64,000 bases of DNA, taken from contig CAZWQF010000001.1 of NCBI GenBank assembly GCA_964636285.1, positions 7,048-71,047 on the forward strand, given 5' to 3'. This document shows positions 1 through 64,000 of this stretch, one piece after another. This DNA is from an uncultured Candidatus Saccharibacteria bacterium (lineage in GTDB: Bacteria > Patescibacteriota > WWE3 > UBA101185 > 2-01-FULL-41-18). The notes under the pieces are model-generated. The model searched no databases and was not told where the DNA came from. It saw nothing but the letters and a program-made list of their open reading frames with translations. Made by a program: the position numbers and the translations under genes. Each line of letters starts with the position of its first letter. Positions within the stretch are counted from its first letter, which is position 1.

Positions 1-52
1 GAAAAGATTGGGAACTTATTTAACTGAGGTACAGTTGAGTATAGAACGCAAA

Positions 53-92
53 ACGGGCATCTCATCTCCTTTCGGTAAATGTGAATGCCCGT
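53..92 (-). terminator. GC-stem hairpin (acgggcat...atgcccgt) followed by T-tract on minus strand; member of 'aaaacgggc' hairpin family
   Basis: Inverted repeat 53-60/85-92 read directly; reverse complement gives stem-loop plus TTTT, downstream of minus-strand ORF 103-348. Confidence 0.6.
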
Positions 93-102
93 CACAAGAG
101 TC

Positions 103-348
103 TTAACCTTTCGGTTTTATTTTGAAACAGCCCAAAAGAAGCTTGATCACTTCAGGCTCGCGCCCTTGTGGCCACGACGCATCTTCCTTAACTGCTTGCT
201 TTGCTTGTTCTTCGAGCCAATCGAGCTCTTCGTCGGTCCAATAATCGACCACTGGTAAGAAATAGACAAAGAAAAAACCGTGCTCACATTCAATTGTTCC
301 ACTCAACATGCCGCTGCGCCCACTAGCTAGATGTTTTGAGTCTGCCAT
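103..348 (-). CDS. hypothetical protein, GC-rich compositional outlier (81 aa)
   Basis: ORF in six-frame track; local GC clearly higher than surrounding AT-rich DNA; followed by terminator hairpin. Confidence 0.4.
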   Translation of the reverse strand: MADSKHLASGRSGMLSGTIECEHGFFFVYFLPVVDYWTDEELDWLEEQAKQAVKEDASWPQGREPEVIKLLLGCFKIKPKG

Positions 349-522
349 GTTGTTCTCCTGATCAGACTTGCGATTCTAATGAATGTTCTGGGTATTGTAC
401 TTACTGTTAAAAGTATCGTCAAGTACTATGGGGTACTTACTCTAGTTGCTAGAAAACTCAATAATCCATTCGATTCCGAATTTGTCTCTAAACATCCCCG
501 CATAGGAACCCCATGGGCTGTT

Positions 523-768
523 TTAACTTTCATTTACTCGCCCCATAACTTCTGGAACATCGTTGGCAATAAGAAGTGTGGAAGCGCCTATAGGTAGGGC
601 AATATACATTATTTTATTTTCTTCTTTTTCTGAAGGTTGGAAGTCAGCGTTTGCAATATCTTTGAAACGCACTACTTTAGAAAACTCTCCGCCGAATACA
701 GATTTATAAAAAGTAAACGCCTTCTGCGCATTGCCGTTGAAATTTATCCAAGTATTTAATGTTGCCAT
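523..768 (-). CDS. VOC-superfamily PhnB-like protein, apparently truncated (81 aa)
   Basis: N-terminus 'NFNGNAQKAFTFYKSVFGGEF' matches PhnB/3-demethylubiquinone methyltransferase-like VOC domain; length about half of typical. Confidence 0.45.
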   Translation of the reverse strand: MATLNTWINFNGNAQKAFTFYKSVFGGEFSKVVRFKDIANADFQPSEKEENKIMYIALPIGASTLLIANDVPEVMGRVNES

Positions 769-877
769 TTGCTAATGATATCAAATGAAGGGAGTAACAA
801 TAAACTGATTTTTGGCTTCCTCCACTTTGGTGGAAGTAGGAACTTTTGTTTTTAGTATTTGGAAATTAGATAACAAA

Positions 878-926
878 ACGGGCACCAGTCAGAAGTTGGG
901 GATACTGTACTTCTGAAGGTGCCCGT
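878..926 (-). terminator. GC-stem hairpin of the 'aaaacgggc' family (acgggcacc-agt-cagaag...cttctg-aa-ggtgcccgt)
   Basis: Nested inverted repeats read directly; downstream of minus-strand ORF 965-1513; preceded by AAAA on plus strand = T-tract on minus. Confidence 0.6.
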
Positions 927-964
927 TGAATCTTAAGCAGATTCACGCTAAGGGTAGTGCGTGA

Positions 965-1513
965 TCAGCGCATTGCGAAGATGGTCGCTCCCAAGCTGAC
1001 CGTGATGAGAGGGTCTTCGTCTTGCGGGATGGGGATACCCAGCTCCACGAACCGAGTGTGCACCGCTTTGCAGACCGGGCATTTCTCGGTGTGACGGAGC
1101 CAGTCTCCCCAGGAGACAACGCTCGGGTCCGGCCCAAACGCTTCCGCGAGGAGGTGGTTGGAGACCTGCGTCACATCCATGTGGGCGATCAGTTCATAGA
1201 CCCCTGTGGGGATGGGAAAACGCGTCTCGTCCACGTGGATCCAGATCCCGCCCGCCAGCGTGTAGATGTCCACGTGCTCGAGGGCCGTCTCCTTCCCGAT
1301 GTACGCCTTCGGCGCTTCGGAGCTGGAGAGGACCGGGATGTCGATCGAGGACTTGGAGACGTATGCCTTGACCCAGTCGATGACGGCCTTCACATACTCG
1401 TCCCCCTTCTGCTCGTCACCGGCCCAGATGTCCAGTTGGAGCAGGTCGTGGCCGAGGTCGCGCAAATTCTGCTCATTGTCCATACCCGCGTGGAAATAAA
1501 CTGCGTATGACAT
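965..1513 (-). CDS. hypothetical protein, GC-rich (~60% GC) compositional outlier (183 aa)
   Basis: ORF; Shine-Dalgarno AAGGAG 7 nt upstream of ATG (MSYAVYF...); composition foreign to the AT-rich background. Confidence 0.5.
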   Translation of the reverse strand: MSYAVYFHAGMDNEQNLRDLGHDLLQLDIWAGDEQKGDEYVKAVIDWVKAYVSKSSIDIPVLSSSEAPKAYIGKETALEHVDIYTLAGGIWIHVDETRFPIPTGVYELIAHMDVTQVSNHLLAEAFGPDPSVVSWGDWLRHTEKCPVCKAVHTRFVELGIPIPQDEDPLITVSLGATIFAMR

Positions 1514-1654
1514 GTCAATGCTCCTTGGCAAAAGCCACTAATTTGGATGCGCGTATTATAGGTTATTTAATAAATAAAGTCAAACTATAGGTCTTATAGC
1601 TCCCATAGTGGATGAGGTTAAAATTTTTATAGCTCAGCATTGATATTAATTGAA

Positions 1655-1702
1655 CAAAACGGGCACCCTCATATCCTTTCGGAAAATGTGAATGCCCGTT
1701 GT
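1655..1702 (-). terminator. GC-stem hairpin nearly identical to copy at 53-92 (aaaacgggcaccctcatatcctttcggaaaatgtgaatgcccgt)
   Basis: Direct sequence comparison with 51-92; loop 'ctcatatcctttcgg(a/t)aaatgtga' conserved. Confidence 0.6.
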
Positions 1703-1757
1703 AGCTTTTTTATCCCCAAAGGGAAAGGTATAACTACCTACCTTGTGCAGAGTGCTC

Positions 1758-2048
1758 TCAGCCGCGGTTTATCCTCACGGAATTCCCGCTTCCTTGCACC
1801 ACGATGTTGCCATGTCCCCTTACCTGCAAAGGGCCGGACAAGGCTCCCATCTGCAACGTGGCTCCCGGTACAAACGAAGTGCTGCAGTGCTTGCAGCGGA
1901 GAACTTCGCTTGTCCAAGACTGGAGGATGACGATGGTGTCACCCGAGACTAAGAAGTGTGAGCCTTTTTTCTCATTTGGTAACTCAACTTCCCCTCCGCA
2001 CTGCGAACACTTAGCAGGCACAAAGCCTGCATCCGTAATGTCTGGCAT
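1758..2048 (-). CDS. hypothetical zinc-ribbon protein (CxxC...CxxC), GC-rich outlier (~96 aa)
   Basis: ORF with SD AGGAG 7 nt upstream of ATG (MPDITDAG...); CSQCGG and CKHC motifs. Confidence 0.45.
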   Translation of the reverse strand: MPDITDAGFVPAKCSQCGGEVELPNEKKGSHFLVSGDTIVILQSWTSEVLRCKHCSTSFVPGATLQMGALSGPLQVRGHGNIVVQGSGNSVRINRG

Positions 2049-2170
2049 GTAATATCTCCTGAGTCCTGAATAGTGAATTTGCAAAATTATAATATATTTA
2101 AGAGTAGTTGTAAAACTATAGGCCTCCTATTTTCAATGGAAACCTACAGAGCTTTGTTTGTTTGGTCACC

Positions 2171-2644
2171 TTAACTGATTTCCTCAGGTGATAATATTCG
2201 TAGCGTTTTCTGTATAGCAGGTAAATGCTCTGTTTCCCAATGCCAAATGTCATCTTCCAAAAATCTATAAGCTGTCTGATCTTTTCTGGTTTTCCATACA
2301 GGAACTTCCCAAAGATTTTCAGGCAAAGTTTCATACATACTTAGAAGAGTATTTCCTAAAGTAATGAATTCTTTGTACACTTCTTCCCAGCTTCTATTCT
2401 TTCTCATCTCAATCCCTTTAGAATTAAATGCATCAACATCCGGTTCCCAATAGGGCTCTTTGCCTTCTTTTAAAGCTGATAAGCAATCAATATCGTGTAC
2501 CATCCAGTTGCTTAAATGAGCAACTATATCTTTTAAATTCCAAGTATCAAATAAAGTAGTTAATCTTTGGTTTTCAGGAAATTTATCGATTGTGGATATA
2601 AGGTTTTGTTTAACTTGCTTTAATTCAGCGATTTTTTCTTGCAT
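2171..2644 (-). CDS. ClbS/DfsB-family (DUF1706-like) four-helix-bundle protein
   Basis: 157-aa ORF; overall similarity pattern to ClbS/DfsB family recalled from memory, not verified. Confidence 0.4.
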   Translation of the reverse strand: MQEKIAELKQVKQNLISTIDKFPENQRLTTLFDTWNLKDIVAHLSNWMVHDIDCLSALKEGKEPYWEPDVDAFNSKGIEMRKNRSWEEVYKEFITLGNTLLSMYETLPENLWEVPVWKTRKDQTAYRFLEDDIWHWETEHLPAIQKTLRILSPEEIS

Positions 2645-2684
2645 CTACCGAATTATACTTCACATGAAGCGTGGTTAGAACTTT

Positions 2685-3068
2685 TGGCTCCGACGGTAGG
2701 ATTCGAACCTACAACCATCTCCTTACACCTTACCCCATTGTTTCCATTGGGAGTGGACTATATCATCACCTTATTCGTTTTAAGAATTTAGGTGTCGGGC
2801 GCTTAGTCTCTGAACCTTCCACAAAGAAAGTCTTCACCTTCTAGGGGCTTGGCTGCGAATTACCATACTAGATTGTGCTTACTAGCGTAGGCTTTTCGAC
2901 AATTCACCCGATTTTCACTTGTGGATTTCTCCACAAGGCTGCAGTAAACCTCCATGAATTTCTCTATGACAATTTGCACAAACAAGAATTTATAAGTTCT
3001 TGGACATAAAGATTCATGAGGTTGTCAATGTGCCACAGGGAGCCGCGCTACCGTTGCGCTACGTCGGA
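2685..3068 (-). tRNA. tRNA gene interrupted by ~309-nt group I intron in the anticodon loop; anticodon tentatively UGU (Thr). Exon 1 is 3037-3068, exon 2 is 2685-2727
   Basis: Minus-strand read: 5' exon tccgacg-ta-GCGCaacggtaGCGC-g-gctcc-ct; 3' exon tgtaa-ggaga-tggtt-gtaggTTCGAATcctac-cgtcgga-g-CCA; intron contains group I R element GGTTCAGAGACTAAG, S element GATATAGTCC, AGCCAAGCC motif and terminal G. Confidence 0.6.
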
Positions 3069-3217
3069 ATATGCCAGCTTTTTTCAAAGCAAGGGAATTT
3101 TAGCTTATTAGGACGGTGTTTTCAACAGAGATTTAATAAGAGTAGATCAAAGAATTTTAAATATGTTTAATGAAGCGAAAGGCGACGGGCTTAGGCAAAA
3201 AGCCCGTCGCTTTGAAG

Positions 3218-3445
3218 TCACGAGTGTGCCAGCGAAAAATAGTACTCTGGAAAGAGCGCTCTTGCCGTATCTTTTGCGCGCTTGATTCTTACTCCTTCCA
3301 TTACTTGAACAATCGTTTCAGGAGTTACCTTGTCGCGCGCGTTTGGGTCTATCGTTACCTTTATTAGCTTTTTTGAGGTTGGATCCCAAACTCCGTACCC
3401 AAGTCGGACTCGCTGGCCTGTCCAAAGGTTTACTGCAACTTTCAT
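3218..3445 (-). CDS. hypothetical small protein (75 aa)
   Basis: ORF only. Confidence 0.3.
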   Translation of the reverse strand: MKVAVNLWTGQRVRLGYGVWDPTSKKLIKVTIDPNARDKVTPETIVQVMEGVRIKRAKDTARALFPEYYFSLAHS

Positions 3446-3463
3446 ATCACACCCACCTCTGAG

Positions 3464-3769
3464 TCAGCTTTTGGTGCAATTGATTCTGACCTCTTTGCTT
3501 CTGGCTTTTGGCTCAGCGTGTTCTAGCACGGTGAACTGCTGCCGAGGAGAGGGGGAGCCAATAGGGGCCAAGCCGATTTTTTGGCCTTTCTCAAAAGTCC
3601 TGGGTTCGTCCAGCTTGGCGACGATCGCGTAGAATGACCCCAGGTTTGGTGAGTTTCTGTCTGTGGCCCGTCCCGTTCCAATTCGTTTCCATTCCCCTTC
3701 GATAAGGATAAGTAGGTCCATGTGCCGTTCCTTTCTCCTGTCTGATTTTGTCTCAGAATTATTACTCAC
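3464..3769 (-). CDS. hypothetical protein (101 aa)
   Basis: ORF only; moderately GC-enriched. Confidence 0.3.
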   Translation of the reverse strand: MSNNSETKSDRRKERHMDLLILIEGEWKRIGTGRATDRNSPNLGSFYAIVAKLDEPRTFEKGQKIGLAPIGSPSPRQQFTVLEHAEPKARSKEVRINCTKS

Positions 3770-3927
3770 AATCGTCTTTATTGCAAACTTAATTATTCCT
3801 TTTACCTACAAATAAAAAGCCTCTTACATTTTCTTAAAAATTATTCAAAAAACCATTGCAATCCGTTCCCCAATAATTTATATTTTGGGAGTTAGAAGTT
3901 CTAACAATCCCTGCCCCTCCCAGAATT

Positions 3928-4506
3928 ATGATTCTATCTGATAGAGATTTACTCACAGAGATTAAGTCGGGGAGGCTATCTCTTACACCCTTTAATAAAA
4001 GCCATGTTCAACCGGCTAGCATCGACCTCCTTTTGGATTACGAATTTAAAGTCTTTAAAAACTTCATTAAGCCTTATCTTGATCTAAAAGAGCCCGTTTC
4101 TGACTATATGCAAACTGTAAAAATTAAAAAAGATGAGCCATTAATTGTTCATCCAAGAGAATTTGTTTTAGGTACTAGTATTGAATATGTAAAAATACCA
4201 AATAATCTGCTAGCTAGGCTTGAAGGAAAAAGCAGTCTTGGAAGACTTGGACTTATTGTTCATGCCACTGCAGGTTTTATTGATCCAGGTTTTGAAGGTC
4301 AGATTACATATGAGATCACAAATCTTTCAAATATTCCTCTCGCAATCTACGGAGGCATAAAAGTAGCTCAGATGTCGGTTCACACTTTATCAAGCTCTGT
4401 ATTAACCCCTTATGGAGCAAAATCCCTTAACAGTAAATATTTAAAGCAAAAAGGACCAACACCAAGCAAAATGCATTTGAACTTTAAAAAGAATAAGGAT
4501 GTGTAA
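3928..4506 (+). CDS. dcd: dCTP deaminase
   Basis: MILSDRDL... N-terminus and GKSSLGRLGLIVHATAGFIDPGFEG motif typical of Dcd/dUTPase-fold deaminases. Confidence 0.85.
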   Translation: MILSDRDLLTEIKSGRLSLTPFNKSHVQPASIDLLLDYEFKVFKNFIKPYLDLKEPVSDYMQTVKIKKDEPLIVHPREFVLGTSIEYVKIPNNLLARLEGKSSLGRLGLIVHATAGFIDPGFEGQITYEITNLSNIPLAIYGGIKVAQMSVHTLSSSVLTPYGAKSLNSKYLKQKGPTPSKMHLNFKKNKDV

Positions 4507-6124
4507 GATGTTTACAAAAGATGAGAGGCAAAAGTTATCATATTTTTTTACTTCCCTTGATAAAGATGTTTTTGTATTAACCAACCTTCCTGAAATTTTA
4601 AAAGGAGCTTTGTTTTCGCGTTACAGTAGGTCCACAAAACCTCTAAGACAATTATTTCTAGATGAATATTTAAAAAATGAAGAGCTGGGGATTGATAATA
4701 CTGCCCTTTCCCAGACCTCTTTTGACTCGTCAAAAATATTAGCAACTGAAAAAGCGGAAAAGTTTTTCTCAAAGTGGCTTGCAGAATATGGGGATGACTC
4801 TATAGCAGAGCTTGGTGGGGTTCATGTTGGGGTAGAAAATGTAAGTGTCCTTGCAACAAAATCAATGGAAGACAGACGCGTTGGTGTTTCTCCGCTTGAA
4901 AAATCCACTAGATATGTTCGTTTTGATGACAAGGTTAATGGAAAATACAGATTTTATTTTGACAAAAAGATAGAAGCCTCAAAATTTAATTCTCTTTACG
5001 AGAAAACAATGAACGTACTTTTTGACACATACTCTGAGCTTTTAGATCCTATGATGGAGTATTTTAGAACAAAGTTTAAAAAGCCAGAAGATGCTTCAGA
5101 AAAAGCTTATGAGGCCTCAATCAGAGCAAAGGCTTGCGACACTTTAAGAGGATTATTACCTTTATCTACACTTACAAACATGGGGCTTTTTGCAAACGGG
5201 CGTGCATATGAATATATGCTCACAAAGATGTTTGCAGGCACTCTTACAGAAACAAATAGTCTCGCACAGAATATTTATACAGAGCTTGATAAAGTTATCC
5301 ATAATTTTATAGAAAGAATAAAAACTGAAAAAGGAGAGAACTATGTCAAGTATTTAATTGAAACACATAACTTGATAGAAAGCCTTTCTAAAAAGGTGGA
5401 TAAGAAAACTATTTCCAAAGTTGATTCTAATCCAAAACCTCAAGTAGTTTTAGTTGATTTTGATAAAAATGCTGAAGAAAAACTTTGTGCCTCTATTTTA
5501 TTTTCGGTTTCAAATAAACCTCTTAAAAGTTTACTTAGTCTTTCAAAAAAACTTGGCAAAAAGAAAAGAACAGAACTTATAAAAGCTTATGTAGAAAAGA
5601 GGGTAGGCAGATGGAATAAAGTTGGAAGATCCTTTGAAGAGCCCTACTTTCATTTTGAGATAGTCTCAGACTTTGGGGCATATAAAGATCTTGAGAGGCA
5701 TAGAGTACTAACCCAGGATAAGCAGCTCTTTAGTTGTGATCTTGGATATGATATGCCACAAGAAATCAAAGATGCAGGGTTTGAACATAAATACAAAAAG
5801 GCAATGGATTTTGCAAAAAGCACTTTTGTAAAAATATCTGCAAAGTTTCCTCTTGAAGCCCAGTATATTGTAACTCATGGTTATAAGGTTAGATACAGAA
5901 TGAAGATGAACCTTAGAGAAGCATTTCACTTATGCGAATTAAGAAGCTCTCCACAGGGACACCCTGGTTACAGGTTTATTGCGCAAGAAATGTATAAAAG
6001 AATAAAAGAAGCATACCCACTTTTTGGAGAGGTTATGAAGTATGTAAACATGGAAAGCCCAGGTCTTGAAAGACTTTCTTCAGAAGTAAGAAAGGAGGAA
6101 AAGCTGAAAAAGCTTCATAGTTAA
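4499..6124 (+). CDS. thyX: FAD-dependent thymidylate synthase ThyX-like, unusually long (541 aa; apparent internal duplication or large insertion)
   Basis: N-half has ThyX-like ARVS-type start (ALFSRYSRS) and DRRVGVSPLEKSTRY (RHR-x7-S-like motif); C-half has ERHRVLTQ and NLREAFHLCELRSSPQ matching the ThyX C-terminal block. Confidence 0.55.
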   Translation: MCKMFTKDERQKLSYFFTSLDKDVFVLTNLPEILKGALFSRYSRSTKPLRQLFLDEYLKNEELGIDNTALSQTSFDSSKILATEKAEKFFSKWLAEYGDDSIAELGGVHVGVENVSVLATKSMEDRRVGVSPLEKSTRYVRFDDKVNGKYRFYFDKKIEASKFNSLYEKTMNVLFDTYSELLDPMMEYFRTKFKKPEDASEKAYEASIRAKACDTLRGLLPLSTLTNMGLFANGRAYEYMLTKMFAGTLTETNSLAQNIYTELDKVIHNFIERIKTEKGENYVKYLIETHNLIESLSKKVDKKTISKVDSNPKPQVVLVDFDKNAEEKLCASILFSVSNKPLKSLLSLSKKLGKKKRTELIKAYVEKRVGRWNKVGRSFEEPYFHFEIVSDFGAYKDLERHRVLTQDKQLFSCDLGYDMPQEIKDAGFEHKYKKAMDFAKSTFVKISAKFPLEAQYIVTHGYKVRYRMKMNLREAFHLCELRSSPQGHPGYRFIAQEMYKRIKEAYPLFGEVMKYVNMESPGLERLSSEVRKEEKLKKLHS

Positions 6125-6125
6125 T

Positions 6126-7466
6126 ATGCCAGTTAATAATAAATATTTAAAAAAAATGGATTCCCAAATACATAAATTGATTGAGCAAGAAACAAAAAGA
6201 CAGGTAGAAGGCCTTGAGATGATTCCATCGGAAAACTATGTAAGCAGGGCTGTTCTTGATGCTATGGGGTCAGTTCTAACAAATAAATACTCGGAAGGGT
6301 ACCCTGGAAAAAGATACTATGGTGGAAATGAATACATTGACCAAATTGAAAACCTTGCGATTGAGAGAGCAAAAGAATTATTTAAAGTTCCATATGCAAA
6401 TGTGCAACCGTATTCAGGAAGTCCAGCAAACCAGGCAGTTTGTCTTGCACTAATAAATCCAGGAGATTTGATAATGGGAATGAGTCTTTATGATGGCGGC
6501 CACTTAACACATGGGTGGAAGGTTAGTTTTAGTGGAATATATTATAAAAGTATCTCTTATCATGTTACAACTCAAGGCGCAGTAGACTTTGCTGAAGTAA
6601 TAAAACTTGCCAAAGAGTTTAAGCCAAAACTTATTTGGGTTGGAGGCTCCGCCTATACAAAGGAGTATGAATTTGAGTTATTTTCAAAAATTGCAGATGA
6701 GATTGGAGCTTATCTTGTTGCTGATATAGCGCATGTAGCAGGTTTAGTTGTAGCAGGGGTTCACAAAAGCCCCGCTCCGTTTGCGCATGTAATCACTACC
6801 ACAACTCATAAAACGTTAAGAGGTCCAAGAGGTGCAATAATAATGGTTACCAAAAAAGGAATTAAAAAGGATTTACAAATTTGCCAAAAAATAGATAAAG
6901 CAGTTTTCCCAGGTCTCCAAGGAGGTCCTCACAACCATACAACAGCAGGAGTTGCTGTTGCTTTAAAGGAGGCGTCAACAGACAAGTTTAAAAAATACGG
7001 TAAGCAAATTGTTAAGAATGCAAAAGTGTTATCTAAGGCTTTAAAAAGACACGGTTTTAATCTTGTTGGAGGCATTACAGAAAATCACTTAATCCTCATC
7101 AATTTATCCTCAACAAATGGGGTAGGGAGTGGGTACTTTGCGCAGGAGGTTTTATCCGTTGCAGGTATTACTGTTAATAAAAACACAGTTCCTTCGGAGC
7201 CTTCATCCTCCTATTATCCTTCTGGGATCAGGCTTGGAACACCAGCACTGACCTCAAGAGGAATGGCAGCAGACGAGATGGAAAAAATTGCAGATTTTAT
7301 TTATCAAGCTTTAAGTACAGTTCAGATAAAAAGTCTCCCACAAGATAAAGATGAAAGAGCACTTTTTGTCAAAGAATTTAAAAGTAAAATATCAAGAAAC
7401 AAGGAGCTCCATAAGATTAGAACTGAAGTTAAAAAACTGTGCAAAAAGTTTCCTATTCGTATCTAA
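6126..7466 (+). CDS. glyA: serine hydroxymethyltransferase
   Basis: MIPSENYVSRAVLDAMGSVLTNKYSEGYPGKRYYGG; PLP-lysine region TTTHKTLRGPRG. Confidence 0.9.
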   Translation: MPVNNKYLKKMDSQIHKLIEQETKRQVEGLEMIPSENYVSRAVLDAMGSVLTNKYSEGYPGKRYYGGNEYIDQIENLAIERAKELFKVPYANVQPYSGSPANQAVCLALINPGDLIMGMSLYDGGHLTHGWKVSFSGIYYKSISYHVTTQGAVDFAEVIKLAKEFKPKLIWVGGSAYTKEYEFELFSKIADEIGAYLVADIAHVAGLVVAGVHKSPAPFAHVITTTTHKTLRGPRGAIIMVTKKGIKKDLQICQKIDKAVFPGLQGGPHNHTTAGVAVALKEASTDKFKKYGKQIVKNAKVLSKALKRHGFNLVGGITENHLILINLSSTNGVGSGYFAQEVLSVAGITVNKNTVPSEPSSSYYPSGIRLGTPALTSRGMAADEMEKIADFIYQALSTVQIKSLPQDKDERALFVKEFKSKISRNKELHKIRTEVKKLCKKFPIRI

Positions 7467-8634
7467 GAGCTTCTATTGGCGAAAGCTTTGACGCCCTGAT
7501 TGCCGGAGTAATTCCAAAAACAATTCCAATCAATGCAGAAACTCCAAAAGATAAAAATACAAAGAAGTAATTAATTTCTGTTGCTAAGAAGTTATTAATA
7601 ATTAACGAAGCCCCCATTCCAACAAGAACTCCAATTAAACCTCCTATCAAACTTAGCACAACAGCCTCAATCAAAAATTGAATAAGAATATCAGATCTTC
7701 TTGCCCCTAAGGCTTTCCTAAGGCCTATTTCCCGTGTCCTTTCCGTTACGGAAACAAGCATAATATTCATAATCCCTACACCTCCAACTAAGAGCGAAAT
7801 AGCTGCAATGCCGCCTAGCCCTGTTGATAAAACTCCAAGGATTCTGTTTACAAGATTCATTGTTTCTTCCTGTGTGTAAATTTTAAAGCTATCTTTTACA
7901 TCAATTTGTCTATCAAGTACTTTTTGAACTTTATCTTTAACATCGTTAATATCTTTACCTTCTTGAGTTTTTATATAGAAAAAAGATGGCTTGTCCACTC
8001 CCAAAAGTTTTTTTGCAGACACCGAAGGCATAATTACTATATTGTCTTGGTCCTGCCCAAAAATACTTCCTCTTTTTGCTTGGACTCCTATAACCTTGTA
8101 TTTTTTGTCTTTAATTATTACTTCCTTTCCAAGCGGATTTACATTTGGGAAAAGTTTATCTTTTAAAGTAATTCCTATGACGGCAACATCTCCTCCTTCG
8201 TCTTTTGAAAATGGTCTACCTTGTGCAACAGAAATATTTAATGCCCTAAAATAATTTCCCGTTACGGCCATGATTATTGTTCCGGTTACTTCCTTATTTT
8301 TATATTCCGTAGTGCTTCTTGCTTGAATTCCGGGAATTACTTCTGTGACTTCAGGAACTCTTTGCTCTATTAAATCAGCGTACTCAAATCTAAATCTATT
8401 TACCGCAACCTCATCGGGACCTCCGCCTTCGCCGTTACCTGGAAACACAGAAAGAAGATTTGCCCCAAAGCTATTGAGCTCGTTTCTAATTGTTTTTCCA
8501 AGGCCAGAAACAATTGAAACAAGAATAATAACCGCCGCAACTCCAATGATCATTCCTATCATAGTTAAAATCGATCTAGCTTTATTTAATTTGATAGCCC
8601 TTAATGCAAGCCTTAAAATCTGAAAAACATCCAT
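7453..8634 (-). CDS. ABC transporter permease, MacB/FtsX family
   Basis: N-terminal TM, large periplasmic MacB-like domain, C-terminal FtsX-like 3-TM bundle. Confidence 0.75.
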   Translation of the reverse strand: MDVFQILRLALRAIKLNKARSILTMIGMIIGVAAVIILVSIVSGLGKTIRNELNSFGANLLSVFPGNGEGGGPDEVAVNRFRFEYADLIEQRVPEVTEVIPGIQARSTTEYKNKEVTGTIIMAVTGNYFRALNISVAQGRPFSKDEGGDVAVIGITLKDKLFPNVNPLGKEVIIKDKKYKVIGVQAKRGSIFGQDQDNIVIMPSVSAKKLLGVDKPSFFYIKTQEGKDINDVKDKVQKVLDRQIDVKDSFKIYTQEETMNLVNRILGVLSTGLGGIAAISLLVGGVGIMNIMLVSVTERTREIGLRKALGARRSDILIQFLIEAVVLSLIGGLIGVLVGMGASLIINNFLATEINYFFVFLSFGVSALIGIVFGITPAIRASKLSPIEALRYE

Positions 8635-8635
8635 T

Positions 8636-9316
8636 TTATTTGCCTTTCCTTACGTCCTCAGTTATTTTTCCGTCGCTAACTCTAATTTTTCTGTCGGTAA
8701 CTTCCGCAACATCTGAATCATGTGTAACTATTACAACTGTTTTTCCTTCTCTACTTAAGTTAGTGAGCATTTCCAAAATTTCTTTTCCCGATTTGCTGTC
8801 TAAATTTCCGGTAGGCTCGTCAGCCAAAATAATTTCAGGATTGTTTATAAGCGCTCTAGCTATTGCTACTCTTTGCTGCTGCCCTCCTGATAATTGCGAA
8901 GGTTTATTTGTGAGCCTGTCACCAAGGCCTACTTTAACCAAAAGCTCTTTAGCTCTCTTATCTAGATCTTTTTTGTTTTTACTGTACATTGCAGGAAGTT
9001 TTACATTTTCTATTGCCGGGGTCTTTGCAAGAAGATTAAATGACTGAAAAATAAAACCAATTTTTTGGTTTCTAATTCTTGCAAAGTCGTTGTCTTTAAA
9101 TTTTGTAACATCTGTGCCTTCAAAAAGATAAGCACCTCCTGAAGGGGCATCAAGCATACCTATTACGTGCATAAGAGTTGATTTGCCTGATCCAGAAGGC
9201 CCAATAATAGAAATGAATTCACCTTTATTTATCTCTAGATTTACGCCATCTAAAGCTCTCACTTCTACACCTTCTAGTTTGTAAACTTTGGAAACATTCT
9301 CCATTTTAACCAGCAT
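8636..9316 (-). CDS. ABC transporter ATP-binding protein (MacB/LolD-like)
   Basis: Walker A GPSGSGKST, signature LSGGQQQRVAIARAL, Walker B ILADEPTGNLD. Confidence 0.9.
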   Translation of the reverse strand: MLVKMENVSKVYKLEGVEVRALDGVNLEINKGEFISIIGPSGSGKSTLMHVIGMLDAPSGGAYLFEGTDVTKFKDNDFARIRNQKIGFIFQSFNLLAKTPAIENVKLPAMYSKNKKDLDKRAKELLVKVGLGDRLTNKPSQLSGGQQQRVAIARALINNPEIILADEPTGNLDSKSGKEILEMLTNLSREGKTVVIVTHDSDVAEVTDRKIRVSDGKITEDVRKGK

Positions 9317-9318
9317 AA

Positions 9319-10506
9319 TTATTTGGAAGTGCTATCAGTTGAGACAGTAACCTTTGCGCCTTCCGTAAGTTTGTCACCTCTGACAAATTGTGCGTTCTCA
9401 AAAATGTCCGTGGTTTCTTTTACCTCAGCAAAATCATCGGTTACAAGACCTTCCTCAATCCTGACTTTGTTTGCTTTTCCGTCTTTGATTTTCCATCCGT
9501 ATGGGCCTTTTTCGTCTTCATCAATGTATTCAACAGGGAGGGTTAAAACATTCTCTCTTGTTTGGGTCATGATTTTTATGTCTCCTGAAAGCCCTATTAT
9601 TTTAAGAACATCCTCTTTTTCTATTGCTACTTTTACTTTTACAGCAGTTGCTCCGCTATCAGTAATAACTGTTTTTGCTCCAACCTCGGCTAGCGTTCCA
9701 GATATCTTTTCGTCACCATAGCTGTCTAGGGAGATCTCCACTTTTTGACCTTTTGATACTAACCTTACGTCTGTCTCATCAACCTCTGCCTCAAAAACTA
9801 TATTTTTTGGATTTACTACGGAAAAAAGCTTTGTTCCCGCCATAACCTGCTGCCCTTCGTTTATACCTTCTAGTGCCAAAATTCCATCTACCGGCGATAC
9901 TACGCTTGAACTCTTAAAATCTGTCCAAGCAGATATGTAGGTTGCATAAGTTGCGGAAACATTTTGATTTGTGTAGGTCTCTTTGCTTTGAAGCATTGCA
10001 AGTTCGGCTTCTGCGCCTTTTAGTGATGCCTCCGCGGACTTCCAAACATTTTTGTCTTCCGTGTCCCTATCGCTGTCATATTTTTCTTTGGCAACTATAT
10101 TTAGCCTCTTCTTTGCGTCTACATTAGCTCTTGCAGCTGACAGCTCCTTTTGGTAGGTGTCCTGCCCACTTTTTGCAAGAAGGTATGAAGAGTAAGCAGA
10201 ATCTGCTGCAGCCTTCAAAGAGACCGGATCCAAATCTACTATGGCTTGACCCTTTTTAACTTCAGTGCCGTTCGCAAGATTAACTTTTTTGACGGTTGCT
10301 GAAACAATAGAGTACTTTGTGCTTCCGTCGGTCACCTTTGTTTCACCAGAAGCGGAAACCATTTTGGTAATGGTTCTTTTTTCTACCTTTGATTCAGTCA
10401 CTTTTGTTGCCGCCGTTTTTGTTCTAAAAATAAAGAATGCTCCTATTGCAACAACAATAAGAATTACGGCCACAAGTTTTTTATGAGTTTTAATATACCC
10501 AATCAC
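9319..10506 (-). CDS. periplasmic adaptor/membrane fusion protein (HlyD/MacA-like)
   Basis: N-terminal TM, coiled-coil region, beta-barrel-like C-terminus; operon with MacB-like genes. Confidence 0.7.
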   Translation of the reverse strand: MIGYIKTHKKLVAVILIVVAIGAFFIFRTKTAATKVTESKVEKRTITKMVSASGETKVTDGSTKYSIVSATVKKVNLANGTEVKKGQAIVDLDPVSLKAAADSAYSSYLLAKSGQDTYQKELSAARANVDAKKRLNIVAKEKYDSDRDTEDKNVWKSAEASLKGAEAELAMLQSKETYTNQNVSATYATYISAWTDFKSSSVVSPVDGILALEGINEGQQVMAGTKLFSVVNPKNIVFEAEVDETDVRLVSKGQKVEISLDSYGDEKISGTLAEVGAKTVITDSGATAVKVKVAIEKEDVLKIIGLSGDIKIMTQTRENVLTLPVEYIDEDEKGPYGWKIKDGKANKVRIEEGLVTDDFAEVKETTDIFENAQFVRGDKLTEGAKVTVSTDSTSK

Positions 10507-10568
10507 AGGCTTATTCTACCTTATTATAAGTATTTGACCAATGAGAACATATCGAATATCATCAATAC

Positions 10569-10853
10569 ATGTCATTAAAATTACAATGCTCAAATTGCTT
10601 TAAGGCATTAAGTGTGCCTTCAAGAATGAAATTATATTTACACTTGGAAAAAGTTGGGGAAGCAACGGTAACCCAGCTTGTTAACGGTTCTGGCTTAAAA
10701 CAGCCTACAGTTTCTTATCATCTAAAAGAGATGGAGCACGGGGGTGTTTTGTCCTCAAGAAAAGAAGGAAAAGAAGTTTATTACAAAATTGCGAATGCCT
10801 GTCCCCATGACAGCAAGCAGTGCGTTATCACAGGAATTTATGCTAACAATTAA
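10569..10853 (+). CDS. ArsR/SmtB-family HTH transcriptional regulator (likely start at MKLYLHL, ~10626)
   Basis: wHTH pattern ...ATVTQLVNGSGLKQPTVSYHLKEMEHGGVL...; immediately upstream of suf operon. Confidence 0.65.
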   Translation: MSLKLQCSNCFKALSVPSRMKLYLHLEKVGEATVTQLVNGSGLKQPTVSYHLKEMEHGGVLSSRKEGKEVYYKIANACPHDSKQCVITGIYANN

Positions 10854-11586
10854 AGACCTTAAGGTTTCAGTAGAAGACAAAAGTATTCTAAAAGGCGTTT
10901 CATTGCATGTTAAGCATGGAGAAGCCCACGCAATAATGGGCCCTAACGGTTCTGGAAAAAGCACTCTAGCCCAAACTTTGATGGGCCATCCAAAATATAC
11001 CGTTGAGTCTGGAAGCGTTTCCCTTAACGGGAAAGACCTATTGGAGCTTGATACAACAACAAGAGCTTCTGAAGGTTTGTTTTTGGCTTTTCAGTATCCA
11101 AGTGAAATTCCGGGAGTTACAATCGCCAATTTTTTAAGACTTGTTTACAACAATAAAATGAAACGAACAGGTGGTAGGGAGCTGTCACCAGCTCTTTTTA
11201 GAAAAGTGCTTGAAGAAAAAATGGAAGAGCTTCATATGAATAAAGCTTTTGCTCAAAGATATCTAAACGAAGGGTTCTCAGGTGGAGAAAAAAAGAGAAT
11301 GGAAGTTTTGCAAATGGCTATTTTGGAGCCAAAGATTGCAATTCTTGACGAAACTGACTCGGGGCTTGATATCGACGCTCTTCAGATTGTTTCGCACGGA
11401 GTAAATCTTTTAAGAGAAAAGCTTGGAATGTCTGTGTTGATCATTACTCACTATGCAAGGATTTTAAATTACATAAAACCAGACCATGTCCATGTTTTCA
11501 AAGATGGAAAAGTTATCAGAGAGGGCGGGGCTGAGCTTGCTATTGAGCTTGAAAAAACTGGATATAAAAACTATGACTCAAACTAA
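10840..11586 (+). CDS. sufC: Fe-S cluster assembly ATPase SufC
   Basis: [42 protein letters not shown]; LSGGEKKR. Confidence 0.9.
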
Positions 11587-12979
11587 TCCAATTGATGACT
11601 CCTATAAACTTGGCTTTCACGACGATATTAAATACTCTTTTAAATCACAAAAAGGGCTTAATGAGAATATTGTGAGACAAATTTCTCAGATGAAAGGGGA
11701 GCCCGAATGGATGCTTGAGTATAGGCTTTCCGCATACAAAACTTTCTTGGAAAAGCCTATGCCCATGTGGATGGCGGACGAAAAGGATATAAATGACATT
11801 AAATTTGATGAAATTTATTACTACCTAAAACCCACTGATAAACAGGAGAAAAATTGGGATGATGTTCCAGACGATATTAAAAGAACTTTTGACAAAATTG
11901 GTGTTCCTCAAGCCGAGAGAGAGTTTTTGGGAGGAGTTAAATCCCAATACGACTCAGAAGTAGTTTATGGTTCTGTGTTAAAGGAGCTTGAAGACCAAGG
12001 TGTCATATTTTTAGGAACAGATGAGGCCCTTAAAAAATACCCAGAGATTTTTAAACAGTATTTTGGAACTGTAGTTCCATCTAGAGACAACAAGTTTTCT
12101 GCGTTAAACAGTGCAGTTTGGAGTGGGGGCTCCTTTGTATACATTCCAAAAGGTGTAAAAGTAGAAAGGCCTTTGCAGGCTTACTTTAGAATTAATTCTC
12201 AAAACGCAGGTCAGTTTGAAAGAACTTTAATAATTGCGGAAGAGGGGAGTTTTGTACATTATGTAGAAGGCTGCTCTGCTCCTTCGTTTAGTAGTGGCTC
12301 TTTGCACTCGGCGGTTGTAGAAATAATTGTAAAAGAAGGTGCTAGGGTTAGGTACACAACAATTCAAAACTGGTATAAAAATGTTTTCAACCTTGTTACA
12401 AAAAGAGCTATAGCCCATAAGAATGCAACTATGGAATGGGTGGACGGAAATCTTGGTTCAAGGCTTACGGTAAAGTTTCCTTCGGTATATTTGGTTGGCG
12501 AAGGGGCAAAAGGTGAAATCCTTTCAATAGCGTATGCCGGAGAAGGTCAACATCAACACGCAGGCGGAAAAATAGTTCATGGAGCTCCAAATACTTCGTC
12601 AAGAATTACATCCAAATCTATAAGCGCAAAAGGAGGTAGGGCTTCTTACAGGGGTTTAATTTCTGTAGTTCCGGGAGCCACAAATTCCAAATCAAGAGTT
12701 GAGTGCGACGCTTTAATTCTGGATTCCGATTCAAGAACAGACACATACCCAGTTATGAAAATTAAAGAGCCCGAAGTGAGTATTGAGCATGAAGCCTCCG
12801 TAAGCAAGGTTGGAGAAGATCAGCTTTTTTATTTAATGAGCAGGGGATTATCAGAAGAAGAGGCTATGAATCTTGTTGTCTCTGGATTTATTGAGCCAAT
12901 TGTAAAAGAGCTCCCGCTAGAATATGCAATTGAACTAAACAAGCTCATCGAGCTTGAAATGGAAGGGAGCGTTGGCTAA
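11573..12979 (+). CDS. sufB: Fe-S cluster assembly protein SufB
   Basis: Length and conserved SufB blocks (HYVEGCSAP...; C-terminal [13 protein letters not shown]). Confidence 0.9.
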
Positions 12980-12981
12980 AT

Positions 12982-13632
12982 ATGGCGCACAAAGAATTAA
13001 GATTTGAAGAAATTAAGCCAAACAAAGTTGCGGTATTAAAATATGATTTGCCTTACGAAAGGCTGGAAGTTACTGAGCCTGGACTTACCCAGTTTATTTT
13101 TGATGTGCCAGATTCAAATGTCTCAAAAAAAGTGGATGTTGTCTTAAAAGTTGAAGGTGCTGAGGCAGAAGTTTTGGGTTCTTATGTTGGAAACGGAAAC
13201 CAAGAAATTGATCTGGAGGTTAACAGTATTCATGAGGTTCCAAACACTAGATGCTTAACACAAATTAGGGGCGTAATGACTGATCATTCTGATTCCAAAT
13301 TCAAAGGAATGATTGTGATCAGAGAAGGGGCTCAAAAAACCGCTTCCTACCTTGATCATGACGTCCTGATTTTGGGAAAAAATGCTAAAAATCAGTCAGA
13401 GCCAGGACTAGAAATTGAAGCTGACGACGTTAAAGCTACACATGGAGCTACAACAGGGAGAATTCTTGATGAGCATTTATTCTATTTAATGAGTAGGGGG
13501 ATATCAAAAAAAGAATCAGAAAAACTTGTTATTGAGGGGTTTCTATCGCCCGCGGTTGAAAAAGTACAAGATGAGGAAGTTAAAAATTATTTATCCATAA
13601 GACTTCAGAAGGCTATTGAACAGGCCTGTTAG
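12982..13632 (+). CDS. sufD: SufD-like protein, short form (216 aa)
   Basis: C-terminal [22 protein letters not shown] shared with SufB/SufD family; truncated relative to canonical SufD. Confidence 0.7.
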   Translation: MAHKELRFEEIKPNKVAVLKYDLPYERLEVTEPGLTQFIFDVPDSNVSKKVDVVLKVEGAEAEVLGSYVGNGNQEIDLEVNSIHEVPNTRCLTQIRGVMTDHSDSKFKGMIVIREGAQKTASYLDHDVLILGKNAKNQSEPGLEIEADDVKATHGATTGRILDEHLFYLMSRGISKKESEKLVIEGFLSPAVEKVQDEEVKNYLSIRLQKAIEQAC

Positions 13633-13641
13633 AATTAACAT

Positions 13642-14886
13642 ATGTTTGATGTAAATAAGGTAAGAGAGGATTTCCCAATTTTAAAAAGAAAAATAAATGG
13701 AAAAGATTTGCACTATCTTGATAACGCAGCAACTTCCCAAAAGCCCCAAGTTGTTATTGATTCAATCTCTGATTATTACTCAAATCATAATGCAAATGTC
13801 CACAGAGGTATTCACACTCTTTCAGAAGAAGCCACCGATTTATATGAAAACGCTAGAAAAGAAGTTCAAAAATTTATCAACGCCAGGTATCCGGAAGAGA
13901 TAGTTTTCACAAAAGGGACTACAGACAGTATTAATCTGGTTTCCTCAGCTGTCATGCCTCTTTTATGGGATTCCGGGAAAGAAAACGCAGGGGACGAAAT
14001 GCCTGTTATCAGCTTCACTGAAGTTGAGCATCATAGCAATCTTGTACCATGGCAAGAGCTTGCAAAGAGGGCCTCTATCAAACTTGAGCCAATTCCCGTA
14101 ACGGGAAAAGGATTTTTAGATGGTAATCCAAAAGATTTATTTTCTAAAAATATGAAAATCCTAGCTATCACACACGCATCAAATTTCTTAGGTTCCGTGT
14201 TGCCCCTTAAAGATATAATAAAAACTGCACACTCTGTGGGGTCTTTGGTTGTTGTTGATGGGGCTCAAGCAATTCCTCACATGAAGGTAGATGTCCAGAG
14301 TTTGAATTGTGACTTCTATGCTTTTTCGGGACATAAAATGCTGGGTCCTACAGGAATTGGAGTTCTTTACATTAAAAAGGAAATTCAAGAAAAACTAGGT
14401 GTCTACCAGACAGGAGGGGGAATGATAAGAGAGGTGTATTCTGATAGAGCGGTTTGGGACCAAGCTCCATATAAATTTGAAGCTGGAACACCAAATGTTG
14501 AGGGTGCTGTTGGGCTTATGGCTGCTATCACTTACTTAAAAGGTTTAGGCATGGATTCCGTGAGAGATCACGAACTTTCCCTGATTAAATATTCACTTGA
14601 AAAGCTTACTGATCTTGGTGATATTGATATTTATGGTCCAGAAAATGCAGAGGACAGGACAGGAGTCATTTCATTTAATGTAAAAGGAATTCATTCGCAT
14701 GATCTGGCATCAGTTTTAGACTCTGAGGGCGTTGCAATTAGGAGCGGGCACCACTGCACAATGCCAATGCACCTAAAGCTTGCCATACCTGCTTCGGCAA
14801 GAATGAGTTTTAATGTGTACAGCACAAAAGACGATGTAGATGCACTTATTTCAGGAATTGAAAAAGCAAGAAAGATTTTACTTTGA
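13642..14886 (+). CDS. sufS: cysteine desulfurase SufS (class V aminotransferase)
   Basis: SGHKMLGPTGIGVLY PLP-lysine motif; catalytic RSGHHC. Confidence 0.9.
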   Translation: MFDVNKVREDFPILKRKINGKDLHYLDNAATSQKPQVVIDSISDYYSNHNANVHRGIHTLSEEATDLYENARKEVQKFINARYPEEIVFTKGTTDSINLVSSAVMPLLWDSGKENAGDEMPVISFTEVEHHSNLVPWQELAKRASIKLEPIPVTGKGFLDGNPKDLFSKNMKILAITHASNFLGSVLPLKDIIKTAHSVGSLVVVDGAQAIPHMKVDVQSLNCDFYAFSGHKMLGPTGIGVLYIKKEIQEKLGVYQTGGGMIREVYSDRAVWDQAPYKFEAGTPNVEGAVGLMAAITYLKGLGMDSVRDHELSLIKYSLEKLTDLGDIDIYGPENAEDRTGVISFNVKGIHSHDLASVLDSEGVAIRSGHHCTMPMHLKLAIPASARMSFNVYSTKDDVDALISGIEKARKILL

Positions 14887-14887
14887 T

Positions 14888-15253
14888 ATGGATTTATATA
14901 GAGAAACGCTCTTAGAAAATTTTAAAAATAAAGCTAATAGGGGAAGGATTGAGAACCCTTCGGTTAGTAAAAAAGGTGCCAATCCCTTATGTGGGGATTC
15001 AATTGAGCTTGACCTTGTTGTAACAGATAGCGTAATAACAGATGTAAAATTTGAGGGTTCCGGGTGTGCAGTTAGCATGGCAGCAACATCCATGCTTATA
15101 GATAAGGTAATTGGAATGAAAGTTGAGGAAGCAAAGAAAATTACAAAAGAAGATTTAATTAACAATATTAATCCCAATTTAACTTTAAGCAGAATTAAAT
15201 GCGCATCTTTAGGGTATAGTGCGCTTATGGAAGCGTTAGCTGAAATTAAGTAA
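14888..15253 (+). CDS. sufU: SufU/IscU-like Fe-S scaffold (NifU N-terminal domain)
   Basis: GANPLCGDSIELDLV ... GSGCAVSMAATS conserved Cys pattern. Confidence 0.8.
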   Translation: MDLYRETLLENFKNKANRGRIENPSVSKKGANPLCGDSIELDLVVTDSVITDVKFEGSGCAVSMAATSMLIDKVIGMKVEEAKKITKEDLINNINPNLTLSRIKCASLGYSALMEALAEIK

Positions 15254-15275
15254 TTGAAAGTAGAATAAAAAACTT

Positions 15276-15512
15276 ATGGAAGATAAAGCAAAAACAGAGC
15301 AAAAAATAACAAAGGATTCTAACCTTGGAGAGATTGTTCAAAAATATCCAGACCTTGCGGAGGTTTTACTGGATTATGGACTCCATTGCGTGGGCTGTTT
15401 TGCCAGCGCCTACGATTCCATTGAAATGGGGGCAAAGGTTCACGGTATGACGGATGCTGAGATTTCAGAAATGGTGGGGCGTTTGAATGAAGTTATTGAG
15501 ACGGGTGAATAA
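15276..15512 (+). CDS. DUF1858-like small redox protein (CxxC)
   Basis: 78 aa, LLDYGLHCVGCFAS motif typical of DUF1858/hybrid-cluster-associated domain. Confidence 0.45.
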   Translation: MEDKAKTEQKITKDSNLGEIVQKYPDLAEVLLDYGLHCVGCFASAYDSIEMGAKVHGMTDAEISEMVGRLNEVIETGE

Positions 15513-15530
15513 CCAAGCTACACTTATCAC

Positions 15531-15812
15531 ATGCTAAAGCCTTTGATTCTTGGATTTTTTCTAAGTTTAGCCCTCAGCGGACTATCCCTATTTAATCAAA
15601 TAAACGTACTATGCGATGCCGGAAGTTTTGAAGTGCATGAAAATACATGTAAAAATGGTGAGGTTTTATACATTACAAGGGGCTTTCCACTTGCCTTTGA
15701 AATGAAGCTTACCCTTATGAATGTTTTAGTTTTTATGAGCAACGCTTTTGTATTTTTTGCAATTATTCTGATTGTTCTTATACTTACAAAACGAATTCGT
15801 TTGCTAAAATAA
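15531..15812 (+). CDS. hypothetical small membrane protein
   Basis: ORF with N- and C-terminal hydrophobic helices. Confidence 0.35.
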   Translation: MLKPLILGFFLSLALSGLSLFNQINVLCDAGSFEVHENTCKNGEVLYITRGFPLAFEMKLTLMNVLVFMSNAFVFFAIILIVLILTKRIRLLK

Positions 15813-15829
15813 ACAAACCTAATTTTATT

Positions 15830-16078
15830 ATGGAAAATTCACAAGCCAAAAATTCACGAAAAGTTGCAAAGGTAGTTGTTCAAAGGGACCTCTGTATTGG
15901 TGCAGGTCCTTGCGTTGTAGTAGCGCCAAAGTCTTTTGAGCTGGATGCAGAAAACAAGGCGATAGTTCTTGAAAATCCCGACGCTACTGACAATGAGCTC
16001 CTTTTGGCAGCTCAGTCTTGCCCCACTCAAGCAATATTTCTTTATGATAAAGACGGAAACCTGTTATCAAGGGCGTAG
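15830..16078 (+). CDS. ferredoxin (single [4Fe-4S]/[3Fe-4S]-type small ferredoxin)
   Basis: CIGAGPCVVVAP ... AQSCPTQAI Cys pattern of Pyrococcus-type ferredoxins. Confidence 0.75.
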   Translation: MENSQAKNSRKVAKVVVQRDLCIGAGPCVVVAPKSFELDAENKAIVLENPDATDNELLLAAQSCPTQAIFLYDKDGNLLSRA

Positions 16079-16148
16079 CCGTTGTAAATAAGGCGCTATT
16101 GTTGTAAATTTATAGTGTCCGGAAGGGCAAGATTAGGATCCTGTCTTT

Positions 16149-16236
16149 GGAGGGTTGGCAGAGCGGTAATGCAGCGGCTTGCTAAGCCGTGACGGTTTAT
16201 AGCCGTCCACAGGTTCAAATCCTGTACCCTCCGCCA
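16149..16236 (+). tRNA. tRNA-Ser (anticodon GCU), long variable arm
   Basis: Manual fold: acceptor ggagggt/accctcc, anticodon loop ttGCTaa, long variable arm, T-loop ttcaaat, CCA encoded. Confidence 0.8.
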
Positions 16237-16249
16237 TAAGAAGCCTAAT

Positions 16250-16843
16250 ATGGATTATCTTAAGACTGTTATAGGTGTTTTATCCCCAAAACCTCAAGAA
16301 AAAGACTCACCAAAAAATGAGTTTGTACCTCCGGTAGCGGATAGAGAAAAAGATGTCCCGCCAAATAGAGAGGTTTTATTTTCTTGGGAGTCCCCTGAGA
16401 GAACATTTGTTCCAAGGTCTAGAGAATACTTTAGAAGAATCATTTCCCTTCTTTTCATTGTTAGTGCTGTGCTTATACTTGCAGGGCAGTTTTTGCTTGT
16501 AGCACTTCTTGTTGCACTTGCCGTTCTTTATTACGTTTTAAGTTCGGTTCCGCCTTCTAATGTAAAACATGAGCTTGATAACTACGGAATATTTTATTTG
16601 GGCAGGCAGTATTATTGGCCTGAGCTAAAATTCTATTTTTTCACGAATGAAGCCGGCGAAAATATCCTAAATGTTGATACAAGGGATCCCTATCCAGGAA
16701 GGCTCATTTTGCTTCTTGGAAAAATTAAACCTGAAGAGGTCAAAGAAGTGATGAATAAGTATCTCCCGTTACGAGAAGTTCCCCCAGAGACCATGTTTGA
16801 TAAGGCTTTCAAGTCTGTTTCCAGCAAATTAAACCTTGATTAA
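16250..16843 (+). CDS. hypothetical membrane protein
   Basis: ORF with central double TM segment. Confidence 0.4.
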   Translation: MDYLKTVIGVLSPKPQEKDSPKNEFVPPVADREKDVPPNREVLFSWESPERTFVPRSREYFRRIISLLFIVSAVLILAGQFLLVALLVALAVLYYVLSSVPPSNVKHELDNYGIFYLGRQYYWPELKFYFFTNEAGENILNVDTRDPYPGRLILLLGKIKPEEVKEVMNKYLPLREVPPETMFDKAFKSVSSKLNLD

Positions 16844-16886
16844 CTTCTGTGCTACACTCAAATAGTTTTACTCTTAAGGGTTCTTT

Positions 16887-16963
16887 GCGCCTGTAGCTCA
16901 GGGGATTAGAGCGCAACTTTGCGGAAGTTGAAGTCGGAGGTTCGAATCCTCTCAGGCGCACCA
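16887..16963 (+). tRNA. tRNA-Arg (anticodon GCG by manual fold; anticodon assignment tentative)
   Basis: Cloverleaf: acceptor gcgcctg/caggcgc, D-arm gctcaggggattagagc, anticodon stem caact/agttg loop ttGCGga, T-arm ggaggttcgaatcctct, CCA. Confidence 0.7.
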
Positions 16964-17079
16964 ATCATTTAAATATTTGAAAACTAAAACTTAATGGTCT
17001 TGCATGAGATATATTTGTGAGGCCCTTTTGGTTACCCTCTAGGGCCTCACAAAACAGTGTTGCTGATGACACAGAAAGG

Positions 17080-17577
17080 TCACGAATTCTTCAGAAGTCT
17101 ACCGAGCCCGCCGACGGAGTCCTTACCCCTGAAAAACATGAAAAATACATCGGCCCCTCTCACAAGAGCTGACCCAACTGGGACCTCGCTTGCCCGAATT
17201 GGAGTTTGATAGTCATCCTCCTGCTTCAAGGCAACAACGGGAAAGCCGTCTCTTCCCATGCGTTTGTACAGAGTCCATTCTCCAAGGTTGTAGACTTTGG
17301 AAATTTCTGGATCCCACTGGCGGACTTTCCTCATCGTTCCTTCAAACGTGTCGCTTTGAGCCGCTCCTGACAGAAGGTGCATCCTGATCTCAAAATCAGG
17401 TGCCCAAAAAGCATCGAAAATCTCCCTATCCCCGAATGGCTCCTTTGTAATCTGCACAACACCCCCCAAATGAGGTCTTATAGTAGCAGACAACTGTGAT
17501 GCCCATCTTGACAACTCCTTATTAAGAAAGATTGGTCTGTAGTTAAAGACTATACCTGATTCATCCAAACAATTCAA
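17080..17577 (-). CDS. hypothetical protein, GC-enriched outlier (165 aa)
   Basis: ORF; composition differs from background. Confidence 0.4.
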   Translation of the reverse strand: MNCLDESGIVFNYRPIFLNKELSRWASQLSATIRPHLGGVVQITKEPFGDREIFDAFWAPDFEIRMHLLSGAAQSDTFEGTMRKVRQWDPEISKVYNLGEWTLYKRMGRDGFPVVALKQEDDYQTPIRASEVPVGSALVRGADVFFMFFRGKDSVGGLGRLLKNS

Positions 17578-17628
17578 ATACTATAAGTTATATGAAAAAA
17601 AGTGTTGCGTGATTCTATAAAAAAAGAA

Positions 17629-17687
17629 ACGGGCCCTCTTTGATCCAAACATGTGAGCTGAGACAGACATGATCAAAGGGGGCCCGT
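17629..17687 (-). terminator. large GC-stem hairpin (acgggccctctttgatc...gatcaaagggggcccgt) of the 'aaacgggc' family followed by T-tract on minus strand
   Basis: Inverted repeat read directly; RC ends ...gggcccgtttcttttttt. Confidence 0.6.
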
Positions 17688-17689
17688 AG

Positions 17690-18340
17690 ACAAGAGCAAG
17701 CAGCTTCTTATGGCGCTGGGATTCGCTGGGGAACTTGGGCTTGGCGGGATCTACTTGGGGGCCTCGGGTCTTCTAGCAACCTCAAACGCCGCCTAACCAA
17801 TGGGGCACTGAGTCCCTACTAGCTCCCCGCGTGGCTCCTGACCGGAACAGGTCAGTTCGCGCTTAGCCTTTACCATTCTCTCTCAATCCGATTTAGCTGC
17901 TTCTCTATATCCCAGATTAGGGTAAGTTCACTGAATTTCAGCAAACTTTTTTAGTACTGTGACTTTACAAAACTACCGAGTTCTTGTCAACTTTGTGGCT
18001 ACGTAGCCACAGGTAGTTTGCGCTTTGAAATGGGCCACCCACAAGCAAGTCTGCTTTGCTGGACTGAAGCGACTTTGCCTCTCTGTCCCAGACCTGCAGG
18101 TGGGTGGCCGGGCATCCGCGTGTACTGTTTGGAGTAGAGCCGAGCACTAAAGAAAAGTTTAAACCTACCACAGTGCCCCGTGAGTTTCTGGGGAGTAACT
18201 TAGGGGCTAGGAGTAATGTGGTCAAGTAAGAAACTTCTGGGATCTTTTTCTGTGCTCAGGTTGTACACGCAGTTTGCTTCGAGTGTTGTGCCAGAAAGTT
18301 TACCAAACCCTCAATACCTGTCAACATAACCTTGTAATAG
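17690..18340 (-). ncRNA. candidate structured GC-rich non-coding transcript (identity unknown)
   Basis: ~650 bp GC-rich stretch without convincing ORF; nested helices (aaactacc...gtggctacgtagccac...ggtagttt); plausible minus-strand promoter TTGACA-16/17-TAAACT near 18290-18324; intrinsic terminator at 17629-17687. Confidence 0.25.
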
Positions 18341-18370
18341 TACAATCCATGTTGCTATAATATACTTGCT

Positions 18371-18862
18371 ATGAAGAAGTTTCTAAAAACCGAATATCTA
18401 GCTTTCATGACTCCTATTATTGCCGCACTTATTTTTGGCTACTTTTTTGGGCATCCTCCCGTTAAGGGAAACTTATATTATGTAAAAAGAGTTGTTGACG
18501 GCGACACTATAGAACTCGCAACAGGCGCTACAGTAAGACTTATTGGTATTAACACTCCAGAGACTGTAAAACCCAATTCACCTGTAGAGTGTTTTGGCCC
18601 AGAGTCTTCAGAATTTAGTAAAAAACTAATGCAGAGAAAATACGTCAGGCTTGAATCTGATAAGGACAACATGGATCAGTATGGAAGAATTCTCAGGTAT
18701 GTTTATTTGGATGATCAAATGGTGAATATGGAACTTGTTCGTGAAGGGTTCGCAAAAGCTTACTACTTTTCACCAAATAATAAATACAAAACAGAGTTTG
18801 ACCTTGCACAGACAGAAGCACAGTCAACAGACAAAGGTCTTTGGGGAAAGTGTACTAAATAG
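18371..18862 (+). CDS. thermonuclease (staphylococcal nuclease/SNase family), membrane-anchored/secreted
   Basis: RLIGINTPE...ECFGPE...YGRILRYVY...ELVREGFA typical SNase residues; N-terminal TM. Confidence 0.85.
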   Translation: MKKFLKTEYLAFMTPIIAALIFGYFFGHPPVKGNLYYVKRVVDGDTIELATGATVRLIGINTPETVKPNSPVECFGPESSEFSKKLMQRKYVRLESDKDNMDQYGRILRYVYLDDQMVNMELVREGFAKAYYFSPNNKYKTEFDLAQTEAQSTDKGLWGKCTK

Positions 18863-18871
18863 TTATTAGGG

Positions 18872-18945
18872 CCGGGGAGGGCGCCCGAACGACCGCCCGC
18901 AGACCCGTAAGGGTCGAGGACAGGGAGGAAGGGTGCCCTCCCTGT
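18872..18945. repeat. GC-rich structured intergenic repeat, copy A (inverted partner at 34437-34503)
   Basis: Core 'cgaacgaccgcccgcagacccgtaagggtcgaggacagggagg' matches reverse complement of 34437-34503 with about 3 mismatches; lies at a convergent gene junction. Confidence 0.7.
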
Positions 18946-18950
18946 GCTAG

Positions 18951-19340
18951 TTACATGTTGTACTTTTCCATCAAGGCGTAAGCTTCTTCGTCTGAAAGGC
19001 CAAGCTTCTTTGTGTCAGCGCTTGAGGGCAAGTACCTGTACTTTTTCATATCAACATGAAAAGTATTTGTGTCCTTACTAGTTGAGACGAATACTCCTTC
19101 GGATTCTAAAAGCTTTTTTTGAAGTTCTTGAGGACATTCTGGATTTTTAATGCTGATCATTCCGGCGTTGTTCAAAACTCTCCACCAAGGAATCTCCTCA
19201 CCAGAAGAAAATAAAAACCAGCCTACTTGCCTTGCAGCTCTTGGCACACCTGCCATAAATGCAACTTGGCTGTAGCTAACAACTCTTCCTTTTGGAACGC
19301 TTTTTATAATTCTAAAAATACTATTTTTAAATTCTGACAC
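18951..19340 (-). CDS. alkyltransferase-like (ATL) protein of the MGMT/Ogt DNA-binding family lacking the catalytic Cys
   Basis: VPKGRVVSYSQVAFMAGVPRAARQVG helix-turn-helix block of MGMT family; active-site PCHRV replaced by PWWRV as in Atl proteins. Confidence 0.65.
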   Translation of the reverse strand: MSEFKNSIFRIIKSVPKGRVVSYSQVAFMAGVPRAARQVGWFLFSSGEEIPWWRVLNNAGMISIKNPECPQELQKKLLESEGVFVSTSKDTNTFHVDMKKYRYLPSSADTKKLGLSDEEAYALMEKYNM

Positions 19341-19352
19341 AGGGGGATTTTA

Positions 19353-20336
19353 TCAAAGATCCAGAATAAAATATGCAATCGCAAAATATACACCAAGGCT
19401 TGTTAGATCCTGAATAATTGTTGCTAATGGCCCTGTTCCAAGAGCCGGATCTTTTCCAAATTTTTTAAAGAGGGTTGGGATTATAATTGCAACGGGCGAA
19501 GCTACTGCAAAGTTAATTACCATTGTTAAAGCAAGTATAGTAGCAACTTCTGTACTTCCCTTCCAAAAATATACTATGGTTCCAAGAGAGAGTCCTACGA
19601 TAGTTCCAAGAATAGTGGTTGAGCTAAGGTCTTTAAATATATATTCCAAAAAGTTGAACCTGTCTTTGATTGCCATTGTCCTGATAAATAAAGTTTCGCT
19701 TTGAACATTAACAGCCCCTCCAAGATACACAACCGAAGGGATAAACAGTGCAAGAATAATGTTTTTTTGGAGGTCTCCCTCAAACATATGCAGGAAAGTA
19801 GCTGATAGCATTCCTCCAAGAAGGCCCACAATTAACCATGGAATCCTTGCTTTTACGGCATTAAATACGGATCCAGAAAGAACAAGGTCATATATTTTTT
19901 CATGAGAAAGTCCTGCATGCCTTACTGTTTTTGCAGAGTAAAGTTGGCCTACCAGCTTTAGAAGAGATTCGGCGCTAATTATTCCAACAAGCCTTTTTTG
20001 CTCGTCTACAACTGGAATATCGGTAATATCGTGGTGGATTGCCAGCGCAACAGCCCTGTCTACCGGTGAGTTTTCAAACACATACTTAATATCTATTTCC
20101 ATTTTGTCAGTTACCTTTTGACTGTAATCAAGTTCAAGAAGCTCTTGAAGTGACATCACTCCAACCAGTTTTTTGTCCGAATCAGTAAAGTAAATATGGT
20201 TTAGTTTTCTATAGTTTTCTGGGTGTTTAACAAGGTGCTCTTCAATGTTTTGAACAGGTTCATTAATCAAAAAAGTTGGAATTCCCGCAGTGATAAAATT
20301 TTTGCTAGGAGTAACATTTAGGCCGACAGTACCCAT
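19353..20336 (-). CDS. mgtE: magnesium transporter MgtE-like (CBS pair + MgtE TM domain)
   Basis: Tandem CBS motifs followed by 5-TM MgtE-type domain. Confidence 0.7.
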   Translation of the reverse strand: MGTVGLNVTPSKNFITAGIPTFLINEPVQNIEEHLVKHPENYRKLNHIYFTDSDKKLVGVMSLQELLELDYSQKVTDKMEIDIKYVFENSPVDRAVALAIHHDITDIPVVDEQKRLVGIISAESLLKLVGQLYSAKTVRHAGLSHEKIYDLVLSGSVFNAVKARIPWLIVGLLGGMLSATFLHMFEGDLQKNIILALFIPSVVYLGGAVNVQSETLFIRTMAIKDRFNFLEYIFKDLSSTTILGTIVGLSLGTIVYFWKGSTEVATILALTMVINFAVASPVAIIIPTLFKKFGKDPALGTGPLATIIQDLTSLGVYFAIAYFILDL

Positions 20337-20445
20337 TCACTTATTATAGGCGAAAAGGCGCATATGTCCTAGCCTTCCTGAGGCCTGCTAATTTGAGAGT
20401 GCCTGTGGTAGGTGATAAACTACGGATTACGAGAGTAAAAAATGT

Positions 20446-20535
20446 GGAGGGGTAGCCAAGCGGTCATACGGCGGCGCTCTCGAAAAGCGTTTGGGGGCAA
20501 CTCCAACGCGGGTTCGAATCCCGCCCCCTCCGCCA
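20446..20535 (+). tRNA. tRNA-Ser (anticodon CGA), long variable arm
   Basis: Acceptor ggagggg/cccctcc, anticodon stem gcgct/agcgt loop ctCGAaa, long variable arm, T-loop ttcgaat, CCA. Confidence 0.8.
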
Positions 20536-20541
20536 AAAAAT

Positions 20542-21150
20542 ATGAATTTAGAAAAAGAAGTTATAGGCGAAATAAATAAAGACATTTTTACTTCAAAGAA
20601 ATCAGAATTTATAAACAAATTTGGTAACCCTGTGATAAAAAGGAGGTTGGGCATGATGGTTTTTGATAGAAATAATCCCCAAGTGGATACAAGAGTAAGA
20701 GTTACGAACGGCAAAGCTGAGATCATGCAAAAAGTTATCCAGTCTGACGACGGTCATGGGCACTCCGAAAAATTAGAAATTTCAATAAAAATACCAGATA
20801 ACGTAGAAGCGGCTTTTGATGCATTCAAAACATACAGAAATTTACTGGCTAAAAATTACAGTGAAAAACTAATTCTTCTTTTAGTTCAGACAGAAAACTT
20901 TATTTGGTCAACAAAAGATTTTGAATTAAAACTGAGTTATCAATTTGGGAAAAATGATTATTTCACTTTTGAAATAGAAGCATTGTCTGAAGGTTGTGAT
21001 GTAAGGGAGACTCAGAAAAGTCTAGGCTTAGCCCCAATTGAAAACCACGCTAGCCCTGAGAGAAAAATCTTTAGAGCAACCCAGGTTGATCTAGATGCAA
21101 GTAAAATGTCTGACCAAGAAGTTAAAGCAGTGATCGGACACTATTTTTAA
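20542..21150 (+). CDS. hypothetical protein (start moved to MNLEKEV downstream of tRNA)
   Basis: ORF; track start at 20491 overlaps tRNA-Ser and is unlikely. Confidence 0.4.
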   Translation: MNLEKEVIGEINKDIFTSKKSEFINKFGNPVIKRRLGMMVFDRNNPQVDTRVRVTNGKAEIMQKVIQSDDGHGHSEKLEISIKIPDNVEAAFDAFKTYRNLLAKNYSEKLILLLVQTENFIWSTKDFELKLSYQFGKNDYFTFEIEALSEGCDVRETQKSLGLAPIENHASPERKIFRATQVDLDASKMSDQEVKAVIGHYF

Positions 21151-21917
21151 TGACAGCCTTAATCACAGGGTCCTCATCAGGAATAGGATTAGAACTTGCC
21201 AAAATCCACGCATCAAAAGGCGGGGATCTTGTTCTTGTTTCGCGGGATATTAACTCCTTAAACTTACTCAAAGCTCAGCTAGAATCAGACTTCAAAGTCA
21301 AAGTTTATGTTTTGGAGAAAGATCTTTGTGTCCCCAATTCGGCTTTGGATGTTTTTAATTTCACACAGCAAAACAATCTGCAAATTGACTACCTGATCAA
21401 CAACGCTGGGTTTGGCCTCTACGGACTTTTCAAAGACACCGAATGGGAAAAGGAATCTCAAATGATAAACCTAAACATGCTTACCTTAACTCACCTCACA
21501 AAGCTATACCTTCCTCAAATGATAAACAGAAAATCAGGAAAAATAATGAACGTTGCATCAACTGCGGCTTTTCAGCCCGGGCCTCTTATGTCAGTTTATT
21601 ATGCTACAAAAGCTTATGTTCTAAGTTTCTCTCAGGCTCTTGCAAACGAAGTTAAAGAATACGGAATTACCGTTACGGCACTTTGTCCTGGTGCAACACA
21701 AAGCAATTTTCAAAAAGTTTCAGGGATGGATAAAAGCGGACTTGTGAGAGGCAAAAAACTTCCAACCTCAAAAGAAGTTGCTGAGTTTGGATATAGCGCA
21801 ATGCTAAGAGGAGATCTGATTGCTACACATGGGTTAAAAAATAAAATAATGACAGTCTTGGTTAGGTTTGTCCCTAATAGCATTTTACTATCAGTCACAA
21901 GAAAAATTCAGTCCTGA
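21150..21917 (+). CDS. SDR-family short-chain dehydrogenase/reductase
   Basis: TGSSSGIG Rossmann motif, NNAG, YxxxK (YYATKAY). Confidence 0.85.
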   Translation: MTALITGSSSGIGLELAKIHASKGGDLVLVSRDINSLNLLKAQLESDFKVKVYVLEKDLCVPNSALDVFNFTQQNNLQIDYLINNAGFGLYGLFKDTEWEKESQMINLNMLTLTHLTKLYLPQMINRKSGKIMNVASTAAFQPGPLMSVYYATKAYVLSFSQALANEVKEYGITVTALCPGATQSNFQKVSGMDKSGLVRGKKLPTSKEVAEFGYSAMLRGDLIATHGLKNKIMTVLVRFVPNSILLSVTRKIQS

Positions 21918-21948
21918 TTTGTCACACGTTATGTGAAATAATGCATGT

Positions 21949-22341
21949 ATGTTCTTTAAGCTTTATTTTATTGCCCTTCCTGTCTTCTTTGCGATCGATC
22001 TTGTTTGGCTTGGGCTTGTTGCAAGTAAGTTTTACAAATCTCAAATAGGATTTTTAATGTCAGAAAATGTGAATTGGCCAGCAGCAATAATTTTTTATCT
22101 ACTGTTTTTGGTTGGACTTGTTGTTTTTGTAATAGCGCCTTCAGTTGAGAAAAATTCTCTGAGCCACGCCCTCATATACGGTGCTTTCTTTGGTCTTGTA
22201 ACTTACGCTACTTATGATCTTACTAACTTAGCTACCATCAAGAACTGGCCAGTTCTAGTGACTATAATTGATTTAATTTGGGGCGCAACGCTTTCTGCTT
22301 TAGTTTCCGTAGCAACATTTTTTATAGCCTCTAAACTTTGA
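21949..22341 (+). CDS. small polytopic membrane protein (DUF2177-like)
   Basis: 130 aa, 4 predicted TM helices. Confidence 0.4.
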   Translation: MFFKLYFIALPVFFAIDLVWLGLVASKFYKSQIGFLMSENVNWPAAIIFYLLFLVGLVVFVIAPSVEKNSLSHALIYGAFFGLVTYATYDLTNLATIKNWPVLVTIIDLIWGATLSALVSVATFFIASKL

Positions 22342-23123
22342 TGCACTACTTATATTTGGCCTTAATTCTTTTTATTTACATGAATCTTTGGTTTGTGTTC
22401 TCAGTTGTTAAACGCAGAAATGACTACGCAGACGTAGCCTGGGGTCTTGGGTTTGTTTTGATGGTTTGGTCCTCATATTTGTTCGGTTTAAAAGGTGCTG
22501 AAGATTTTTACATTCAAGGGCTTATAGCCTGCCTTTTGGTTACTTTATGGGGATTGAGGCTCTCATTACACATCTTCAAAAGAAACAAAAATAAGCAGGA
22601 GGATTACAGGTATAAAGCGTGGAGAGATTCGTGGGGGAGTCTGTTTTATCCAAGATCCTATCTTCAAATTTATATGCTTCAAGGCGCGTTTTTGTACTTA
22701 ATAAGTTTGTCCTTTATTTATATAAACTTAAACCCACTTAATAACGGGTTGTTAATCACCGATTTTTTGGGGCTGGCAATCTGGATTATAGGTTTTTACT
22801 TTGAAAGTACTTCAGATGCTCAGTTATCAAAATTTATAGCTAATCCAGAAAATAAAGGACGGGTAATGAAAAGTGGCTTGTGGCGGTATTCCAGGCATCC
22901 AAATTATTTTGGAGAGGTGACAATGTGGTGGGGACTATACGCGCTCAGTCTGTCTACAGGGTTTTGGCCTATTATTTTGGTTAGCCCGTTAACAATATCA
23001 TTCCTGATACTGTTTGTTTCGGGTGTTCCGCTTTTAGAAAAGAAGTACCAAGGCAATCCTGAGTTTGAGGAGTATAAAAGAGTCACTAGTGTATTTTTTC
23101 CTCGTCCACCAAAGAAAATGTAA
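22338..23123 (+). CDS. DUF1295 membrane protein (steroid 5-alpha-reductase/ICMT-like fold)
   Basis: GLWRYSRHPNYFGEVTMWWG C-terminal signature. Confidence 0.65.
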   Translation: MMHYLYLALILFIYMNLWFVFSVVKRRNDYADVAWGLGFVLMVWSSYLFGLKGAEDFYIQGLIACLLVTLWGLRLSLHIFKRNKNKQEDYRYKAWRDSWGSLFYPRSYLQIYMLQGAFLYLISLSFIYINLNPLNNGLLITDFLGLAIWIIGFYFESTSDAQLSKFIANPENKGRVMKSGLWRYSRHPNYFGEVTMWWGLYALSLSTGFWPIILVSPLTISFLILFVSGVPLLEKKYQGNPEFEEYKRVTSVFFPRPPKKM

Positions 23124-23269
23124 TTTCTCTATAAATAAATTTTAGAGTATCATAGCAATATGAAGTTCTTGAGAGACATGGATTCAACAACACTGATTCT
23201 TATTCTACTTGGCGTAATTACCGTACTTGGTTTAACCGTCTTTTACTTTAACGGAATTCCAAAATAATA

Positions 23270-23944
23270 GTGGGAATATTAGATAGTCTAAATAATTCGT
23301 ACATTCAAGCAAAGAAAAATGCATCAGAGATTCTTAAAAAAAGAATGGCTAAAGTTCCTTTTGTTGAAGAGGTGCTTAAATTGCCTTCCAGAGTTCCTCC
23401 ACATCAGAGAGCTGTAAATGCAATGGTTGCAATGCCTCCTGTTGTAAATTCGTATCCTCACATAGAAAAAAACGAATGGGCTTTAAAGCTCTACGGAGAG
23501 GTAGCGCATGAGAAGCAAATTAACTGGGAAGAATTCACAAAGCTACCAATAAAAGACTACACAGTGGATTTTCACTGTGTCACTTCTTGGTCAAAGCTTG
23601 ATCAGAAATTTTCAGGGGTGGATCTCAAAAGTTTATTTGACCTTTGCTCACCTACTGAAAAAGCTAAATATGTAATTTTTGAGTGTATAGAAGGCTACAC
23701 AACCAACATTCCTTACCAAGAACTCAAAAATAATGTGGGGTTTGTTGCAATAAAAATGGACGGCGCAGATATACCTGACAATTTTGGAGGTCCAGCAAGA
23801 GCCGTAGTTCCTCATTTATATGGATGGAAAAGTGCAAAGCATCTTAAGGCAATTAGATTTTCTGAAAAAGATGAACCTGGCTTTTGGGAAATAAGAGGGT
23901 ACAACAATCACGGAGACCCATGGAAAGAAGAGCGTTACAACTAA
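23270..23944 (+). CDS. molybdopterin-binding oxidoreductase-like protein (sulfite oxidase/MsrP family domain)
   Basis: DFHCVTSWSK motif and overall sulfite-oxidase-family Moco domain pattern. Confidence 0.55.
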   Translation: MGILDSLNNSYIQAKKNASEILKKRMAKVPFVEEVLKLPSRVPPHQRAVNAMVAMPPVVNSYPHIEKNEWALKLYGEVAHEKQINWEEFTKLPIKDYTVDFHCVTSWSKLDQKFSGVDLKSLFDLCSPTEKAKYVIFECIEGYTTNIPYQELKNNVGFVAIKMDGADIPDNFGGPARAVVPHLYGWKSAKHLKAIRFSEKDEPGFWEIRGYNNHGDPWKEERYN

Positions 23945-23947
23945 TTT

Positions 23948-24466
23948 TTATCTTCCAAGCAATGCTTCAAACGCTACTATAGCGGCACTCACATGCACAT
24001 TTAGCGAATAATTTTTTCCAAACATTGGAATATAAACCGCCCCGTCACATTTTGAAAGAACTTGAGGAAAAATACCCTTAAATTCGTTGCCAAGAACAAA
24101 GCATGTTTTTTCTGGATATTTAAATTGATTAAATGGAACTGCCCCTTGGCAAATCTCAAGAGCTATTAGGCTGTAACCTTCTGATTTTATGTATTCAAGA
24201 GCATCTTCTATTCGAATAAATTTTCTGAATTTAACTCTGTTTTCTTGCCCTGCCGCAGTTTGTAAAACATCCGGGTCAGGAGGAGTTGGCGTATTTCCTG
24301 TCAAAACAAGATCCGCTTGGCAAGCTTCTGCAAGCCTGATCATGGATCCAACGTTTGAAGCGTTCTGAAAATTTTGAAGCAAAAACATAACCTTCACTTT
24401 TGGTGGGTTCTTTTCTACAAAATTCTCATAAAGCCTTTTTATTGGGACATGCTTCATTGGTCTCAT
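23948..24466 (-). CDS. SpoU/TrmH-family RNA 2'-O-methyltransferase
   Basis: SPOUT motifs: LVLGNEFKGI and SLNVHVSAAIV. Confidence 0.75.
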   Translation of the reverse strand: MRPMKHVPIKRLYENFVEKNPPKVKVMFLLQNFQNASNVGSMIRLAEACQADLVLTGNTPTPPDPDVLQTAAGQENRVKFRKFIRIEDALEYIKSEGYSLIALEICQGAVPFNQFKYPEKTCFVLGNEFKGIFPQVLSKCDGAVYIPMFGKNYSLNVHVSAAIVAFEALLGR

Positions 24467-24503
24467 TGATGGTTATTTTAACTTAAATTTGTATAATTAG
24501 CCC

Positions 24504-25070
24504 ATGAAGAGAATTTACCTATTTAGACATGGTAGCGCATACAACAATAACGAATGTCAGGAGGCAAGTTATTCATTAAATAAAAGTGGGGTAACTCATG
24601 CGGAGGCTCTAGCTGAAAGGTTTAAGCATAACAAAGTTGGCCAAGTTTTTTGTTCTTCACTTGAGAGGGCAAAGGACACTTGCGAAGTGTTTTTAAAGCA
24701 TCACCATGGGAAAAAGCCGGTCATGGATTATAGGCTTAGGGAAGTTCTGGATGAAAAATGTTTTTATAGACACGAAGGGCTTGTTACAAGAATCCACGAA
24801 TTTGATTCAATTAGAAGTGCAGTTTATAAGACTCTTTTATCAATAATTCATGATTCAGACGAAGGGGATGTATACATTTTTACTCATGGGCACTGGATCA
24901 TGTTTGCTGTAATGGCAGTTTTGAAGTCCGATCCTAGGGCATTTTTTAACATGAAGGTGGATTTTGCTTCGGTGACGGTTCTTGAAGCAAATGATGAGGG
25001 AAATATTGACCTTGTGCTCTTTAACGATTGCAGTCATACAAAAGGTTTAGAACATGGGTGCAGCCTTTAG
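24504..25070 (+). CDS. histidine phosphatase family protein (phosphoglycerate mutase-like)
   Basis: RHG catalytic motif at N-terminus (YLFRHGSA). Confidence 0.7.
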   Translation: MKRIYLFRHGSAYNNNECQEASYSLNKSGVTHAEALAERFKHNKVGQVFCSSLERAKDTCEVFLKHHHGKKPVMDYRLREVLDEKCFYRHEGLVTRIHEFDSIRSAVYKTLLSIIHDSDEGDVYIFTHGHWIMFAVMAVLKSDPRAFFNMKVDFASVTVLEANDEGNIDLVLFNDCSHTKGLEHGCSL

Positions 25071-25126
25071 TAAGTCTGCTATAATCGAGCAGTTAAGTGC
25101 CTTGCTGAAACAGTAAGGAAAAATAT

Positions 25127-25216
25127 GGAGGGGTCGCATAGTGGCCTAGTGCGCAAACCTGGAAAGTTTGTTGGGGTGTAAGCTCCTCGCGGGTTCAAAT
25201 CCCGCCCCCTCCGCCA
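25127..25216 (+). tRNA. tRNA-Ser (anticodon GGA), long variable arm
   Basis: Acceptor ggagggg/cccctcc, anticodon stem caaac/gtttg loop ctGGAaa, long variable arm, T-loop ttcaaat, CCA. Confidence 0.8.
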
Positions 25217-25241
25217 AAAATTGGATTAATATTTTGATCTA

Positions 25242-25583
25242 CTAAATCTTTAAACCTTCAGATACTAGATTATCAAAATAAAATTTTGCTTTTGAACTAT
25301 TTTCTGGAACTTTACTTTTCACTTCTTTGAGCTTTGAAAATATTGATTCCTCCATTTGATAGAGTTCTTTTTGGAATTCAGAAGCAGGTTCTCTTAATTC
25401 TGTAAAAGCCTCACCTCTAATAAGCCTGAAAAATTCGTACATTATTACAAGTTTTGGGTATAAAATTTCAATATCTTTATCTGTTGCGGTATCTAGTTCT
25501 GCATTTATCAAACTGTAAATATCCTTGCTTAACTCCTGGTATTTTTTGGCGTCAATAATATAGTTCATTGAATAATTATACAT
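25242..25583 (-). CDS. hypothetical protein (113 aa)
   Basis: ORF only. Confidence 0.35.
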   Translation of the reverse strand: MYNYSMNYIIDAKKYQELSKDIYSLINAELDTATDKDIEILYPKLVIMYEFFRLIRGEAFTELREPASEFQKELYQMEESIFSKLKEVKSKVPENSSKAKFYFDNLVSEGLKI

Positions 25584-25644
25584 CAGGGGATTACCACCTC
25601 ATTTTTGGGTTAGATGCTTGAGCAGGACTCAAAATTTATAAGAA

Positions 25645-26815
25645 TTGTTGTTGACTATTATATTAGCATTTGCTAATTTATTATCTATTATGAAAAACAA
25701 AAATAATTTTAATCCATTAGTTTTCTTATCCTCCTTAGGTGCTGGAGGCATTGCAGTGATGCCGTTTGTATTATTTCAATACACGGTAAGACATGGAGAG
25801 GGTTTAATAACTCGCTCACAGTTATGGTCAGGGGGGTTCAAGTAGTGTCTTTGGCATTTACTATCTGGTTATGGAGGGTATCATGGTGGTGTTTTCGCTT
25901 TTACATGTTGTTATAACCCTTATTTATTCTGGTGGCTTGTTGAAATGGGTGGGTACCCCTGACTTTAAAGATTTTATTAGAAACCCACTTAAGAACTCTG
26001 CAATTCTAGCTCCGTTAGTATCTCTATTAATGACAATGAACTTATTCATAGGGCCTATTAGATATTTTGTTTCAGCCTTATCAGCTAACTTTCAAAGTTT
26101 GTTTTTGCCTGCCTTTAGCATTTGGTTTGTTCTATTTATGACAGCACTTCTATTAGAAGTGAAGCTTCTGAAAACATCTTTTGAAGAAGGTTTTAATATT
26201 TCAGAAATGCATTTTGGATGGTTACTTCGCCCATTTTTATTGAGTATGTTATCAACAGTTGGTACGGGCATTGCAGCTATGAGTAAAGACTCAAGTATAG
26301 CTAATGCAGCTGCGTTTCTGTCCATGGTTTCCTTCACAGCGGGAATCTTTCTTTTTATCGTTCAGCTGGTCATATTATTTAAAAATTATCTTACCGCTCA
26401 TGGTCTTCCTGAGAGTAGCTCGCAGCCCAGTTTCCTTATAGTTATACCAAATATCACGCTCTTTGCTATTAGTGCTTTTAGATTTGGACACTTCTTGGAA
26501 AGGCATCACAGCTTTCATGTGGGTGCGTATTTTTACATAGTCTTAGGTCTAGCTTTTGCCTTTGAGATTTGGTACTTAGTTTTTGGGCTTTCTGTACTGA
26601 GGGGGTATTTTAAAAAATCTCATTTTAAGGAGTTCTATGTTACTCAATGGGGACTAATCTGCCCTTTAGTTGCCTTTGCCGTGCTTGGGTCCTTTGTTTA
26701 CAACGTTGTTCTTCAGTCCCCGATAATTTATGGGGGGATCTTAATTGCTGCGGGTTCAGCTATAGCTTTTTATTTTGAACTTATGTATAAGCAGTTTAGG
26801 TACTATAGGAAGTAG
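25645..26815 (+). CDS. polytopic membrane protein, possibly one gene split by a frameshift (25645-25845 + 25871-26815)
   Basis: Two adjacent same-strand hydrophobic ORFs separated by 25 bp. Confidence 0.35.
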
Positions 26816-26837
26816 CGTTTATATTGTAAGCTAGGTT

Positions 26838-27776
26838 TTACAAAAGAAATCTCTCAAACATAACAAAGGCAATATATGTCATTATGAGAATGGCCGCCTC
26901 AACTTTTCCAAGGCCCCTTCCTTTATAAGAAAAAAACGAAAACAAAGCCAGTGTTCCTATCAAAAAGCCTAGGGAAGAGGTTCCAGCCAAAGTACTAGAA
27001 GAAATTGGGCTTATTATGGAAGTGACTCCAAGCACAAGGGTGGAGTTGGCTATTACGCTCCCTACAATGTTTCCAAGCACCTCATTTTTATGGTGTGTTT
27101 TAATTGCTTTGAGGCCAAAAGCAAGCTCTGGAAGAGACGTACCTATAGCAGTGAGGGTGAGCCCTATTAATATTAGGGGTACATTCGCTAGGATACCTAT
27201 CTGCTCTGCTACTTTTACAATTAAATCCGCAGATGTAAGAAGTAGCACAACTGAAAAAATGAAAATTCCCGTCTCTTTGAGTACATTAGTTCCTCTTATC
27301 TTCTCAATTAACCCTTCTACTGGTGTGCTTCTCCTCAGTACAAGCACCAGGTAAAAAAAGTAACCTAGAATAAGTATTGTGCCATCTAGTCTAGATAGAG
27401 TCCCATCAAGCATAAGAACTAATGGGAGGGTTCCAAAAAACATTGTAAATATTACATCTTTATTCTTAATAATTTCTTTAGTACTTATTGCCCCTCCTAT
27501 TAGAATTGGAATTGAAATTATGATTGTTAAATCTGCAATATTGGATCCCAGAACATTTCCGTACGATAGGGATGGGTTGTTATCCAATGCGGACACTATC
27601 CCTACCATTAGTTCTGGTAGTGACGTTGCAAAGGCAATAACAAGAAAGCTAATAGTGTATTCGGAGATACTAAAATGCCTGGCTAATTTTGAGGATGCCG
27701 CAATCATGAGCTCTGCCGACTTCACAAGAAGTAATGAAAGTACTAATCCAGCTAGTATGTAAGTGAGTATTGTCAT
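26838..27776 (-). CDS. Na+/Ca2+ exchanger (CaCA/YrbG-like) family membrane protein
   Basis: Two alpha-repeat motifs GNVLGSNIADLTIII / G(N)IVGSVIANSTLVLG. Confidence 0.75.
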   Translation of the reverse strand: MTILTYILAGLVLSLLLVKSAELMIAASSKLARHFSISEYTISFLVIAFATSLPELMVGIVSALDNNPSLSYGNVLGSNIADLTIIISIPILIGGAISTKEIIKNKDVIFTMFFGTLPLVLMLDGTLSRLDGTILILGYFFYLVLVLRRSTPVEGLIEKIRGTNVLKETGIFIFSVVLLLTSADLIVKVAEQIGILANVPLILIGLTLTAIGTSLPELAFGLKAIKTHHKNEVLGNIVGSVIANSTLVLGVTSIISPISSSTLAGTSSLGFLIGTLALFSFFSYKGRGLGKVEAAILIMTYIAFVMFERFLL

Positions 27777-28327
27777 CCGGTCCTAAGCCCTACCTTCACA
27801 AGCTCCTCTTCACTTGGTATATCATTAACTCCGTGCCATTCCTTGGTGAACTTTAGGTACCAATTTGGATTTAGTTTTCCAAAAAACAGCAAGTCTTCCA
27901 TGATATCGAATATAAAGTGGCTCGCTACCCCAAATAGAAAAGCTGAGGTTATGTAATGACCTTGATCTAGGTATTTTGCGCCAAACAAAACTGCTAGTAT
28001 TGGAGTGAAAACATTGTGGAGATAGAGTCCTGACAACCCTTTATGGTATTTAGTCATAAAAGAGTATAGATTCTTAACCTTTCTTTTTTTAATGTAGCTT
28101 CTGACTATAGATGAATACGGGCATTTAGCTCCTGTTTTATAATAAAACAAAAAATGCTCTAGGTCAGGAAGTATGGCCCCTAACACACCTGCATATAAAA
28201 GATGCGAATACACGTATAAGTCGGTTTTGAATATTACAATTCCCGCAGCTAACCCTCCAAAAAGTATGTGTAGTGGGATATGAAAGTACTCGCTGAATTT
28301 CCTTGCATATACCAATATCTTTCTCAT
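27773..28327 (-). CDS. hypothetical membrane protein (possibly YdjM-like membrane-bound metal-dependent hydrolase)
   Basis: Hydrophobic, His-containing motifs; weak. Confidence 0.3.
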   Translation of the reverse strand: MRKILVYARKFSEYFHIPLHILFGGLAAGIVIFKTDLYVYSHLLYAGVLGAILPDLEHFLFYYKTGAKCPYSSIVRSYIKKRKVKNLYSFMTKYHKGLSGLYLHNVFTPILAVLFGAKYLDQGHYITSAFLFGVASHFIFDIMEDLLFFGKLNPNWYLKFTKEWHGVNDIPSEEELVKVGLRTG

Positions 28328-28328
28328 A

Positions 28329-28946
28329 ATGATATTCTACCACTTGATGCACAAGCTCAAAAACTATAGTACCAAGATAATCGTGCCTCATCCTCTCCTT
28401 ATCAGATTTCAACGAGCTAAATGTATAAGCGTAGATTTTGATGGGGTTTTAATTAGCCCCTACTCCTGGTCGTACTGGTTCTTTTCAGGGCCCAACATAC
28501 TTCTACCAGAAAGCAAATTTTTTAAACACGTAGAGAGGGCGTTTACCTCTATAACAAGTGGGTTTGGCAGACCTCCTATGGAAGGCTGTTTTCAAAAATT
28601 AACAGAGTTGAAAGACAAAGGGGCCTTTTTATATCTGCTAACCTCAAGAAGGCGTTACATAGAAAAAATGACTTTAAGTTGGTTGGATAGGCATGGCATG
28701 GGCAATTATTTTGACAAATCAATTTTTAACTATAATTCCTTGACTCCTATTGATCATAAGGTATTGTCCCTTAGAAGTAATTCTCAGATTCAAGTTCATG
28801 TTGATGACAGCCTTAAAACTATCCTGGTTTTATCAAAAGAATTTCCGGATAGGTTATTTGTTTGGATTACTGCTGGCTACTCCAATAAAAAGAAAAACCT
28901 GGGAATTAGAAACGTCCTTGAAGTGAACTCTTGGCTTGAGCTTTAA
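28329..28946 (+). CDS. HAD-superfamily hydrolase-like protein
   Basis: ISVDFDGVL (DxDGV-like motif I), ...VHVDDS motif IV-like. Confidence 0.5.
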   Translation: MIFYHLMHKLKNYSTKIIVPHPLLIRFQRAKCISVDFDGVLISPYSWSYWFFSGPNILLPESKFFKHVERAFTSITSGFGRPPMEGCFQKLTELKDKGAFLYLLTSRRRYIEKMTLSWLDRHGMGNYFDKSIFNYNSLTPIDHKVLSLRSNSQIQVHVDDSLKTILVLSKEFPDRLFVWITAGYSNKKKNLGIRNVLEVNSWLEL

Positions 28947-28988
28947 CCTTAGCTTGTTTGTATTTTATATGGGTGGTATATAGATGAT

Positions 28989-30776
28989 ATGGAAAAACAG
29001 GATCTTGAAGAGATAAAATCAAGAACCGACATTGTAACTTTAATCTCTGCATACACTCCGCTTACAAAATCGGGAAGAAATTATAAGGGATTGTGCCCTT
29101 TCCATAACGAGAAAACACCTTCTTTTATGGTTTCACCAGATCTTCAAATTTTTAAGTGTTTTGGGTGTCAAAAGGGTGGGGATGTTTTTAACTTTATTCA
29201 GGAAGCTGAGGGTATAGAATTTGTTGATGCGGCGGTATATTTGGCCGAAAAAGCTGGTGTTAAAATTGAGCTAAAAAAAGGCTCCCCTCAAAATAAAGAT
29301 AGAAAAGATTTAATTAAAGAAATAAATCACAGAGCTTCAGAATTTTATCACTTCATCCTTACAAAGCATCCACTTGGAAAAGATGCACTCGAATATATAA
29401 AAGTGAAAAGAGGTTTATCTGACGAAATGCTCAAAGCATTTAATATTGGTTATGCACCAAATTCTTGGAGAAGCTTAAGTGATTATTTACAGAAGAAAAA
29501 CTATCGAATAGATGACGTTGTGGCATCAGGACTTTCGATTACAAAAGATGGGGGAGGGGTTTATGATAGGTTCAGAGGACGAATTACTTTTCCTATTAAT
29601 GACGTAACTGGAAGCACAATTGGGTTTTCTGCAAGAGCTCTTGGGGACGAGTCACCAAAGTATTTAAATACGCCAGAAACCGAGGTTTTCCATAAAGGGA
29701 AAGTGCTTTATGGAATAGAAAAAGCAAAAGTATTTATTAAAAGAATGGGATTGGCAGTTTTGGTTGAGGGACAGATGGACGTTGTTTCTGCACATATGGC
29801 GGGATTTGGTAATGTTGTTGCATCTGGGGGGACTGCGCTAACTCTTGATCATCTGGAAATTTTAAAAAAACTCACAAAAGACATAGCGTTTTGCTTTGAC
29901 ACTGATTTTGCAGGATTTGAGGCTACTTCAAGAGCCATTGAACTAGCAGAGAGCGTAGGCCTAAATGTGAAAGTCGTGGTAATTCCAAAGCCATTTAAAG
30001 ACCTAGATGAGTGCGTACGAGCGGATAAGGAGGTTTTTGCACAGGCTCTTGAGCAGGCAGGGTCTATATATGACTTTTATTTACTATCTGCCTTTACCAG
30101 AAACAACGTCTTTGACCCCCTTGGCAAAAAGAAGATTGTAGACTTTTTGGCTCCGCTACTTGCAAAAATCAAGAATCCAGTGCTTAAGGAGCACTACATT
30201 AAGAAGGTCGCAGTGGAACTCAATACATCGGAAAGCTCTATTTATGGCCTGGTTGAGGCTTTTTCGGCCAAAAACCAAAATTCTACATCCTATAGAAACG
30301 ATGCTGTGAATGCTTTTGTTGGTTCAAGTTTGCAGGGTACAGCCTTGCAGGAACACATTCTTTCGCTTATACTCAAGACCCCACTTGACTTAGCACAGAC
30401 TAGCCTATATAAATTAGGCCAGCGGGATTTCACGGACAGATCCCTAGAAGGTATTTTTATTGAGTTAAAAGAGCACTTGTTGGGCAGAAAAAGAAAGTTT
30501 GATGTTAAAACTTTCTGCGCTAAACTAGATACAGCTCTTTCTCAAAGAGTAGAAAGCCTTTACCTAAGGGACACTCCGTTCTCTGATGACGAATCGGAAA
30601 CCCAAAAACTAAGGCAAGAAATCTTGGTATCATTAAAAAGGCTTAAAGCCGAAACCGTAAAGCGGGAATTAAAATTAATATCAAACAAAATAAAGGAAGC
30701 CGAATCCTCGTCTAATTTTGAGGAGGTGGAAAGGCTGACAGAAGAGTTTAAAAATGTTTCTGAAAGGCTGATCTAA
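28989..30776 (+). CDS. dnaG: DNA primase
   Basis: Zn-finger CPFHNEKTPSF..C..C, TOPRIM EGQMD, DnaG architecture. Confidence 0.9.
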   Translation: MEKQDLEEIKSRTDIVTLISAYTPLTKSGRNYKGLCPFHNEKTPSFMVSPDLQIFKCFGCQKGGDVFNFIQEAEGIEFVDAAVYLAEKAGVKIELKKGSPQNKDRKDLIKEINHRASEFYHFILTKHPLGKDALEYIKVKRGLSDEMLKAFNIGYAPNSWRSLSDYLQKKNYRIDDVVASGLSITKDGGGVYDRFRGRITFPINDVTGSTIGFSARALGDESPKYLNTPETEVFHKGKVLYGIEKAKVFIKRMGLAVLVEGQMDVVSAHMAGFGNVVASGGTALTLDHLEILKKLTKDIAFCFDTDFAGFEATSRAIELAESVGLNVKVVVIPKPFKDLDECVRADKEVFAQALEQAGSIYDFYLLSAFTRNNVFDPLGKKKIVDFLAPLLAKIKNPVLKEHYIKKVAVELNTSESSIYGLVEAFSAKNQNSTSYRNDAVNAFVGSSLQGTALQEHILSLILKTPLDLAQTSLYKLGQRDFTDRSLEGIFIELKEHLLGRKRKFDVKTFCAKLDTALSQRVESLYLRDTPFSDDESETQKLRQEILVSLKRLKAETVKRELKLISNKIKEAESSSNFEEVERLTEEFKNVSERLI

Positions 30777-30779
30777 ATT

Positions 30780-32033
30780 ATGAAAAACACAAAGGCTAAG
30801 TTTAAAAAAATAAAAGATACAAAACCAGAAAAAGTAGAAAAAAAATTAGCCACAAAAACAAAAGCACCTGTTCCAGCCAAAGTGGATGTAAAGAAAGGAT
30901 CAAAGGAGCAGGTAGCTGAAGTTGTAGCATCTGTAAAAGAGCTATCTCCCAAAGATAAAGCAAAAAGAGAGCTTAATTTAAAAAAGCTAATTGTTAAAGG
31001 TAAGAAGCAAGGGTTTTTGACTCAAGAGGACGTGCTTGCACTATTTCCTGAGGCAGAAGAAAACATTACTGAGCTTGATGATCTCTATGGAAAACTTCTT
31101 GAAGCTGGAGTTGACGTTTTTGATAACACCGCGATTGAGGAAACCGAAAAAGAAGAAGAAGCTCCAGTAGAAATTGACCTTACGGAATTCACTGTAGATA
31201 AAGCAGTTTCCACAGATCCAGTCAGAATGTATCTAAGGGAAATTGGAAAAGTAGCGCTTTTAAAGGCTCCAGATGAAGTGGCTTTGGCAAAAGCTGCAGA
31301 AAAAGGAGATAAAGTTGCAACTGATAAGCTTATTGGAGCAAACCTTAGACTTGTAGTCTCTATCGCAAAAAAATATATGGGTAGAGGACTTCCTTTCCTT
31401 GATTTAATTCAGGAAGGGAACATTGGGCTCATGAGAGCGGTTGAAAAATTTGACTGGCGAAGAGGATTCAAGTTTTCTACATACGCAACATGGTGGATCA
31501 GACAGGCTATTACAAGAGCAATTGCTGACCACGCAAGAACAATAAGAATTCCTGTTCACATGATTGAAACAATAAACAAATTCAAGAGAATTCAGAGAAA
31601 GCTTGAGCAGGAGCTTGAAAGACCTCCAAAGCCAGAAGAAGTAGCAAAAGAAATGGGAATTGATGTGGAGAAGGCAAATGAAATCATTAAAATTTCTCAA
31701 GAACCTACATCAATTGAAACTCCAGTAGGAAAAGAGGAGGATTCAAAGCTTAAGGAGTTTATCCCAGATCTTGATATTGAGTCTCCTTTTGAAGCTGCAA
31801 GTTATGAGCTTTTAAAAGGTCACTTGGATGAAGTGTTGCAGACACTAAATCCAAGAGAGCAAAAAGTTCTTGAATTAAGATTTGGACTTAAAGATGGAAG
31901 GCCAAGAACTCTTGAGGAAGTAGGAAAAGAATTTGGTGTCACAAGAGAAAGAATCAGGCAGATTGAAGCCAAAGCTCTGAGAAAACTCAGACACCCCTCA
32001 AGAAGTAAAAAACTTAGAGATTACCTTGGATAG
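30780..32033 (+). CDS. rpoD: RNA polymerase sigma-70 factor RpoD
   Basis: Regions 1.2-4 conserved ([46 protein letters not shown], region 4 HTH). Confidence 0.9.
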
Positions 32034-32058
32034 TAAGTAATTTAATCTTGGGGCGGTT

Positions 32059-33255
32059 ATGAAAATAGCCTTAGTAACAGACACTTTCTTACCTCAGATA
32101 AATGGCATTGCAACCTATGTTGCAAACATTGCTGAGGAGCTTGGAAGAAGAGGTCATGAGGTACTCATAATCGCTCCTAAGATTAAAAATCCCCACAGAA
32201 AAAAGTTTTCAGCAAAAAATGTAAAGGTAGTAGAGGTGGTATCAGTACCAGTGGACTTTTTATACACTGAATTTAAAGTTCCCGTTATGGGATTTCCTAA
32301 AGTTCTATCTGCGCTTAATGATTTTAAACCTGACTTAATTCATTTTCAGATGCCCCTACCTCTTGGTGTTGATTCAATTCTTTGTTCAAAGATTTTAAAC
32401 ATTCCGTTGGTTTCTACCTTGCATACATTTATGACGGCGTCTGAGTACTTACTCGTTTTAATGCCCGAAAAATTTGCCAACAAGCCTGTTACGGACTTTA
32501 TTATGAATCTTAGTAATTTTATGTACAGCGCTGCGGATTTAAGAATAAGCGTTTCAAAAGAGTTAATCACCGAACTCAAAAAATCAGGTTATAGAAAAGA
32601 AGTGAAATATATCCCAAGCTGCGTTTTGCTACCTGATCCAGAAAACAAGAAGCATGTTGACGTAAAAGCATTGAAAAAGAAGCTTGGGCTTAGGACAGAT
32701 CTTAAAACGGTACTACATTTTGGAAGGATTTCCGGAGAAAAAATGGTAGGGGAGGTAATTGAAGCATTTTCAAAGATGAAAACAAAGGATTCCCAGCTTC
32801 TTATAATTGGAGACGGTCCTGTAAAAAAAGACCTAGAAGGCTTAGTCAAAGAATTAGATCTTGAGAAAAGGGTAGTTTTCACTGGCTTTATTGATCATCA
32901 GGAGCTTGTTTCATCAGGCATTTTATACGTTGGAGATGTATTTATTACGGCCAGTACTACTGAAAATAACCCAATGGTAGCTCTTGAATCCATGGCTCAC
33001 GGACTTCCTCTTATTGCTCCTGCTGCAGGTGGGCTAAAAAGTCTGGTAGATGGAAACGGGTTTTTAGTTGATCCCCATGATGTGGAAGGTTTTTCAAAAT
33101 CGTTAGACCTAGTTTTGTCAGATCCAAAACTCCACTTAAAGTTCTCAAAAAAGTCTTTACTTCTTGCTGAAGAAAGATCCGTAGAAAATGTTGTTACAAA
33201 GCTTCTTGTAGAGTACAAAAAAGCAATTCAAAAAAAGCAAGCCTTGAGATTGTAG
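32059..33255 (+). CDS. glycosyltransferase family 4 (GT-B fold)
   Basis: C-terminal EGFSKSLD... and E-x7-E-like GT4 motif region; overall GT4 architecture. Confidence 0.7.
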   Translation: MKIALVTDTFLPQINGIATYVANIAEELGRRGHEVLIIAPKIKNPHRKKFSAKNVKVVEVVSVPVDFLYTEFKVPVMGFPKVLSALNDFKPDLIHFQMPLPLGVDSILCSKILNIPLVSTLHTFMTASEYLLVLMPEKFANKPVTDFIMNLSNFMYSAADLRISVSKELITELKKSGYRKEVKYIPSCVLLPDPENKKHVDVKALKKKLGLRTDLKTVLHFGRISGEKMVGEVIEAFSKMKTKDSQLLIIGDGPVKKDLEGLVKELDLEKRVVFTGFIDHQELVSSGILYVGDVFITASTTENNPMVALESMAHGLPLIAPAAGGLKSLVDGNGFLVDPHDVEGFSKSLDLVLSDPKLHLKFSKKSLLLAEERSVENVVTKLLVEYKKAIQKKQALRL

Positions 33256-33278
33256 GCTGGTTTAATTTACAATATTGC

Positions 33279-34421
33279 TTGATGCCCAAAAAAACTGCCA
33301 TAAAACCCAATTCAAAGTCTTCAAAAAAGGCTCAAGACAATGCTAAAGCATCTTTTTGGCCGTCGTTCTCACTAAGCAGGCATGTGCTTAGAGACATAAA
33401 AACTATTTGGTCTTATAAAATCACAAAGCTTTTTGCAGGACTTTTAGTTCTGGTTCTTGTTTCGCCATTTATTGTTGCCTTTTCATTAAATTTGCACCCA
33501 GCAAAGAGTATAGACTACGGCGTAACTTTTAGCCCGCCCTATGCCACTTCGCTTGGATTTGATTGGCGAAAAATGTACATTGATATCCTTGATGACCTAA
33601 AAGTTAATAATTTTAGGCTGGTTGCATACTGGAATAGAGTTGAGCCAGAAGAGGGTAAATATGACTTTTCCGAACTCGATTGGCAGATTGATGAAGCAAG
33701 AAAAAGAGATGCAAAGGTAATACTTTCGATTGGAAGAAAAGTCCCAAGATGGCCTGAGTGCCATGATCCAGAGTGGCTCAAATCAAAGTCTAAAGCAGAT
33801 CAGGAAAAAGCAACCTTGAAGCTCCTAGAAGCTTTGGTGACTCATTTCAAAGGCTATGAGAACATCTCCATGTGGCAGGTTGAAAATGAGCCTTATTTTC
33901 CGTTTGGTGAGTGTACTCCTCCAAGATGGGAATTCATAAATCAGGAAATGGAGCTTGTAAAAAAGCTTGACCCGTCAAGACAAACAATCACGCAAGATAG
34001 TGGCGAAGGGGGATTGTGGAAGCCAACTTACCTTTTGAATGGGGAGTATCTTGGAATCTCAATGTACAGGCGAATTTGGTACGACTTCTGGGGAGTTTTT
34101 CTAGGGCACAGCATATTTTTTGAGTACCCGCTTTCTTATTGGTCTTACCCATTAAAAGCTCGAATTGCAGGAGTGCCACTTGAGAAAGTAAAAGTTCTTG
34201 AACTTCAAGCCGAGCCTTGGGGTGATGGCGCTGTTGATAATCTTTCGCAAGAGATTAAAGACAAAACTATGTCTAAGGATAAGTTTTTAGAGACAATAAG
34301 TTACGCACAAAAAACCGGAATAAACACATTGTATTTCTGGGGAGTAGAGTGGTGGTACTGGGAAAAATACTCAAACAATAATCCATTCTTCTGGGAAGCC
34401 TCCAAAGCATTCTGGAGATAG
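33279..34421 (+). CDS. membrane-anchored clan GH-A glycoside hydrolase (GH42/GH5-like TIM barrel)
   Basis: WNRVEPEEGKYDFSELD block and catalytic WQVENEP; N-terminal TM anchor. Confidence 0.5.
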   Translation: MMPKKTAIKPNSKSSKKAQDNAKASFWPSFSLSRHVLRDIKTIWSYKITKLFAGLLVLVLVSPFIVAFSLNLHPAKSIDYGVTFSPPYATSLGFDWRKMYIDILDDLKVNNFRLVAYWNRVEPEEGKYDFSELDWQIDEARKRDAKVILSIGRKVPRWPECHDPEWLKSKSKADQEKATLKLLEALVTHFKGYENISMWQVENEPYFPFGECTPPRWEFINQEMELVKKLDPSRQTITQDSGEGGLWKPTYLLNGEYLGISMYRRIWYDFWGVFLGHSIFFEYPLSYWSYPLKARIAGVPLEKVKVLELQAEPWGDGAVDNLSQEIKDKTMSKDKFLETISYAQKTGINTLYFWGVEWWYWEKYSNNNPFFWEASKAFWR

Positions 34422-34436
34422 AGTAGATAAAAAGAA

Positions 34437-34503
34437 AGGCCGGCACCCTCTCTCCCTGTCCTCGACCCTCACGGGTCTGCGGGCGGTCGTTCGGACGCCG
34501 GCC
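34437..34503. repeat. GC-rich structured intergenic repeat, copy B (inverted relative to 18872-18945)
   Basis: Reverse complement matches 18875-18940; flanked by ggccggc...gccggcc closing stem; convergent gene junction. Confidence 0.7.
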
Positions 34504-34515
34504 TTTGCTTGTTAT

Positions 34516-34830
34516 TTACTTAAGTTTTAGAGTGCCTTTTAGAGACTCCTTTATTTTCTTGGCATTTTCTTTGATTAATGGTTCGTTTTTGCCGTATTCT
34601 TCAACTACTTTATCTACAATCTTTTTGTAAGATTCTTCTGTTAACTCTTTTGTTTCAGAGAGTCTTTTTTCAAGTTCGATTTTAAGTTTATCTGTTACTT
34701 CCTTAAGTTTTTTCCTAGTTTCTTTTCCTTCTTGTGGTGCAAAAAGCACGCCCATTGCAGTACCAACTAAGGCTCCAAGAATAACTCCGGCTGGGAACAA
34801 TACATTGTTTGAATTTTTATTATTTGGCAT
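34516..34830 (-). CDS. YtxH-domain protein
   Basis: N-terminal TM + GVLFAPQEGKETRKKL YtxH signature; start placed at MPNNKN. Confidence 0.6.
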   Translation of the reverse strand: MPNNKNSNNVLFPAGVILGALVGTAMGVLFAPQEGKETRKKLKEVTDKLKIELEKRLSETKELTEESYKKIVDKVVEEYGKNEPLIKENAKKIKESLKGTLKLK

Positions 34831-34903
34831 ACGTAGATTATAGCATTCTAAGAGAATCGCTAAACATAATTCATTCAAAAGGTTATAATAAAGCTCTAAT
34901 TGT

Positions 34904-36658
34904 ATGTACAAGATAGATAAGAAAAAGATTTTAATAGCAGTTGCTTGGCCGTATGTAAATGGAGACTTGCACATTGGGCATTATGCTGGTTACTTATTGC
35001 CGGCAGACATTTCTGCAAGGTTTCACAGGCTGATGGGAAGAGATGTTCTAATGGTCTCAGGCTCAGACTGCTTTGGAACACCCATAACTGTTGAAGCAGA
35101 TAGACTTGGAAAAGCTCCAAAAGACATAGTAGAAACTTACCATCAAAGAGACGTGGACTTAATGAAAACTCTACAGATGTCTTATGACCTTTACACAAAA
35201 ACAGACACACCAAACCATAGAAGACTAACCCAGGAAATATTCATAAAAATGATGGACGAAGGGTACATATTTAAAGATAAGTCCACCCAGTACTATTCGG
35301 ATACTGAAAAAAGATTTTTACCGGATAGATACGTAGAAGGAAAATGTCCAAAATGCGGTTTTGAAGGTGCACGAAGCGATCAATGCGATAAATGTAGCGC
35401 AGTTCTTGATCAAGGTGAGCTGTTAAATCCAATGAGCAAAAATACAAAGACGCCTGTTTCGTTAAAAGAAACTGAGCATTACTTTATAGACTGGACAAAA
35501 CTCCAAACATTTCTTGAGTTTTTTGTTGGGGATCCAAAACTTCACCCTCTTGGCTGGAGAGATTGGGTGCTATCTGAAACAAGAGGCTGGCTTAGGCAGG
35601 GCCTTAAACCCAGAGCAATAACCCGTGACTTGGACTGGGGAGTTGAGCTACCGGCAGAGAGAATTCCTGGAACTTTGAAGATAGAAAACATGGAGAACAA
35701 GAGAATATATGTTTGGTTTGATGCAGTAATCGGTTATCTATCAGCAAGCATGGAGTGGGCGGAAATTCATAATGATGACTGGAGAAGATTTTGGTATGGA
35801 AAGCAGATTACTCATTACTATTTCATGGGTAAAGATAATCTTATTTTCCACGCTCTTTTCTGGCCTGGACAACTCCACGTGTACGATCCTGAGCTTCATC
35901 TTCCTGATTTTTTGGCCATTAACCAGTTTTTAAATCTTGAAGGTAAAAAGTTTTCAAAAAGCAGAGGAGTTATTGTTGACACAAAATATTTAGTTGAGAA
36001 GTATGGAAACGACATAGTTAGATTTTACCTCTGTCTCATAATGCCTGAGGAGAATGATTCCAACTTTTCATGGGATGATTTTTGTGAAAAAACTAACAAT
36101 GTTTTAATTGGAAACATAGGCAACCTTTTTAACAGGGTACTTACATTAGCTAAGGGCGTAGATTTTTCTAAATATTCTGTAGATGATATTTCCTCAAGAG
36201 ATAAGCATACTGCCTTTTCCTCTATGGAAGATGTAGAAAACTTTGTTACAGAGACTTACACTGAGTGCCTAGAAACTTTGGAGCAGTCAAAATTTAAGGC
36301 ATATTTAACAGCAATAATCTCGCTTTCAAGCTTTGCAAATTATTTTATGAGCATTAGGACTCCTTGGAAGTTTAAGGAAAATAATGTGGAGTGGTTTGAA
36401 AAATCCATGTTTAATCTTGTAGTTGTAATTGTTGAGCTTTCTTATCTTTTGATGCCTCTTCTTCCGAATGCAGCTCAGAGAATGTTTGCAGACTTAGGCT
36501 TGGAGTTTCCAGCCACATGGCCTTCAAAAGATGAAGACTTACTAGCATTCTTTATTGCCAAGGCAAAAAGCGTTCGAATAGAAAACGCCGCGCCTATTTT
36601 CTCAAAAATTGATCTTCTAGATATTGATGAAGAAAAGAAAAAGCTCCCTGAAAAATAA
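34904..36658 (+). CDS. metG: methionine--tRNA ligase
   Basis: HIGH motif (DLHIGH), Zn knuckle CPKCG...CDKC, KFSKS. Confidence 0.9.
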   Translation: MYKIDKKKILIAVAWPYVNGDLHIGHYAGYLLPADISARFHRLMGRDVLMVSGSDCFGTPITVEADRLGKAPKDIVETYHQRDVDLMKTLQMSYDLYTKTDTPNHRRLTQEIFIKMMDEGYIFKDKSTQYYSDTEKRFLPDRYVEGKCPKCGFEGARSDQCDKCSAVLDQGELLNPMSKNTKTPVSLKETEHYFIDWTKLQTFLEFFVGDPKLHPLGWRDWVLSETRGWLRQGLKPRAITRDLDWGVELPAERIPGTLKIENMENKRIYVWFDAVIGYLSASMEWAEIHNDDWRRFWYGKQITHYYFMGKDNLIFHALFWPGQLHVYDPELHLPDFLAINQFLNLEGKKFSKSRGVIVDTKYLVEKYGNDIVRFYLCLIMPEENDSNFSWDDFCEKTNNVLIGNIGNLFNRVLTLAKGVDFSKYSVDDISSRDKHTAFSSMEDVENFVTETYTECLETLEQSKFKAYLTAIISLSSFANYFMSIRTPWKFKENNVEWFEKSMFNLVVVIVELSYLLMPLLPNAAQRMFADLGLEFPATWPSKDEDLLAFFIAKAKSVRIENAAPIFSKIDLLDIDEEKKKLPEK

Positions 36659-36695
36659 CAAGGAGCTGTTTTCTTTTACTTCAATTTCTTTTTAG

Positions 36696-37358
36696 TTACT
36701 CTTTATTTTCACTAACAGTTAATGAAATTGCAGTTGTTTTTTCTGCTTTATCTTGGTACATGTAAACTGTCAAAGAGGTATTACCTTTCTTTGAAGTTAC
36801 TGTAGATCCCATACTGCTGTTGTATGTAGATTCTTCCTTCCATCCTGCATCTTCAAGTGCTGATTTGTAGTATGCGTTTACCGTATCAACATCATCGGAT
36901 GTAGAAAGTACAGCCATGTAGAATGTGTTTCCAATCTTTGTGCTGGACTTTGAGCTTGATACAACTTTTGCGCCGTCATAAAGTGGTACATCTGTTGGGA
37001 ATCCTTCAGGTAGCTTACTGTCTCCTACGGAGAATGTGGAGCCATCATCACCTTTGACCTCAAACTTGCCTTCGTCAAAGTTGGTATCAATATCTATTTT
37101 TTTGCCTGTTTCTTTTTCGATCTGATTCTCAATTACACTTTCAACTCCTTTTTCAGTAAGTTTGGAAGTAAGTGTTTTTGATGCAGTTCTAGCAAAGAGT
37201 GCTCCGGCAACACCAACTACAATGACTAATACAAGGCAACATCCTAAAATTCCTAGAACTACTTTGAGTGCTGTGTTTGATTTGTTGCCCTGCGCAGGTT
37301 GTTGAGGCTGTGTTGGTTGTGCCTGTACTGGCTGTGAATTTTGTACTTGTTCAGACAT
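36696..37358 (-). CDS. hypothetical membrane-anchored secreted protein (Q/P-rich N-terminus)
   Basis: ORF with single TM after low-complexity N-terminus. Confidence 0.4.
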   Translation of the reverse strand: MSEQVQNSQPVQAQPTQPQQPAQGNKSNTALKVVLGILGCCLVLVIVVGVAGALFARTASKTLTSKLTEKGVESVIENQIEKETGKKIDIDTNFDEGKFEVKGDDGSTFSVGDSKLPEGFPTDVPLYDGAKVVSSSKSSTKIGNTFYMAVLSTSDDVDTVNAYYKSALEDAGWKEESTYNSSMGSTVTSKKGNTSLTVYMYQDKAEKTTAISLTVSENKE

Positions 37359-37407
37359 AATAACAATTTCAAGAGGCGGAGATTTTACCCCCGCCCCACA
37401 ATATTCC

Positions 37408-37758
37408 TTACTTAATTAACTTAAACTGACCGATAAGTGGTAATGGTTTCATTGTTCCATTTACCACATTCATGATTCCAAGAACCATGTAAACAAGTCC
37501 TCCGATTGCAACAATAGGAAGGATTAAAAATCCTATGAGTACTACTGAAAGTACTGTTGCGGCAACGTTTCCAACTACCAAGAAAATTAGGAGGTTGAGG
37601 TGTTGGTTGGCATGGAATTTAGCAAACTCATTGTTCTTGAGTTCATCCATTACCATAGGTAAAAAGAATAAGAACGGTAAAACATAACCCAAAATTGCAA
37701 TTAGCTTTGCCTGGTCCATTCCTGTACCTTGTGTGCTTGGTTGTGCATTTTGATCCAT
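37408..37758 (-). CDS. DUF4870-family membrane protein
   Basis: KFHANQ motif and 2-3 TM topology typical of DUF4870. Confidence 0.5.
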   Translation of the reverse strand: MDQNAQPSTQGTGMDQAKLIAILGYVLPFLFFLPMVMDELKNNEFAKFHANQHLNLLIFLVVGNVAATVLSVVLIGFLILPIVAIGGLVYMVLGIMNVVNGTMKPLPLIGQFKLIK

Positions 37759-37825
37759 TAAATATCACCGCCTTTCTAATCTAAAAGCATCATATTACCT
37801 AAAGCATTGCAGAGCAAGCGCAGGA

Positions 37826-38143
37826 CTAAAGCTCTAGGTCTGATAGCTTATCTTCACCAAAATCATCAGGATTTGCGTCCTTAATGATAGTGTCTAGGGA
37901 GTTTAGCTCCTGATCAATGTCAGCTTTTGGATCTTCCGGAATAGCCTTTTTTGAATCATTTTCAAGCTCTGATTTTGTCTGCTCTGGCGTTTTTTCCGTA
38001 ACAGTTTGCCCTTCCTGGTTTTGAACAGCAGGTGTTTGTAAGCTAGTTGGCGCTGGTTTTGCTTTAGTGGCAACCAAATACCCCACTCCCGCTAATACTA
38101 GGATAGCCAGAAATACAAAAAGAATATTTTTTGGAGAATTCAT
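37826..38143 (-). CDS. hypothetical small secreted protein
   Basis: N-terminal TM/signal, acidic low-complexity tail. Confidence 0.35.
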   Translation of the reverse strand: MNSPKNILFVFLAILVLAGVGYLVATKAKPAPTSLQTPAVQNQEGQTVTEKTPEQTKSELENDSKKAIPEDPKADIDQELNSLDTIIKDANPDDFGEDKLSDLEL

Positions 38144-38212
38144 ATATTTATTGTAACTGTCGTAACCAGCCGGTCAAGGTTTTGACCGGCGCAGGTTACA
38201 CTATAAACGATA

Positions 38213-38845
38213 TTACTGGTTTTCAGAGGATTTACTATCCTTAATCTGCTCTCTGAGGCTCTTCATTTCTGGCCTGATTGTTTCAATGATGTATTTTCTA
38301 ATTTCTACAGCATCCTGAAACACTACAATTCTTGCTGCTTTAGCTTCATTGAGCTTTGCAACAAAGTCTCCTTGTGAGGCTCCACATGTGTAGTTCTTTG
38401 TTTCCTCAAGCTTTGATATGAAGGTCTGATAGTCAGAAGCCATGTCCTGTATTTTGCTATCAAGCTCTTTAAGGTAAGTCTCAAGATTTCCTGTGCTATA
38501 GCCTTTTTCTTTAAGTCTTGCTACAAGATTTGTGACAGCCTCCTTGATATGCTTATACCTCTCAACATGGTTTTCTTTGTTTTCCTGGAATTTAGAGAGT
38601 TTATTTTGAATTCTTCCCTCAACAACATTACATCTTTCCTCTTTTTTCTCCTCCCTCTCTTCTTTTCTTTCTTCTCTTGCGTTTTCTCTTTCCTCTTTAT
38701 TTTCTTGCATTTGAGTTCTGAACTTTTCTCCACCTTCGTTAAAATCAGGCTTTGTAGAATTCTCAGCAAATGCTACTCCTGATGAGAGCAAAATTGCCGA
38801 ACCTGCCAGACCTGCTACTATTTTGATTTTGGTTGTGTTAAACAT
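38213..38845 (-). CDS. hypothetical secreted coiled-coil protein with K/E/R-rich repeat
   Basis: Signal peptide; EERENAREERKEEREEKKEER low-complexity; coiled coil. Confidence 0.4.
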   Translation of the reverse strand: MFNTTKIKIVAGLAGSAILLSSGVAFAENSTKPDFNEGGEKFRTQMQENKEERENAREERKEEREEKKEERCNVVEGRIQNKLSKFQENKENHVERYKHIKEAVTNLVARLKEKGYSTGNLETYLKELDSKIQDMASDYQTFISKLEETKNYTCGASQGDFVAKLNEAKAARIVVFQDAVEIRKYIIETIRPEMKSLREQIKDSKSSENQ

Positions 38846-38882
38846 ACTTTCACCTCCTTAACTTGTATATTACAGGGCAAAC

Positions 38883-39851
38883 TTAAGAAAAAGATAAGAA
38901 AAATGAGGATCCCTTACCCAGCTTGCTTTCAACTCTAATCTTGCCTTTATTTTGCTCTACAAGCTTTTTTGCAATGGCAAGCCCAAGACCACTTCCAGAT
39001 CCTTTGTTTCCGGAAACTCTATAAAATCTTTCAAATACATGTGAAATCTCACTATCTGGAATTCCCACCCCCTCATCCGCAACCACAATCTCAATGAATC
39101 TTTTTGTTTGGACAGCCTTAATATGTATTTTTGTGGACTCAGAAGAATACTTGATACCGTTATCAATGAGAATTAACATAACTTGTTTTATCTGGTCTCT
39201 GTTCGCTCTTATCATAATACCTTCTGAGACTTGAGCTACAATATCAATCTTTTTTTCTTGAGCTTGTGCTTTCATTTGACTTGCCACCTCTGTTATTAAT
39301 TCCGATATTTTTATGTCAACTACTTGGCTTTGGCTACCGTTTTCTTTTCGAACAAGGAATAGCAGTCCGTCGGTAAGCTTTGACATTCTTTTTACCTCCT
39401 CCTGAATGCTTAGGAACGTCTCTTTGTTTTGTAAAAAAGATTTGTTGTCAGTTCGCTTTAATGATTCTATTTCCATGTTAATTGTAGTAAGTGGGGTTCT
39501 GAGCTCATGAGATGCATCCTGCGAAAACTCTTCCTGTCTTTGAACCATTTCTTGAATTGGTTTAAGAGTGTAACCACTTAAAAAGTAACTTGCAATTGAA
39601 GCTCCAAACAGTACTGCTACATTAAAGGTCATTAAAGTTTCAATAAAGTCAGAATCAAATGCTCTAAGCCTGTTTTCCATAAGTTTGGACAGATTAGGTC
39701 TTTGTGTTCTATCGCTTAAAATCGCATCAATTTTTTTAAAGGCTCTTCTTTCCGATTGAATTGCAGCAAAAGAAAATGCGCCAAGCATTACGGCACTTAA
39801 AATGATATATAGAAATGTCAGTTTTAACCTTGCTTTTAAAAATTCGTTCAT
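38883..39851 (-). CDS. sensor histidine kinase (HisKA + HATPase_c)
   Basis: H-box SHELRTPL, N/G boxes (DNGIGI, GSGLGL). Confidence 0.85.
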   Translation of the reverse strand: MNEFLKARLKLTFLYIILSAVMLGAFSFAAIQSERRAFKKIDAILSDRTQRPNLSKLMENRLRAFDSDFIETLMTFNVAVLFGASIASYFLSGYTLKPIQEMVQRQEEFSQDASHELRTPLTTINMEIESLKRTDNKSFLQNKETFLSIQEEVKRMSKLTDGLLFLVRKENGSQSQVVDIKISELITEVASQMKAQAQEKKIDIVAQVSEGIMIRANRDQIKQVMLILIDNGIKYSSESTKIHIKAVQTKRFIEIVVADEGVGIPDSEISHVFERFYRVSGNKGSGSGLGLAIAKKLVEQNKGKIRVESKLGKGSSFFLSFS

Positions 39852-40526
39852 TTACCCTTCAATTTTATACCCAATTCCCTTTACGGTAATTATTAGTTTA
39901 TCTGATTTTGCAAAAGGTTTTTCTAGCTTATTCCTTAAGTAACCAATGTATACATCTACAACATTTGAAAACGGATCCGCTTCTCCTCCCCAAACATGCT
40001 CAATAATCTGAGTTTTAGACACAACTTTACCTTTGTTTCTTAAAAGATACTCAAGTAGGGCCATCTCTTTTAAAGAAAGTGCAATCTCCGTTTTTCCTCT
40101 TGTTACATTTTTTGCAACAGGGTCAAATGTGATATCTCCTGCTGATAGAACTGGGGACCTATTTTCCTGTGGCCTCCTAAGCAGGGCTCTGATTCTTGCT
40201 AGAAGCTCTTCAAAATCAAATGGTTTTATTATGTAGTCGTCTGCTCCATGATCTAACCCTTCGATTTTATTTTTTACGGCATCTCTTGCAGTTAGCATTA
40301 GTATTGGGATAAGTTTTTTCTTAGACCTAAGCCTTTTACATATTTCCAGTCCGTCCATTGAAGGTAACCCAAGATCCAAAATTACAAGGTCATATTCTTC
40401 ATTCAGTGCTGCTTCCAAACCATCCGCACCGTCTTGGTATGTATCTACTGCATACCCTTCTACCTCTAGGGACTTTTTGACGGCATTTGCCAGTTTTTGT
40501 TCGTCTTCAACAACCAGTATTCTCAT
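39852..40526 (-). CDS. OmpR-family response regulator
   Basis: Receiver domain MRILVVEDE...DLGLP...ILMLTA; winged-helix C-terminus. Confidence 0.85.
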   Translation of the reverse strand: MRILVVEDEQKLANAVKKSLEVEGYAVDTYQDGADGLEAALNEEYDLVILDLGLPSMDGLEICKRLRSKKKLIPILMLTARDAVKNKIEGLDHGADDYIIKPFDFEELLARIRALLRRPQENRSPVLSAGDITFDPVAKNVTRGKTEIALSLKEMALLEYLLRNKGKVVSKTQIIEHVWGGEADPFSNVVDVYIGYLRNKLEKPFAKSDKLIITVKGIGYKIEG

Positions 40527-40607
40527 GTTGTAATTATATCTTTTTGAATAAGAAGAAGCTAAGAGCCTATCTACGGCGTTAAATTTGGGTGTTATAATTT
40601 TTAAAGT

Positions 40608-42056
40608 ATGGATAACCAAATAGTTCCTGATATTGGTTCTACAGATGAGGTAAAGCAGTTTAATCAGACCGATTTTGGAAAGATATATTTTGACCTTCCA
40701 AAAGAATCTGCAGCTCCAAAAACAATTGATGAGCTTGCGGCTACCTTAAGACTTTGCAGTCAAAAAAATCAAAAAGTTAAAATCAGAAACACAGGCCATT
40801 CCGTAAATGGGCAGACTCTCACAAGTGATTTTCAAGTGAGTCTTGTGAATTTGAGAGGAGTGCAATTTGATAGAGACAAACTTGAAGTTGTGGTTAAAGC
40901 AGGAACTCCTTGGCATGAAGTCTTAAACGGAATTGAGTTTCCAAAATTTTGCCTTCCAGTTTTTCCTAACAACCCTGGGCAGAAAATTCATATTGGTGGG
41001 ACAGCAAGTGTTGGCGGTGTAGGTCCTTATTCTTCAAAAAGTGGCGGATTTTGGAATCATATTAAATCAATAAGAATTGTCACAATGTCCGGTGAGATAA
41101 TTGAGTGTTCTAAGGAAAATAATTTTGACTTATTTAAGTACTCTTTGGGAGGGTTTGGTAGGATTGGAGTTATTGCCGAGCTTACACTTACTGTAGTCCC
41201 AAGCAGAGAAAACGTTGCAGCTTTAGCTTTTTTTGATCCTACATTGGAAGGTCATTTTAAACATCTAGAGCAGGCGTTAAAGCATAATGAGGCTGACGGA
41301 ATTTTTACTTACCTTCAGGTTTCTGATACAGAAAAACTTGAGCCTTTTAGAATTAATCCCTGTGGATCTTTTTTGGTTAAAGAGCTTGAAGATTACCATG
41401 ATGCCTCAAAGACCAAGTGGCATTTTGCAAAAGATTTTTTTGGAGAAATAGAATTTTCCGTAACTGAAAAGGTTGGGGATCCAAACAATTTTGATTTAAG
41501 TTTTGGTTCAAAATATATAAAAAAACAGCAACTGGTTTATTTCTTCCCGCAAAGTGATGAAGACGTGGAGTACACGGATCTTTGTCATCCATGGAGTGAT
41601 TACGCAGTTTCAGGCCCTGATTACATTGAGTTTTTAAAAGAAGCAAAAGTTGTAATAAGAAGATTTGGTATGGAGCAGTTTTTGATGAAACAGCACTTCT
41701 TAAATGATTCGTATACGGCTGATTTTGTTGGTTGTTATATCATCAAAAATAATAAAGAAACATTTTTCCCACTTTCGCTTGATTTAGAGGGAGAGGATTT
41801 TACATACCTGTTAAGTATCATGCCAACCGTTCCCCCTTCGTATGTAAAAGATGCCCTTGATATGGTAAGCGACCTCACGGATTTATGTTACGAACTTGGT
41901 GGCAAGAGGTATCTTTATGGTGTGCATGGATTAACACAGGTTCAGCTTGAGAAGCACTTTGGTAAAGATATTCTTCAAAAATGGGGTGAACTAAAGCAAA
42001 AGTACGATCCTAGAAAGCTTTTAAACATTGGAGTAATTGAGCATTTGGACGCTTAG
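40608..42056 (+). CDS. FAD-linked oxidase (FAD_binding_4 family; lactone oxidase/cytokinin dehydrogenase-like)
   Basis: N-terminal PCMH-type FAD-binding domain pattern (IRNTGHS). Confidence 0.55.
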   Translation: MDNQIVPDIGSTDEVKQFNQTDFGKIYFDLPKESAAPKTIDELAATLRLCSQKNQKVKIRNTGHSVNGQTLTSDFQVSLVNLRGVQFDRDKLEVVVKAGTPWHEVLNGIEFPKFCLPVFPNNPGQKIHIGGTASVGGVGPYSSKSGGFWNHIKSIRIVTMSGEIIECSKENNFDLFKYSLGGFGRIGVIAELTLTVVPSRENVAALAFFDPTLEGHFKHLEQALKHNEADGIFTYLQVSDTEKLEPFRINPCGSFLVKELEDYHDASKTKWHFAKDFFGEIEFSVTEKVGDPNNFDLSFGSKYIKKQQLVYFFPQSDEDVEYTDLCHPWSDYAVSGPDYIEFLKEAKVVIRRFGMEQFLMKQHFLNDSYTADFVGCYIIKNNKETFFPLSLDLEGEDFTYLLSIMPTVPPSYVKDALDMVSDLTDLCYELGGKRYLYGVHGLTQVQLEKHFGKDILQKWGELKQKYDPRKLLNIGVIEHLDA

Positions 42057-42058
42057 TT

Positions 42059-42940
42059 TTATTTAGTCACAAAAAGAACAGAATGATCCTCAAGATTGAT
42101 TGGAGTGCTTTGTCCCATCATTTCTATAAAAGCATTTAACGAATACAGCTCCACCTTGTAACCTTTGTCCTCAAGGATAGGCACTAATACTTTGTAGTTT
42201 TCTAGTTTAAATGCTGCCCCAGCACTAAAAAGATGGTCGTTTATAGGTTCTGTGATATCAATAGAAATAAAGAAACCGTTTGGCTCAATATAATTCTCAA
42301 AGAGCTCATTAATTCTGGCTAACATCCCTCCTGCAAAATTTATTGCTGTGTTTTCCTCTTGGTGGGTTGCATCAAGAAAAGCCTGAATATAGTCACCATA
42401 TTCCTGCTTTGAAAGATCTGTAAGCTCAAAGTTTTTAAAAACGGCTTTTCCTATTTTTTCGTACCTTGCATCTTCTTTTGCCCAAACACTATCAAATCCA
42501 TATGAGGTTAGCACTGCATTAAACTTTGATTCCGAATCAAGCCATTCGGGTTTTGGCAATTCTTTTGAAATGTCTACTGGGGTAGGGGCATTTTTGATCT
42601 TCAAAAAACTGCAGTCAAGTTTTGCCAGCAGGTTTTGAGAGGGGAGTGCAACACTAGTAAAATCCGAAAGGGTAACATCCCAAGCTTTGTGCGTTTGGGA
42701 AGCTAGTTCTTGATGAATAATTTCCCACCTGTTCAATCTTTTTCCGCTTGCAATCTCAAATAACTTTATTTTTTGAGCTTCGGTTTTTTGTTCGATAAAA
42801 CTAAGAATTGCTTTTTGAAGAGGCACGTTGGAAACAAGGATGTCTGCAACTCCGTTTTCCGTGAATGCGCCTGAGGTATTTGAACTGTAATATTTGTTAT
42901 TTTGTTTGTTAAAAACTTCCATACTTTCTTTCTCCTGCAA
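42059..42940 (-). CDS. hypothetical protein (293 aa)
   Basis: ORF only. Confidence 0.35.
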   Translation of the reverse strand: MQEKESMEVFNKQNNKYYSSNTSGAFTENGVADILVSNVPLQKAILSFIEQKTEAQKIKLFEIASGKRLNRWEIIHQELASQTHKAWDVTLSDFTSVALPSQNLLAKLDCSFLKIKNAPTPVDISKELPKPEWLDSESKFNAVLTSYGFDSVWAKEDARYEKIGKAVFKNFELTDLSKQEYGDYIQAFLDATHQEENTAINFAGGMLARINELFENYIEPNGFFISIDITEPINDHLFSAGAAFKLENYKVLVPILEDKGYKVELYSLNAFIEMMGQSTPINLEDHSVLFVTK

Positions 42941-43754
42941 TCACTACATTTTTTAACAAGTTTAAGATTGTGAGAGGACCTACTCCTCCAGGTACTGGTG
43001 TGGCATACCCTGCTCTGCTTCCAAGTAAAATTTCCTCAGATGCTTCTGGATTCGGAGCCCCGCAGTCAACAATGAACGCCCCCTCTTTTATGGATTCGTT
43101 TGAAATTACATTTTGTTTTCCGGTTGCTAATACAATAATATCTGCAGTTTTTGAAATTTCCTCTATTTTTATGGACTTGGAGTGGAGAATTGTAACAGAC
43201 GAATTTTTTGAGAGCAGAAGTGCCGCTAATGGCTCTCCAACAATTGTTGACCTTCCAAAAATTACAGCATGCTTACCTTCTAATGAAAAGTTGTCTTGAG
43301 ATGTTAAAAGATCTATCACTGCAAGAGCGGTTGCAGGGGCCAGGGCTGCTTTTGAGTTTTGAAATAAAAGACCAAGGTTTCTAGAGGAAAGTCCATCTAC
43401 ATCTTTTTCTTGTTCAATTAGATTTGATGCCTTTGTAAAATCTAGGTGTTTTGAAATTGGAGCTTGAATAAAAAACCCATCAACTTCTTTATTATTGTTT
43501 AGCTCGATAATTTTATTTTCTAGTTCTGGTTGTGTCACCTCTCTAGGAAGTTTTGTGAGAATTGCATTTATTCCCACTTCCGTTGCTTTTTTAAGTTTCA
43601 TTCGAACATAAATTGTTGAAGCCTGGCCATCACCAACTTGTAGGATGTGTAAAGTTAGCTTTCTGCCAGCTTTCTGCTCAAAGGCTAATGCTCCATTTTT
43701 TATGTCTGTAAAAATGTCTTTTGAGATTTCTTGGGAATTTACAACTTTTGTCAC
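42909..43754 (-). CDS. folD: bifunctional methylenetetrahydrofolate dehydrogenase/cyclohydrolase
   Basis: GRSTIVGEPLAALL and PVPGGVGPLT motifs. Confidence 0.9.
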   Translation of the reverse strand: MTKVVNSQEISKDIFTDIKNGALAFEQKAGRKLTLHILQVGDGQASTIYVRMKLKKATEVGINAILTKLPREVTQPELENKIIELNNNKEVDGFFIQAPISKHLDFTKASNLIEQEKDVDGLSSRNLGLLFQNSKAALAPATALAVIDLLTSQDNFSLEGKHAVIFGRSTIVGEPLAALLLSKNSSVTILHSKSIKIEEISKTADIIVLATGKQNVISNESIKEGAFIVDCGAPNPEASEEILLGSRAGYATPVPGGVGPLTILNLLKNVVIAGERKYGSF

Positions 43755-43853
43755 AATGGAATTATATCCCAGATGGGAAGAGTAAGGCAGACTGGGGTTG
43801 GTAGAGGAGACGACAAAGCGCTCGTACCAACCCCATATGAGGTTGTGTCAAAG

Positions 43854-44014
43854 TCATTCTCCTGAAATGGCGTGAGTGCAGAACAGCACAAATGCCAAAC
43901 CAAGAGCTACCACACTCTTGATGTCGCAGTTTGGAGTAGCGTGCACATAGACGCACACCCCTCCGATTGTCAGTACTGCGACAACCAGGCAACCAACCAC
44001 CTTAAGTTTACTCA
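43854..44014 (-). CDS. small GC-rich hydrophobic protein (53 aa) with strong SD
   Basis: GGCTAGGAGGCC-N5-ATG (MSKLKVVGCLVVAVL...); GC-rich island inserted between folD and rpmH; followed by ggggttggta...taccaacccc hairpin. Confidence 0.4.
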
Positions 44015-44130
44015 TTTGAGGCCTCCTAGCCCTACTAAACCTATAGTAATTGTAAAATATCTGCCAAAATAAGTCAACTACTATGGGGCTAGTTGACTGG
44101 ATACGGTTCATATAGTTTAATAGCTTCGTT

Positions 44131-44283
44131 ATGCCAAAAAGAGTGTACCAACCAAAAAAGAAGAAGAGAGTCAGAACACATGGCTTTAAGATCAGAATGT
44201 CATCACCTGGCGGAAGAAATGTTCTTAAAAGAAGAAGAGCAAAAGGTAGAGTTCGCCTAACAGTGTCAAGACATTCCAAATGA
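44131..44283 (+). CDS. rpmH: 50S ribosomal protein L34
   Basis: Translated by hand: [50 protein letters not shown]; not in ORF track because under 60 aa. Confidence 0.9.
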
Positions 44284-44633
44284 TTCTTTCTAAAGATTTA
44301 AGACTTACTCAGACTTTTCATTACAACATTGTTAAAAAGTACGGTAAGAGTTTTCATGGAGATTTTTTAATTATCTCTGTGCTGAAGGATATTAAAGAAG
44401 CTGCCCACCCTTCGATATTTGGCATCATTGTAACCAACAAAGTAGATAAAAGATCTGTTGAAAGGCACAGAATTAAAAGAATAATTTCAGCCTGCATAAG
44501 AGAAACAAAACCAAAATTTCCAGAAAATCAGTTTTTTATAGTTGTCATTGCAAAAGGTATAATTACAGGAAAGAGCCATGAAGAAATTAGTGCTGACTTT
44601 AATAAAGCTTTATCAAAAATATCTTTCGCTTGA
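44280..44633 (+). CDS. rnpA: ribonuclease P protein component
   Basis: Position directly after rpmH, basic 117-aa protein with RnpA-like RNR motif region. Confidence 0.8.
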
Positions 44634-44823
44634 TCAGGGGTATTTAAGGCATTTCTTACATATTCCGGATGATGCTAGAATATGCAGGTTCACGCCAACC
44701 TGTTCTCAGTACACTTTTGATGCGATCGATAGGTACGGCCTAATTAAAGGAGGTTTTCTTGGGACTTGGAGAATAATCAGGTGTAACCCTTTTACAAAAG
44801 GTGGTGTTGATCCTGTAAAGTAA
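44578..44823 (+). CDS. yidD: membrane protein insertion efficiency factor YidD
   Basis: [19 protein letters not shown]...[11 protein letters not shown] signature. Confidence 0.85.
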
Positions 44824-44836
44824 GTTTAGGAGATTT

Positions 44837-45640
44837 ATGAATTTTTTTAGCGAAATTTGGAACACAGTATTAATTAACCCTCTTCTGAATGCGTTGTTCA
44901 TCCTTTATAAGTATGTAGGAAATATGGGAGTTGCCATTATTCTCCTTTCGCTTGTTGTAAAACTTGTGACGCTTCCTCAGGCTTTGAGTTCAATGAAACT
45001 TATGAAGAAGCAAAGGGATTTAATGCCAGAGCTTGATAAGCTTAAGAAAAAATTTGGCCACGACAAGCAAAAACTTGCCGAGGAGCAAATGAAGCTCTAT
45101 CAGGAGGCTGGAATAAATCCTGCGGCAGGGTGCCTCACTCAAGTATTTCCAATTCTAATTTTTATTGCGTTATTTGGTGTGATTAATATGCTGTACGGAA
45201 CTCAGCATCAAAGTCTGGATGTTATCAATTCAAAACTGTATTTTGACTTTATAAGGTTAGCTAGTGGCCACGCAATTGACTCAAGCTTTTTATATCTTGA
45301 TCTTTCAAAGCCTGACAAGATTTTTATTTTGCCCGTTCTGGCTGCAATTCTTCAGTTTTTGACATCAAAAATGATGATGCCTGTAGTTGATAAGGCGGAA
45401 AAGGCCGCAAAGAAGGCGGGTGACGACCAGGCCGACCTTATGTATAATATGCAGGAGCAAACGCTCTACATGATGCCTATCGTCTTTTTGATTGTAGGTT
45501 TCTCGCTGCCTTCCGGTGTTGTGCTAAACATGTTAGTCTCAACACTTTTTTCTTTAGTTCAGCAATACTATGTGAGTGGCCTTGGAGGTCTTACTCCGTG
45601 GGCACAAAAAATCGGAATTGGCCGAGCTAAAGTTTCTTGA
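44837..45640 (+). CDS. yidC: membrane insertase YidC/Oxa1 (short form)
   Basis: Conserved 60-kDa-IMP core, length 267 aa typical of Gram-positive/CPR YidC. Confidence 0.8.
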   Translation: MNFFSEIWNTVLINPLLNALFILYKYVGNMGVAIILLSLVVKLVTLPQALSSMKLMKKQRDLMPELDKLKKKFGHDKQKLAEEQMKLYQEAGINPAAGCLTQVFPILIFIALFGVINMLYGTQHQSLDVINSKLYFDFIRLASGHAIDSSFLYLDLSKPDKIFILPVLAAILQFLTSKMMMPVVDKAEKAAKKAGDDQADLMYNMQEQTLYMMPIVFLIVGFSLPSGVVLNMLVSTLFSLVQQYYVSGLGGLTPWAQKIGIGRAKVS

Positions 45641-45667
45641 TAAGTAAGTATTTTTTAATAAGGATAT

Positions 45668-46147
45668 ATGAAAGACACACAAAATCTGGAAAATCTAATC
45701 AGGGAGACAGTAGAAAAAATCTTGTTTTTTATTGGGGTTGTAGCAAGCGTAGATGTGGTAGCTGATGTTTCAGAAGAAAACACATTTCACATAAATCTCA
45801 GTGGCGATGACCTAGGTGTTGTTATTGGATACCATGGTGAGGGTCTTGCATCGCTTCAGCACATCTTGAACTTGATAGTAGGCACTTCAAGCGAAAAGTG
45901 GCCACATCTTATTGTTGATGTGAATGGGTACAGAAGAGATAGAGAAGAGAAAGTCAAAGAGATGACAAAGGGTGCGATAGATAGAGTTAAATTTAGCATG
46001 AGGCCTGTTGAGCTTCCTCCAATGGTAGCTTTTGACAGAAGAATTGCTCACCTTGTAGTTTCTGAAACCGAAGGGGTTGCTTCAGAGAGCGTTGGCGTTG
46101 GTTACAACAGAAGAGTTGTAATTACACCAAAGCAAGACGAAGAATAA
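45668..46147 (+). CDS. jag: Jag-like RNA-binding protein (KH/R3H)
   Basis: Synteny after yidC; GYHGEGLASLQHILN KH-like motif. Confidence 0.6.
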   Translation: MKDTQNLENLIRETVEKILFFIGVVASVDVVADVSEENTFHINLSGDDLGVVIGYHGEGLASLQHILNLIVGTSSEKWPHLIVDVNGYRRDREEKVKEMTKGAIDRVKFSMRPVELPPMVAFDRRIAHLVVSETEGVASESVGVGYNRRVVITPKQDEE

Positions 46148-46164
46148 ACCTAAAGTCTTAAAAT

Positions 46165-47292
46165 ATGAAATTTACCTGTCTCCAGGAAAATCTTGTCCGT
46201 GGGCTTTCTATTGTCAGCAAAGCAGTTGCTACAAGAGGTTCGCTTCCTGTTTTGTCTAACGTCCTTATTTCCGCGGTCGACGGTAGAGTTAAGCTTTCTT
46301 CAACAAATCTAGAAACCTCAATAACAACATGGATAGGAGCCTCTGTAGAAGAGGAGGGTGAAATAACAGTCCCATCAAAAGTTTTTCACGAATACGTTTC
46401 AAACATCCCCCCTTCGACAATAACAATTGAAGGAAGCGGAACAAATTTAAAGATCTCAAGTGACAAAGTTTCTTCAAAATTTGTAGGAATTGATGCATCT
46501 GAGTTTCCAAATATTGCAGCAGATGCAGATGAGGTTCACTTAACAATTGATCCAAAAGTTTTTGGCGACGCTGTCCTTGAAACTGCATTTGCTTCGGCAG
46601 CAGATGAGACAAGGCCGGTATTAACAGGCGTATTGTTAATTGGAAACGATGAGGGGTTGTACCTAGTTGGTGTTGATGGGTTTAGGCTTGCAGAAAGATC
46701 TGTAGCTTCAGAGTCCGGAAAAATTAAAAAAGAGTTTTCCGCAATTATTCCTGCAAAGATTCTCTTGGAGGTTGCTAGGCTTACGGCTTCGTTGAAAGAA
46801 CCACTAGAGGTGTCAGTTAACAAAGACAACACTCTTGTAGTGTTTAAGTCCGGCGACGTGGTTATTTCATCAAGGGTTATTGATGGAGATTTCCCTGCAT
46901 ACAAAGGACTTATTCCACATGTTGATACAAGAAGCGTTAAAGTTAAAATGGCCTCAAAGGATTTGGCAAGCGCCCTTAAACTTGCGAATGTATTTGCAAA
47001 AGACTCCGTAACTGTTGTGAGATTTAAGATAAGTAGTGATGACTCCGCAGTTTATATCCTTTCATCAAATTCGGAAGTAGGGGAAAACAGCGCAAAAATT
47101 GATGCTGAAGTTTCAGGTGGGGATTTGGAAATTGCATTTAATTCAAAGTACATTCTTGACGTTCTAAGTAACGTAAAATCTGACGAATTTATTTTTGAGT
47201 GTTCAGATAAAATTGGTCCTGGAGTGCCAGGGGTTTTAAGACCTTCAACTAGAGATAATCACCTTTACCTTATAATGCCCATGCAGTATTAA
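46165..47292 (+). CDS. dnaN: DNA polymerase III beta sliding clamp
   Basis: 375 aa, MKF..LQENL start and three-domain clamp architecture. Confidence 0.85.
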   Translation: MKFTCLQENLVRGLSIVSKAVATRGSLPVLSNVLISAVDGRVKLSSTNLETSITTWIGASVEEEGEITVPSKVFHEYVSNIPPSTITIEGSGTNLKISSDKVSSKFVGIDASEFPNIAADADEVHLTIDPKVFGDAVLETAFASAADETRPVLTGVLLIGNDEGLYLVGVDGFRLAERSVASESGKIKKEFSAIIPAKILLEVARLTASLKEPLEVSVNKDNTLVVFKSGDVVISSRVIDGDFPAYKGLIPHVDTRSVKVKMASKDLASALKLANVFAKDSVTVVRFKISSDDSAVYILSSNSEVGENSAKIDAEVSGGDLEIAFNSKYILDVLSNVKSDEFIFECSDKIGPGVPGVLRPSTRDNHLYLIMPMQY

Positions 47293-49304
47293 AAAATTGA
47301 TGAGACCCCATCGTTTGGCGCTTTTGCAACATCAGGTGTTGCAGGAGTTTGCATTTGTGCGCTTGAGACAGGCCCTGCATTTGAAGTTTGTTCTGTTGCC
47401 ACTTGAACGGGGGCTTGTGGCGCTGGTTGAGACTTTGGAATGTTGATTATTGGTTTGTACACTGCTTTTCCTAAAGTTGGCGTTGGTTCCGCTAGCGTAC
47501 CTTTTTCTCTTAACTTCAGCACATCAGTTGGCTTTGTTGTCACCAGTTTGTATTCTTCGTCAGAGGCCTCAACTTTCATTGCAACGTGATTGCTTCCTGC
47601 AAAGAACAAGCCTTCTCCAATTCCTGCGGATAATAGAAGCCTTTTTTCTCCTTCGGAAAGATAGAATACTTCTGCAAGCTTATCTATTGCAGCAGGGTGC
47701 TGTTTAAGGAGTACTTGAATGGACGAGTTTGTAATAATTGCCGTTCCATATTCGCTTGATAAAAAGTCTCCAACGTCCTGTGTAATTGTTGTAAGGCCAA
47801 GGAAATACTTTCTACATCTTTTTGCAATTCCGTAAAGGAACGTTGCCGAGTCTTTGTTCTGCATTAAGTACCAAGCCTCATCTACAAGCAAAATTCTCTT
47901 TCTTAAATCTCTCTTAATTCTTGTCCAAACAAAGTCCAGAATAATGTAAATTGCGATTGGTCTCAAAACATCTTCAAGTGATTTTGTGGAAAATACTGTA
48001 AATCTGCTTTCAAGGTCAATGTTCGATCTCTGGTCAAAAATTCCAGCAAGTGAACCTTTAATATATCTTTCAAGTCTTGACGCTAGACCTTTTGCTTCTG
48101 GCTCTTCCATTCCCAAAAGCACTTTATAAAGGTCTTCCATAATTGGAGGTTCTTTCTCTTTTTGTGTGACAGGGTCTGTGGTAATTCCCTTGATTCTGTA
48201 CGTTTCTACTAAGGCCTTATCCAAAAGAGACTCTTCAACATTTGTCAGTGTCCCGTAAATAATTTTAAAAAGCGTGTGCAGTGAAAGTATTTTTTGCCCA
48301 AGTTCGTTTTCACCTTCTACTGCAATTCCTGAAAGATCAAACGGATTAATTCTTGATGGCGAAGAGGAAGAGAACGAAATGTAGTTTCCTCCAACAGCTT
48401 CTGAGAGCCTTCTATACTCTTCTTCTGGGTCAACCACAATTATTTGTGCTCCAAAAACAAGTGATCTTAACGCTTCAAGTTTTACAAAGAACGATTTTCC
48501 AGCTCCGGCTTTTGCAAACACCACCATATTTGCGTTTTCCATTGAGAACCTATCAAAAATAATGAGCGAGCCGTTGTGCATGTTAACCCCGTACATAATG
48601 CCTTCGTTCTGAGTTAAGTCTGACGAGGTGAAGGGGAAAGTTGTAGCAAGGCTTGTTGTATCCATGTTTCTTGTAATCAAAAGTTTGTCTAGGCACAGCG
48701 GAATTGTAGATTGAAAAGCCTGCTCCATTTGAAGCGATGCTACTTTTGAGATTAAAAGAAGTGCTCCAAGAGTGGACTCAACTTTTTTTGTAATGTTGTT
48801 AAGTTCTTCAAGGCTGTCCGCCGGAATTGTTATATAAAATGAAAACTGGAAGAACCTCTCAATTCCTTTAACAAGCTGTTCCTGAAGTGACTGAGCGTCT
48901 TCAAGGGCTGCTCTAACTGCTGGGTCTACAACTTTTCCTCTTTCGGAATCTGTTTTTACCGTTGCTTCCATTTCCGCAATTTTTCTTCTGAGATCATCGA
49001 GAATACCTTTAGATTGCACTGGGTAGCAAAACATTGAAATATCAAGCGTGTGGTCAAAGTTGATGAGGGGAGATAGCCAGTTAGCTCCTACAAATCTTGG
49101 ATACCCTGACACAAACAAAGTTCTATAATACGAGTTTCCAATCCTAATATGAGTGAAGTCCACCTCAATACCTGAGGGCGCAATAATGTCTTTAACCGAA
49201 ACCATGCCTTGCGCAATTGTCTGCGCAGCTTTTTCAGCAGACTTATTCTGTGCGCTTGTTGTTTTTGCTTTATCCGATTTATCAAAAAGTTTAAAAATAT
49301 CCAT
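47289..49304 (-). CDS. type IV secretion ATPase VirB4/TrbE/TraC family, ATPase portion (start probably MDIFKLF at 49304, not 49406)
   Basis: Walker A AKAGAGKSFF, Walker B LLVDEAW, VirB4-family blocks; P/Q-rich C-terminal tail. Confidence 0.8.
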   Translation of the reverse strand: MDIFKLFDKSDKAKTTSAQNKSAEKAAQTIAQGMVSVKDIIAPSGIEVDFTHIRIGNSYYRTLFVSGYPRFVGANWLSPLINFDHTLDISMFCYPVQSKGILDDLRRKIAEMEATVKTDSERGKVVDPAVRAALEDAQSLQEQLVKGIERFFQFSFYITIPADSLEELNNITKKVESTLGALLLISKVASLQMEQAFQSTIPLCLDKLLITRNMDTTSLATTFPFTSSDLTQNEGIMYGVNMHNGSLIIFDRFSMENANMVVFAKAGAGKSFFVKLEALRSLVFGAQIIVVDPEEEYRRLSEAVGGNYISFSSSSPSRINPFDLSGIAVEGENELGQKILSLHTLFKIIYGTLTNVEESLLDKALVETYRIKGITTDPVTQKEKEPPIMEDLYKVLLGMEEPEAKGLASRLERYIKGSLAGIFDQRSNIDLESRFTVFSTKSLEDVLRPIAIYIILDFVWTRIKRDLRKRILLVDEAWYLMQNKDSATFLYGIAKRCRKYFLGLTTITQDVGDFLSSEYGTAIITNSSIQVLLKQHPAAIDKLAEVFYLSEGEKRLLLSAGIGEGLFFAGSNHVAMKVEASDEEYKLVTTKPTDVLKLREKGTLAEPTPTLGKAVYKPIINIPKSQPAPQAPVQVATEQTSNAGPVSSAQMQTPATPDVAKAPNDGVSSIF

Positions 49305-49305
49305 A

Positions 49306-50007
49306 TTATTCCTCAATAATTGCGGGTTCCACAATTGGAACTCCATAATCTTCAATTCCTGTTCTAATTCTCTGGTCATGAAGTGAGATTGGGTTGTACA
49401 CGTCAAAGAATAGCTCTACAAGCTCCTGTGTGGTCAGCTGTTTAGCTTTTATATTTAATCTAGCAAAGTCTCTGACTATTGAATCCCTCTTTGGGTACAG
49501 CTCAGTTTCTGCTGTCTTGATCGAACTGGGTACATCCACTTTAACTCTCTTTACTTTATTTCCCGAAAGAGTTTTTAAAAAGTCCAATGGCCCTCCATTA
49601 GGTGCAGCCATGATCATACCTGTTCCTGAAGGAATTGCTACGTAAAAGCTTTTGTCTAAAACTTCGTTCTTTTTAATAAGCTCCTGAACAAATTTTCTGT
49701 AAGCCTCTGCTTGAACTCTAAGAAGGGGATCCCTGATTTTATTTTCGATTGCTTGAACTTTATCTATATAGCTTGAAATATCAAGTTTCTTGCTCCTCAC
49801 TACAATTTGGATTGGATAAGTAAGCGAATTTAGTAACGAAGAGTACGCAGCAATAATTGCATCTTGTTCTACTTCGGATAAAAGGTCAAAGTTTACAGCG
49901 TTTGTTTTAAGTACAAGAACACAAGCCCCAGTTTTAAGAACAACTAGGTCTCTTGAAACTGTCTCAATCTCTAAATGATCTTGTGTGCTTTGTATAACTG
50001 CTGACAT
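49306..50007 (-). CDS. VirB4 N-terminal-domain-like protein (probably split from the downstream ATPase)
   Basis: 233-aa soluble ORF ending 2 nt before the probable VirB4 start; resembles CagE/TrbE N-domain. Confidence 0.45.
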   Translation of the reverse strand: MSAVIQSTQDHLEIETVSRDLVVLKTGACVLVLKTNAVNFDLLSEVEQDAIIAAYSSLLNSLTYPIQIVVRSKKLDISSYIDKVQAIENKIRDPLLRVQAEAYRKFVQELIKKNEVLDKSFYVAIPSGTGMIMAAPNGGPLDFLKTLSGNKVKRVKVDVPSSIKTAETELYPKRDSIVRDFARLNIKAKQLTTQELVELFFDVYNPISLHDQRIRTGIEDYGVPIVEPAIIEE

Positions 50008-50013
50008 ATTTGA

Positions 50014-52170
50014 TTAAAGTTTACCAATAAACTCTACTGGTGGTAATACCTCTCCTTTCACTTCAACACTTGCGGGCTCAAAAGTTTGTGGTATGTCCTC
50101 ATTCGGTTTTGTAACCTCAATTTTATACCTGCCGTTAGTAACCGGCGTTGTGATGCAGAATTGCCCAAGTTTGTTTGTTTTGAGTGCTCTTACCACATCC
50201 TCTTTTGAGTCTTTAATTATAACAACTGCACCTTCAACTAGCTTACCTTCTTTATCTTTCACTATTCCGTTGATCAGATTTGGTTGATTTGCAAACGAAG
50301 GGGCTTGAGCAAAATTTGCCGGTTTAGCCTCTATTGGCGCCTCTTTTATTGGTGGCGGGACTACCGGTTTTAAAATTACGGGCTGTGGTGTTTGCTCAGG
50401 TGCCTTTACTGATGCTGGGTCTGGTGTTGTTTCTGGTAGGTTTAATGGTTCAATCACAATCCCCTGATTTTTTGGTGGTTCTGGTGCTTTTTGTATTGGC
50501 TGTGGGATATCATACGTTTGCTTTTGTGTTTGCACCGTCTGATAAAGCCTCTGTTGAAGCTCGTTTATTTTTTGTTGCAGAGCAGAGATTTGAGTGTCTG
50601 CAACTTTCTTTTCATTCTGAAGTCTTAATAGCTCCATCTCAAATTTTTGCTTGTCGGCGGCACTGGAGTCCTGCATTTTTCTTTTGAGCTCTTCGATTTC
50701 TTTTGATAAATTATCGTTTGAGCTTTTTAGCTGGTTTGCTGCAGATTGGACTTCTTTTTTTGTTGCTTCTGTTTGAGTTGGTGTTTGAGATTTTAGATCT
50801 AGTTTGGCTCCAAGCTTAGCTTGCTGTACTCCTGCCTCTTTTTTAATTCGGTCAATAAGACCCATTAAATCTTTAGTCTTTTTTTCAAGATCTGAGTCAA
50901 ACTTTTGCTCTTCATTGACAGTGTTTAGGACTCTTTCGCCTCGAATGGGGAGAACCAGTTCACCTTGCTCTGCTGTCAGGTGTGTGAACCGCCTACCCGT
51001 TAGTCTGTCCGGAGTGATTGAGTTGTATGGTGTGTAAGTAATCTTTGGTTTACGGACGTTATCATTCACTCTGAATGCATTTGAGACTGCCGTTGGGGTT
51101 AGCTGAGTTTGGGATTTGAATTCTGGTTTTGGAGATTCTTTTGGCAAAATCTGAGGTTTTAGTTCAGGCTTTGAGGTTGCGGTCTGCTGAATTTGAGCCT
51201 GCACCTGAGGCTGTGTCCTAATTGGTTGCTGAGTCTGTGCTTGGGCAGGGGTGGGTTGCGCACTTACAGGGCTTGGAGTAGGCACGCTACTTTGCGTTTG
51301 TGTTGTTGCGGTTGGCTTTGGCATTGCGGGCTCCTTGCTAGCCATAGGTGGTTGCGATTGGGTTTGCTCTGCCAACTTTGGTTTAGGCTCCTGTAATTGA
51401 GGTTTTATTTCAGGTTTAACTTGAGGCGCTGGAGTTTGTGCTGGTGTTGTCTCCATTGCGTTTTCCTCTATGCCTTGAGGCTTGTTTTCTTGAAAGTTTT
51501 TGTTTATGGAGGGCTCTGTTCGAATTGGAGGTAGGCTTGTATCTTGAGCTAATGGGGTTGATGCAACGGGGGTATCAATAACAGATGTTTGCTGAGACTG
51601 GAACGAATGGTAAGGCTTAAAAAGCGTTGCCTGTTTTGTTGAAGCTTGAGCCTGGGTTGTAGTTGTACCCTCAAACGAGTCCCTGACTTTTTGTATGTAT
51701 TCGGCTTCTCTTTGTTCCATTGGGTCAAGAATGTGGTCGGTGACTTCTCTTTCAAGGTATTGTTCCAGTTTTCTTCGGCTTGCTGTTGGGGCAACAGCAA
51801 GCATTTCGTTTTTCAATTGATTTGCATTTTGGTATAGAAAATAGCTTGGAGGCTCAACCTCTTTTTTCCAGATTCGCTGAGTGGGGGAGTAAATGGCCAA
51901 AAAAAAGTTAACTACCCAAATGTCCATGCTTCTGTCTTGAATTGGGAGAAAGGCTACGGCAAGAGCAAGGCCAGCTACGCAGAGGGCTAGAGGGATGGCG
52001 ATGAACTTTGGAAGGCCTGAGGCAAAGGTTCCAAAAGCAAAAACAGCGCCTAGGACAAGATAGGCAAACTGTCTCATGGTCAGCTCTCCAATGACTTTAA
52101 ATTCCACCTGCATTATATTCTGTGGAACTGCATGTTGTTTCACACCTAGTGATACTTCAGAAATGGGCAT
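50014..52170 (-). CDS. T4SS-associated membrane protein: VirB3-like 2-TM N-terminus + P/Q/T-rich linker + coiled coil + C-terminal carboxypeptidase-regulatory-like beta-sandwich
   Basis: N-terminal pair of TM helices immediately upstream of VirB4 (VirB3 position); long low-complexity; C-terminal GIVKDKEGKLVEGAVVIIKD...GRYKIEVTKP CarbopepD_reg-like motif. Confidence 0.5.
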   Translation of the reverse strand: MPISEVSLGVKQHAVPQNIMQVEFKVIGELTMRQFAYLVLGAVFAFGTFASGLPKFIAIPLALCVAGLALAVAFLPIQDRSMDIWVVNFFLAIYSPTQRIWKKEVEPPSYFLYQNANQLKNEMLAVAPTASRRKLEQYLEREVTDHILDPMEQREAEYIQKVRDSFEGTTTTQAQASTKQATLFKPYHSFQSQQTSVIDTPVASTPLAQDTSLPPIRTEPSINKNFQENKPQGIEENAMETTPAQTPAPQVKPEIKPQLQEPKPKLAEQTQSQPPMASKEPAMPKPTATTQTQSSVPTPSPVSAQPTPAQAQTQQPIRTQPQVQAQIQQTATSKPELKPQILPKESPKPEFKSQTQLTPTAVSNAFRVNDNVRKPKITYTPYNSITPDRLTGRRFTHLTAEQGELVLPIRGERVLNTVNEEQKFDSDLEKKTKDLMGLIDRIKKEAGVQQAKLGAKLDLKSQTPTQTEATKKEVQSAANQLKSSNDNLSKEIEELKRKMQDSSAADKQKFEMELLRLQNEKKVADTQISALQQKINELQQRLYQTVQTQKQTYDIPQPIQKAPEPPKNQGIVIEPLNLPETTPDPASVKAPEQTPQPVILKPVVPPPIKEAPIEAKPANFAQAPSFANQPNLINGIVKDKEGKLVEGAVVIIKDSKEDVVRALKTNKLGQFCITTPVTNGRYKIEVTKPNEDIPQTFEPASVEVKGEVLPPVEFIGKL

Positions 52171-52343
52171 GGTATACCTCCCATTATAACTTGGTCAGGG
52201 TGGTTTTAGGAACTAACAAATGTTTTTAGGCTTGAGATGCAAAAATTGCTGTTTAGCCAAAAAAATTTATAGCCATGCCAAAACCTGTAATTATCAATAC
52301 GGCACTAATTTACAGCGAAACAGAGGATTCTACAGCTTTACGC

Positions 52344-52372
52344 TTGAGAAATCAAGCAACCTATAGTATAAT
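52344..52372 (+). promoter_or_regulatory. sigma-70-like promoter TTGAGA-17 nt-TATAAT for the GC-rich ORF at 52429
   Basis: Hexamers and spacing read directly; SD AAGGAGGGG 7 nt before ATG. Confidence 0.45.
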
Positions 52373-52428
52373 ATGCGTAACAAAAAACATTTATCTATTC
52401 ATGATACCTACAAAAGGAGGGGTACATC

Positions 52429-52917
52429 ATGAAAAGTATTTGGAACTTCATCAAGGCCATTCCCGGGAGGATCGTGCACCTAAGCGCAATTGCGGTCATC
52501 GCGATCTCGCTGAACGCAGCACGTCCACTGGTCCCATTTTTCATGAGCCAGCCCCACTGGGCTATCATGATCGGTGGGGCGCTTGCGTTCTTCGCGGGAT
52601 GGACGTTACGTTCCGCATCTATGGGTAACCTCTCCGGCAGGACGCTTGGAGTGGTTTCGGGAGTTTTGATCACGGGGTTCGCCCTTGGTTACAATTTCCC
52701 AAACATCCCTAAAGTACAAGGTGTTGGTGATTTGATCATCGCTACCGGGAGGTTTTTCCAAGCAATTCCGATGGCTGCTTGGAACTCCCTGGGTCTGATG
52801 CACCTAGACCCAATCTCCCTGCCGATCGACCCCGATTACCCCTTGAGGGACGCTATGACGGCGTTTCTATTCATTGCGTCAGGGGTGTTTGGGTCGTACG
52901 GGAGGAAAGGGGCCTAG
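52429..52917 (+). CDS. GC-rich (~55-58% GC) hypothetical polytopic membrane protein inside the T4SS-like locus
   Basis: ORF with strong SD; compositional outlier; followed by hairpin 52927-52985. Confidence 0.5.
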   Translation: MKSIWNFIKAIPGRIVHLSAIAVIAISLNAARPLVPFFMSQPHWAIMIGGALAFFAGWTLRSASMGNLSGRTLGVVSGVLITGFALGYNFPNIPKVQGVGDLIIATGRFFQAIPMAAWNSLGLMHLDPISLPIDPDYPLRDAMTAFLFIASGVFGSYGRKGA

Positions 52918-52926
52918 GCAAAATAA

Positions 52927-52985
52927 GGCGGGTTGGACGAAGATACTAGTTGTGTTTACACAGCCAAGTCTTTGTCCAGCCCGCC
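52927..52985 (+). terminator. GC-stem hairpin (ggcgggttggac...gtccagcccgcc) after GC-rich ORF
   Basis: 12-bp inverted repeat read directly, partial T-tract downstream. Confidence 0.45.
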
Positions 52986-53006
52986 TATTCGTTTCTAAGG
53001 TTTAAT

Positions 53007-54329
53007 TTATTTTTTCTTTGGCCCTTTTAATGCCTGATCAATCATTCCAGGTGCTTTTATTGCAAGACCGCCCATAATTAAAGTTATTGAAGGGCCTACA
53101 AAAGCTCTCATAGGTACGCTAACTAAGAGATTTGCTCCAGGGACCGTTGTACTTCCTGACCAGTCTGTACCTAAAGTTATTGCAGCTCCAAGCATTAAGC
53201 AGAAGAAAATTGACGCAAGGGCTAGTGATGATGAAAGTTGAGTAATAAACCAATCCTTTATTCTGCTTTCTTGGCCTGGTAGGGCTCCAATAGCAAAAAT
53301 GAGTGGTGCAAAAATGGTATACAGAACTATCTTGCACCAGTTAAATATAAAAACAAATAAAGAGATAATCAAAACTGCTAGGTAGACTATAACTGCAATA
53401 AGTAGAATAACTAGCCCCCCTAAGTCCGCCCAGATGCTGTTGTTTTCGCCAGCTTCCATTAAAGATCTAGTAAGAAATTCTGCATAACAGGTTGCATAGC
53501 TAGTGATATTTTGAATTGTGCTGGCACCAATCAAAGTTGGACATTGGGTTGATATGAACCCACCGCCACTAGTGAATGTATCCGGATTGATAGCATAAAG
53601 ACCTGCTTTTGTAGCAGGAATAATAAGCTGGGCAAACATGCTTCCTAATGGATATGAGAATGCAATTAGTACAGCACTAATTGCAATTCTTGGAACAGCC
53701 ATTTGTGCTGTCACTACAGTTTGAGCATCTATTTTTTGTCTTAAAACTATCATGATAGCTATGGCCATTACAAAAACCGCTAACATTCCATATGCAATGT
53801 TTCTAATCCCTCTCCATGCCCCCAGCACTGCTGCATACTGATTCAATGACCCTTCCTGAGCATATGCACTTCTAAAAACAATGGATTCCTCAGACGCGTT
53901 GTTAATAAAATACGCTAGATTTATGGGAGGAGGCGCCTCTGAAAAACCGTCAAAAGCTTGAGCAGTAAAGGCCATGAGGCTTCCATTTCTTCTGAGGTTC
54001 AGATTTGCCGATTCGGATCCTAAATGGAGCATTCTCAAAGAGCAAGAATCCCTATTCAAGAAGATTACATCAATTAACGCGTCGCTAGTGCAACCTATCA
54101 GGCCATATAATGGGGCATCAATACCCATTGCTGTGATCATTGACATTGTAGTGGACCTGATTGAAGTTTCCTCCTCAAAGAATTCTGAGATTCCCCTAAA
54201 TACATTTGTTGAAATTGAAAATCCATTATCTGCATTGGCAACTCTATAAGTTCCAACTACAAAAGTTATTACCGCAAGAAAAATAATCAAATATTTAATG
54301 TTTTTAAGTGTTTTTGCTTTACCTAACAT
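53007..54329 (-). CDS. VirB6/TrbL-like polytopic membrane protein
   Basis: 440 aa, signal/TM N-terminus, >=6 TM helices, position in T4SS-like cluster. Confidence 0.5.
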   Translation of the reverse strand: MLGKAKTLKNIKYLIIFLAVITFVVGTYRVANADNGFSISTNVFRGISEFFEEETSIRSTTMSMITAMGIDAPLYGLIGCTSDALIDVIFLNRDSCSLRMLHLGSESANLNLRRNGSLMAFTAQAFDGFSEAPPPINLAYFINNASEESIVFRSAYAQEGSLNQYAAVLGAWRGIRNIAYGMLAVFVMAIAIMIVLRQKIDAQTVVTAQMAVPRIAISAVLIAFSYPLGSMFAQLIIPATKAGLYAINPDTFTSGGGFISTQCPTLIGASTIQNITSYATCYAEFLTRSLMEAGENNSIWADLGGLVILLIAVIVYLAVLIISLFVFIFNWCKIVLYTIFAPLIFAIGALPGQESRIKDWFITQLSSSLALASIFFCLMLGAAITLGTDWSGSTTVPGANLLVSVPMRAFVGPSITLIMGGLAIKAPGMIDQALKGPKKK

Positions 54330-54412
54330 ATAAAAAATATACAGCTGTGTGTAAATTATAGCAAGTATCTGTTACTATTAAGTTAATTGTAGGTCTATAA
54401 TAACATAATACT

Positions 54413-57400
54413 ATGGCACCAATATTTAAAGCGGGGTATTACCCTGGAGATAAGCCAATAAGAAAAAACCCCATCCAGCCTGTTGAAAACCTAGACCCTT
54501 TTATGGAAGCAGCTATTAATGCTATTTCATTCGATCGGGATGCATTAGGGCTTCCTAATCGAATGGCAACTCTTCTTGAAAAGGACTATAGAAATGGGTT
54601 TGCCATTAGGTATGGTATCAGGGATCAGAATTATGTAGATGACAATATTAACAGAAGCATTAACGCAGGGCTTGCTGGAAGCGACCTTTCAATTGAGGAG
54701 GAATATAATGAGCTTCCAGGCGTTAGAGGGGCAAAGATTAACTTAGATCCAGAAACTATTGCAAAAGTTGGAGCTGGCGGTGTTGTCTCAAATACATTTA
54801 AAAGCATGCTTGATGCAGGATTTGCATTCAAGGACTTTTCGCTCAAGGCAGAGCTATATGGATTATGGGATCCGCTCTTAAACCCAGGAGTCTCATCCGA
54901 TTCTGTTCGGGCTGGTATGAGCCTGTCCTCTAGTGATTACATAAAAAGGTATCAGCCTGGAGTGACAGGTAAAATTTTGACACAACGTGATTTTTCAAAT
55001 GTAGATTCCCTAAATTCATCAATACGAGCGTATGTGCTCTCAAGCGGATCGGCCGTGGAGGAGCAGGCGTCTTTTACACAGGTAAAATATTTTTATTTTC
55101 AGTCTTTTAGGCAGGCATTTGAAAATAGTCCAGAAATTGCAAATATTGATGCCGATATTTTAACTTCAGATGCAAAATCTAGGCAATACGTTACTGATAT
55201 TTCAACTCTTACATCAACACTAGCAACAACGTCCGATCCTGCTACAAGGGCTGTATTATCACAACAGCTTGTACAAGCACAGGCTAATTTGGCAGGAGAG
55301 CAGTCAAAAGCGGCTAATTTACAATCTCTGAAGGCAGAGGCTGATGATTTAAAGCAGCTCTTTAGTGGAGTTAGAACTCCTGAAGACTTAGTCAAAGACG
55401 CAAGGAAACAGAATCCAAAGGCTGGATTTAATATAAAAAAACTAAGGGCTAACGAGAGAAGGTTGATGGATAACTTTTGGAAGGCTTCGGTTCATGGAAA
55501 AAATACCTCCATTACAAGAATGGCTGGAATCATGGGAGATAGGCGGCTTATTGCATGGAGCAGACTTATAGATTATAGAGAACGCGTTTCGGAAACCAGT
55601 GAGGTTATAGATGCAATTGCAAAAGGTGAGTTTTTTCAGCAATTTATTTGGAAAAAGTATGTCCTAAAAAGATTACCTTGGATAACACCAACATACGCAT
55701 TCTCAAAATTTTTTACAAACCCGGGAGACTTCTTTTGGAGAGCCTTTGTTAATGGGAAAATACCGTTGCCATTTACTGAGGCAACACTTCCTTTTTTTAA
55801 AATTCCATTTGTAACAGGGTTGTTTAATAGGTTTGGTGCGCTCGCTGACAGGCTTGTTGGGTGGGTGTCAGATCTTATAGTTAAAAGATTTGCTAAGGTA
55901 ATCAATTTGTTTGGTGGCAATGTTATTAAATCAGCTTTTAGTAAGATAAGTGGTTGGTTATATGGTGTTGGGGCAGGTTCTGGGGTTGGTTTACCCGCGG
56001 TTGTTGTTGCGGCTATAACCCAATATTTAGGAGAAAAAATTTTTGGTTTATTTAAATCCATATTTGATGGCGACTTTTTTGAGTACTTGGAGAAGCTTCA
56101 AGCAGAGGCTGCCCGGTTGGTCAGATTTTTATTTGGAGTAGTGCTACTGCTCATCAGTTCTTGCCTAGTCTTTGTTACAATTGCTACTTCAATCCTATTC
56201 CTTCCTTTTTCAGGAATGATGGTTCAGGACTATGGGTCAGGAGGAGGGGTAGAAGAGACTGACGTTGATTGTCCATTCGTAGATGAAAGCGAGCTTCCAA
56301 GAGATGCTAATGGCGTGAGACTTGATAATGTTAAGCCTCTTGAAGATATGATAAACGCATTAACAAATACATATGCTAATCCTAAGAGATCTCCCATGGG
56401 TGTAGGTACAGCTAACGAAGACAATATAAGGAAATGCTATGGCTACATTATTGCAAGGGCACTGCAGACGGCGAATGATCCTGCTATTGCTTTGGCTATT
56501 TGGATTGAAGAGACGGGTGCAAGCAATTATGAAGTTTATAACTTCCCCATTGATGATTTTGGATGCGGTAGGCCCATAGAATCCAATAACTTTATGGATC
56601 AACTTGAATGTTTCTTAAGATTACAAACTGCATATGCTACAAAACCAAGCCATGCAGAGTGTAGAGCTACAGAACCTTCAAATACCGAGCTTATTGTGCA
56701 TGAGTGGGGGCAGATATTTGCTTGTGGTGATTTAGCGTGTAGAGAGGGTAGGGCATATGATTTTTCTTGCTTGGCTGTGTGCGGTACCAATAAGACAGCC
56801 CCAGAATGTATAGACGGCACGTTGTGGTTTGATAATGTAAACACAATTTATTCGGCTGTATCAATTGGGGACAAAACTTTGGATTTAGATTGTATTTTAA
56901 CGGGCTCTACAATAAGATGGGATGACACTTGTAAACAGGGCTCAAGAATTAATGTTGATATACGAGGGGTGACAGGATTACTTGGACAAAACCTGCCTAA
57001 CTTTTTTAGGCGAATAGGGTATAAGGAAGTAATTTCTGATTATGATGACTACATTATACAGTGCTACGAAACCAGAGTAACTTATAACACAGGTTGTCCT
57101 CTTGCCTCCGGTAATTATCTGCATTGTGGTTTGGATTTAGTTGGAGATACTGTGGATGGAATTTATTCGGTGGAGGGTAAGGATGTTCGATCTCCATATC
57201 GTGGGACTGCCGTAGTGGATACTGTAGGTTATGATGCCGCAGGGTATGGAAATTATGTTGTCCTTGAGATTTCTGGTGATGGGGGAGATGATGACTCCAA
57301 TGAGGACTTCTTATATATTTTAGTTGGGCATTTAATAGATGGTTCTATAGGGGTATCCGTTGGAGAGCAGGTGGCATATAATGATTTTATCGGTCGAGTA

Positions 57401-57565
57401 GGGTCTACAGGTCACTCTACAGGGCCTCATGTGCATTATGAGATCAGATCAGGGGGAAGGTCTGCTGCTTATCAAGTTAATCCCTGTTACGTGGTGGCCT
57501 TCAGTGGGGAGTCCTGTCCTGGGACGACATTTGGCTCAAGTTGCTCGACTGCAATGTTAGAATAA
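54413..57565 (+). CDS. 1050-aa T4SS-associated cell-wall hydrolase: central lysozyme-like region + C-terminal M23 (LytM) metallopeptidase
   Basis: C-terminal HxxxD...HSTGPHVHYEIR M23 motifs; central ...AIALAIWIEETGASNYEV... glycosidase-like block; internal TM segment. Confidence 0.65.
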   Translation: MAPIFKAGYYPGDKPIRKNPIQPVENLDPFMEAAINAISFDRDALGLPNRMATLLEKDYRNGFAIRYGIRDQNYVDDNINRSINAGLAGSDLSIEEEYNELPGVRGAKINLDPETIAKVGAGGVVSNTFKSMLDAGFAFKDFSLKAELYGLWDPLLNPGVSSDSVRAGMSLSSSDYIKRYQPGVTGKILTQRDFSNVDSLNSSIRAYVLSSGSAVEEQASFTQVKYFYFQSFRQAFENSPEIANIDADILTSDAKSRQYVTDISTLTSTLATTSDPATRAVLSQQLVQAQANLAGEQSKAANLQSLKAEADDLKQLFSGVRTPEDLVKDARKQNPKAGFNIKKLRANERRLMDNFWKASVHGKNTSITRMAGIMGDRRLIAWSRLIDYRERVSETSEVIDAIAKGEFFQQFIWKKYVLKRLPWITPTYAFSKFFTNPGDFFWRAFVNGKIPLPFTEATLPFFKIPFVTGLFNRFGALADRLVGWVSDLIVKRFAKVINLFGGNVIKSAFSKISGWLYGVGAGSGVGLPAVVVAAITQYLGEKIFGLFKSIFDGDFFEYLEKLQAEAARLVRFLFGVVLLLISSCLVFVTIATSILFLPFSGMMVQDYGSGGGVEETDVDCPFVDESELPRDANGVRLDNVKPLEDMINALTNTYANPKRSPMGVGTANEDNIRKCYGYIIARALQTANDPAIALAIWIEETGASNYEVYNFPIDDFGCGRPIESNNFMDQLECFLRLQTAYATKPSHAECRATEPSNTELIVHEWGQIFACGDLACREGRAYDFSCLAVCGTNKTAPECIDGTLWFDNVNTIYSAVSIGDKTLDLDCILTGSTIRWDDTCKQGSRINVDIRGVTGLLGQNLPNFFRRIGYKEVISDYDDYIIQCYETRVTYNTGCPLASGNYLHCGLDLVGDTVDGIYSVEGKDVRSPYRGTAVVDTVGYDAAGYGNYVVLEISGDGGDDDSNEDFLYILVGHLIDGSIGVSVGEQVAYNDFIGRVGSTGHSTGPHVHYEIRSGGRSAAYQVNPCYVVAFSGESCPGTTFGSSCSTAMLE

Positions 57566-58506
57566 TGAACTTTATGAATTTTATGGATCAAACAAGAGTA
57601 CTTTTAGGTGATCTGTTAGGTACAAAAAAAGTATTCATACTTATATTCATCTTAATCCTGTCAGTAGCTGTAATTTCTGCATTTAGGTACACATCTTATA
57701 TTGAAAGAAAAGTGGTTGAAGACAGATCTCTTGAGATAGCATCTGCCCAGTTTTCGGAAGCATTGAAAAAAAAAGCCCCTCTTGGGTTAAAGGCTAAAAA
57801 TTTAGTAATAGGAGGAAATTTCACACAAGATCATATCCAAGAAATAAATAATGGTAGTTATGTCATGAAGTACTCCTTAATGGATCCAACTAAAATGGCA
57901 GGCGTGCTTAAGTTGAGGCATGTCTCTTCAAGTAATGTTTTTTTTCTTGCAGAGGGTAGCGGGTCACTGGAGGATTTTAGGTCGGATTATGAAGCTTATC
58001 TTAATTCAGCTGTAGGATCAGATGCAAAAAATGTTAAGTTTGAAGTGAAAGATACCTCTGTTCCTGGTATTAAGATTTATGAGGAGCGGAATGTTTTTGA
58101 GCTTAAAGAGTATACCTTACATGTTAATGGGTCTCCTGTTTATCAACTAGACTATGTTAATCATATTACGGTATACAGAGAGTCAGAAGGCTCAGAAATC
58201 TTTTATGTTAAAATGCCTCCTTTCTTTCCTCAGCCTAATGTTGAGCTGATTAAAAAAGATTTTGTTTCCGGAGTATATAACATGCAGCCGTTTATTCCTT
58301 TGGACCCTTCTCTTAGTAGCTATATTTACAGGGAGCTTCCAAAATTCTCAGTTAGGGATTTTAAAATTATTGATACATCTGCAAGTAGAGCCTTCTTTTT
58401 TGATAATTCTTTAGGTTATATGCTTCCTGTTTTAACAAAAGAGGTGATTTATTTAAGATCTGAGGATGTTAAAAATCCAAACTATTTATTTGTGTACTTT
58501 GATTAA
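57541..58506 (+). CDS. hypothetical bitopic membrane protein (VirB8-like topology)
   Basis: N-terminal TM + ~270-aa extracytoplasmic domain, T4SS locus context. Confidence 0.35.
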   Translation: MLDCNVRIMNFMNFMDQTRVLLGDLLGTKKVFILIFILILSVAVISAFRYTSYIERKVVEDRSLEIASAQFSEALKKKAPLGLKAKNLVIGGNFTQDHIQEINNGSYVMKYSLMDPTKMAGVLKLRHVSSSNVFFLAEGSGSLEDFRSDYEAYLNSAVGSDAKNVKFEVKDTSVPGIKIYEERNVFELKEYTLHVNGSPVYQLDYVNHITVYRESEGSEIFYVKMPPFFPQPNVELIKKDFVSGVYNMQPFIPLDPSLSSYIYRELPKFSVRDFKIIDTSASRAFFFDNSLGYMLPVLTKEVIYLRSEDVKNPNYLFVYFD

Positions 58507-58508
58507 TA

Positions 58509-60542
58509 CTATTCTTTAGGGGTTTCAATTGGAAACGACGATAGTCTAGATATACATTCTTTAGCTGCAGTGACCGTTCCAAGACCCTCGACACCATATG
58601 GCGTCGGTACGTCTGAGTTTCGAATGTTCGCTTTTGTAGTTGTAGTACCTATACCCCCTATACTTTGTAATGGAGTTATTGGGCTGGAAAGAGAGTCGCA
58701 AAGTACTCCACTCACAGCTCCAAGCTCCTTAGCTCTTGGAAGTTTAACATTTGCCATAGAATTGAATGCTTTTTGTGTACTACATCCTGGCGCTTGCGGA
58801 TCGCTTTGGCAGTTAATAATATCAATAAATTGAGAAAATGATGCAGTAAAACCTCCTTCAAGACATCTTCCGTCTGAGTCTTTTCCTCCTGTGCACTCAC
58901 ATTCCTGTCCAAAAAGATGCACATTATAAACATTACCTTTTGGCTTTTGTTTTGTTTGTACCTCACTGTCTGGCGTAGTGACAGTTGAAGCAATTTTGGT
59001 CATATTTGTGATTGTTGATACAGGTGAAAAGGAGCCTCCTCTCAGATTAACACTAGTAATATGTCTATACTCATCAATTCCCGAACCTGGGGAGCACCCA
59101 TATCCTGAGCAGCTTCCGTTGGGATCCACACCTTCTCCTGCTATACTTGGGGTTAGTTCAGCTCTGTCGGGATCAATATCTTTAAGTCTATAGTACGGAA
59201 AAAATTCTGGTTCAAATGAGGTTTCATTAAACTCAAAGCTAAGTTCTTGTTGTGCAATATACATTGGAGGTCTAAAGTTTCTAGCAGATACTTTAGCTCC
59301 ACTATTGTCATAACAAATGTCAGGATTCTCAGAATATAGTTGTAGTACTTGCTTTTTTAGTTCTTCTGGATTTGAAGTTTTGATTAATCCTCCTCCGCAA
59401 GCTCCCTGATTCATCCCACGGAATCTAGCGTTGATGTCTCTTATATCGTCACATGAAGGAGCAAGACCATCTTTTGTGAAAGCAGATGGGTCGCATCCAA
59501 GAGCTGTGCTTGTACCTTCAACAAAAGCAGCTCTGTCGGTTGTTAAATCATCAGGGGTGACTGTGGCACCAGATACGTATGCTACAAGCGCTTGAGCGCA
59601 CATAGCTGGGTTTCTTAAACAAGAAAAGCCTGCATTAAGTATTGGGATTGCATTTCTCCAGAGGTAATCCACTGGGGTCTTATCAAGCTGGTTTATCTGA
59701 TTTTCACATGTATTTTCATAATCGGTTTTATCTACCAGTTGTCTCATACATACATCGTTTTCTTCACAGAAGCACTGTTCGTTTGTACACCTTGTAGCCC
59801 CACTTATATATATCGGAGGGATAGTGACGTCCTTTGTTATTACTCCAGTTTCATCCTGCCACACAATTCCTTTTAATACTTTAATTTCCTTACCACAAAA
59901 AACCCCTATAAACAGGGGTTCTTCAGGTAAATCTGAAATCTTGTACTCACCGCGAGGGCTTTTATTTCCCGTGGATAATGTAGAGTTGCTTTCGGTATAT
60001 GTGTATCTTCTGGTAGCCTTGTATTTCCCAGACTTATTGGCAAGATAGGGATCTTCTATCCAGGCAATCGTAGCACCTATGAGCGGTTTGATTTTTCGCT
60101 TAGCAAGAGGTATCGAGGATTCTTCCTGGGTTGCTATTTCTCCCTCATCAATTGCGTATATTTCTCCTAGTACAGAATGTTCTCCTCTTTTTGAAGGTCT
60201 CCTTTGACATGTTGATTTGTGCTTGGCCAAATCACACGGTGCCCCCTCTTCATCACAATCTGGATGGTTGTTGTCCTCATTATCACAAGTTGATGGGTCG
60301 TCTTGGATAGTCTGACATCTACCAATGTCCCCTCCATTTTCAGCTACGCATCCTCTATGACATGCACCGTTTGCTCTGTTTTCGCAAACAGGTGCGGTGC
60401 TAGAACAATTTTGAGCATACACATTATCCTGACTGTTACATGCAAAAAACAAGTTCATCAAAATAAATATTGAGAGTGTTGTTAATCTGTGCATGAATTT
60501 TTTCATACTGTGTTTAAAATTATTGAGTGAATGGGTCTCCAT
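58509..60542 (-). CDS. large secreted Cys-rich protein (677 aa), putative adhesin/ectodomain
   Basis: Signal peptide, >40 Cys in CxxC/CxC spacing, no TM elsewhere. Confidence 0.5.
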   Translation of the reverse strand: METHSLNNFKHSMKKFMHRLTTLSIFILMNLFFACNSQDNVYAQNCSSTAPVCENRANGACHRGCVAENGGDIGRCQTIQDDPSTCDNEDNNHPDCDEEGAPCDLAKHKSTCQRRPSKRGEHSVLGEIYAIDEGEIATQEESSIPLAKRKIKPLIGATIAWIEDPYLANKSGKYKATRRYTYTESNSTLSTGNKSPRGEYKISDLPEEPLFIGVFCGKEIKVLKGIVWQDETGVITKDVTIPPIYISGATRCTNEQCFCEENDVCMRQLVDKTDYENTCENQINQLDKTPVDYLWRNAIPILNAGFSCLRNPAMCAQALVAYVSGATVTPDDLTTDRAAFVEGTSTALGCDPSAFTKDGLAPSCDDIRDINARFRGMNQGACGGGLIKTSNPEELKKQVLQLYSENPDICYDNSGAKVSARNFRPPMYIAQQELSFEFNETSFEPEFFPYYRLKDIDPDRAELTPSIAGEGVDPNGSCSGYGCSPGSGIDEYRHITSVNLRGGSFSPVSTITNMTKIASTVTTPDSEVQTKQKPKGNVYNVHLFGQECECTGGKDSDGRCLEGGFTASFSQFIDIINCQSDPQAPGCSTQKAFNSMANVKLPRAKELGAVSGVLCDSLSSPITPLQSIGGIGTTTTKANIRNSDVPTPYGVEGLGTVTAAKECISRLSSFPIETPKE

Positions 60543-60981
60543 GCAAATCTAGAAAATCTGAAATTGATTGCAACGTTTCTTCTAATCCGGCTACGCTAGA
60601 ACCTCCAATAAAAATTCTAATAAGAATATTAATCAAACTGACTGCTCCTAAAACTGCTACAAATCCTATCAATCCCCATGTTAAGCTCTTTTTTGCCGCC
60701 TCGATTGCTTTAGAATCTCCTTCTGACAGCGAGTATTTTATGGATCCATAGAGAGTTATTATTATAAATGCAAATCCTACTGCCCCGAGGAGGTAGTTAA
60801 TGCCCGTAGTAATAGGACATGCTAGCTCACTTAAAGCTGGTGGGTCCGAAACGGTGCAATTGAATTGAGCATAAGCTTTGTCTGGAAAAAGGCAGAGAAA
60901 CCCAAATAATATTAATGTTAAGCTTAAATATTTTTGGCTAAACAAAGAAAAAAAATTTCTAATTTTAAATTGAGCTACCAT
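60520..60981 (-). CDS. VirB2/TrbC-like pilin paralog 1 (signal peptide + two hydrophobic helices)
   Basis: Conserved GSIKYSLSEGDSKAIEAAK loop between two TM helices, shared with four downstream paralogs. Confidence 0.55.
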   Translation of the reverse strand: MVAQFKIRNFFSLFSQKYLSLTLILFGFLCLFPDKAYAQFNCTVSDPPALSELACPITTGINYLLGAVGFAFIIITLYGSIKYSLSEGDSKAIEAAKKSLTWGLIGFVAVLGAVSLINILIRIFIGGSSVAGLEETLQSISDFLDLHGDPFTQ

Positions 60982-61264
60982 AATCAGTACCTCCTAACAT
61001 CCTTACTATAATCGCCCTTAATGAAACTGCAACCAAGGCTATAAATAGTGCAGTTATTGCAGCAGTAAGGTAGGACTTTGCCCCTGCGATTGCTTTAGAA
61101 TCCCCCTCTGACATTACATACTTGATACCAGAAATTATAGATGCAATTAAGGCTGCTGCTAAAGCTATTCCAATTAGCACATTCGTCACGATACCCAGTA
61201 CTCTTGAAACAGAAAAATTATATTCCCCAAAAGGACCCTCGACCTGGTTTAAAATCTCGCTCAC
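60965..61264 (-). CDS. VirB2/TrbC-like pilin paralog 2
   Basis: SGIKYVMSEGDSKAIAGAK motif between two TM helices. Confidence 0.55.
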   Translation of the reverse strand: MSEILNQVEGPFGEYNFSVSRVLGIVTNVLIGIALAAALIASIISGIKYVMSEGDSKAIAGAKSYLTAAITALFIALVAVSLRAIIVRMLGGTDYGSSI

Positions 61265-61292
61265 GTGAAGATTCTACTACAACTATTATTTT

Positions 61293-62588
61293 CTAGCTAC
61301 CTAAGAAAGTTGTAACTACCCACTTAAGGAAGCTAATACCTAAAATTGCCATTACAACGCCTGCAGCTGCTGCAGTAAGCTCCTCATGCCCTAATTGTAT
61401 TTTTTGTGGGTCTCCTTCACTCATTAACATGTGATATCCGCCCATTATTGCTTGGTATGCCGCTATTATGACGACTAATGCCCCTACCGCCGTTGCAACG
61501 TAGTTAATTAAACCCGCTGGGTCCATTGCTACCGGAAAGTTGGGAGATGGCGGTGGGTTCTTAATAAGCTCAATTTCCTCCTGCATCCCTTGGCATATTG
61601 CACTGCATGATCCCAGGTTATTGTGAATACAGGCTGTATCAGTGCTTCCTGGAGCACATTCAGAGCAACCACTACCTAGAACGCACTTATATAGTTTAGT
61701 CTCACTAGCTGTAGAAACACATAGCCCATCATCTCCACTCGCATTGATTTGATCGCAATCGCCTCTATTTCCTGCTCCGCTGTCGCATGTTTCATTAGGT
61801 CCGCAATCTACGGGGCTTGAGCAGTTACAGGAGGTTGAAGCTCCAGAAGGGTTTTGACATGTATAGTTACTAGTATTGTTATTTGTAGGCCTGCACAAAA
61901 AGTTTGCACTTGCAGACTGGCAACAGCCTAAATTTCTTAAAGCCCCTGGAGCACTTCTACCGCAAACTTGTCCTGGTGCAATACAGGTTACCTCTGCAAC
62001 GCACCTATTTTGTGTTACATCACATGTGAAGCCGGAGGCACATTGGCTTGATCCAGGGCTGTTACATTCCACACAAGTGCTTATTGTTTCGCCTGGATTT
62101 TTACAGTGTCTGCCTGAGGGATTACTTTGACAATCCTGATCTCCTCTACAGATAACACATTCTGCGGTGTCCACATTACAGATATTTCTAGTTTGATTTT
62201 GACATTGGGAATCATTAGAGCATCCTATAGCCTCACAATTACTGCTACTGGTCCCTTTTTGCTTACAATAGGGGGTACTCCCTGGACAATCATTATTATC
62301 TCTGCAAGCTACACAAATACCGCCTTGACCATTACAAACTGGAAAGCCTTGATTTCCCATACTTGCGCTTGTATCTGCAACATAGCAAATTTTATTTTTT
62401 ACATTACTGTTACAAGAGGAAGGTTGAGCGACACACGTATAAGATCCGCTTGCGGTTACTAATCCCATTCCACACTCACCGTTCACAGCATAAGCTGGTT
62501 TTTGAAGAGTGCTAATAATCCCAATAACTATCAATAAGACTAAAGTAACATTGTTTAGTTTTGAGATTACACTAAGTACCTTCTGCAT
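61293..62588 (-). CDS. Cys-rich ectodomain fused to C-terminal VirB2/TrbC-like pilin module (431 aa)
   Basis: Signal peptide, ~330 aa with ~50 Cys, then ...AYQAIMGGYHMLMSEGDPQKIQLGHEELTAAAAGVVMAILGISF pilin-like hairpin. Confidence 0.55.
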   Translation of the reverse strand: MQKVLSVISKLNNVTLVLLIVIGIISTLQKPAYAVNGECGMGLVTASGSYTCVAQPSSCNSNVKNKICYVADTSASMGNQGFPVCNGQGGICVACRDNNDCPGSTPYCKQKGTSSSNCEAIGCSNDSQCQNQTRNICNVDTAECVICRGDQDCQSNPSGRHCKNPGETISTCVECNSPGSSQCASGFTCDVTQNRCVAEVTCIAPGQVCGRSAPGALRNLGCCQSASANFLCRPTNNNTSNYTCQNPSGASTSCNCSSPVDCGPNETCDSGAGNRGDCDQINASGDDGLCVSTASETKLYKCVLGSGCSECAPGSTDTACIHNNLGSCSAICQGMQEEIELIKNPPPSPNFPVAMDPAGLINYVATAVGALVVIIAAYQAIMGGYHMLMSEGDPQKIQLGHEELTAAAAGVVMAILGISFLKWVVTTFLGS

Positions 62589-62590
62589 AG

Positions 62591-62908
62591 TTATATACCC
62601 ACGGTTGTCCTTGCACTATCAATGTTTCCTCCTAAGGCACTAACAATTATAGATCGGATTGACATTGCAGCTATGACTATGACAAAACCTATAATCGCAT
62701 TGGTGAGCCACTCTCTTGCAACCATCGTGTTTGCTTTATCCCCTTGGCTCATGATGTATTTAATACCACCAAGAATTAAATAAATAATTGTAAGTGCAAT
62801 TCCTGAGCCGAGTGCAATATTGTACACTACTCCAAAAATTGAACTTAAACTTGTAAATCTATTGTTGAGAGGGTCAACAATATTTGAATCTACTTGTGCA
62901 TATACCAT
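62591..62908 (-). CDS. VirB2/TrbC-like pilin paralog 4
   Basis: LGGIKYIMSQGDKANTMVAREWLTNAIIGF; no in-frame upstream start (in-frame TAA 8 codons upstream). Confidence 0.55.
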   Translation of the reverse strand: MVYAQVDSNIVDPLNNRFTSLSSIFGVVYNIALGSGIALTIIYLILGGIKYIMSQGDKANTMVAREWLTNAIIGFVIVIAAMSIRSIIVSALGGNIDSARTTVGI

Positions 62909-63020
62909 ACTTTTATTATAACCACCTTTTTATTTCTGTAAACTCGAATTACACTCGTATCTATTAAAACCAAAACAGGGCGGTTGTCCGCCCTGTACAT
63001 TGGAAAGAAATCAGTTTTTA

Positions 63021-63344
63021 TTAAGCGGGTGTTACTCCACTCACTGCAGTGTTGGATGCGCCTAGAAGATTTCCTACGATTGATCTAATCACGAATGCTC
63101 CAAGGACTACAATAAAACCAATGATTGCGTTTGTGAGCCATTCTCTTGCTACTTGAGTATTAGCTTTATCCCCTTGGCTCATGATGTATTTAATACCACC
63201 AAGAATTAAATAAATAATTGTAAGTGCAATACCAACACCCAGCACTACATTCATTATCATACCAAATAGATTTGGTAGGTTGGTTAATGTTGAACCTTCT
63301 AATGGATTTGTTGGGGTTACATCTACATTTTGTGCGAATACCAT
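63021..63344 (-). CDS. VirB2/TrbC-like pilin paralog 5 (recent tandem duplicate of 62591-62908)
   Basis: 64-bp identical DNA block (62737-62800 = 63167-63230) and near-identical protein core. Confidence 0.55.
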   Translation of the reverse strand: MVFAQNVDVTPTNPLEGSTLTNLPNLFGMIMNVVLGVGIALTIIYLILGGIKYIMSQGDKANTQVAREWLTNAIIGFIVVLGAFVIRSIVGNLLGASNTAVSGVTPA

Positions 63345-63444
63345 GTTACACCTCCTTCAATAGTTTCAATAACTATAAATAAGTTTATACTATTGTTCTT
63401 GAGTGTCAAGAACAGCAGAGTATAGCACATTGTACATTGCATTG

Positions 63445-63951
63445 CTAATGGGTTTGCTGAGGGCCGCTATTTTGAAATCCACAGTCTTTGTAGACAATCA
63501 GGAAGCGATTCTTAACAGTTATCAGCTCCTTCTGGCTACACCTATTCAAGATACTCAGGGCTACCTGGTCTTGGTCGTAATAATATTCAAAATTTCCCCA
63601 AGTGTCCGTGTCTGTTACAGTATAAACGAACCTATCAGAATTTGATTCCTTAAGTTTTTCAATTACACTTTCATTATTCTTGTATATGAAGTTGCCGTCA
63701 TATAGTAATGTACTCTTGCTTATTTTAGCGTTTGCTTTAACTGGAGTAAAAAGGCTTAGAGGTATAGCTTTCTCAGATTGGGAGAAGTAGCCCTGTTTTC
63801 TTACAAAAGCTTCAATAGGATGTCTATCTATTACGCCAGTTAACTCAGTGGATGCTAATTCTCCAATTTTTTTACTAACAAGTTCATAGTTCAGGTAACC
63901 TTGGTTTATCGCTACAAAGTTTAAAATGCTGTTGATCTGAAATAGGGTCAC
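63445..63951 (-). CDS. hypothetical protein (168 aa)
   Basis: ORF only. Confidence 0.3.
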   Translation of the reverse strand: MTLFQINSILNFVAINQGYLNYELVSKKIGELASTELTGVIDRHPIEAFVRKQGYFSQSEKAIPLSLFTPVKANAKISKSTLLYDGNFIYKNNESVIEKLKESNSDRFVYTVTDTDTWGNFEYYYDQDQVALSILNRCSQKELITVKNRFLIVYKDCGFQNSGPQQTH

Positions 63952-64000
63952 AAATCCTACTGCTAGATGCCTGTGCTCACCTGACTTTGAATATAAATCT

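Follow-up and report, generated by a model that had tools for sequence, protein, structure and literature searches.

The window, i.e. the whole stretch of 64,000 nucleotides analysed here, belongs to a genome of candidate division WWE3 and carries, between positions 47,289 and 63,344, a gene cluster of about 16 kb for a type IV secretion system (T4SS) or pilus. The genes that a first-pass annotation had claimed for this region were found where it had placed them, and profile searches of the kind it had proposed returned matches to the VirB4, Peptidase_M23 and CarboxypepD_reg families. The left flank of the cluster consists of core genes. Hereby, dnaN directly abuts virB4, with rnpA, yidC and jag located further upstream. 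The adjacency to dnaN had previously been overlooked, as had a TrsD-like gene for a 233-aa protein and a membrane ORF of 162 aa.

The ATPase of the system is a VirB4-like protein of the CD1110 family (671 aa; 47289..49304, minus strand). It scores 397 bits against the NCBIfam profile NF045971 (cutoff 325), covering profile positions 173-752 and lacking the first ~170 positions, and is additionally matched by Pfam P-loop_TraG (6e-32), by AAA_10 and by the VirB4 structure PDB 4AG5 (E 3e-52). With Walker A (GAGKS, residue 267) and Walker B (ILLVDE, residue 471) motifs present, its initial designation as VirB4 stands. Among more than 7,996 database matches the best 120 listed are 67-100% identical, and the source-named entries among these 120 all stem from CPR bacteria, mostly WWE3. 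Because of these matches, the earlier suggestion of a reduced-genome, CPR-like host is supported at the level of sequence comparison. The closest plasmid-borne VirB4 proteins, from Firmicutes and Actinobacteria, show 31-38% identity; judged from identities and family scores, the protein belongs to a CPR-specific VirB4 clade related to MPF-FATA. The TrsD-like gene (233 aa; 49306..50007, minus strand) ends 1 nt ahead of the virB4 start codon. Its product matches NF041427 (TrsD) with an E value of 3.5e-9, which is below the cutoff, and aligns with the N-terminal parts of two further profiles, VirB4_plasma (positions 112-231) and CD1110 (positions 26-118). On these alignments, it is a putative separately encoded (split) homologue of the VirB4 N-terminal domain.

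TrsD-like and PrgI genes both lie beside virB4, the spacing within this group being 1 and 6 nt. The PrgI/VirB3 homologue (718 aa; 50014..52170, minus strand) is the VirB3-like fusion protein noticed at the outset, and both of its parts score above their Pfam cutoffs (PrgI, PF12666, 35.1 bits, cutoff 27; CarboxypepD_reg, PF13620, 34.0 bits, cutoff 32.3). A two-helix hairpin at residues 35-75 is followed by a P/Q/T-rich linker, a coiled coil and a C-terminal CarboxypepD_reg beta-sandwich. The fusion is kept in five of five related loci, with linkers of ~70-630 aa. For the polytopic membrane protein of 440 aa (53007..54329, minus strand), first described as VirB6/TrbL-like, the predicted structure model finds its best matches in VirB6 (TrwI) and DotA, which suggests a VirB6-like protein with a VirB6/DotA-like protochannel fold. 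On the opposite (plus) strand lies the hydrophobic ORF of 162 aa (52429..52917), which is called as a gene on a Logan contig and has a promoter-like consensus match nearby (TTGAGA-17-TATAAT, 52344-52372). It has no family match in Pfam or NCBIfam and no homologue in the related loci L005 and L006, and it is uncertain whether it is part of the T4SS.

An envelope protein of 1050 aa is encoded at 54413..57565 on the plus strand. The first-pass annotation had read it as a giant lysozyme-like/M23 hydrolase, and the M23 half of this description holds: the C-terminal metallopeptidase domain (PF01551, 1.9e-11) retains both zinc motifs of the LytM type, HCGLD (HxxxD) at residue 904 and HVH (HxH) at residue 1006, which are invariant in the L002 orthologue, and PDB searches return M23/LytM matches. 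The lysozyme-like half found no sequence match, since Pfam, NCBIfam and PDB sequence searches detected no lysozyme or SLT domain; residues ~615-880 form a Cys-rich insert instead, which is missing from the L002 orthologue. The N-terminal domain of ~510 aa has no signal peptide and is followed by one or more TM segments (518-590). At its stop codon the M23 gene overlaps with the start of the next one, which encodes a bitopic protein of 313 aa (57565..58506, plus strand; 321 aa from 57541) with one N-terminal TM helix at residues 22-40, so that the earlier remark on VirB8 topology applies to the topology as such. Pfam, NCBIfam and PDB sequence searches gave no match, and the AF2 model (pLDDT 42) is unusable. 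SEML1_0012, which occupies the corresponding place in Southlakia, is NTF2-like. By its position, the WWE3 protein is a candidate VirB8-like subunit.

Five tandem pilin ORFs, recognised as such from the beginning, follow on the minus strand. The operon of pilin genes is closely packed, with the gene for a Cys-rich secreted protein as its last member. Three score above the PF18895 gathering threshold and two below, yet all five align with the family and show the hairpin of two hydrophobic helices and the conserved S-x-G-D loop expected of VirB2/TrbC pilins. Pilins of this type usually mature from a leader-bearing form; three of the five have no leader peptide, and none matches a solved pilin structure in PDB by sequence. 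They sort into four classes whose orthology extends across the WWE3 relatives. The leaderless 107-aa pilin (63021..63344; PF18895, 1.6e-7) has a GGAGG Shine-Dalgarno sequence, an in-frame TGA five codons upstream and a 60% identical orthologue in L006. It is preceded by a promoter-like consensus match (TTGACA-16-TAAACT, 63382..63409, minus strand), promoter-like sites being, over the region as a whole, no more numerous than in shuffled sequence, and is followed by an intrinsic-terminator-like hairpin (62975..62996, minus strand; 9 bp, 7 of them GC, then a T-run). It is thus likely to form a transcription unit of its own and is a candidate for the major pilin. The 105-aa pilin (62591..62908, no leader; 3.6e-7), ahead of which a further promoter-like consensus match is located (TTTACA-16-TATAAT, 62942->62915), shows 56-64% identity to the 107-aa pilin, and a tract of 68 nt is identical in the two genes; by this comparison it appears to be a recent duplicate.

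The largest pilin is a fusion of 431 aa (61293..62588), in which a signal peptide and an ectodomain of ~320 aa with 40 Cys, arranged in CVxC...DC...C repeats, precede the C-terminal pilin hairpin (PF18895 at residues 359-416, E 1.2e-3). Its orthologues in L005 and L006 have 351 aa and 296 aa, respectively. The leaderless 99-aa pilin (60965..61264; 1.8e-3, below cutoff) aligns with the family, retains the S-x-G-D loop and has a 49% identical orthologue in L006. The 153-aa pilin (60520..60981; 1.7e-7, 31.6 bits, cutoff 26.6) possesses a signal peptide (KAYA|Q), 2 Cys in its mature part and orthologues in both L005 and L006. The 677-aa Cys-rich secreted protein of the earlier description (58509..60542, minus strand; 665 aa when translation begins with the Met at 60506) indeed has 31 Cys, and its signal peptide, with VYA|Q at its end, leaves 30 of them in the mature part. 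Only four matches were obtained among 1.84 billion representatives, neither Pfam or NCBIfam families nor PDB entries matched, and the gene found at this place in L005 and L006 is weakly, though colinearly, similar. By these searches, the protein would be classed as a near-orphan.

Gene order is identical in two relatives, where the locus again lies beside dnaN, so that chromosomal position and order are common to three genomes. The order pilin array, VirB6-like protein, PrgI, TrsD and VirB4 is also kept in more distant metagenome loci. Identity to the relatives is ~80% for VirB4, above the 62% of DnaN, and amounts to 66-70% for the TrsD-like protein (L005/L006), 62% for the PrgI N-domain, 35% for the VirB6-like protein, 28-41% for the M23 protein, 25-32% for the 313-aa protein (L005/L006) and 22% for the Cys-rich protein. 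Conservation hence declines from the motor toward the surface.

The closest described counterpart is the cluster SEML1_0006-0019 of Southlakia epibionticum ML1, a member of the Saccharimonadia, a class distinct from WWE3 (PMC10633639). Both share the order VirB4, small protein at the TrsD position, PrgI, envelope protein of ~1000 aa, bitopic protein, VirB6-like protein and PF18895 pilin array. The Southlakia cluster likewise has no recognisable coupling protein or relaxase, and its low locus-tag numbers suggest that it is ori-proximal, too. In contrast, Southlakia PrgI comprises 300 aa with no beta-sandwich reported, whereas the WWE3 protein is fused to one, and the six Southlakia pilins are simple, with neither a Cys-rich pilin fusion nor a Cys-rich secreted protein noted. 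Moreover, the Southlakia T4SS has been shown experimentally to be essential for epibiotic growth (Wang 2023, PMC10633639). The locus also agrees with a Patescibacteria-wide catalogue of the same system (Quinonero-Coronel 2025, PMC12102498) in its MPF-FATA-related VirB4 clade, TrsD, PrgI, divergent VirB6, M23-containing VirB1 substitute, VirB2 array (2-11 genes in the catalogue), missing relaxase and position near dnaA/dnaN, the T4CP usually being distant. The main text of that study mentions neither PrgI-CarboxypepD_reg fusions nor Cys-rich pilin fusions nor WWE3. There, pilin arrays are taken to be variable paralogues that reach no more than 54% identity, whereas the WWE3 array contains four cross-genome orthologous classes and one recent duplicate pair of 56-64% identity.

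Compared to the Gram-positive MPF-FATA systems (pCF10 Prg/Pcf, pGO1 Trs, CTn2 CD1110, pIP501), the locus shares a CD1110-family VirB4 above cutoff, TrsD, PrgI, weak CD3337/EF1877 membrane-protein similarity and a large multidomain cell-wall hydrolase. It differs in the low VirB4 identity to their plasmid-borne relatives given above, in being chromosomal and syntenic across genomes, in the lack of a T4CP, a relaxase and a PrgB-type surface adhesin within the 64-kb window, and in carrying VirB2-like pilins, of which those systems have none. Unlike A. tumefaciens VirB and R388 Trw, it lacks a VirB7/9/10 outer-membrane core, VirB11 and a recognisable VirB5; three of its five pilins are leaderless, and none resembles a solved pilin in sequence.

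In the mechanism we propose, the VirB4 ATPase together with the separately encoded TrsD-like N-domain would dock on a membrane platform of PrgI/VirB3 and the VirB6-like protein, pull VirB2-like pilins out of the membrane and polymerise them into a pilus. In VirB-type systems, pilus biogenesis is independent of VirD4. The M23 peptidase would locally open the peptidoglycan and thereby let the pilus cross the cell wall. Because of the promoter and terminator consensus matches and the orthology described above, the 107-aa pilin, with its own promoter and terminator, would likely be the major subunit and the remaining conserved pilin classes minor subunits. The distal, host-contacting parts would likely be the fusion pilin with its 40-Cys ectodomain and, co-transcribed with it, the Cys-rich secreted protein. 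Pilus and channel would then serve contact or exchange with a host cell and not conjugation. The model leaves the predicted cytoplasmic placement of two regions unexplained, namely the N-domain of the M23 protein and the C-terminal extension of PrgI. To our knowledge, no T4SS pilus of a CPR bacterium has been demonstrated biochemically so far.

The families of VirB4, TrsD, PrgI and the VirB6-like protein were all defined on conjugative elements of Gram-positive bacteria, and the view of the right flank ends at position 64,000; the locus might therefore be an integrated conjugative element (ICE) or what remains of a conjugative module, with relaxase and coupling protein just beyond the window. 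A conjugative system would carry a relaxase and a VirD4/TcpA coupling protein beside its MPF genes, and an ICE in addition an integrase or recombinase and a mobile-element boundary. However, no relaxase, T4CP (VirD4), VirB11 or integrase was found among all ORFs of at least 300 aa in the 64 kb scanned, the first three being absences already listed in the first-pass annotation; nor was a relaxase or T4CP present in the flanks of L002 and L006. The GC content of the locus is 0.406 and that of the remaining window 0.383, VirB4 exceeds DnaN in conservation, the L006 locus stops at the first pilin and continues with a SpoIID-domain gene, and relaxases occur near virB4 in only 15 genomes of the catalogue (PMC12102498). 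Because housekeeping genes flank the locus and two related genomes share its synteny beside dnaN, the comparison supports the earlier view that it is not a standard conjugation module or ICE, and we consider a conjugative origin of this kind extremely improbable. A coupling protein gene could sit elsewhere in the genome, outside the 64-kb window; in many CPR genomes T4CP homologues are encoded far from virB4 (PMC12102498).

A DNA-uptake (competence) machine like Helicobacter ComB or archaeal Ced, with DNA as nucleotide source, would fit the absence of a relaxase, the lack of nucleotide synthesis in CPR bacteria and a secreted nuclease homologue encoded in the window, and VirB4 weakly matches the DNA-import ATPases CedB (E 2.9e-13) and CedD (1.3e-3). 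The CedB match, however, scores 49 bits where the cutoff is 700 and thus reflects generic VirB4 similarity only. Moreover, the locus has no ComEC- or ComB-specific components, and Southlakia achieves competence via T4P and ComEC, where a comEC deletion is viable although the T4SS is essential (PMC12857230). DNA uptake is thus a quite unlikely function. Unlikely, too, is a role mainly as translocation channel for effector export or import of host macromolecules, e.g. RNA, with the pilins forming a short stalk or periplasmic conduit. The modelled VirB6/DotA-like protochannel fold would be compatible with it, and protein export or uptake has been suggested (PMC10633639; PMC12857230; bioRxiv 10.64898/2026.06.21.733656). 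Nevertheless, a T4CP for recruiting cytoplasmic substrates is missing from the locus, and four conserved pilin classes together with one pilin that bears a large fused ectodomain favour an elaborate external structure. A channel function overlaps with our best explanation, and the two are not mutually exclusive.

In conclusion, the 16-kb stretch is a chromosomal, relaxase-free T4SS/pilus cluster typical of ultrasmall CPR/Patescibacteria. Most probably it encodes a vertically inherited, MPF-FATA-derived T4SS of the Patescibacteria type in a WWE3 bacterium, located ori-proximally near rnpA-yidC-jag-dnaN and serving as a machine for contact with a host cell or for exchange with it. The observations of the first-pass annotation are thereby confirmed and its interpretation is partly supported: the epibiont-host interface role would be carried over by analogy from Saccharibacteria, and the description of the apparatus as poorly described is outdated because the same system has been catalogued across Patescibacteria (PMC12102498), besides being essential in Southlakia (PMC10633639) and the subject of a review in which the pilus is proposed to act as conduit (PMC12857230). 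At a CPR-host interface, tubular structures have also been reported (bioRxiv 10.64898/2026.06.21.733656). The apparatus is thus real and not of a new kind, having been described in papers from 2023-2025. To this picture the WWE3 locus adds modest new details, namely the division of the pilins into four classes with orthology among the WWE3 relatives, a pilin fusion rich in Cys, a conserved PrgI-beta-sandwich fusion and a near-orphan Cys-rich protein.

The relaxase-free T4SS/pilus cluster at 47289-63344 proved real, and the first-pass annotation had located and itemised it accurately, except that one 233-aa gene was overlooked. The cluster starts beside dnaN (46165-47292, +), which is convergent with the first T4SS gene, virB4 (47289-49304, -). 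The encoded 671-aa VirB4-like ATPase has NCBIfam, Pfam and PDB matches: it scores 397 bits (cutoff 325) with the NCBIfam model "VirB4-like conjugal transfer ATPase, CD1110 family" over profile positions 173-752, and matches Pfam P-loop_TraG at 6e-32 and the solved VirB4 C-terminal domain (4AG5) at 3e-52. Both Walker motifs are intact, A as GAGKS at residue 267 and B as ILLVDE at residue 471. The overlooked gene (49306-50007, -), whose stop lies 1 nt ahead of the VirB4 start codon, encodes a protein that matches TrsD at E = 3.5e-9 as well as the N-terminal part of VirB4 profiles. The N-domain absent from the 671-aa VirB4 is therefore supplied by this 233-aa TrsD-like protein.

Adjacent to these motor genes lies a gene for a 718-aa fusion protein (50014-52170, -), in which an N-terminal PrgI/VirB3 domain is joined through a P/Q/T-rich linker and a coiled coil to a C-terminal CarboxypepD_reg beta-sandwich; both domains exceed their Pfam cutoffs. 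The same fusion is present in all five CPR loci with a complete gene, i.e. the window, two loci of close relatives (L005, 6925-8592; L006, 5322-7994) and two distant metagenome loci (L014, 8851-9846; L015, 10241-11290). Among the five loci, strong conservation of the beta-sandwich (VRALKTNKLGQF) goes along with a hypervariable linker of about 70 to 630 residues. For the 620-aa extension, the two-helix hairpin of PrgI predicts a cytoplasmic location, on the side of the N-terminus. This is puzzling, as the extension looks extracellular. Further along, a hydrophobic 162-aa ORF (52429-52917, +) shows neither a family match nor a homologue in the relatives, and is followed by the gene of a 440-aa polytopic membrane protein (53007-54329, -). 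In the family of the latter, three of ten members match NCBIfam CD3337/EF1877 (E about 1e-3) and one matches Pfam TrbL (E = 9e-3), while PDB sequence and profile searches came back empty; by sequence, the protein is thus a weak VirB6 candidate.

The 1050-aa protein encoded at 54413-57565 (+) carries a C-terminal M23 peptidase with intact HxxxD and HxH motifs, preceded by an N-domain of ~510 aa in which neither a signal peptide nor a known family was detected. The lysozyme-like domain initially proposed for this protein is rejected at the sequence level, as Pfam, NCBIfam and PDB sequence searches do not support it; the residues in question (about 615-880) form a Cys-rich insert that is absent from the orthologue in locus L002. 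The following gene (57565-58506, +) encodes a 313-aa bitopic protein (p313) with a single N-terminal TM helix. Its homologues were detected in close relatives only, PDB and profile searches returned no match, and an AF2 model built from the sequence by itself was unusable (pLDDT 42). In the corresponding cluster of Southlakia, the protein at the position of p313, SEML1_0012, is NTF2-like according to the authors' structure-based annotation (PMC10633639). Because of this positional analogue, and given its topology, p313 is a reasonable candidate VirB8.

Five pilin genes and, after them, the gene of a Cys-rich secreted protein occupy the minus strand from 63344 to 58509. All five pilin ORFs match PF18895 (T4SS_pilin): the 153-, 105- and 107-aa proteins exceed the gathering threshold, and the 99-aa protein and the C-terminal part of the 431-aa one fall below it. 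Their alignment reveals a hairpin of two helices joined by a conserved S-x-G-D loop. The 431-aa pilin consists of a signal peptide, a disulfide-rich ectodomain of ~320 aa that has 40 Cys and includes CVxC...DC...C repeats, and the pilin hairpin. The 107-, 105- and 99-aa pilins possess no leader peptide. For the 107-aa pilin, the start codon is fixed by a GGAGG Shine-Dalgarno sequence and by a TGA in frame, five codons upstream, which excludes an overlooked signal peptide; a longer ORF for the leaderless pilins is excluded by the upstream in-frame TGA. Leaderless pilins in the window (62900-63344, -) and in L006 (18696-19022, -) begin with MV[FY]AQ or MHMAYA. These N-termini resemble the AYA|Q signal-peptidase motif of their leader-bearing paralogues and may be the vestige of a lost leader.

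The 107-aa pilin gene is bracketed by a promoter-like site of its own and a strong terminator hairpin; the remaining four pilin genes and the gene of the Cys-rich protein lie close together or overlap. Since promoter-like sites in the region are no more numerous than in shuffled sequence, single sites are no more than suggestive. The 105- and 107-aa pilins are 56-64% identical, and their genes (62591-63344, -) are perfectly identical over 68 nt (alignment columns 115-182) between much more divergent flanks, which suggests recent gene conversion between the tandem paralogues. The Cys-rich secreted protein contains 31 Cys, has four matches among 1.84 billion representative proteins and shows weak colinear similarity to the L006 gene in the same position. 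PDB sequence and profile searches returned nothing for the Cys-rich proteins and the pilin profile. Upstream of the array, an ORF of 168 aa that starts with GTG (63445-63951, -) has no family match and no homologue in the related loci. Look-ups of identical proteins returned nothing for this ORF or for the 107-aa pilin.

We compared the locus with loci from other genomes and metagenomes. More than 7,996 database proteins match the VirB4, with 67-100% identity for the 120 best listed; most of the named best matches among those listed belong to candidate division WWE3. The complete gene order beside dnaN is common to the window and two relatives, WWE3 RIFCSPHIGHO2_01_FULL_40_23 (L002, L005, L011) and Patescibacteria H41-bin102_1 (L006, L010). 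In these two, identity to the window declines from the motor towards the surface: compared to 62% for DnaN, it amounts to 80% for VirB4, 66-70% for the TrsD-like protein and 62% for the PrgI N-domain, and then to 35% for the VirB6-like protein, 28-41% for the M23 protein, 25-32% for p313 and 22% for the Cys-rich secreted protein, where similarity is detectable at all. In the relatives, an orthologue occupies the corresponding array position for every pilin of the window, with the 105-aa pilin as an extra copy found in the window alone; because of this orthology across genomes, the pilin classes are not simply variable copies. In L006, the first pilin marks the end of the locus, followed on the other strand by a SpoIID-domain gene and a membrane-protein gene. 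Four distant metagenome loci (L014, L015, L017, L022) show the order pilin array, VirB6-like, PrgI, TrsD, VirB4, with one to seven pilin genes on the recovered contigs; in L015 a large protein is encoded between the array and the VirB6-like gene.

The GC content of the locus is 0.406 vs 0.383 elsewhere. The closest plasmid-borne VirB4s, annotated as CD1110 family, stem from Firmicutes and Actinobacteria and reach 31-38% identity. The flanks and the synteny argue against an integrated conjugative element, and we rejected this hypothesis. As the first-pass annotation had stated for relaxase, VirD4 and VirB11, none of these, nor an integrase, was found among window ORFs of at least 300 aa. The other ORFs scanned are of housekeeping or transport type, comprising dCTP deaminase, ThyX, SHMT, SufBCDS, DnaG, RpoD, MetRS, FolD, RnpA/YidC/Jag and DnaN, along with a two-component system, ABC/MacB/HlyD transporters and ion transporters.

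The ori-type cluster rnpA-yidC-jag-dnaN (42059-47292) lacks the adjoining dnaA seen in L002 and has FolD and an unassigned ORF in its place, which indicates a local rearrangement. A tRNA-Thr(UGU) at 2685-3068 (-), found by ARAGORN only with the intron option and overlooked by the default scan, carries a group I intron of 309 nt in its anticodon loop (Rfam RF00028, 103.6 bits, 2734-2957). ThyX (4499-6124, +) is unusually long (541 aa); its best Thy1 stretch (residues 318-507) and a second matched stretch suggest that the protein is partly duplicated or has a long extension at its N-terminus. A staphylococcal-nuclease homologue (18371-18862, +; E = 1e-27) is consistent with nucleic-acid scavenging by an organism without nucleotide synthesis. 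Positions 1-2000 (GC 0.477 vs about 0.38 elsewhere) hold overlapping ORFs on both strands; the ORFs scanned there have no Pfam matches, no rRNA was detected, and the region could be foreign or non-coding.

The locus is a further member of a system that has already been described, so that its initial characterisation as poorly described is out of date (PMC12102498, PMC10633639, PMC12857230). Quinonero-Coronel et al. (2025) describe the system across Patescibacteria: VirB4 forms a sister clade to MPF-FATA, TrsD and PrgI are abundant, VirB6 is divergent and VirB8 rare, M23-containing hydrolases are present, and arrays of 2-11 VirB2 genes occur in 383 assemblies; relaxases are almost absent, homologues of the coupling protein lie mostly distant from virB4, and the system is often close to dnaA and dnaN (PMC12102498). 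The main text of that survey mentions neither WWE3 nor Cys-rich pilin fusions nor the PrgI-beta-sandwich fusion. Tn-seq in Southlakia showed the homologous cluster, pilins included, to be essential for growth as an epibiont; its gene order matches that of the window (Wang et al. 2023, PMC10633639). Furthermore, a 2025 review proposes the pilus as epibiont-host conduit (PMC12857230), and a 2026 preprint reports tubular structures at a CPR-host interface (bioRxiv 10.64898/2026.06.21.733656).

The component set, operon structure, conservation pattern and absence of conjugation genes in the window are direct observations; the mechanism draws on established knowledge of VirB-type pili. Biogenesis of such pili requires VirB1-B11 and not VirD4, and VirB4 acts on membrane pilin. 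By extension, VirB4 and TrsD would be seated on a PrgI/VirB6 platform and polymerise pilins, with the M23 peptidase clearing peptidoglycan. With its transcription unit of its own, the 107-aa pilin probably serves as the major subunit. A role as minor or distal subunits in contact with the host is probable for the remaining conserved pilin classes, for the fusion pilin with its Cys-rich ectodomain and for the Cys-rich secreted protein co-transcribed with them. The rapid divergence of these parts is consistent with such a role. A tentative and on balance unlikely reading goes further, namely a WWE3 pilus of several pilin types with a Cys-rich host-specificity tip and the PrgI beta-sandwich as an element of the machine. 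Hereby, the 107-aa pilin would form the shaft, three other WWE3-orthologous pilin classes would serve as minor or adaptor subunits, and the pilin with the 40-Cys ectodomain, together with the near-orphan Cys-rich secreted protein, would constitute a fast-evolving tip that stands in for the absent VirB5 and determines host specificity. As for the beta-sandwich of the PrgI/VirB3 fusion, it would be a structural part of the machine for which no T4SS characterised so far has an equivalent.

To our knowledge, the T4SSs of CPR/Patescibacteria are the only ones known to be essential to their carrier and the only monoderm T4SSs with VirB2-like pilins. The locus adds a clean WWE3 example and comparative detail, namely a motor conserved above DnaN, surface parts diverged to near-orphans, pilin orthology, the disulfide-rich pilin fusion and the conserved PrgI-beta-sandwich. 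These WWE3 details, which account for most of its moderate interest, provide candidate host-recognition parts and specific targets for structural work.

Follow-up and report, generated by a model that had tools for sequence, protein, structure and literature searches.

The window analysed here, a stretch of 64,000 nucleotides from a WWE3 (Katanobacteria) CPR bacterium, contains a T4SS operon in which a small reading frame of unusual base composition lies between a VirB3-like and a VirB6-like gene. Which kind of gene occupies this position, how did it come to be there, and is it connected with the other GC-rich outliers of the window?

Composition and coding status of the open reading frame

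The reading frame was delimited as follows.

52429..52917, plus strand: coding sequence of a 162-aa ORFan with four predicted TM helices (evidence: open reading frame, GRAVY, periodicity, shuffles and fold z)

Its GC content is 0.544 and its GC3 0.65 (0.509/0.472/0.650 at the three codon positions), compared with a mean GC3 of 0.342 ± 0.097 for 67 ORFs of the window. The flanks show a GC of 0.39–0.44 and a GC3 of 0.30–0.36, and the composition is thus unlike that of the flanking genes. A CAI-like score against the genes of the window gave z = -7.6. Codon usage and composition of 52429–52917 are foreign to this genome. The initial annotation had seen a GC-rich gene in low-GC surroundings, which the GC3 and codon adaptation values that it had proposed to compute bear out. 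Its figures need correction: the measured 54.4% lies slightly below the 55–58% given for the gene, the window has a GC content of 39.2% and not 36–38%, and the left coordinate of 52275 belongs to the start of a spurious overlapping ORF.

The ORF exhibited frame-specific hydrophobicity (GRAVY +0.63), 37% T at codon position 2 and a significant GC3-GC2 periodicity (3/5000). In composition-matched shuffles the chance of an ORF of this length was P = 0.007, and 0.008 for the corresponding ORF of the sister genome L006 described below. SD and ATG are placed correctly, and the ORF spans the whole unit from promoter to terminator. The predicted topology of the protein is N-in/C-in with four TM helices (residues 15–31, 44–60, 72–88 and 139–155), an amphipathic segment (102–118) and an acidic, Pro-rich outside loop. 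In this protein and in that of L006 the four TM segments obey the positive-inside rule, with K/R in the predicted inside loops. A model obtained with AlphaFold2 without alignment was unusable (pLDDT 53) and was kept out of the fold search. The ORF 52429–52917 is a real coding gene, and its product is a predicted four-TM inner-membrane protein.

Promoter, SD and terminator

The signals around the coding sequence were assigned as follows.

52344..52372, plus strand: cassette promoter of the sigma-70 type (-35 TTGAGA at 52344–52349, -10 TATAAT at 52367–52372)
52373..52428, plus strand: 5' UTR with the SD AAGGAGGGG (inverted repeat, fold)
52926..52986, unstranded: 19-bp GC-rich hairpin with a nested apical hairpin, candidate bidirectional intrinsic terminator (fold, inverted repeat)

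Promoter and terminator assignments rest on consensus matches only; TTGAGA-17-TATAAT agrees with the consensus at 11 of 12 positions. An element that recurs elsewhere in the window, CCTATAGT, occupies 52360–52367 and abuts the -10 box. The SD lies at 52414–52422, with 8 nt from its GGAGG core to the ATG at 52429. A modest hairpin in the 5' UTR (arms 52395–52405 and 52426–52436; -13.2 kcal/mol, z -2.0) pairs the start codon and holds the SD in its loop; in L006 the SD is divided between loop and 3' arm of a comparable small hairpin.

The hairpin downstream of the gene has a folding energy of -42.9 kcal/mol on the plus strand (z -7.3, two G.U pairs, U-rich tail) and of -32.5 kcal/mol on the minus strand (z -5.1), where it is followed by UUAUUUUG, so that both strands carry U-rich tails. 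It stands between the convergent cassette and VirB6-like gene and is likely a bidirectional intrinsic terminator. Promoter, SD and downstream GC-stem hairpin had each been named in the initial annotation and were found again at these coordinates.

Location in the T4SS operon

The neighbourhood of the gene consists of the following features.

50014..52170, minus strand: gene for a PrgI/VirB3-like N-terminal domain (PF12666, E 2e-8), a long P/Q-rich linker and a CarboxypepD_reg domain (PF13620, E 3.8e-8)
52171..52343, minus strand: upstream region of the PrgI-domain gene, now parted from the VirB6-like gene by the insertion
53007..54329, minus strand: gene for a 440-aa polytopic VirB6-like protein (synteny, Foldseek), convergent with the cassette

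The PrgI-domain gene forms the left flank of the slot and its domain architecture is identical in relatives. The VirB6-like gene forms the right flank. Its product gave no Pfam or PDB sequence match. In a Foldseek search with a model of this protein all matches with a probability above 0.8 were TrwI/VirB6 of R388, the best being 7o3v_F (probability 0.96, TM 0.52), at weak E-values of 0.25–0.65 and a model pLDDT of 55. The earlier placement between a VirB3-like fusion gene and VirB6 thus agrees with both flanks, at the strength of these matches.

Related loci were gathered by VirB4 and PrgI anchors; the VirB6-like protein alone as query gave no loci. Among the relatives the order M23 - VirB6-like - PrgI - TraC-like - VirB4 is kept. 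In 12 of the 22 related genome loci, those of the close relatives L002 and L007 among them, the VirB6-like and PrgI genes abut with 44–158 bp between them, and the same holds for 7 metagenome loci. HEPN/nucleotidyltransferase pairs occupy this junction in L013 and L075, and other cargo was present in 10 of the 22 loci. Judged by this gene order, the gene has been inserted into the VirB6-like/PrgI junction and runs opposite to its neighbours, as its description as an inserted gene had implied. Apparent divergent small ORFs in L108 and L109 turned out to be antisense artefacts within a membrane-protein gene (z about 0).

The operon is chromosomal and origin-proximal, beside dnaN, yidC and rnpA, and is of the monoderm type. 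The pilin genes (60520–60981 and 61293–62588) match PF18895. The inserted gene had no Pfam match at E ≤ 10, neither to the pilin/VirB2 families (PF18895, PF04956) nor to any other, and no relaxase was detected among the window proteins scanned against Pfam, nor did the window show any sign of conjugation by this T4SS. With the putative bidirectional terminator now in place, PrgI, TraC and VirB4 would need a promoter of their own. A candidate for it is the divergent TTGATT-17-TAGAAT (52355..52327), a weak consensus match (9/12) that overlaps with the -35 box of the cassette.

A second cassette at the same position

A cassette in the same slot and orientation was found in L006; besides an SD it has an ORF for 126 aa with four TM segments and, behind it, a bidirectional terminator. 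The 15-nt promoter core AACCTATAGTATAAT is identical in both genomes and otherwise unique among 85 loci. The two proteins, by comparison, are unrelated (BLASTP E 2.2, 18% identity, global score z -0.3), and nucleotide or RNA homology between the cassettes is limited to the promoter/SD block. Across the same pair of genomes identity amounts to 37% for VirB6, 62% for the PrgI N-terminus and 82% for VirB4; in these two cases only, unrelated slot proteins accompany VirB6-like proteins of 37% identity. For both slot proteins the prediction is an N-in topology of four TM helices in which an outside loop connects TM3 to TM4.

The slot has only two known occupants that are independent of each other, and L002 and L007 possess the same T4SS without a cassette. 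From these comparisons the slot behaves as a promoter-anchored accessory position whose content is either replaceable or extremely fast-evolving.

A cassette family in the window

The element CCYATAGT occurs 9 times, compared with an expectation of 2.64 ± 1.67 (0/100 shuffles reached 9), and 7 of these 9 sites lie at cassette promoters. Promoters of the composite pattern (CCYATAGT-N0-3-TTKACN-N15-19-TANAAT and TTKNNN-N8-12-CCYATAGTATAAT) numbered only 6 in 1.79 Mb. Behind every one of them stands an SD with an ORFan, whose GC3 of 0.45–0.82 is above the ORF mean of 0.34. Apart from the T4SS slot, the window contains the following members.

1653..2122, minus strand: member A, CCTATAGT-TTTACA-17-TATAAT (2122..2086), SD AGGAG, CDS 2048..1758, terminator 1699..1653
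872..1591, minus strand: member B, CCTATAGT-TTGACT-17-TATAAT (1591..1555), SD AAGGAG, CDS 1513..965, terminator 926..872
47..432, minus strand: member C, CCCATAGTAC-TTGACG-17-TACAAT (432..394), SD AGGAG, CDS 348..103, terminator 92..47
43793..44087, minus strand: member S, CCCATAGTAG-TTGACT-17-TACAAT (44087..44049), SD AGGAGG, CDS 44015..43854, hairpin 43835..43793

Member A encodes 96 aa with two CxxC pairs (GC3 0.62). Member B is an ORFan of 182 aa (GC 0.60, GC3 0.82), and its terminator shares the outer stem ACGGGCAC..GTGCCCGTTTTGTT. Member C encodes 81 aa (GC3 0.45) and has a terminator 94% identical to that of A. Member S, divergent from rpmH-rnpA, encodes 53 aa with 2 TM (GC 0.49). The hairpin of the T4SS-slot cassette is unrelated to the terminators of A, B and C.

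The initial annotation had grouped the slot gene with five GC-rich outliers. This grouping was sound for four of them, which share the CCYATAGT element and the anatomy of an autonomous cassette with the slot gene; the fifth, 17080–17577, has no family promoter. All five outliers are real, but they are not uniform, with a GC content of 0.463 (103–348), 0.605 (965–1513), 0.543 (1758–2048), 0.474 (17080–17577) and 0.497 (43854–44014). The starts at 348, 1513 and 2048 had been placed correctly, at ATGs preceded by an SD. The outlier 43854–44014 corresponds to the 53-aa 2-TM ORF at 43854–44015 on the minus strand and not to the 141-aa ORF.

By their shared signals, the slot gene and these four outliers appear to form one promoter-ORFan-terminator family with at least five cassettes in the window and one in L006. 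Such a family would be defined by a common promoter element, partly shared terminators, unrelated ORFans and an atypical, mostly GC-rich codon usage. It could instead be a native regulon using one promoter element.

A search for att-like direct repeats of tRNA 3' ends beside those GC-rich ORFs that lie close to tRNA-Arg and tRNA-Thr was negative, and no mobility machinery was found. No part of the cassette bodies of the T4SS slot and of L006 had a further copy, either in the window after masking or in the related loci (1.8 Mb). An origin of the ORF from dispersed palindromic repeats (REP/RPE-like) is unsupported, as the 64 kb of genome and 1.8 Mb of related loci contained no copies of the hairpins elsewhere.

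Structure of the mRNA

The coding sequence of the slot gene folds more strongly than its dinucleotide shuffles (z -4.1 to -5.0), and so does the L006 ORF (z -5.7). For 49 background genes z was 0.12 ± 1.04 with a minimum of -2.47. Permutation of synonymous codons, which holds protein and codon usage fixed, gave z -4.1 to -4.2 for the slot gene (0/100, 0/150), -5.6 for the L006 ORF (0/100) and -1.8 to +0.8 for six control genes. Within the family the strength of the fold was graded in the same type of permutation: z was -3.2 for A (0/150), -2.4 to -2.5 for S, -1.2 for B and 0.0 for C. When paired and unpaired third positions were compared, native and permuted sequences partitioned alike, and the unpaired GC3 of the slot gene was still 0.50. 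Of the computational examples of selection acting on mRNA structure through synonymous sites, the two T4SS-slot ORFs belong to the clearer ones.

The slot ORFs of the window and of L006 might also be orthologues of one native, very fast-evolving T4SS accessory gene that diverged beyond recognition through diversifying selection and was lost in L002 and L007, with GC3 and RNA structure having arisen in place. Slot, orientation, promoter core, SD and N-in four-TM topology are all shared, identity has fallen to 37% for the adjacent VirB6-like protein too, and in-place selection could produce the synonymous-site structure observed in both ORFs. However, the similarity of the proteins is at random level (the 18% and z -0.3 given above) while the promoter is identical over 15–17 nt, and the codon usage is 7.6 standard deviations from that of the genome. 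The unpaired third positions are GC-enriched as well, and the same promoter element precedes unrelated ORFs at unrelated loci, a pattern better accounted for by cassette exchange than by vertical descent. We consider such hidden orthology rather unlikely.

The hydrophobic product, the highly structured mRNA with its paired start codon and the rare codons are also reminiscent of a selfish addiction or toxin-type module, in which a membrane-damaging protein would be silenced by a folded mRNA according to type I toxin or holin logic. The HEPN/nucleotidyltransferase pairs and the other cargo at the junction would be in keeping with an insertion hotspot for such modules, and the 53-aa 2-TM peptide of member S has the size of a type I toxin. 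In contrast, the slot protein, with 162 aa and four ordered TM helices, is far larger than type I toxins. Neither an antisense RNA nor an antitoxin partner was evident, the SD is exposed in a loop instead of being sequestered, and PADLOC was negative. A toxin-type module therefore appears improbable.

GC-rich islands within AT-rich genomes are a classic signature of non-coding RNAs. Whole-transcript fold z-scores of -9.2 for the window and -8.6 for L006 would suit an RNA some 600 nt long that acts through its structure, either non-coding or with a dual function, and whose ORF is incidental or secondary. Two segments of the coding sequence belong to the ten strongest 90-nt folds of the 64 kb, according to a sliding scan that is indicative only (10 shuffles per window). 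The sense strand of L006 gains much more from G.U pairs than the opposite strand (MFE -154 vs -120 kcal/mol, 19 vs 8 G.U pairs), but the fold signal of the slot gene is symmetric between the strands. Against an RNA of this kind, both units possess an SD, an ATG and a unit-filling ORF, with a joint chance of about 6e-5 before strand, SD and hydrophobicity are counted, and both show frame-specific TM patterning and codon periodicity. Rfam 15 gave no match for 52200–53100 at the gathering threshold or at E ≤ 10, and the two RNAs show neither sequence nor obvious architectural similarity. We give a non-coding function little credence.

Homology searches and origin of the cassettes

Neither a word-indexed search (5.8e9 proteins) nor an exhaustive one with HMMER (1.84e9 representatives) yielded a homologue of the slot protein. 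For the ORF at 965–1531 the word-indexed search was likewise without a homologue, and neither of the two gave a plasmid tblastn match. No cassette protein reached the curated threshold in Pfam, PHROGs, NCBIfam or PADLOC, and in exact-cluster look-ups all were singletons. The terminator module is absent from IMG/VR, and no matching cassette was found there. Two IMG/VR matches to promoter plus SD derived from one jumbo-phage sequence with a 10-codon ORF and no GC island; they were regarded as generic, and a phage vehicle was rejected on this basis.

The initial annotation had proposed acquisition from a high-GC donor, possibly the host of the epibiont, and a taxonomic survey of best hits by BLASTP/HMM. 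In these searches, which for 965–1531 were word-indexed only, there were no matches and hence no best-hit taxa, and no donor can be named since both proteins are without any homologue. The GC3 values of the slot gene and of 965–1513, the codon-position pattern typical of GC-rich genomes and the absence of the gene from the junction of relatives would be expected of genes taken singly from a high-GC donor, specifically the bacterial host. However, no homologue was found in any taxon searched, sequenced high-GC bacteria included, and no host is known for the lineage. Gene-by-gene capture also fails to explain why unrelated ORFans have an AT-rich promoter element and terminators in common, which is not expected of independent host genes, and why a different ORF stands behind the identical promoter core in the same slot of L006. 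Host capture is accordingly very improbable, and the proposal remains unsupported.

Integrity of the assembly

Two Logan contigs, from an independent assembly of SRR12762304, match the window at 100% identity. They meet in a 30-nt (k-1) overlap at the promoter, in the 30-mer CTTGAGAAATCAAGCAACCTATAGTATAAT, 86 nt upstream of the ATG. The L006 cassette is identical in all 8 contigs compared (13 are on record), which come from several samples and assemblers and in part extend across both junctions. The abrupt GC steps and the break of the Logan assembly could raise the suspicion that a GC-rich fragment of another organism was joined into the contig, but such a chimera is exceedingly improbable, as the one Logan contig that carries the gene runs through both GC transitions and across its junction with the VirB6-like gene, the break is a k-1 overlap in an AT-rich promoter, promoter and SD are precisely positioned for the ORF, and the L006 cassette has the same architecture.

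Comparison with known systems

We propose that 52344–52986 is an autonomous, moron-like expression cassette, composed of a CCYATAGT sigma-70 promoter, a strong SD, the CDS of a 162-aa ORFan and a probable bidirectional terminator, and that it has been inserted in opposite orientation into the otherwise tight VirB6-like/PrgI(VirB3)-like junction. As an anatomical and evolutionary statement this reading seems rather probable to us. The cassettes may stem from an unsampled source and spread or recombine by way of the promoter and terminator modules that they share. The product may be an accessory membrane protein that is specific to the strain and acts at the T4SS channel or beside it, and the extreme mRNA folding together with the rare codons might throttle or stabilise expression from the strong promoter.

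Like a phage moron, the cassette has its own promoter and its own terminator, differs in GC from its flanks and lies between genes that are adjacent in relatives. In both cases the surrounding operon codes for structural parts of a machine that translocates DNA. The archetype, gp15 of HK97, is a small exclusion protein of the inner membrane that blocks DNA entry and whose gene lies within the structural operon (Cumby, Davidson & Maxwell 2012, PMC3594210). Unlike a moron, the cassette resides in a chromosomal T4SS operon by dnaN, without PHROG or IMG/VR matches; several cassettes of the window share promoter element and terminators, and the slot gene combines a shift towards high GC with a strong mRNA structure.

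Exclusion proteins are small, located in the membrane or at the surface, and target the cognate VirB6 homologue (10.1101/2021.01.25.428195). TraS of F, Eex of SXT/R391 and YddJ of ICEBs1 are poorly conserved, are encoded in the transfer cluster and exist as specificity variants between close relatives (10.1101/2021.01.25.428195). The slot protein resembles them as a predicted four-TM, hypervariable protein encoded beside a fast-evolving VirB6-like gene. It differs in having no sequence or profile similarity to TraS, Eex or YddJ, the slot is empty in the close relatives L002 and L007, and the T4SS of Patescibacteria is chromosomal and without demonstrated conjugation (PMC12102498). By analogy, an exclusion or self-protection factor like TraS, Eex, YddJ or HK97 gp15 would be the most plausible role, which we put forward tentatively and at a low probability.

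With integron cassettes the family has in common unrelated ORFs in one orientation, an imperfect end hairpin and a conserved promoter before variable content. In contrast to these, each unit has its own promoter and SD, the hairpins resemble U-tailed intrinsic terminators, and the T4SS slot holds a single cassette. The integron reading was rejected: on inspection of the terminators of A, B and C, only one of six end boxes fits attC (the 5' box of B, ATTCAAC = RYYYAAC), and none of the 3' ends fits GTTRRRY. No integrase was found among the neighbouring proteins scanned against Pfam.

Type I toxin mRNAs such as hok and tisB likewise combine a hydrophobic membrane product with an unusually structured mRNA, and member S fits them in size. 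The slot gene departs from them in the length and four TM helices of its product, in having no identified antisense partner and in its accessible SD.

Significance

Few machines have been shown to be indispensable to Patescibacteria as epibionts, and the T4SS is one of them (PMC12102498). The slot for a hypervariable membrane protein next to the VirB6-like channel subunit offers a concrete candidate for a determinant of T4SS strain or host specificity, and its conserved promoter allows it to be recognised in other genomes by sequence only. Were the gene merely that of a lineage-specific hypothetical membrane protein, its GC anomaly would still be evidence neither of misassembly nor of transfer from host to epibiont.

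ORFan islands are usually AT-rich, and GC-rich ORFan cassettes that share a promoter element in a genome of 39% GC run against this pattern. CPR genomes are regarded as streamlined, with few mobile elements. Some WWE3/CPR genomes may carry an undescribed class of portable cassettes, each made up of a CCYATAGT promoter, an SD, a GC-rich ORFan, in many cases with RNA structure encoded at synonymous sites, and a family terminator, that are exchanged at shared boundary modules, with the copy between VirB6 and VirB3 as a swappable, strain-specific T4SS determinant (kin exclusion, self-protection or host-range recognition by the epibiotic contact machine); we regard this as speculative and rather unlikely. 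If true, the break of the Logan graph at the promoter 30-mer would reflect co-existing strains with different cassettes behind the same promoter, and portable cassettes would be a new means by which genes flow between CPR genomes or within them.

The T4SS locus and the target gene

The target gene lies in a monoderm-type T4SS locus.

T4SS genes of the window and elements of the target cassette
47289-49406, minus strand: VirB4/TraG P-loop ATPase
49306-50007, minus strand: TraC-like protein
50014-52170, minus strand: fusion of a PrgI(VirB3) domain, a P/Q-rich linker and a CarboxypepD_reg domain
52344-52372, plus strand: promoter TTGAGA-17-TATAAT, matching the consensus at 11 of 12 positions
52414-52422, plus strand: SD AAGGAGGGG, GGAGG core 8 nt from the ATG
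52429-52917, plus strand: target ORF, 162 aa, GC 54.4%
52926-52986: hairpin 3' of the target, 19 bp, GC-rich, -42.9 kcal/mol, z -7.3
53007-54329, minus strand: 440-aa polytopic protein (VirB6-like)
54413-57565, plus strand: M23 peptidase
60520-60981 and 61293-62588, minus strand: T4SS pilins

The genes dnaN, yidC, rnpA and a KhpB-like gene adjoin the T4SS genes. This arrangement agrees with a published survey in which Patescibacteria T4SSs are chromosomal, origin-proximal and MPF-FATA-like; an accessory gene at the VirB6-PrgI junction was not described there (PMC12102498). Judged by its VirB4 relatives, the window belongs to WWE3/Katanobacteria-type Patescibacteria. The closest VirB4 proteins (80% identity) are those of the sister genome L006 (Hainich groundwater MAG H41-bin102_1) and of L007 (WWE3 RIFCSPHIGHO2_01_FULL_40_23). 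The 440-aa polytopic protein had neither a Pfam match nor a PDB sequence match. For its low-confidence model (pLDDT 55, TM core 70-85), TrwI/VirB6 of R388 alone was matched by Foldseek with a probability above 0.8 (best match 7o3v_F, probability 0.96, TM 0.52), at weak E-values of 0.25-0.65. Because of its position, its topology and this weak fold evidence the protein is tentatively called VirB6-like. An alignment of four genomes revealed a P/Q/T-rich low-complexity linker of highly variable length in the PrgI/VirB3 protein (50014-52170 and relatives, 555-890 aa), with a conserved C-terminal CarboxypepD_reg domain and an invariant N-terminal motif KQHAVPQNIMQVEFK.

The GC contrast reported in the initial annotation is real, with figures slightly off: the GC content of the window is 39.2% and not 36-38% (400-nt windows: mean 0.392, sd 0.040), and that of the ORF is 54.4% and not 55-58%. 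By codon position the ORF has a GC content of 0.509/0.472/0.650. Its GC3 thus compares with 0.342 ± 0.097 for the 67 tabulated window ORFs, outliers included, and with 0.30-0.36 for the flanking T4SS genes. On a CAI-like index with 34 ordinary genes of the window as reference set, the ORF scored 7.6 sd under their mean. The composition is indeed foreign to the genome, as had been proposed. Promoter, SD and GC-stem hairpin were all found as annotated; the left coordinate 52275 turned out to mark where an overlapping, spurious ORF starts. On the minus strand, too, the hairpin folds (-32.5 kcal/mol, z -5.1), with UUAUUUUG after it; thus, it could terminate both the target cassette and the convergent VirB6-like gene. 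Two 21-nt stretches bracket this hairpin, 52906-52926 (AAAGGGGCCTAGGCAAAATAA, end of the cassette region) and 53007-53027 (end of the VirB6-like gene). They are 76% complementary, which may be chance or the trace of an insertion event.

Dinucleotide shuffling of the GC-rich segment produced an ORF of 162 or more codons, counting both strands, with P = 0.007, and the GC3-GC2 periodicity of the target was matched by 3 of 5000 shuffles. The annotated frame alone is hydrophobic (GRAVY +0.63; five other frames -0.02 to -1.42), T occupying 37% of its second codon positions. Rfam gave no match at the gathering threshold or at E ≤ 10. By these measures the target is a real coding gene, neither a chance ORF nor a known RNA. 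Besides an amphipathic stretch, the protein has four predicted TM segments (15-31, 44-60, 72-88 and 139-155). K/R residues are clustered at the N-terminus, in the 61-71 loop and at the C-terminus, and residues 89-138 are acidic and Pro-rich; therefore, an N-in/C-in topology obeying the positive-inside rule is predicted. An AlphaFold2 model without alignment was uninformative (pLDDT 53).

Insertion at the VirB6-PrgI junction

The view of the target as an inserted gene held up. The VirB6-like/PrgI gap measures 44-158 bp in 12 of the 22 related genome loci in which both genes were recognised, and 45-62 bp in seven further metagenome loci. The relative L002, with a 79% identical VirB4, has the order M23 - VirB6-like - PrgI - TraC-like - VirB4 - dnaN and a gap of 106 bp. 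Relative to these loci the target cassette is an insertion. Together with its bidirectional terminator it would split the VirB6 to PrgI operon, so that PrgI-TraC-VirB4 would have to use a promoter within 52171-52343; a weak candidate overlaps the -35 of the target cassette.

HEPN/nucleotidyltransferase pairs occupy the junction in L013 (L013:312-1009) and L075 (L075:7176-7802), and large unannotated opposite-strand ORFs do so in L003, L061, L075, L082 and L083. The junction is thus a recurrent insertion hotspot in other Patescibacteria lineages. Opposite-strand junction ORFs of 724-1122 aa without a Pfam domain include L003:6086-8260, L082:5515-7749, L083:3583-6951 and L061:3433-6982.

In the sister genome L006 the gap is 605 bp and holds a cassette in opposite orientation, as in the window. 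Its promoter core AACCTATAGTATAAT is identical to that of the window. An SD (AAAGGAGG) and a 126-aa ORF follow (L006:6071-6451, minus strand; GC 0.493, GC3 0.543, locus GC 0.403), and the cassette ends in a hairpin that has U-runs on both strands. A single copy of the 13-mer CCTATAGTATAAT is present in the window; among 85 fetched loci it is found in L006 and the window's own locus L001 only. The contexts of near-matches in relatives are unrelated, and no remnant of it was detected at the empty junctions of L002, L007 or L086. Thirteen contigs on record carry the L006-type cassette; they come from several samples from Hainich and from one unrelated run. The eight fetched do not differ by a single nucleotide over more than 1.4 kb, and in every case the gene adjoins whichever of the PrgI and VirB6-like genes the contig reaches; the five longest cover both flanks. 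A small hydrophobic ORF that lies upstream of PrgI and diverges from it was seen at no further locus of about 100 surveyed. The candidates L108 and L109 were artefacts.

Window and L006 share 82% identity in VirB4, 62% in the PrgI N-terminus and 37% in the VirB6-like protein. Both cassette proteins are predicted to be N-in with four TM segments and a large outside loop between TM3 and TM4. Their sequences are unrelated (BLASTP E 2.2, 18% identity, global score z -0.3 versus shuffles). Weighed with the common topology and these scores, a single orthologous accessory gene evolving fast in place is a doubtful reading of the slot ORFs.

A family of promoter-ORFan cassettes

At its left end the window carries three autonomous units in tandem series (A, B and C), each with an SD. 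A further unit, S, lies beside rpmH.

Cassette units on the minus strand of the window
Unit A: promoter CCTATAGT-TTTACA-17-TATAAT; CDS 2048..1758, 96 aa, two CxxC pairs, GC3 0.62; terminator 1699..1653
Unit B: promoter CCTATAGT-TTGACT-17-TATAAT; CDS 1513..965, 182 aa, GC3 0.82; terminator 926..872
Unit C: promoter CCCATAGTAC-TTGACG-17-TACAAT; CDS 348..103, 81 aa; terminator 92..47
Unit S: promoter CCCATAGTAG-TTGACT-17-TACAAT; CDS 44015..43854, 53 aa, 2 TM, GC 0.49; SD AGGAGG

A and C have terminators with 94% identity, whose outer stem recurs in that of B. The element CCTATAGT is also present in the target and L006 cassettes, there placed against the -10. CCYATAGT occurs nine times in the window (2.64 ± 1.67 expected; nine reached in 0 of 100 shuffles), and seven of these sites lie at cassette promoters. 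Only six instances of the composite promoter patterns were found in 1.79 Mb (window and relatives' loci), each leading to an SD and an ORFan with a GC3 of 0.45-0.82 versus the ORF mean of 0.34. The unit B protein is an ORFan as well. The claim that the scattered GC-rich outliers belong together therefore stands for this family; 17080-17577 and 3218-3769 are also GC-elevated but have no CCYATAGT promoter element.

The GC-rich array lies directly downstream of a tRNA-Thr(UGU) (about 2685-3068, minus strand), whose anticodon loop is interrupted by a group I intron (2734-2957, minus strand; Rfam RF00028, 103.6 bits; a 309-nt intron according to ARAGORN with its intron option). On the other side of this tRNA are the ORFans 3218-3445 and 3464-3769 (minus strand; GC3 0.43 and 0.56), and a strong hairpin (about 3171-3215) comes after the former. 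The unit S ORF (43854-44015) has its own CCCATAGT promoter, is divergent from rpmH-rnpA and gives rise to an mRNA of moderate structure, with a z of about -2.5 under synonymous permutation. A 141-aa ORF at 43854-44279 was rejected as an artefact running antisense through rpmH.

In size and hydrophobicity unit S resembles type I toxins. The target itself had no match in Pfam (E ≤ 10), PHROGs, NCBIfam, PADLOC or a plasmid tblastn. We consider a selfish toxin-type module unlikely.

Nucleic-acid structure at synonymous sites

Folding was compared with dinucleotide shuffles.

Fold z-scores versus dinucleotide shuffles
Target CDS: -4.1 to -5.0
Target whole transcript: -9.2
L006 ORF: -5.7
L006 whole unit: -8.6
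49 other window genes: 0.12 ± 1.04, minimum -2.47

In a second comparison codons were swapped among identical amino acids, holding protein and codon usage fixed. The target gave z -4.2 (0 of 100) and -4.1 (0 of 150) and L006 z -5.6 (0 of 100), and six control genes, GC-rich outliers and TM-rich T4SS genes among them, gave -1.8 to +0.8. Consequently, both slot cassettes have exceptional nucleic-acid structure carried at synonymous sites. The signal is graded over the family (target -4.1, L006 -5.6, A -3.2, S -2.4, B -1.2, C 0.0). Segments 52521-52610 and 52821-52910 of the target CDS are among the ten strongest 90-nt folds of the window. A comparison of paired and unpaired GC3 was uninformative and gave no evidence that structure explains the GC excess; unpaired third positions of the target still have a GC content of 0.50.

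The target signal is strand-symmetric and Watson-Crick based. Sense-strand folding in L006 benefits much more from G.U pairs (MFE -154 versus -120 kcal/mol; 19 versus 8 G.U), an excess that favours RNA-level structure; overall the strand evidence is mixed. With this folding on one side and the coding signals of the ORF on the other, a unit that is primarily a structured RNA seems decidedly unlikely. For a protein-coding cassette, the strong promoter, rare codons, paired start codon and tightly folded mRNA suggest that translation is controlled and probably low, or that the message is long-lived.

Other structured elements were observed in the window. The fold z-score of the ORF-poor region 17578-18370 (793 nt, GC 0.51) is -5.7 for the minus and -3.6 for the plus strand. 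The minus strand of this region, with a possible TTGACA-16-TAAACT promoter near 18320, ends in a perfect hairpin (about 17700-17630) and U7, and may encode a large ncRNA of about 660 nt; no Rfam match at E < 0.1 and no tmRNA was found there. The segments 18880-18937 and 34442-34499, inverted relative to each other and 93% identical over 58 nt, are copies of a hairpin element with GC 0.61-0.68 (-55 and -41 kcal/mol per 90 nt), and each is located between convergent genes. The repeat family they form is REP-like or of a terminator type and differs from the cassette terminators.

Origin of the cassette and assembly

The initial annotation had proposed acquisition from a high-GC donor, possibly the host of an epibiont. 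No evidence for this was obtained: searches of 5.8e9 proteins and, by exhaustive phmmer, of 1.84e9 representatives returned the target itself only. Its 90% cluster is a singleton, and the protein is an ORFan. Despite the deviant composition, host-derived transfer is improbable.

Two Logan contigs (SRR12762304) are 100% identical to window positions 46014-52372 and 52343-62762, respectively. A single one of them contains both GC transitions as well as the junction to the VirB6-like gene. The two overlap by exactly 30 nt (k-1) at 52343-52372, the target promoter from -35 to -10. Such a de Bruijn branch is expected if the promoter has more than one sequence context in the sample, which is suggestive only. 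L006-type Logan contigs continue uninterrupted through the equivalent promoter, and an assembly chimera at the target is very unlikely.

Relationship to known systems

We regard the target as a moron-like accessory cassette or a T4SS accessory membrane protein. It agrees with phage morons in its own promoter and terminator, its deviant composition and its insertion inside a structural operon between genes that are adjacent in relatives. It differs in that it does not reside in a phage. The moron archetype, HK97 gp15, is a small protein of the inner membrane and blocks the entry of DNA (PMC3594210). The closest functional precedent is entry exclusion by TraS, Eex and YddJ, where a small hypervariable membrane protein is encoded beside a VirB6 homologue; these proteins act on the cognate VirB6/ConG (10.1101/2021.01.25.428195). 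By this analogy a role in exclusion or self-protection can be proposed only tentatively for the target protein. Newly recognised are a replaceable, promoter-anchored slot, a structure signal at synonymous sites and a family of cassettes with CCYATAGT promoters.

Follow-up and report, generated by a model that had tools for sequence, protein, structure and literature searches.

A 1050-aa open reading frame lies among type IV secretion system (T4SS) genes in a 64,000-nt window of DNA from an uncultured Candidatus Saccharibacteria bacterium (GCA_964636285.1, CAZWQF010000001.1:7048-71047). A sequence-only reading had described its product as a bifunctional lysozyme-like protein and M23 peptidase that might degrade the peptidoglycan of a partner cell. 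The question raised by this locus is what such a protein contributes to the T4SS and on whose cell wall it acts. T4SS clusters are essential for epibiotic life in Patescibacteria, yet their parts are mostly unannotated, and the analysis below gives a concrete predicted role, that of a membrane-anchored glycosidase and endopeptidase, to a core gene that is conserved in one cluster family and had no assigned name. We consider it probable, at roughly 60%, that the gene encodes a subunit dedicated to cell-wall remodelling in a chromosomal T4SS of monoderm type, a functional counterpart of VirB1, PrgK and TraG.

The gene and its T4SS cluster

The target ORF occupies positions 54413..57565 on the plus strand and begins with ATG. 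Homologues align from M1 and share the N-terminus MxPxFxxGYYPG, which confirms this start codon. The protein has a single identical record in public data. Word-indexed homology searches with the full protein and with its central region returned the protein itself and one relative, and a scan of GTDB genomes with the full-length query gave an unrelated Spirochaetia M23 protein as its sole match. As word-indexed searching was insufficient, relatives were gathered by exhaustive HMMER search, and related loci were found with a short conserved block of the N-terminal alignment. A scan for promoters and terminators around the ORF produced none above chance.

The surrounding genes encode a Gram-positive/monoderm type T4SS (VirB4 of the CD1110 class, MPF-FATA-like) of a Patescibacteria-type ultrasmall bacterium. 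On the minus strand at 47289..52170 are a VirB4 of the CD1110 class (NCBIfam NF045971, 396.8 bits against a cut-off of 325), a separate VirB4-N/TraC-like ORF of 233 aa and a PrgI (VirB3-like) fusion, with the Pfam profiles P-loop_TraG and PrgI matching these core genes. Also on the minus strand, 58509..63344 holds the gene for a Cys-rich exported protein of 677 aa, together with several T4SS_pilin genes (PF18895) in an array, with matches at 60520-60981, 62591-62908 and 63021-63344 and weaker ones at 60965-61264 and 61293-62588. The target gene sits between a VirB6-like gene and this pilin array, 5 kb from the VirB4 gene, in a chromosomal cluster adjoining yidC-jag-dnaN. The T4SS membership claimed earlier is thus borne out by the VirB4 score, PrgI, the pilin array and the conserved linkage described below.

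The gene had also been placed next to VirB6, and support for this is weak. The neighbouring gene (53007..54329, minus strand, divergent from the target) does encode a polytopic membrane protein of 440 aa with six to seven hydrophobic segments, a VirB6/PrgH-like candidate. Its identity as VirB6 is weakly supported by a single profile match, to the CD3337/EF1877 mobilome membrane family of NCBIfam, which is sub-threshold at 17.5 bits against a cut-off of 120 (E=0.0014); Pfam gave no match at E≤1. The gene lies directly upstream of the target in all seven related loci at 30-39% identity, and this conserved position supports a T4SS role. On the other side of the target, a gene for a 313-aa bitopic protein (57565..58506, plus strand, called as a gene in L001; transmembrane helix at aa 22-40) has a start codon that shares 1 nt with the target stop (TAATG), which makes co-translation of the two probable. 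It was found by tblastn in six of the seven related loci, the seventh (L007) having a 290-aa gene in its place, and its product matched no family in Pfam or PHROG.

The order VirB6-like gene, target, 313-aa gene is kept in 7/7 related loci, and in three of them (L005, L008 and L009) the whole block yidC-jag-dnaN-VirB4-TraCN-PrgI-VirB6L-target-313aa-677aa-pilins is collinear. Within this stable arrangement the target family diverges rapidly, with identities of 24-44% compared to 75-80% for the adjacent VirB4 in the same loci. The N-terminal domain diverges at the same pace as the ectodomain.

Domain organization of the 1050-aa protein

The N-terminal domain (aa 1-571; 54413..56125, plus strand) makes up more than half of the chain and is Cys-free and all-helical, with the conserved motifs MxPxFxxGYYPG, EYxELPGAxG and IAEGxIF. 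It is probably cytoplasmic and not an enzyme. We propose that it docks the protein to the T4SS; this is a conjecture, as no relative with a known function could be detected for the domain and its structure model is poor. It is followed by the internal transmembrane segment that had been noted from the sequence, which we place at aa 572-600 (FLFGVVLLLISSCLVFVTIATSILFLPFS; 56126..56212, plus strand) with a mean hydropathy of 2.79. The position of this helix is conserved in homologues. Three K/R residues precede it, and the 20 residues that follow contain no K/R and five D/E. A second, weaker hydrophobic stretch is present at aa 518-539. The protein has no Cys ahead of the transmembrane helix and 18 after it, and the Cys-rich ectodomain is therefore probably disulfide-bonded. 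One strong helix, the uneven Cys distribution and the acidic flank are consistent with a PrgK-like topology, whereas the weak segment at 518-539 makes it less certain.

The central part of the ectodomain (aa ~635-842; 56315..56938, plus strand) is a Cys-rich domain with the motif DPAxxxAIWxEE[ST]GASNY...DFGC...QLxCFL. Structure prediction, which resolved the fold where sequence profiles did not, models it as an alpha-helical lysozyme-type domain that has a cleft for substrate. We propose E700 (nt 56510-56512, plus strand) as the catalytic Glu on the basis of family conservation and weak alignments. In the model, E700 and T701 end the helix spanning model residues 66-77 (aa 690-701), and in the family alignment E700 is kept in 66/67 relatives and [ST]701 in 67/67. 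In weak hhalign and HMM alignments, E700 falls on the catalytic Glu of an SLT 'ES' motif and on that of 'HETG' in the GH73 structure 8yxk. A Foldseek search of the model against the PDB gave no significant match (best E=0.98), and the same families ranked top.

The lysozyme-like block described by the sequence-only reading is therefore recovered as a predicted fold with a conserved Glu, and the SLT or lysozyme profile that it suggested looking for was not found: the domain has no Pfam match even at E≤10, nor any significant match in NCBIfam. The Pfam Glucosaminidase profile (PF01832) matches just two of 67 family members, at E=0.05, and searches of PDB sequences by phmmer and with a profile of the domain returned nothing significant. 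As no sequence-family profile recognises the domain, we regard it as a lysozyme fold of an uncatalogued family. This family, which comprises about 100 representative clusters at 50% identity, is absent from Pfam and NCBIfam coverage. In other proteins the domain co-occurs with M23, VanY and SLT modules, and many giant exported proteins, 800-1900 aa long, carry it at their C-terminal end. Its description should be useful for annotating 'dark matter' proteomes.

The M23 (LytM/lysostaphin-type) zinc metallopeptidase domain (aa ~895-1027; 57095..57493, plus strand) is delimited by Pfam, PHROG and PDB alignments. Peptidase_M23 (PF01551) matches aa 920-1017 with 44.4 bits against a cut-off of 28.7 (E=1.9e-11), and PHROG peptidase families lengthen the match to aa 901-1027. 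The motif HxxxD is present as HCGLD at aa 904-908 (H904, D908; nt 57122-57136, plus strand), H973 (nt 57329-57331, plus strand) lies in a 'GHL' that aligns to 'GHM' of 6smk, and HxH is present as HVH at aa 1006-1008 (nt 57428-57436, plus strand), within GSTGHSTGPHVHYEIR and aligned to 'PHVHF' of LytM. PDB M23 chains align across this motif, LytM GSTGNSTAPHVHFQ being one example, and the M23 motifs are also found in homologues P0003, P0005, P0006, P0007, P0009 and P0013. By its sequence the domain is intact, with the zinc ligands and catalytic histidines all present. The M23 motifs were thus correctly called clear, and the zinc-binding and catalytic His residues can be placed at 904, 973, 1006 and 1008 beside the proposed Glu at 700. 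A C-terminal tail containing Cys runs from the M23 domain to aa 1050. In terms of domain content the term 'bifunctional' holds, with an M23 domain carrying all of its catalytic residues and a lysozyme-fold domain carrying a conserved Glu.

The two catalytic modules differ in their distribution across the related loci. The N-terminal domain, transmembrane helix and M23 domain are present in the target orthologues of all seven, and the lysozyme-like domain is present in none, indicating that it is a lineage-specific insertion. We propose from this pattern that the N-terminal domain, transmembrane helix and M23 domain form the ancestral conserved core and that the lysozyme-like module was inserted between the helix and the M23 domain. 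A conserved core set against a lineage-specific glycosidase insertion provides a natural experiment on how wall-opening function is partitioned. The orthologues differ in their inserts: the target has the lysozyme fold, that of L008 has a different Cys-rich insert of 290 aa with no Pfam match and just a motif-level resemblance to an 'ES' lysozyme motif, and the remaining orthologues have neither. The L005 cluster includes a SpoIID gene, an example of a glycosidase encoded apart from the orthologue.

Comparison with known T4SS wall hydrolases

By analogy of architecture, PrgK of pCF10 is the closest characterised analogue. PrgK, from Enterococcus faecalis ('DELTA' class), is an 871-aa protein in which a cytoplasmic N-domain and a transmembrane helix are followed by LytM, muramidase and CHAP domains outside the cell; conjugation cannot proceed without this wall-opening subunit, which the T4SS needs to function (PMC11323569). 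The target shares with PrgK a monoderm-type T4SS cluster, a large size and, as predicted here, an intracellular N-terminal domain, one transmembrane helix and extracellular M23/LytM and lysozyme-superfamily domains. The differences are considerable. The lysozyme fold precedes M23 in the target, whereas the order in PrgK is LytM, muramidase, CHAP, and the target has no CHAP match in Pfam or NCBIfam. The target M23 domain keeps HxxxD and HxH, while the PrgK LytM domain is degenerate and metal-free. The PrgK glycosidase resembles phage-tail lysozyme, and that of the target comes from another family, which is uncatalogued. At about 570 aa, the N-terminal domain of the target is longer than that of PrgK (about 250 aa), with no sequence similarity detected between them, and the system of the target also has a VirB2-like pilin array. 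Given the intact M23 active site and the lack of a CHAP match, the target would work like PrgK but is no member of the PrgK family. Pfam and NCBIfam gave no match of the target protein to VirB1, TrsG, CD419 or PrgK profiles.

A second comparison is with the epibiont Ca. Southlakia epibionticum ML1, in which the 1113-aa peptidase-bearing protein SEML1_0007 and the lysozyme protein SEML1_0006 are encoded beside VirB4 and are essential by Tn-seq (PMC10633639, PMC12102498). Both T4SS clusters are chromosomal and lie beside dnaN, and both Southlakia genes are needed for epibiotic growth (PMC10633639, PMC12102498). By its description SEML1_0007 is similar to the target, being a protein of >1100 aa with a C-terminal peptidoglycan peptidase, adjoining VirB4 and with a lysozyme-domain protein in the same cluster. 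Its whole-chain structural neighbours include a Patescibacteria protein described as 'M23 domain-containing' (PMC10633639, PMC12102498). However, the Southlakia peptidase has a Hedgehog/DD-peptidase (M15) fold rather than M23, and the PF18013 and PF01832 glycosidase and Cys-proteinase domains are on a separate protein, whereas the target fuses glycosidase and peptidase. The position of the gene relative to VirB4 also differs.

The two-domain hydrolases of Firmicutes, TraG (pIP501), CwlT (ICEBs1) and the Orf14/Orf17-type proteins of Tn916/CTn1, differ in having a cysteine-type peptidase (CHAP or NlpC/P60), a length of about 330-370 aa and no large N-terminal domain. With VirB1, the GH23 lytic transglycosylase of Agrobacterium and other Gram-negative T4SSs, the target would share a role in local peptidoglycan opening and, in the predicted model, a lysozyme-superfamily fold in the glycan-cleaving module. 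No sequence-profile relationship to VirB1 was found in Pfam or NCBIfam, and VirB1 differs in being small, soluble and periplasmic, with a single domain and without M23, a transmembrane anchor or the N-terminal domain. The statement that the protein far exceeds the VirB1 role in size is correct with respect to Gram-negative VirB1. For monoderm-type T4SS hydrolases, which are large, multidomain and membrane-anchored, 1050 aa is a normal size, as PrgK and the Southlakia protein illustrate, and the argument from size is not supported. No new kind of system is revealed here, as T4SS wall hydrolases of comparable kind are already known.

Producer wall or host wall

For a wall-opening subunit of the T4SS, we envisage the following mechanism. 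The helical, Cys-free N-terminal ~570 residues would be cytoplasmic and attach the protein to the inner-membrane platform of the T4SS, and the single transmembrane helix would be oriented N-in/C-out, as suggested by charge, Cys distribution and the PrgK precedent. Outside the membrane, two probably disulfide-rich catalytic modules would act on the wall: the lysozyme-fold domain would cleave glycan strands with E700 as general acid, as its modelled fold suggests, and the M23 zinc endopeptidase, with all catalytic residues present, would cut peptide cross-links. The resulting local gap in the peptidoglycan would allow passage of the channel and of the VirB2-like pilus encoded downstream. Local action, on the wall of the producer itself, is favoured by the transmembrane anchor and, by analogy, by PrgK. 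Confining the protein to a role 'in cis' may nevertheless be too narrow, as the T4SSs of these bacteria have been proposed to act on host cells.

Action in trans is the main alternative. The ectodomain, at or released from the contact between epibiont and host, would digest the partner's peptidoglycan so that the T4SS or pilus reaches the host membrane or host material is freed. Patescibacterial T4SS clusters lack a recognisable coupling protein and relaxase, and in Southlakia they are indispensable for growth as an epibiont, as are the neighbouring peptidase and lysozyme genes (PMC10633639, PMC12102498). The presence of the lysozyme-fold domain on many giant exported proteins with M23 or VanY is an effector-like distribution, and a Cys-rich, and so probably disulfide-rich, ectodomain would also fit. 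The target family diverges much faster than VirB4, but the ectodomain and the predicted cytoplasmic domain do so at similar rates, and the divergence can therefore be explained without invoking selection by the host. The transmembrane anchor is firm, with no cleavage signal identified, and the fully extended PrgK ectodomain reaches just about the middle of the donor wall (PMC11323569). No gene bears a recognisable immunity-like signature, and the sequence carries no indication of substrate specificity. On balance we find action on the host wall unlikely. A more specific version, in which the protein is a host-breaching enzyme that is anchored at the T4SS base, projects from the contact site and cuts the host wall with its fused modules to let the pilus or channel through to the host membrane, lineage-specific glycosidase-module swapping tracks host wall chemistry and the 'WxEE[ST]GAS' domain is a host-wall-attack module, is in our view unlikely. 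If host-directed action were true, this domain would be a Patescibacteria-type module for attacking host walls, widespread on giant exported proteins. E700, H904/D908 and H1006/H1008 are testable residues for distinguishing action on the producer wall from action on the host wall.

A housekeeping autolysin or cell-division hydrolase (MepM/ShyA-like, or an EnvC/NlpD-type M23 protein) that lies near the T4SS by chance is quite improbable. M23 proteins often serve in cell division and elongation, the gene lies on the chromosome beside replication-origin genes, and the protein weakly matches the NCBIfam models for MepM, ShyA and SpoIIQ. These matches, however, are about 20 bits against cut-offs of 341-700 and cover the HxH motif region only, and the catalytic residues are intact, unlike in EnvC/NlpD-type regulators. 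The gene lies inside the cluster, with the VirB6-like gene on one side and the pilin array on the other, its position is kept at every related locus, and its stop codon overlaps with the start codon of the cluster gene that follows. We reject this explanation because of the conserved synteny with T4SS genes.

Tape-measure proteins of phages have a long helical region, a hydrophobic block and a C-terminal hydrolase, and the target resembles them in this layout; PHROG tape-measure and endolysin families match its M23 part, and the tape-measure family phrog_167 gives a weak match over aa 290-552 (E=1e-4). That the target is a remnant of such a tail protein, or of an ejection protein, either co-opted or inactive, is nonetheless barely credible and was rejected, as the strong PHROG matches are all confined to the M23 domain (aa 893-1037), the phrog_167 match contains no stretch that passes the threshold alone, and the neighbours are T4SS and housekeeping genes, with conserved T4SS synteny and no phage genes nearby. 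This gene context makes a present-day phage function very unlikely.

Domain architecture and membrane topology

The ORF list and translation confirmed that the reading frame at 54413-57565 (+) opens with ATG and encodes 1050 aa. Public data contain the protein once, on contigs of 148 kb (NCBI) and 10 kb (Logan). Its start codon can be regarded as fixed, because nine homologues align from its first residue and share the N-terminus MxPxFxxGYYPG. The C-terminal M23 peptidase motifs reported in the sequence-only reading were borne out (H904-C-G-L-D908, H973, H1001 and H1006-V-H1008). Pfam Peptidase_M23 scored 44.4 bits against a cut-off of 28.7, aa 901-1027, including the HxxxD region, were matched by PHROG peptidase families, and the GHx and GSTGxSTGPHxH segments align with the PDB M23 chains 6smk, 9gy1 and LytM (2b44/1qwy).

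The internal transmembrane segment noted earlier is present as one strong hydrophobic helix at aa 572-600, with a weaker hydrophobic stretch at aa 518-539. Three K/R residues precede the helix, while the next 20 residues contain no K/R and five D/E; no cysteine occurs in aa 1-571 and 18 occur in aa 601-1050. This distribution of charge and cysteine suggests an N-in/C-out orientation, in which the N-terminal domain would be cytoplasmic and the catalytic domains extracellular and disulfide-rich.

The central Cys-rich domain

A lysozyme-like block had also been proposed for the central region. Pfam gave no match for aa 610-905 even at E<=10, and NCBIfam matches were confined to the M23 region, with none in aa 610-905. 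An exhaustive HMMER search with aa 1-905 against 1.84 billion representatives returned 106 relatives, ~95 of which share only aa ~635-842. This shared segment is a domain of 150-200 aa, rich in cysteine and marked by DPAxxxAIWxEE[ST]GASNY...DFGC...nFxxQLxCFL. Across an alignment of 67 sequences from this family, W697 and G717 are invariant, [ST]701 is found in 67/67 and E700 in 66/67 members, and D715, C750 and C776 are conserved in 63, 65 and 62, respectively. The alignment profile matched nothing significantly among PDB sequences; the sole meaningful weak match was 8yxk, the GH73 glucosaminidase domain of a C. difficile endolysin (E=1.9), aligned on '...AISIHETGNG'. A Pfam scan of all 67 members found no family, with two touching Glucosaminidase at E=0.05.

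The first 40 structure matches to the predicted model of this domain all belonged to the lysozyme superfamily. In a Foldseek search of the PDB the same families came out on top, none significantly (best E=0.98), so the kinship to that superfamily is distant. The catalytic Glu-Ser pair of such enzymes usually closes a helix at its C-terminal end, as E700-T701 do for model helix 66-77 (aa 690-701). In weak hhalign registers, E700 pairs with the Glu of 'ES' in a genuine SLT domain, that of the homologue P0019, and with 'TES' in an insert of the homologue P0005. The domain accompanies M23 in 6 of 10 other proteins tested, VanY in two and SLT in one, which fits a wall-hydrolase module. The lysozyme-like block therefore stands as a fold predicted by modelling, with a plausible catalytic Glu and no counterpart in sequence profiles (Pfam, NCBIfam, PDB); muramidase, lytic transglycosylase and glucosaminidase activities are not distinguished by it. 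Its family is not yet catalogued, and recognizing it is a modest but useful advance.

Many giant exported proteins, Cys-rich and 800-1900 aa long, also carry the domain as their C-terminal module; P0010, P0011, P0020 and P0026-P0029 are among them. These share further conserved unannotated blocks, e.g., '...FPHxGGxxEYFLxGIQxALRP...', and some carry VanY or M23 domains. They give the impression of a large family of wall-active surface proteins with several domains, so far without annotation.

The T4SS cluster and its conservation

The window is chromosomal, with dCTP deaminase, thyX, SHMT, Suf, DnaG, RpoD and MetRS genes followed by rnpA-yidC-jag-dnaN. The T4SS cluster starts directly after dnaN, the gene that SEML1_0006-0019 also adjoin in Ca. 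Southlakia epibionticum (PMC12102498; PMC10633639). As in published Patescibacteria clusters, the relationship is to the monoderm MPF-FATA class, VirB2-like pilin arrays are present (PMC12102498, PMC10633639), and neither coupling protein nor relaxase was found among the window ORFs scanned. VirB4 is encoded as two ORFs, a 705-aa ATPase of the CD1110 class (47289-49406, -; NCBIfam 396.8 bits, cut-off 325) and a 233-aa VirB4-N/TraC-like product (49306-50007, -) matching TrsD and the N-terminal part of the CD1110/Mbov_0397 VirB4 models. Since this split recurs in the related loci L005 (as a Pfam TraC-like gene), L008 and L009 and resembles SEML1_0009/0008 of Southlakia, it is a genuine trait of this kind of T4SS rather than a frameshift. 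Next in order come genes for a PrgI (VirB3-like) fusion (50014-52170, -; PrgI domain at aa 15-88), a polytopic 440-aa VirB6-like membrane protein with a weak CD3337/EF1877 match, the 1050-aa protein, a 313-aa bitopic protein and a 677-aa Cys-rich protein, and an array of T4SS_pilin (PF18895) genes. The start codon of the 313-aa protein (57565-58506, +; N-terminal TM helix at aa 22-40) overlaps the stop codon of the 1050-aa gene (TAATG). It has no family match, but its size, topology and position make it a candidate for the missing VirB8-like (TraM/TcpC-type) subunit.

Seven related loci (L003-L009) were compared with the window proteins by tblastn. The order VirB6-like (-), 1050-aa homologue (+) holds in all seven, and a 313-aa homologue is detectable next in six; L007 has a 290-aa gene there. 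In the three long loci, L005, L008 and L009, gene order from yidC to the pilin array follows that of the window. Genes of one locus differ sharply in their identity to the window, which was 75-80% for VirB4 and ~60% for dnaN, 29-39% for the VirB6-like protein, 21-32% for the 313-aa protein, and 24-29% and 36-44% for the N-domain and M23 domain of the 1050-aa protein.

None of the seven orthologues has the lysozyme-fold domain, and most have ~70 aa between TM helix and M23. Because no orthologue has it, the domain is read as an insertion, specific to this lineage, into a protein whose conserved form is N-domain-TM-M23. Evidence that this unnamed core protein of a T4SS, from a lineage of Patescibacteria type, gained the module by insertion is new. 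The L008 orthologue (9740-12577, +; full-length P0005) carries a different 290-aa Cys-rich insert with 'NPWLLVGIWGTESWFSQ' at the corresponding site between TM helix and M23; it has no Pfam match, gives only a weak hhalign match to the central domain (E=0.005), and may represent a second, independent insertion of a glycosidase module. The L005 orthologue is devoid of a glycosidase module. Directly after its pilin array, L005 has a separate 637-aa SpoIID-domain gene (16747-18660, +), which may provide glycan cleavage in trans; the corresponding position lies beyond the end of the window.

The ~600-aa extension of the PrgI fusion comprises a Pro/Gln-rich region, a coiled coil (weak SMC-like matches) and a C-terminal CarboxypepD_reg/SdrD-B-like beta-sandwich; the fusion is kept in L005, L008 and L009. 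Two large, very Cys-rich exported proteins of 677 aa (58509-60542, -) and 431 aa (61293-62588, -) are encoded within the pilin array. The latter ends in a T4SS_pilin-like segment (weak PF18895 match at aa 359-416) and thus may be a pilin whose large N-terminal head resembles a Cys knot; no other family matched either protein.

Proposed role

We propose, with a probability of roughly 0.6, that the 1050-aa protein is a T4SS-dedicated wall-remodelling subunit. It would sit in the producer's membrane, anchored at the T4SS machine, where the module for glycan cleavage (E700) would act together with the M23 endopeptidase to open a local peptidoglycan gap for the channel or pilus. The analysis demonstrates the domain content, the catalytic residues and the conserved linkage to the cluster; topology, catalysis, cooperation and docking are the proposed parts of this reading. 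The residues defined here are new targets for experiments. Among characterised proteins, PrgK of pCF10 is the nearest analogue; it has 871 aa, with an intracellular N-domain, a TM helix at 254-274 and extracellular LytM, muramidase ('SLT') and CHAP domains (PMC11323569). By this analogy the 1050-aa protein would work like PrgK, yet it falls outside the PrgK family because its domain order differs, it lacks CHAP, its M23 site is intact whereas the PrgK LytM is degenerate, its glycosidase module is of a different family, and its N-domain has twice the length and no sequence relationship to that of PrgK. In Southlakia, 'peptidase and lysozyme homologues' adjacent to virB4 are described as essential (PMC12102498; PMC10633639): SEML1_0007 (1113 aa) has a C-terminal DD-peptidase fold, and SEML1_0006 two lysozyme-like domains and a Cys proteinase domain (PMC10633639). 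By domain content, the window protein instead combines the two activities in a single chain, with M23 as its peptidase. Its size exceeds the usual VirB1 role, as the sequence-only reading held, only relative to Gram-negative VirB1. In sum, the observations of that reading are confirmed and its interpretation holds in part.

The same reading had suggested that the protein could degrade the wall of a partner cell, which is the main alternative and would not exclude wall remodelling in the producer. Epibiotic biology, the effector-like distribution of the central domain on giant exported proteins and fast divergence speak for action on a host wall. However, the protein has a TM anchor, its presumed cytoplasmic domain diverges equally fast, and even the fully extended PrgK ectodomain reaches only the mid-wall of the donor (PMC11323569). 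We regard a host-wall target as rather improbable. It is also unlikely that this cluster member is a housekeeping autolysin or the remnant of a phage tape-measure protein.

Elsewhere in the window, no host gene could be recognised for a complete group I catalytic intron (2734-2957, -; Rfam RF00028, 103.6 bits), and positions 1-4000 gave no rRNA or tRNA. The intron lies between a 157-aa ORF with no significant family (2171-2644, -) and the dCTP deaminase gene (3928-4506, +), near a thyX-like gene.
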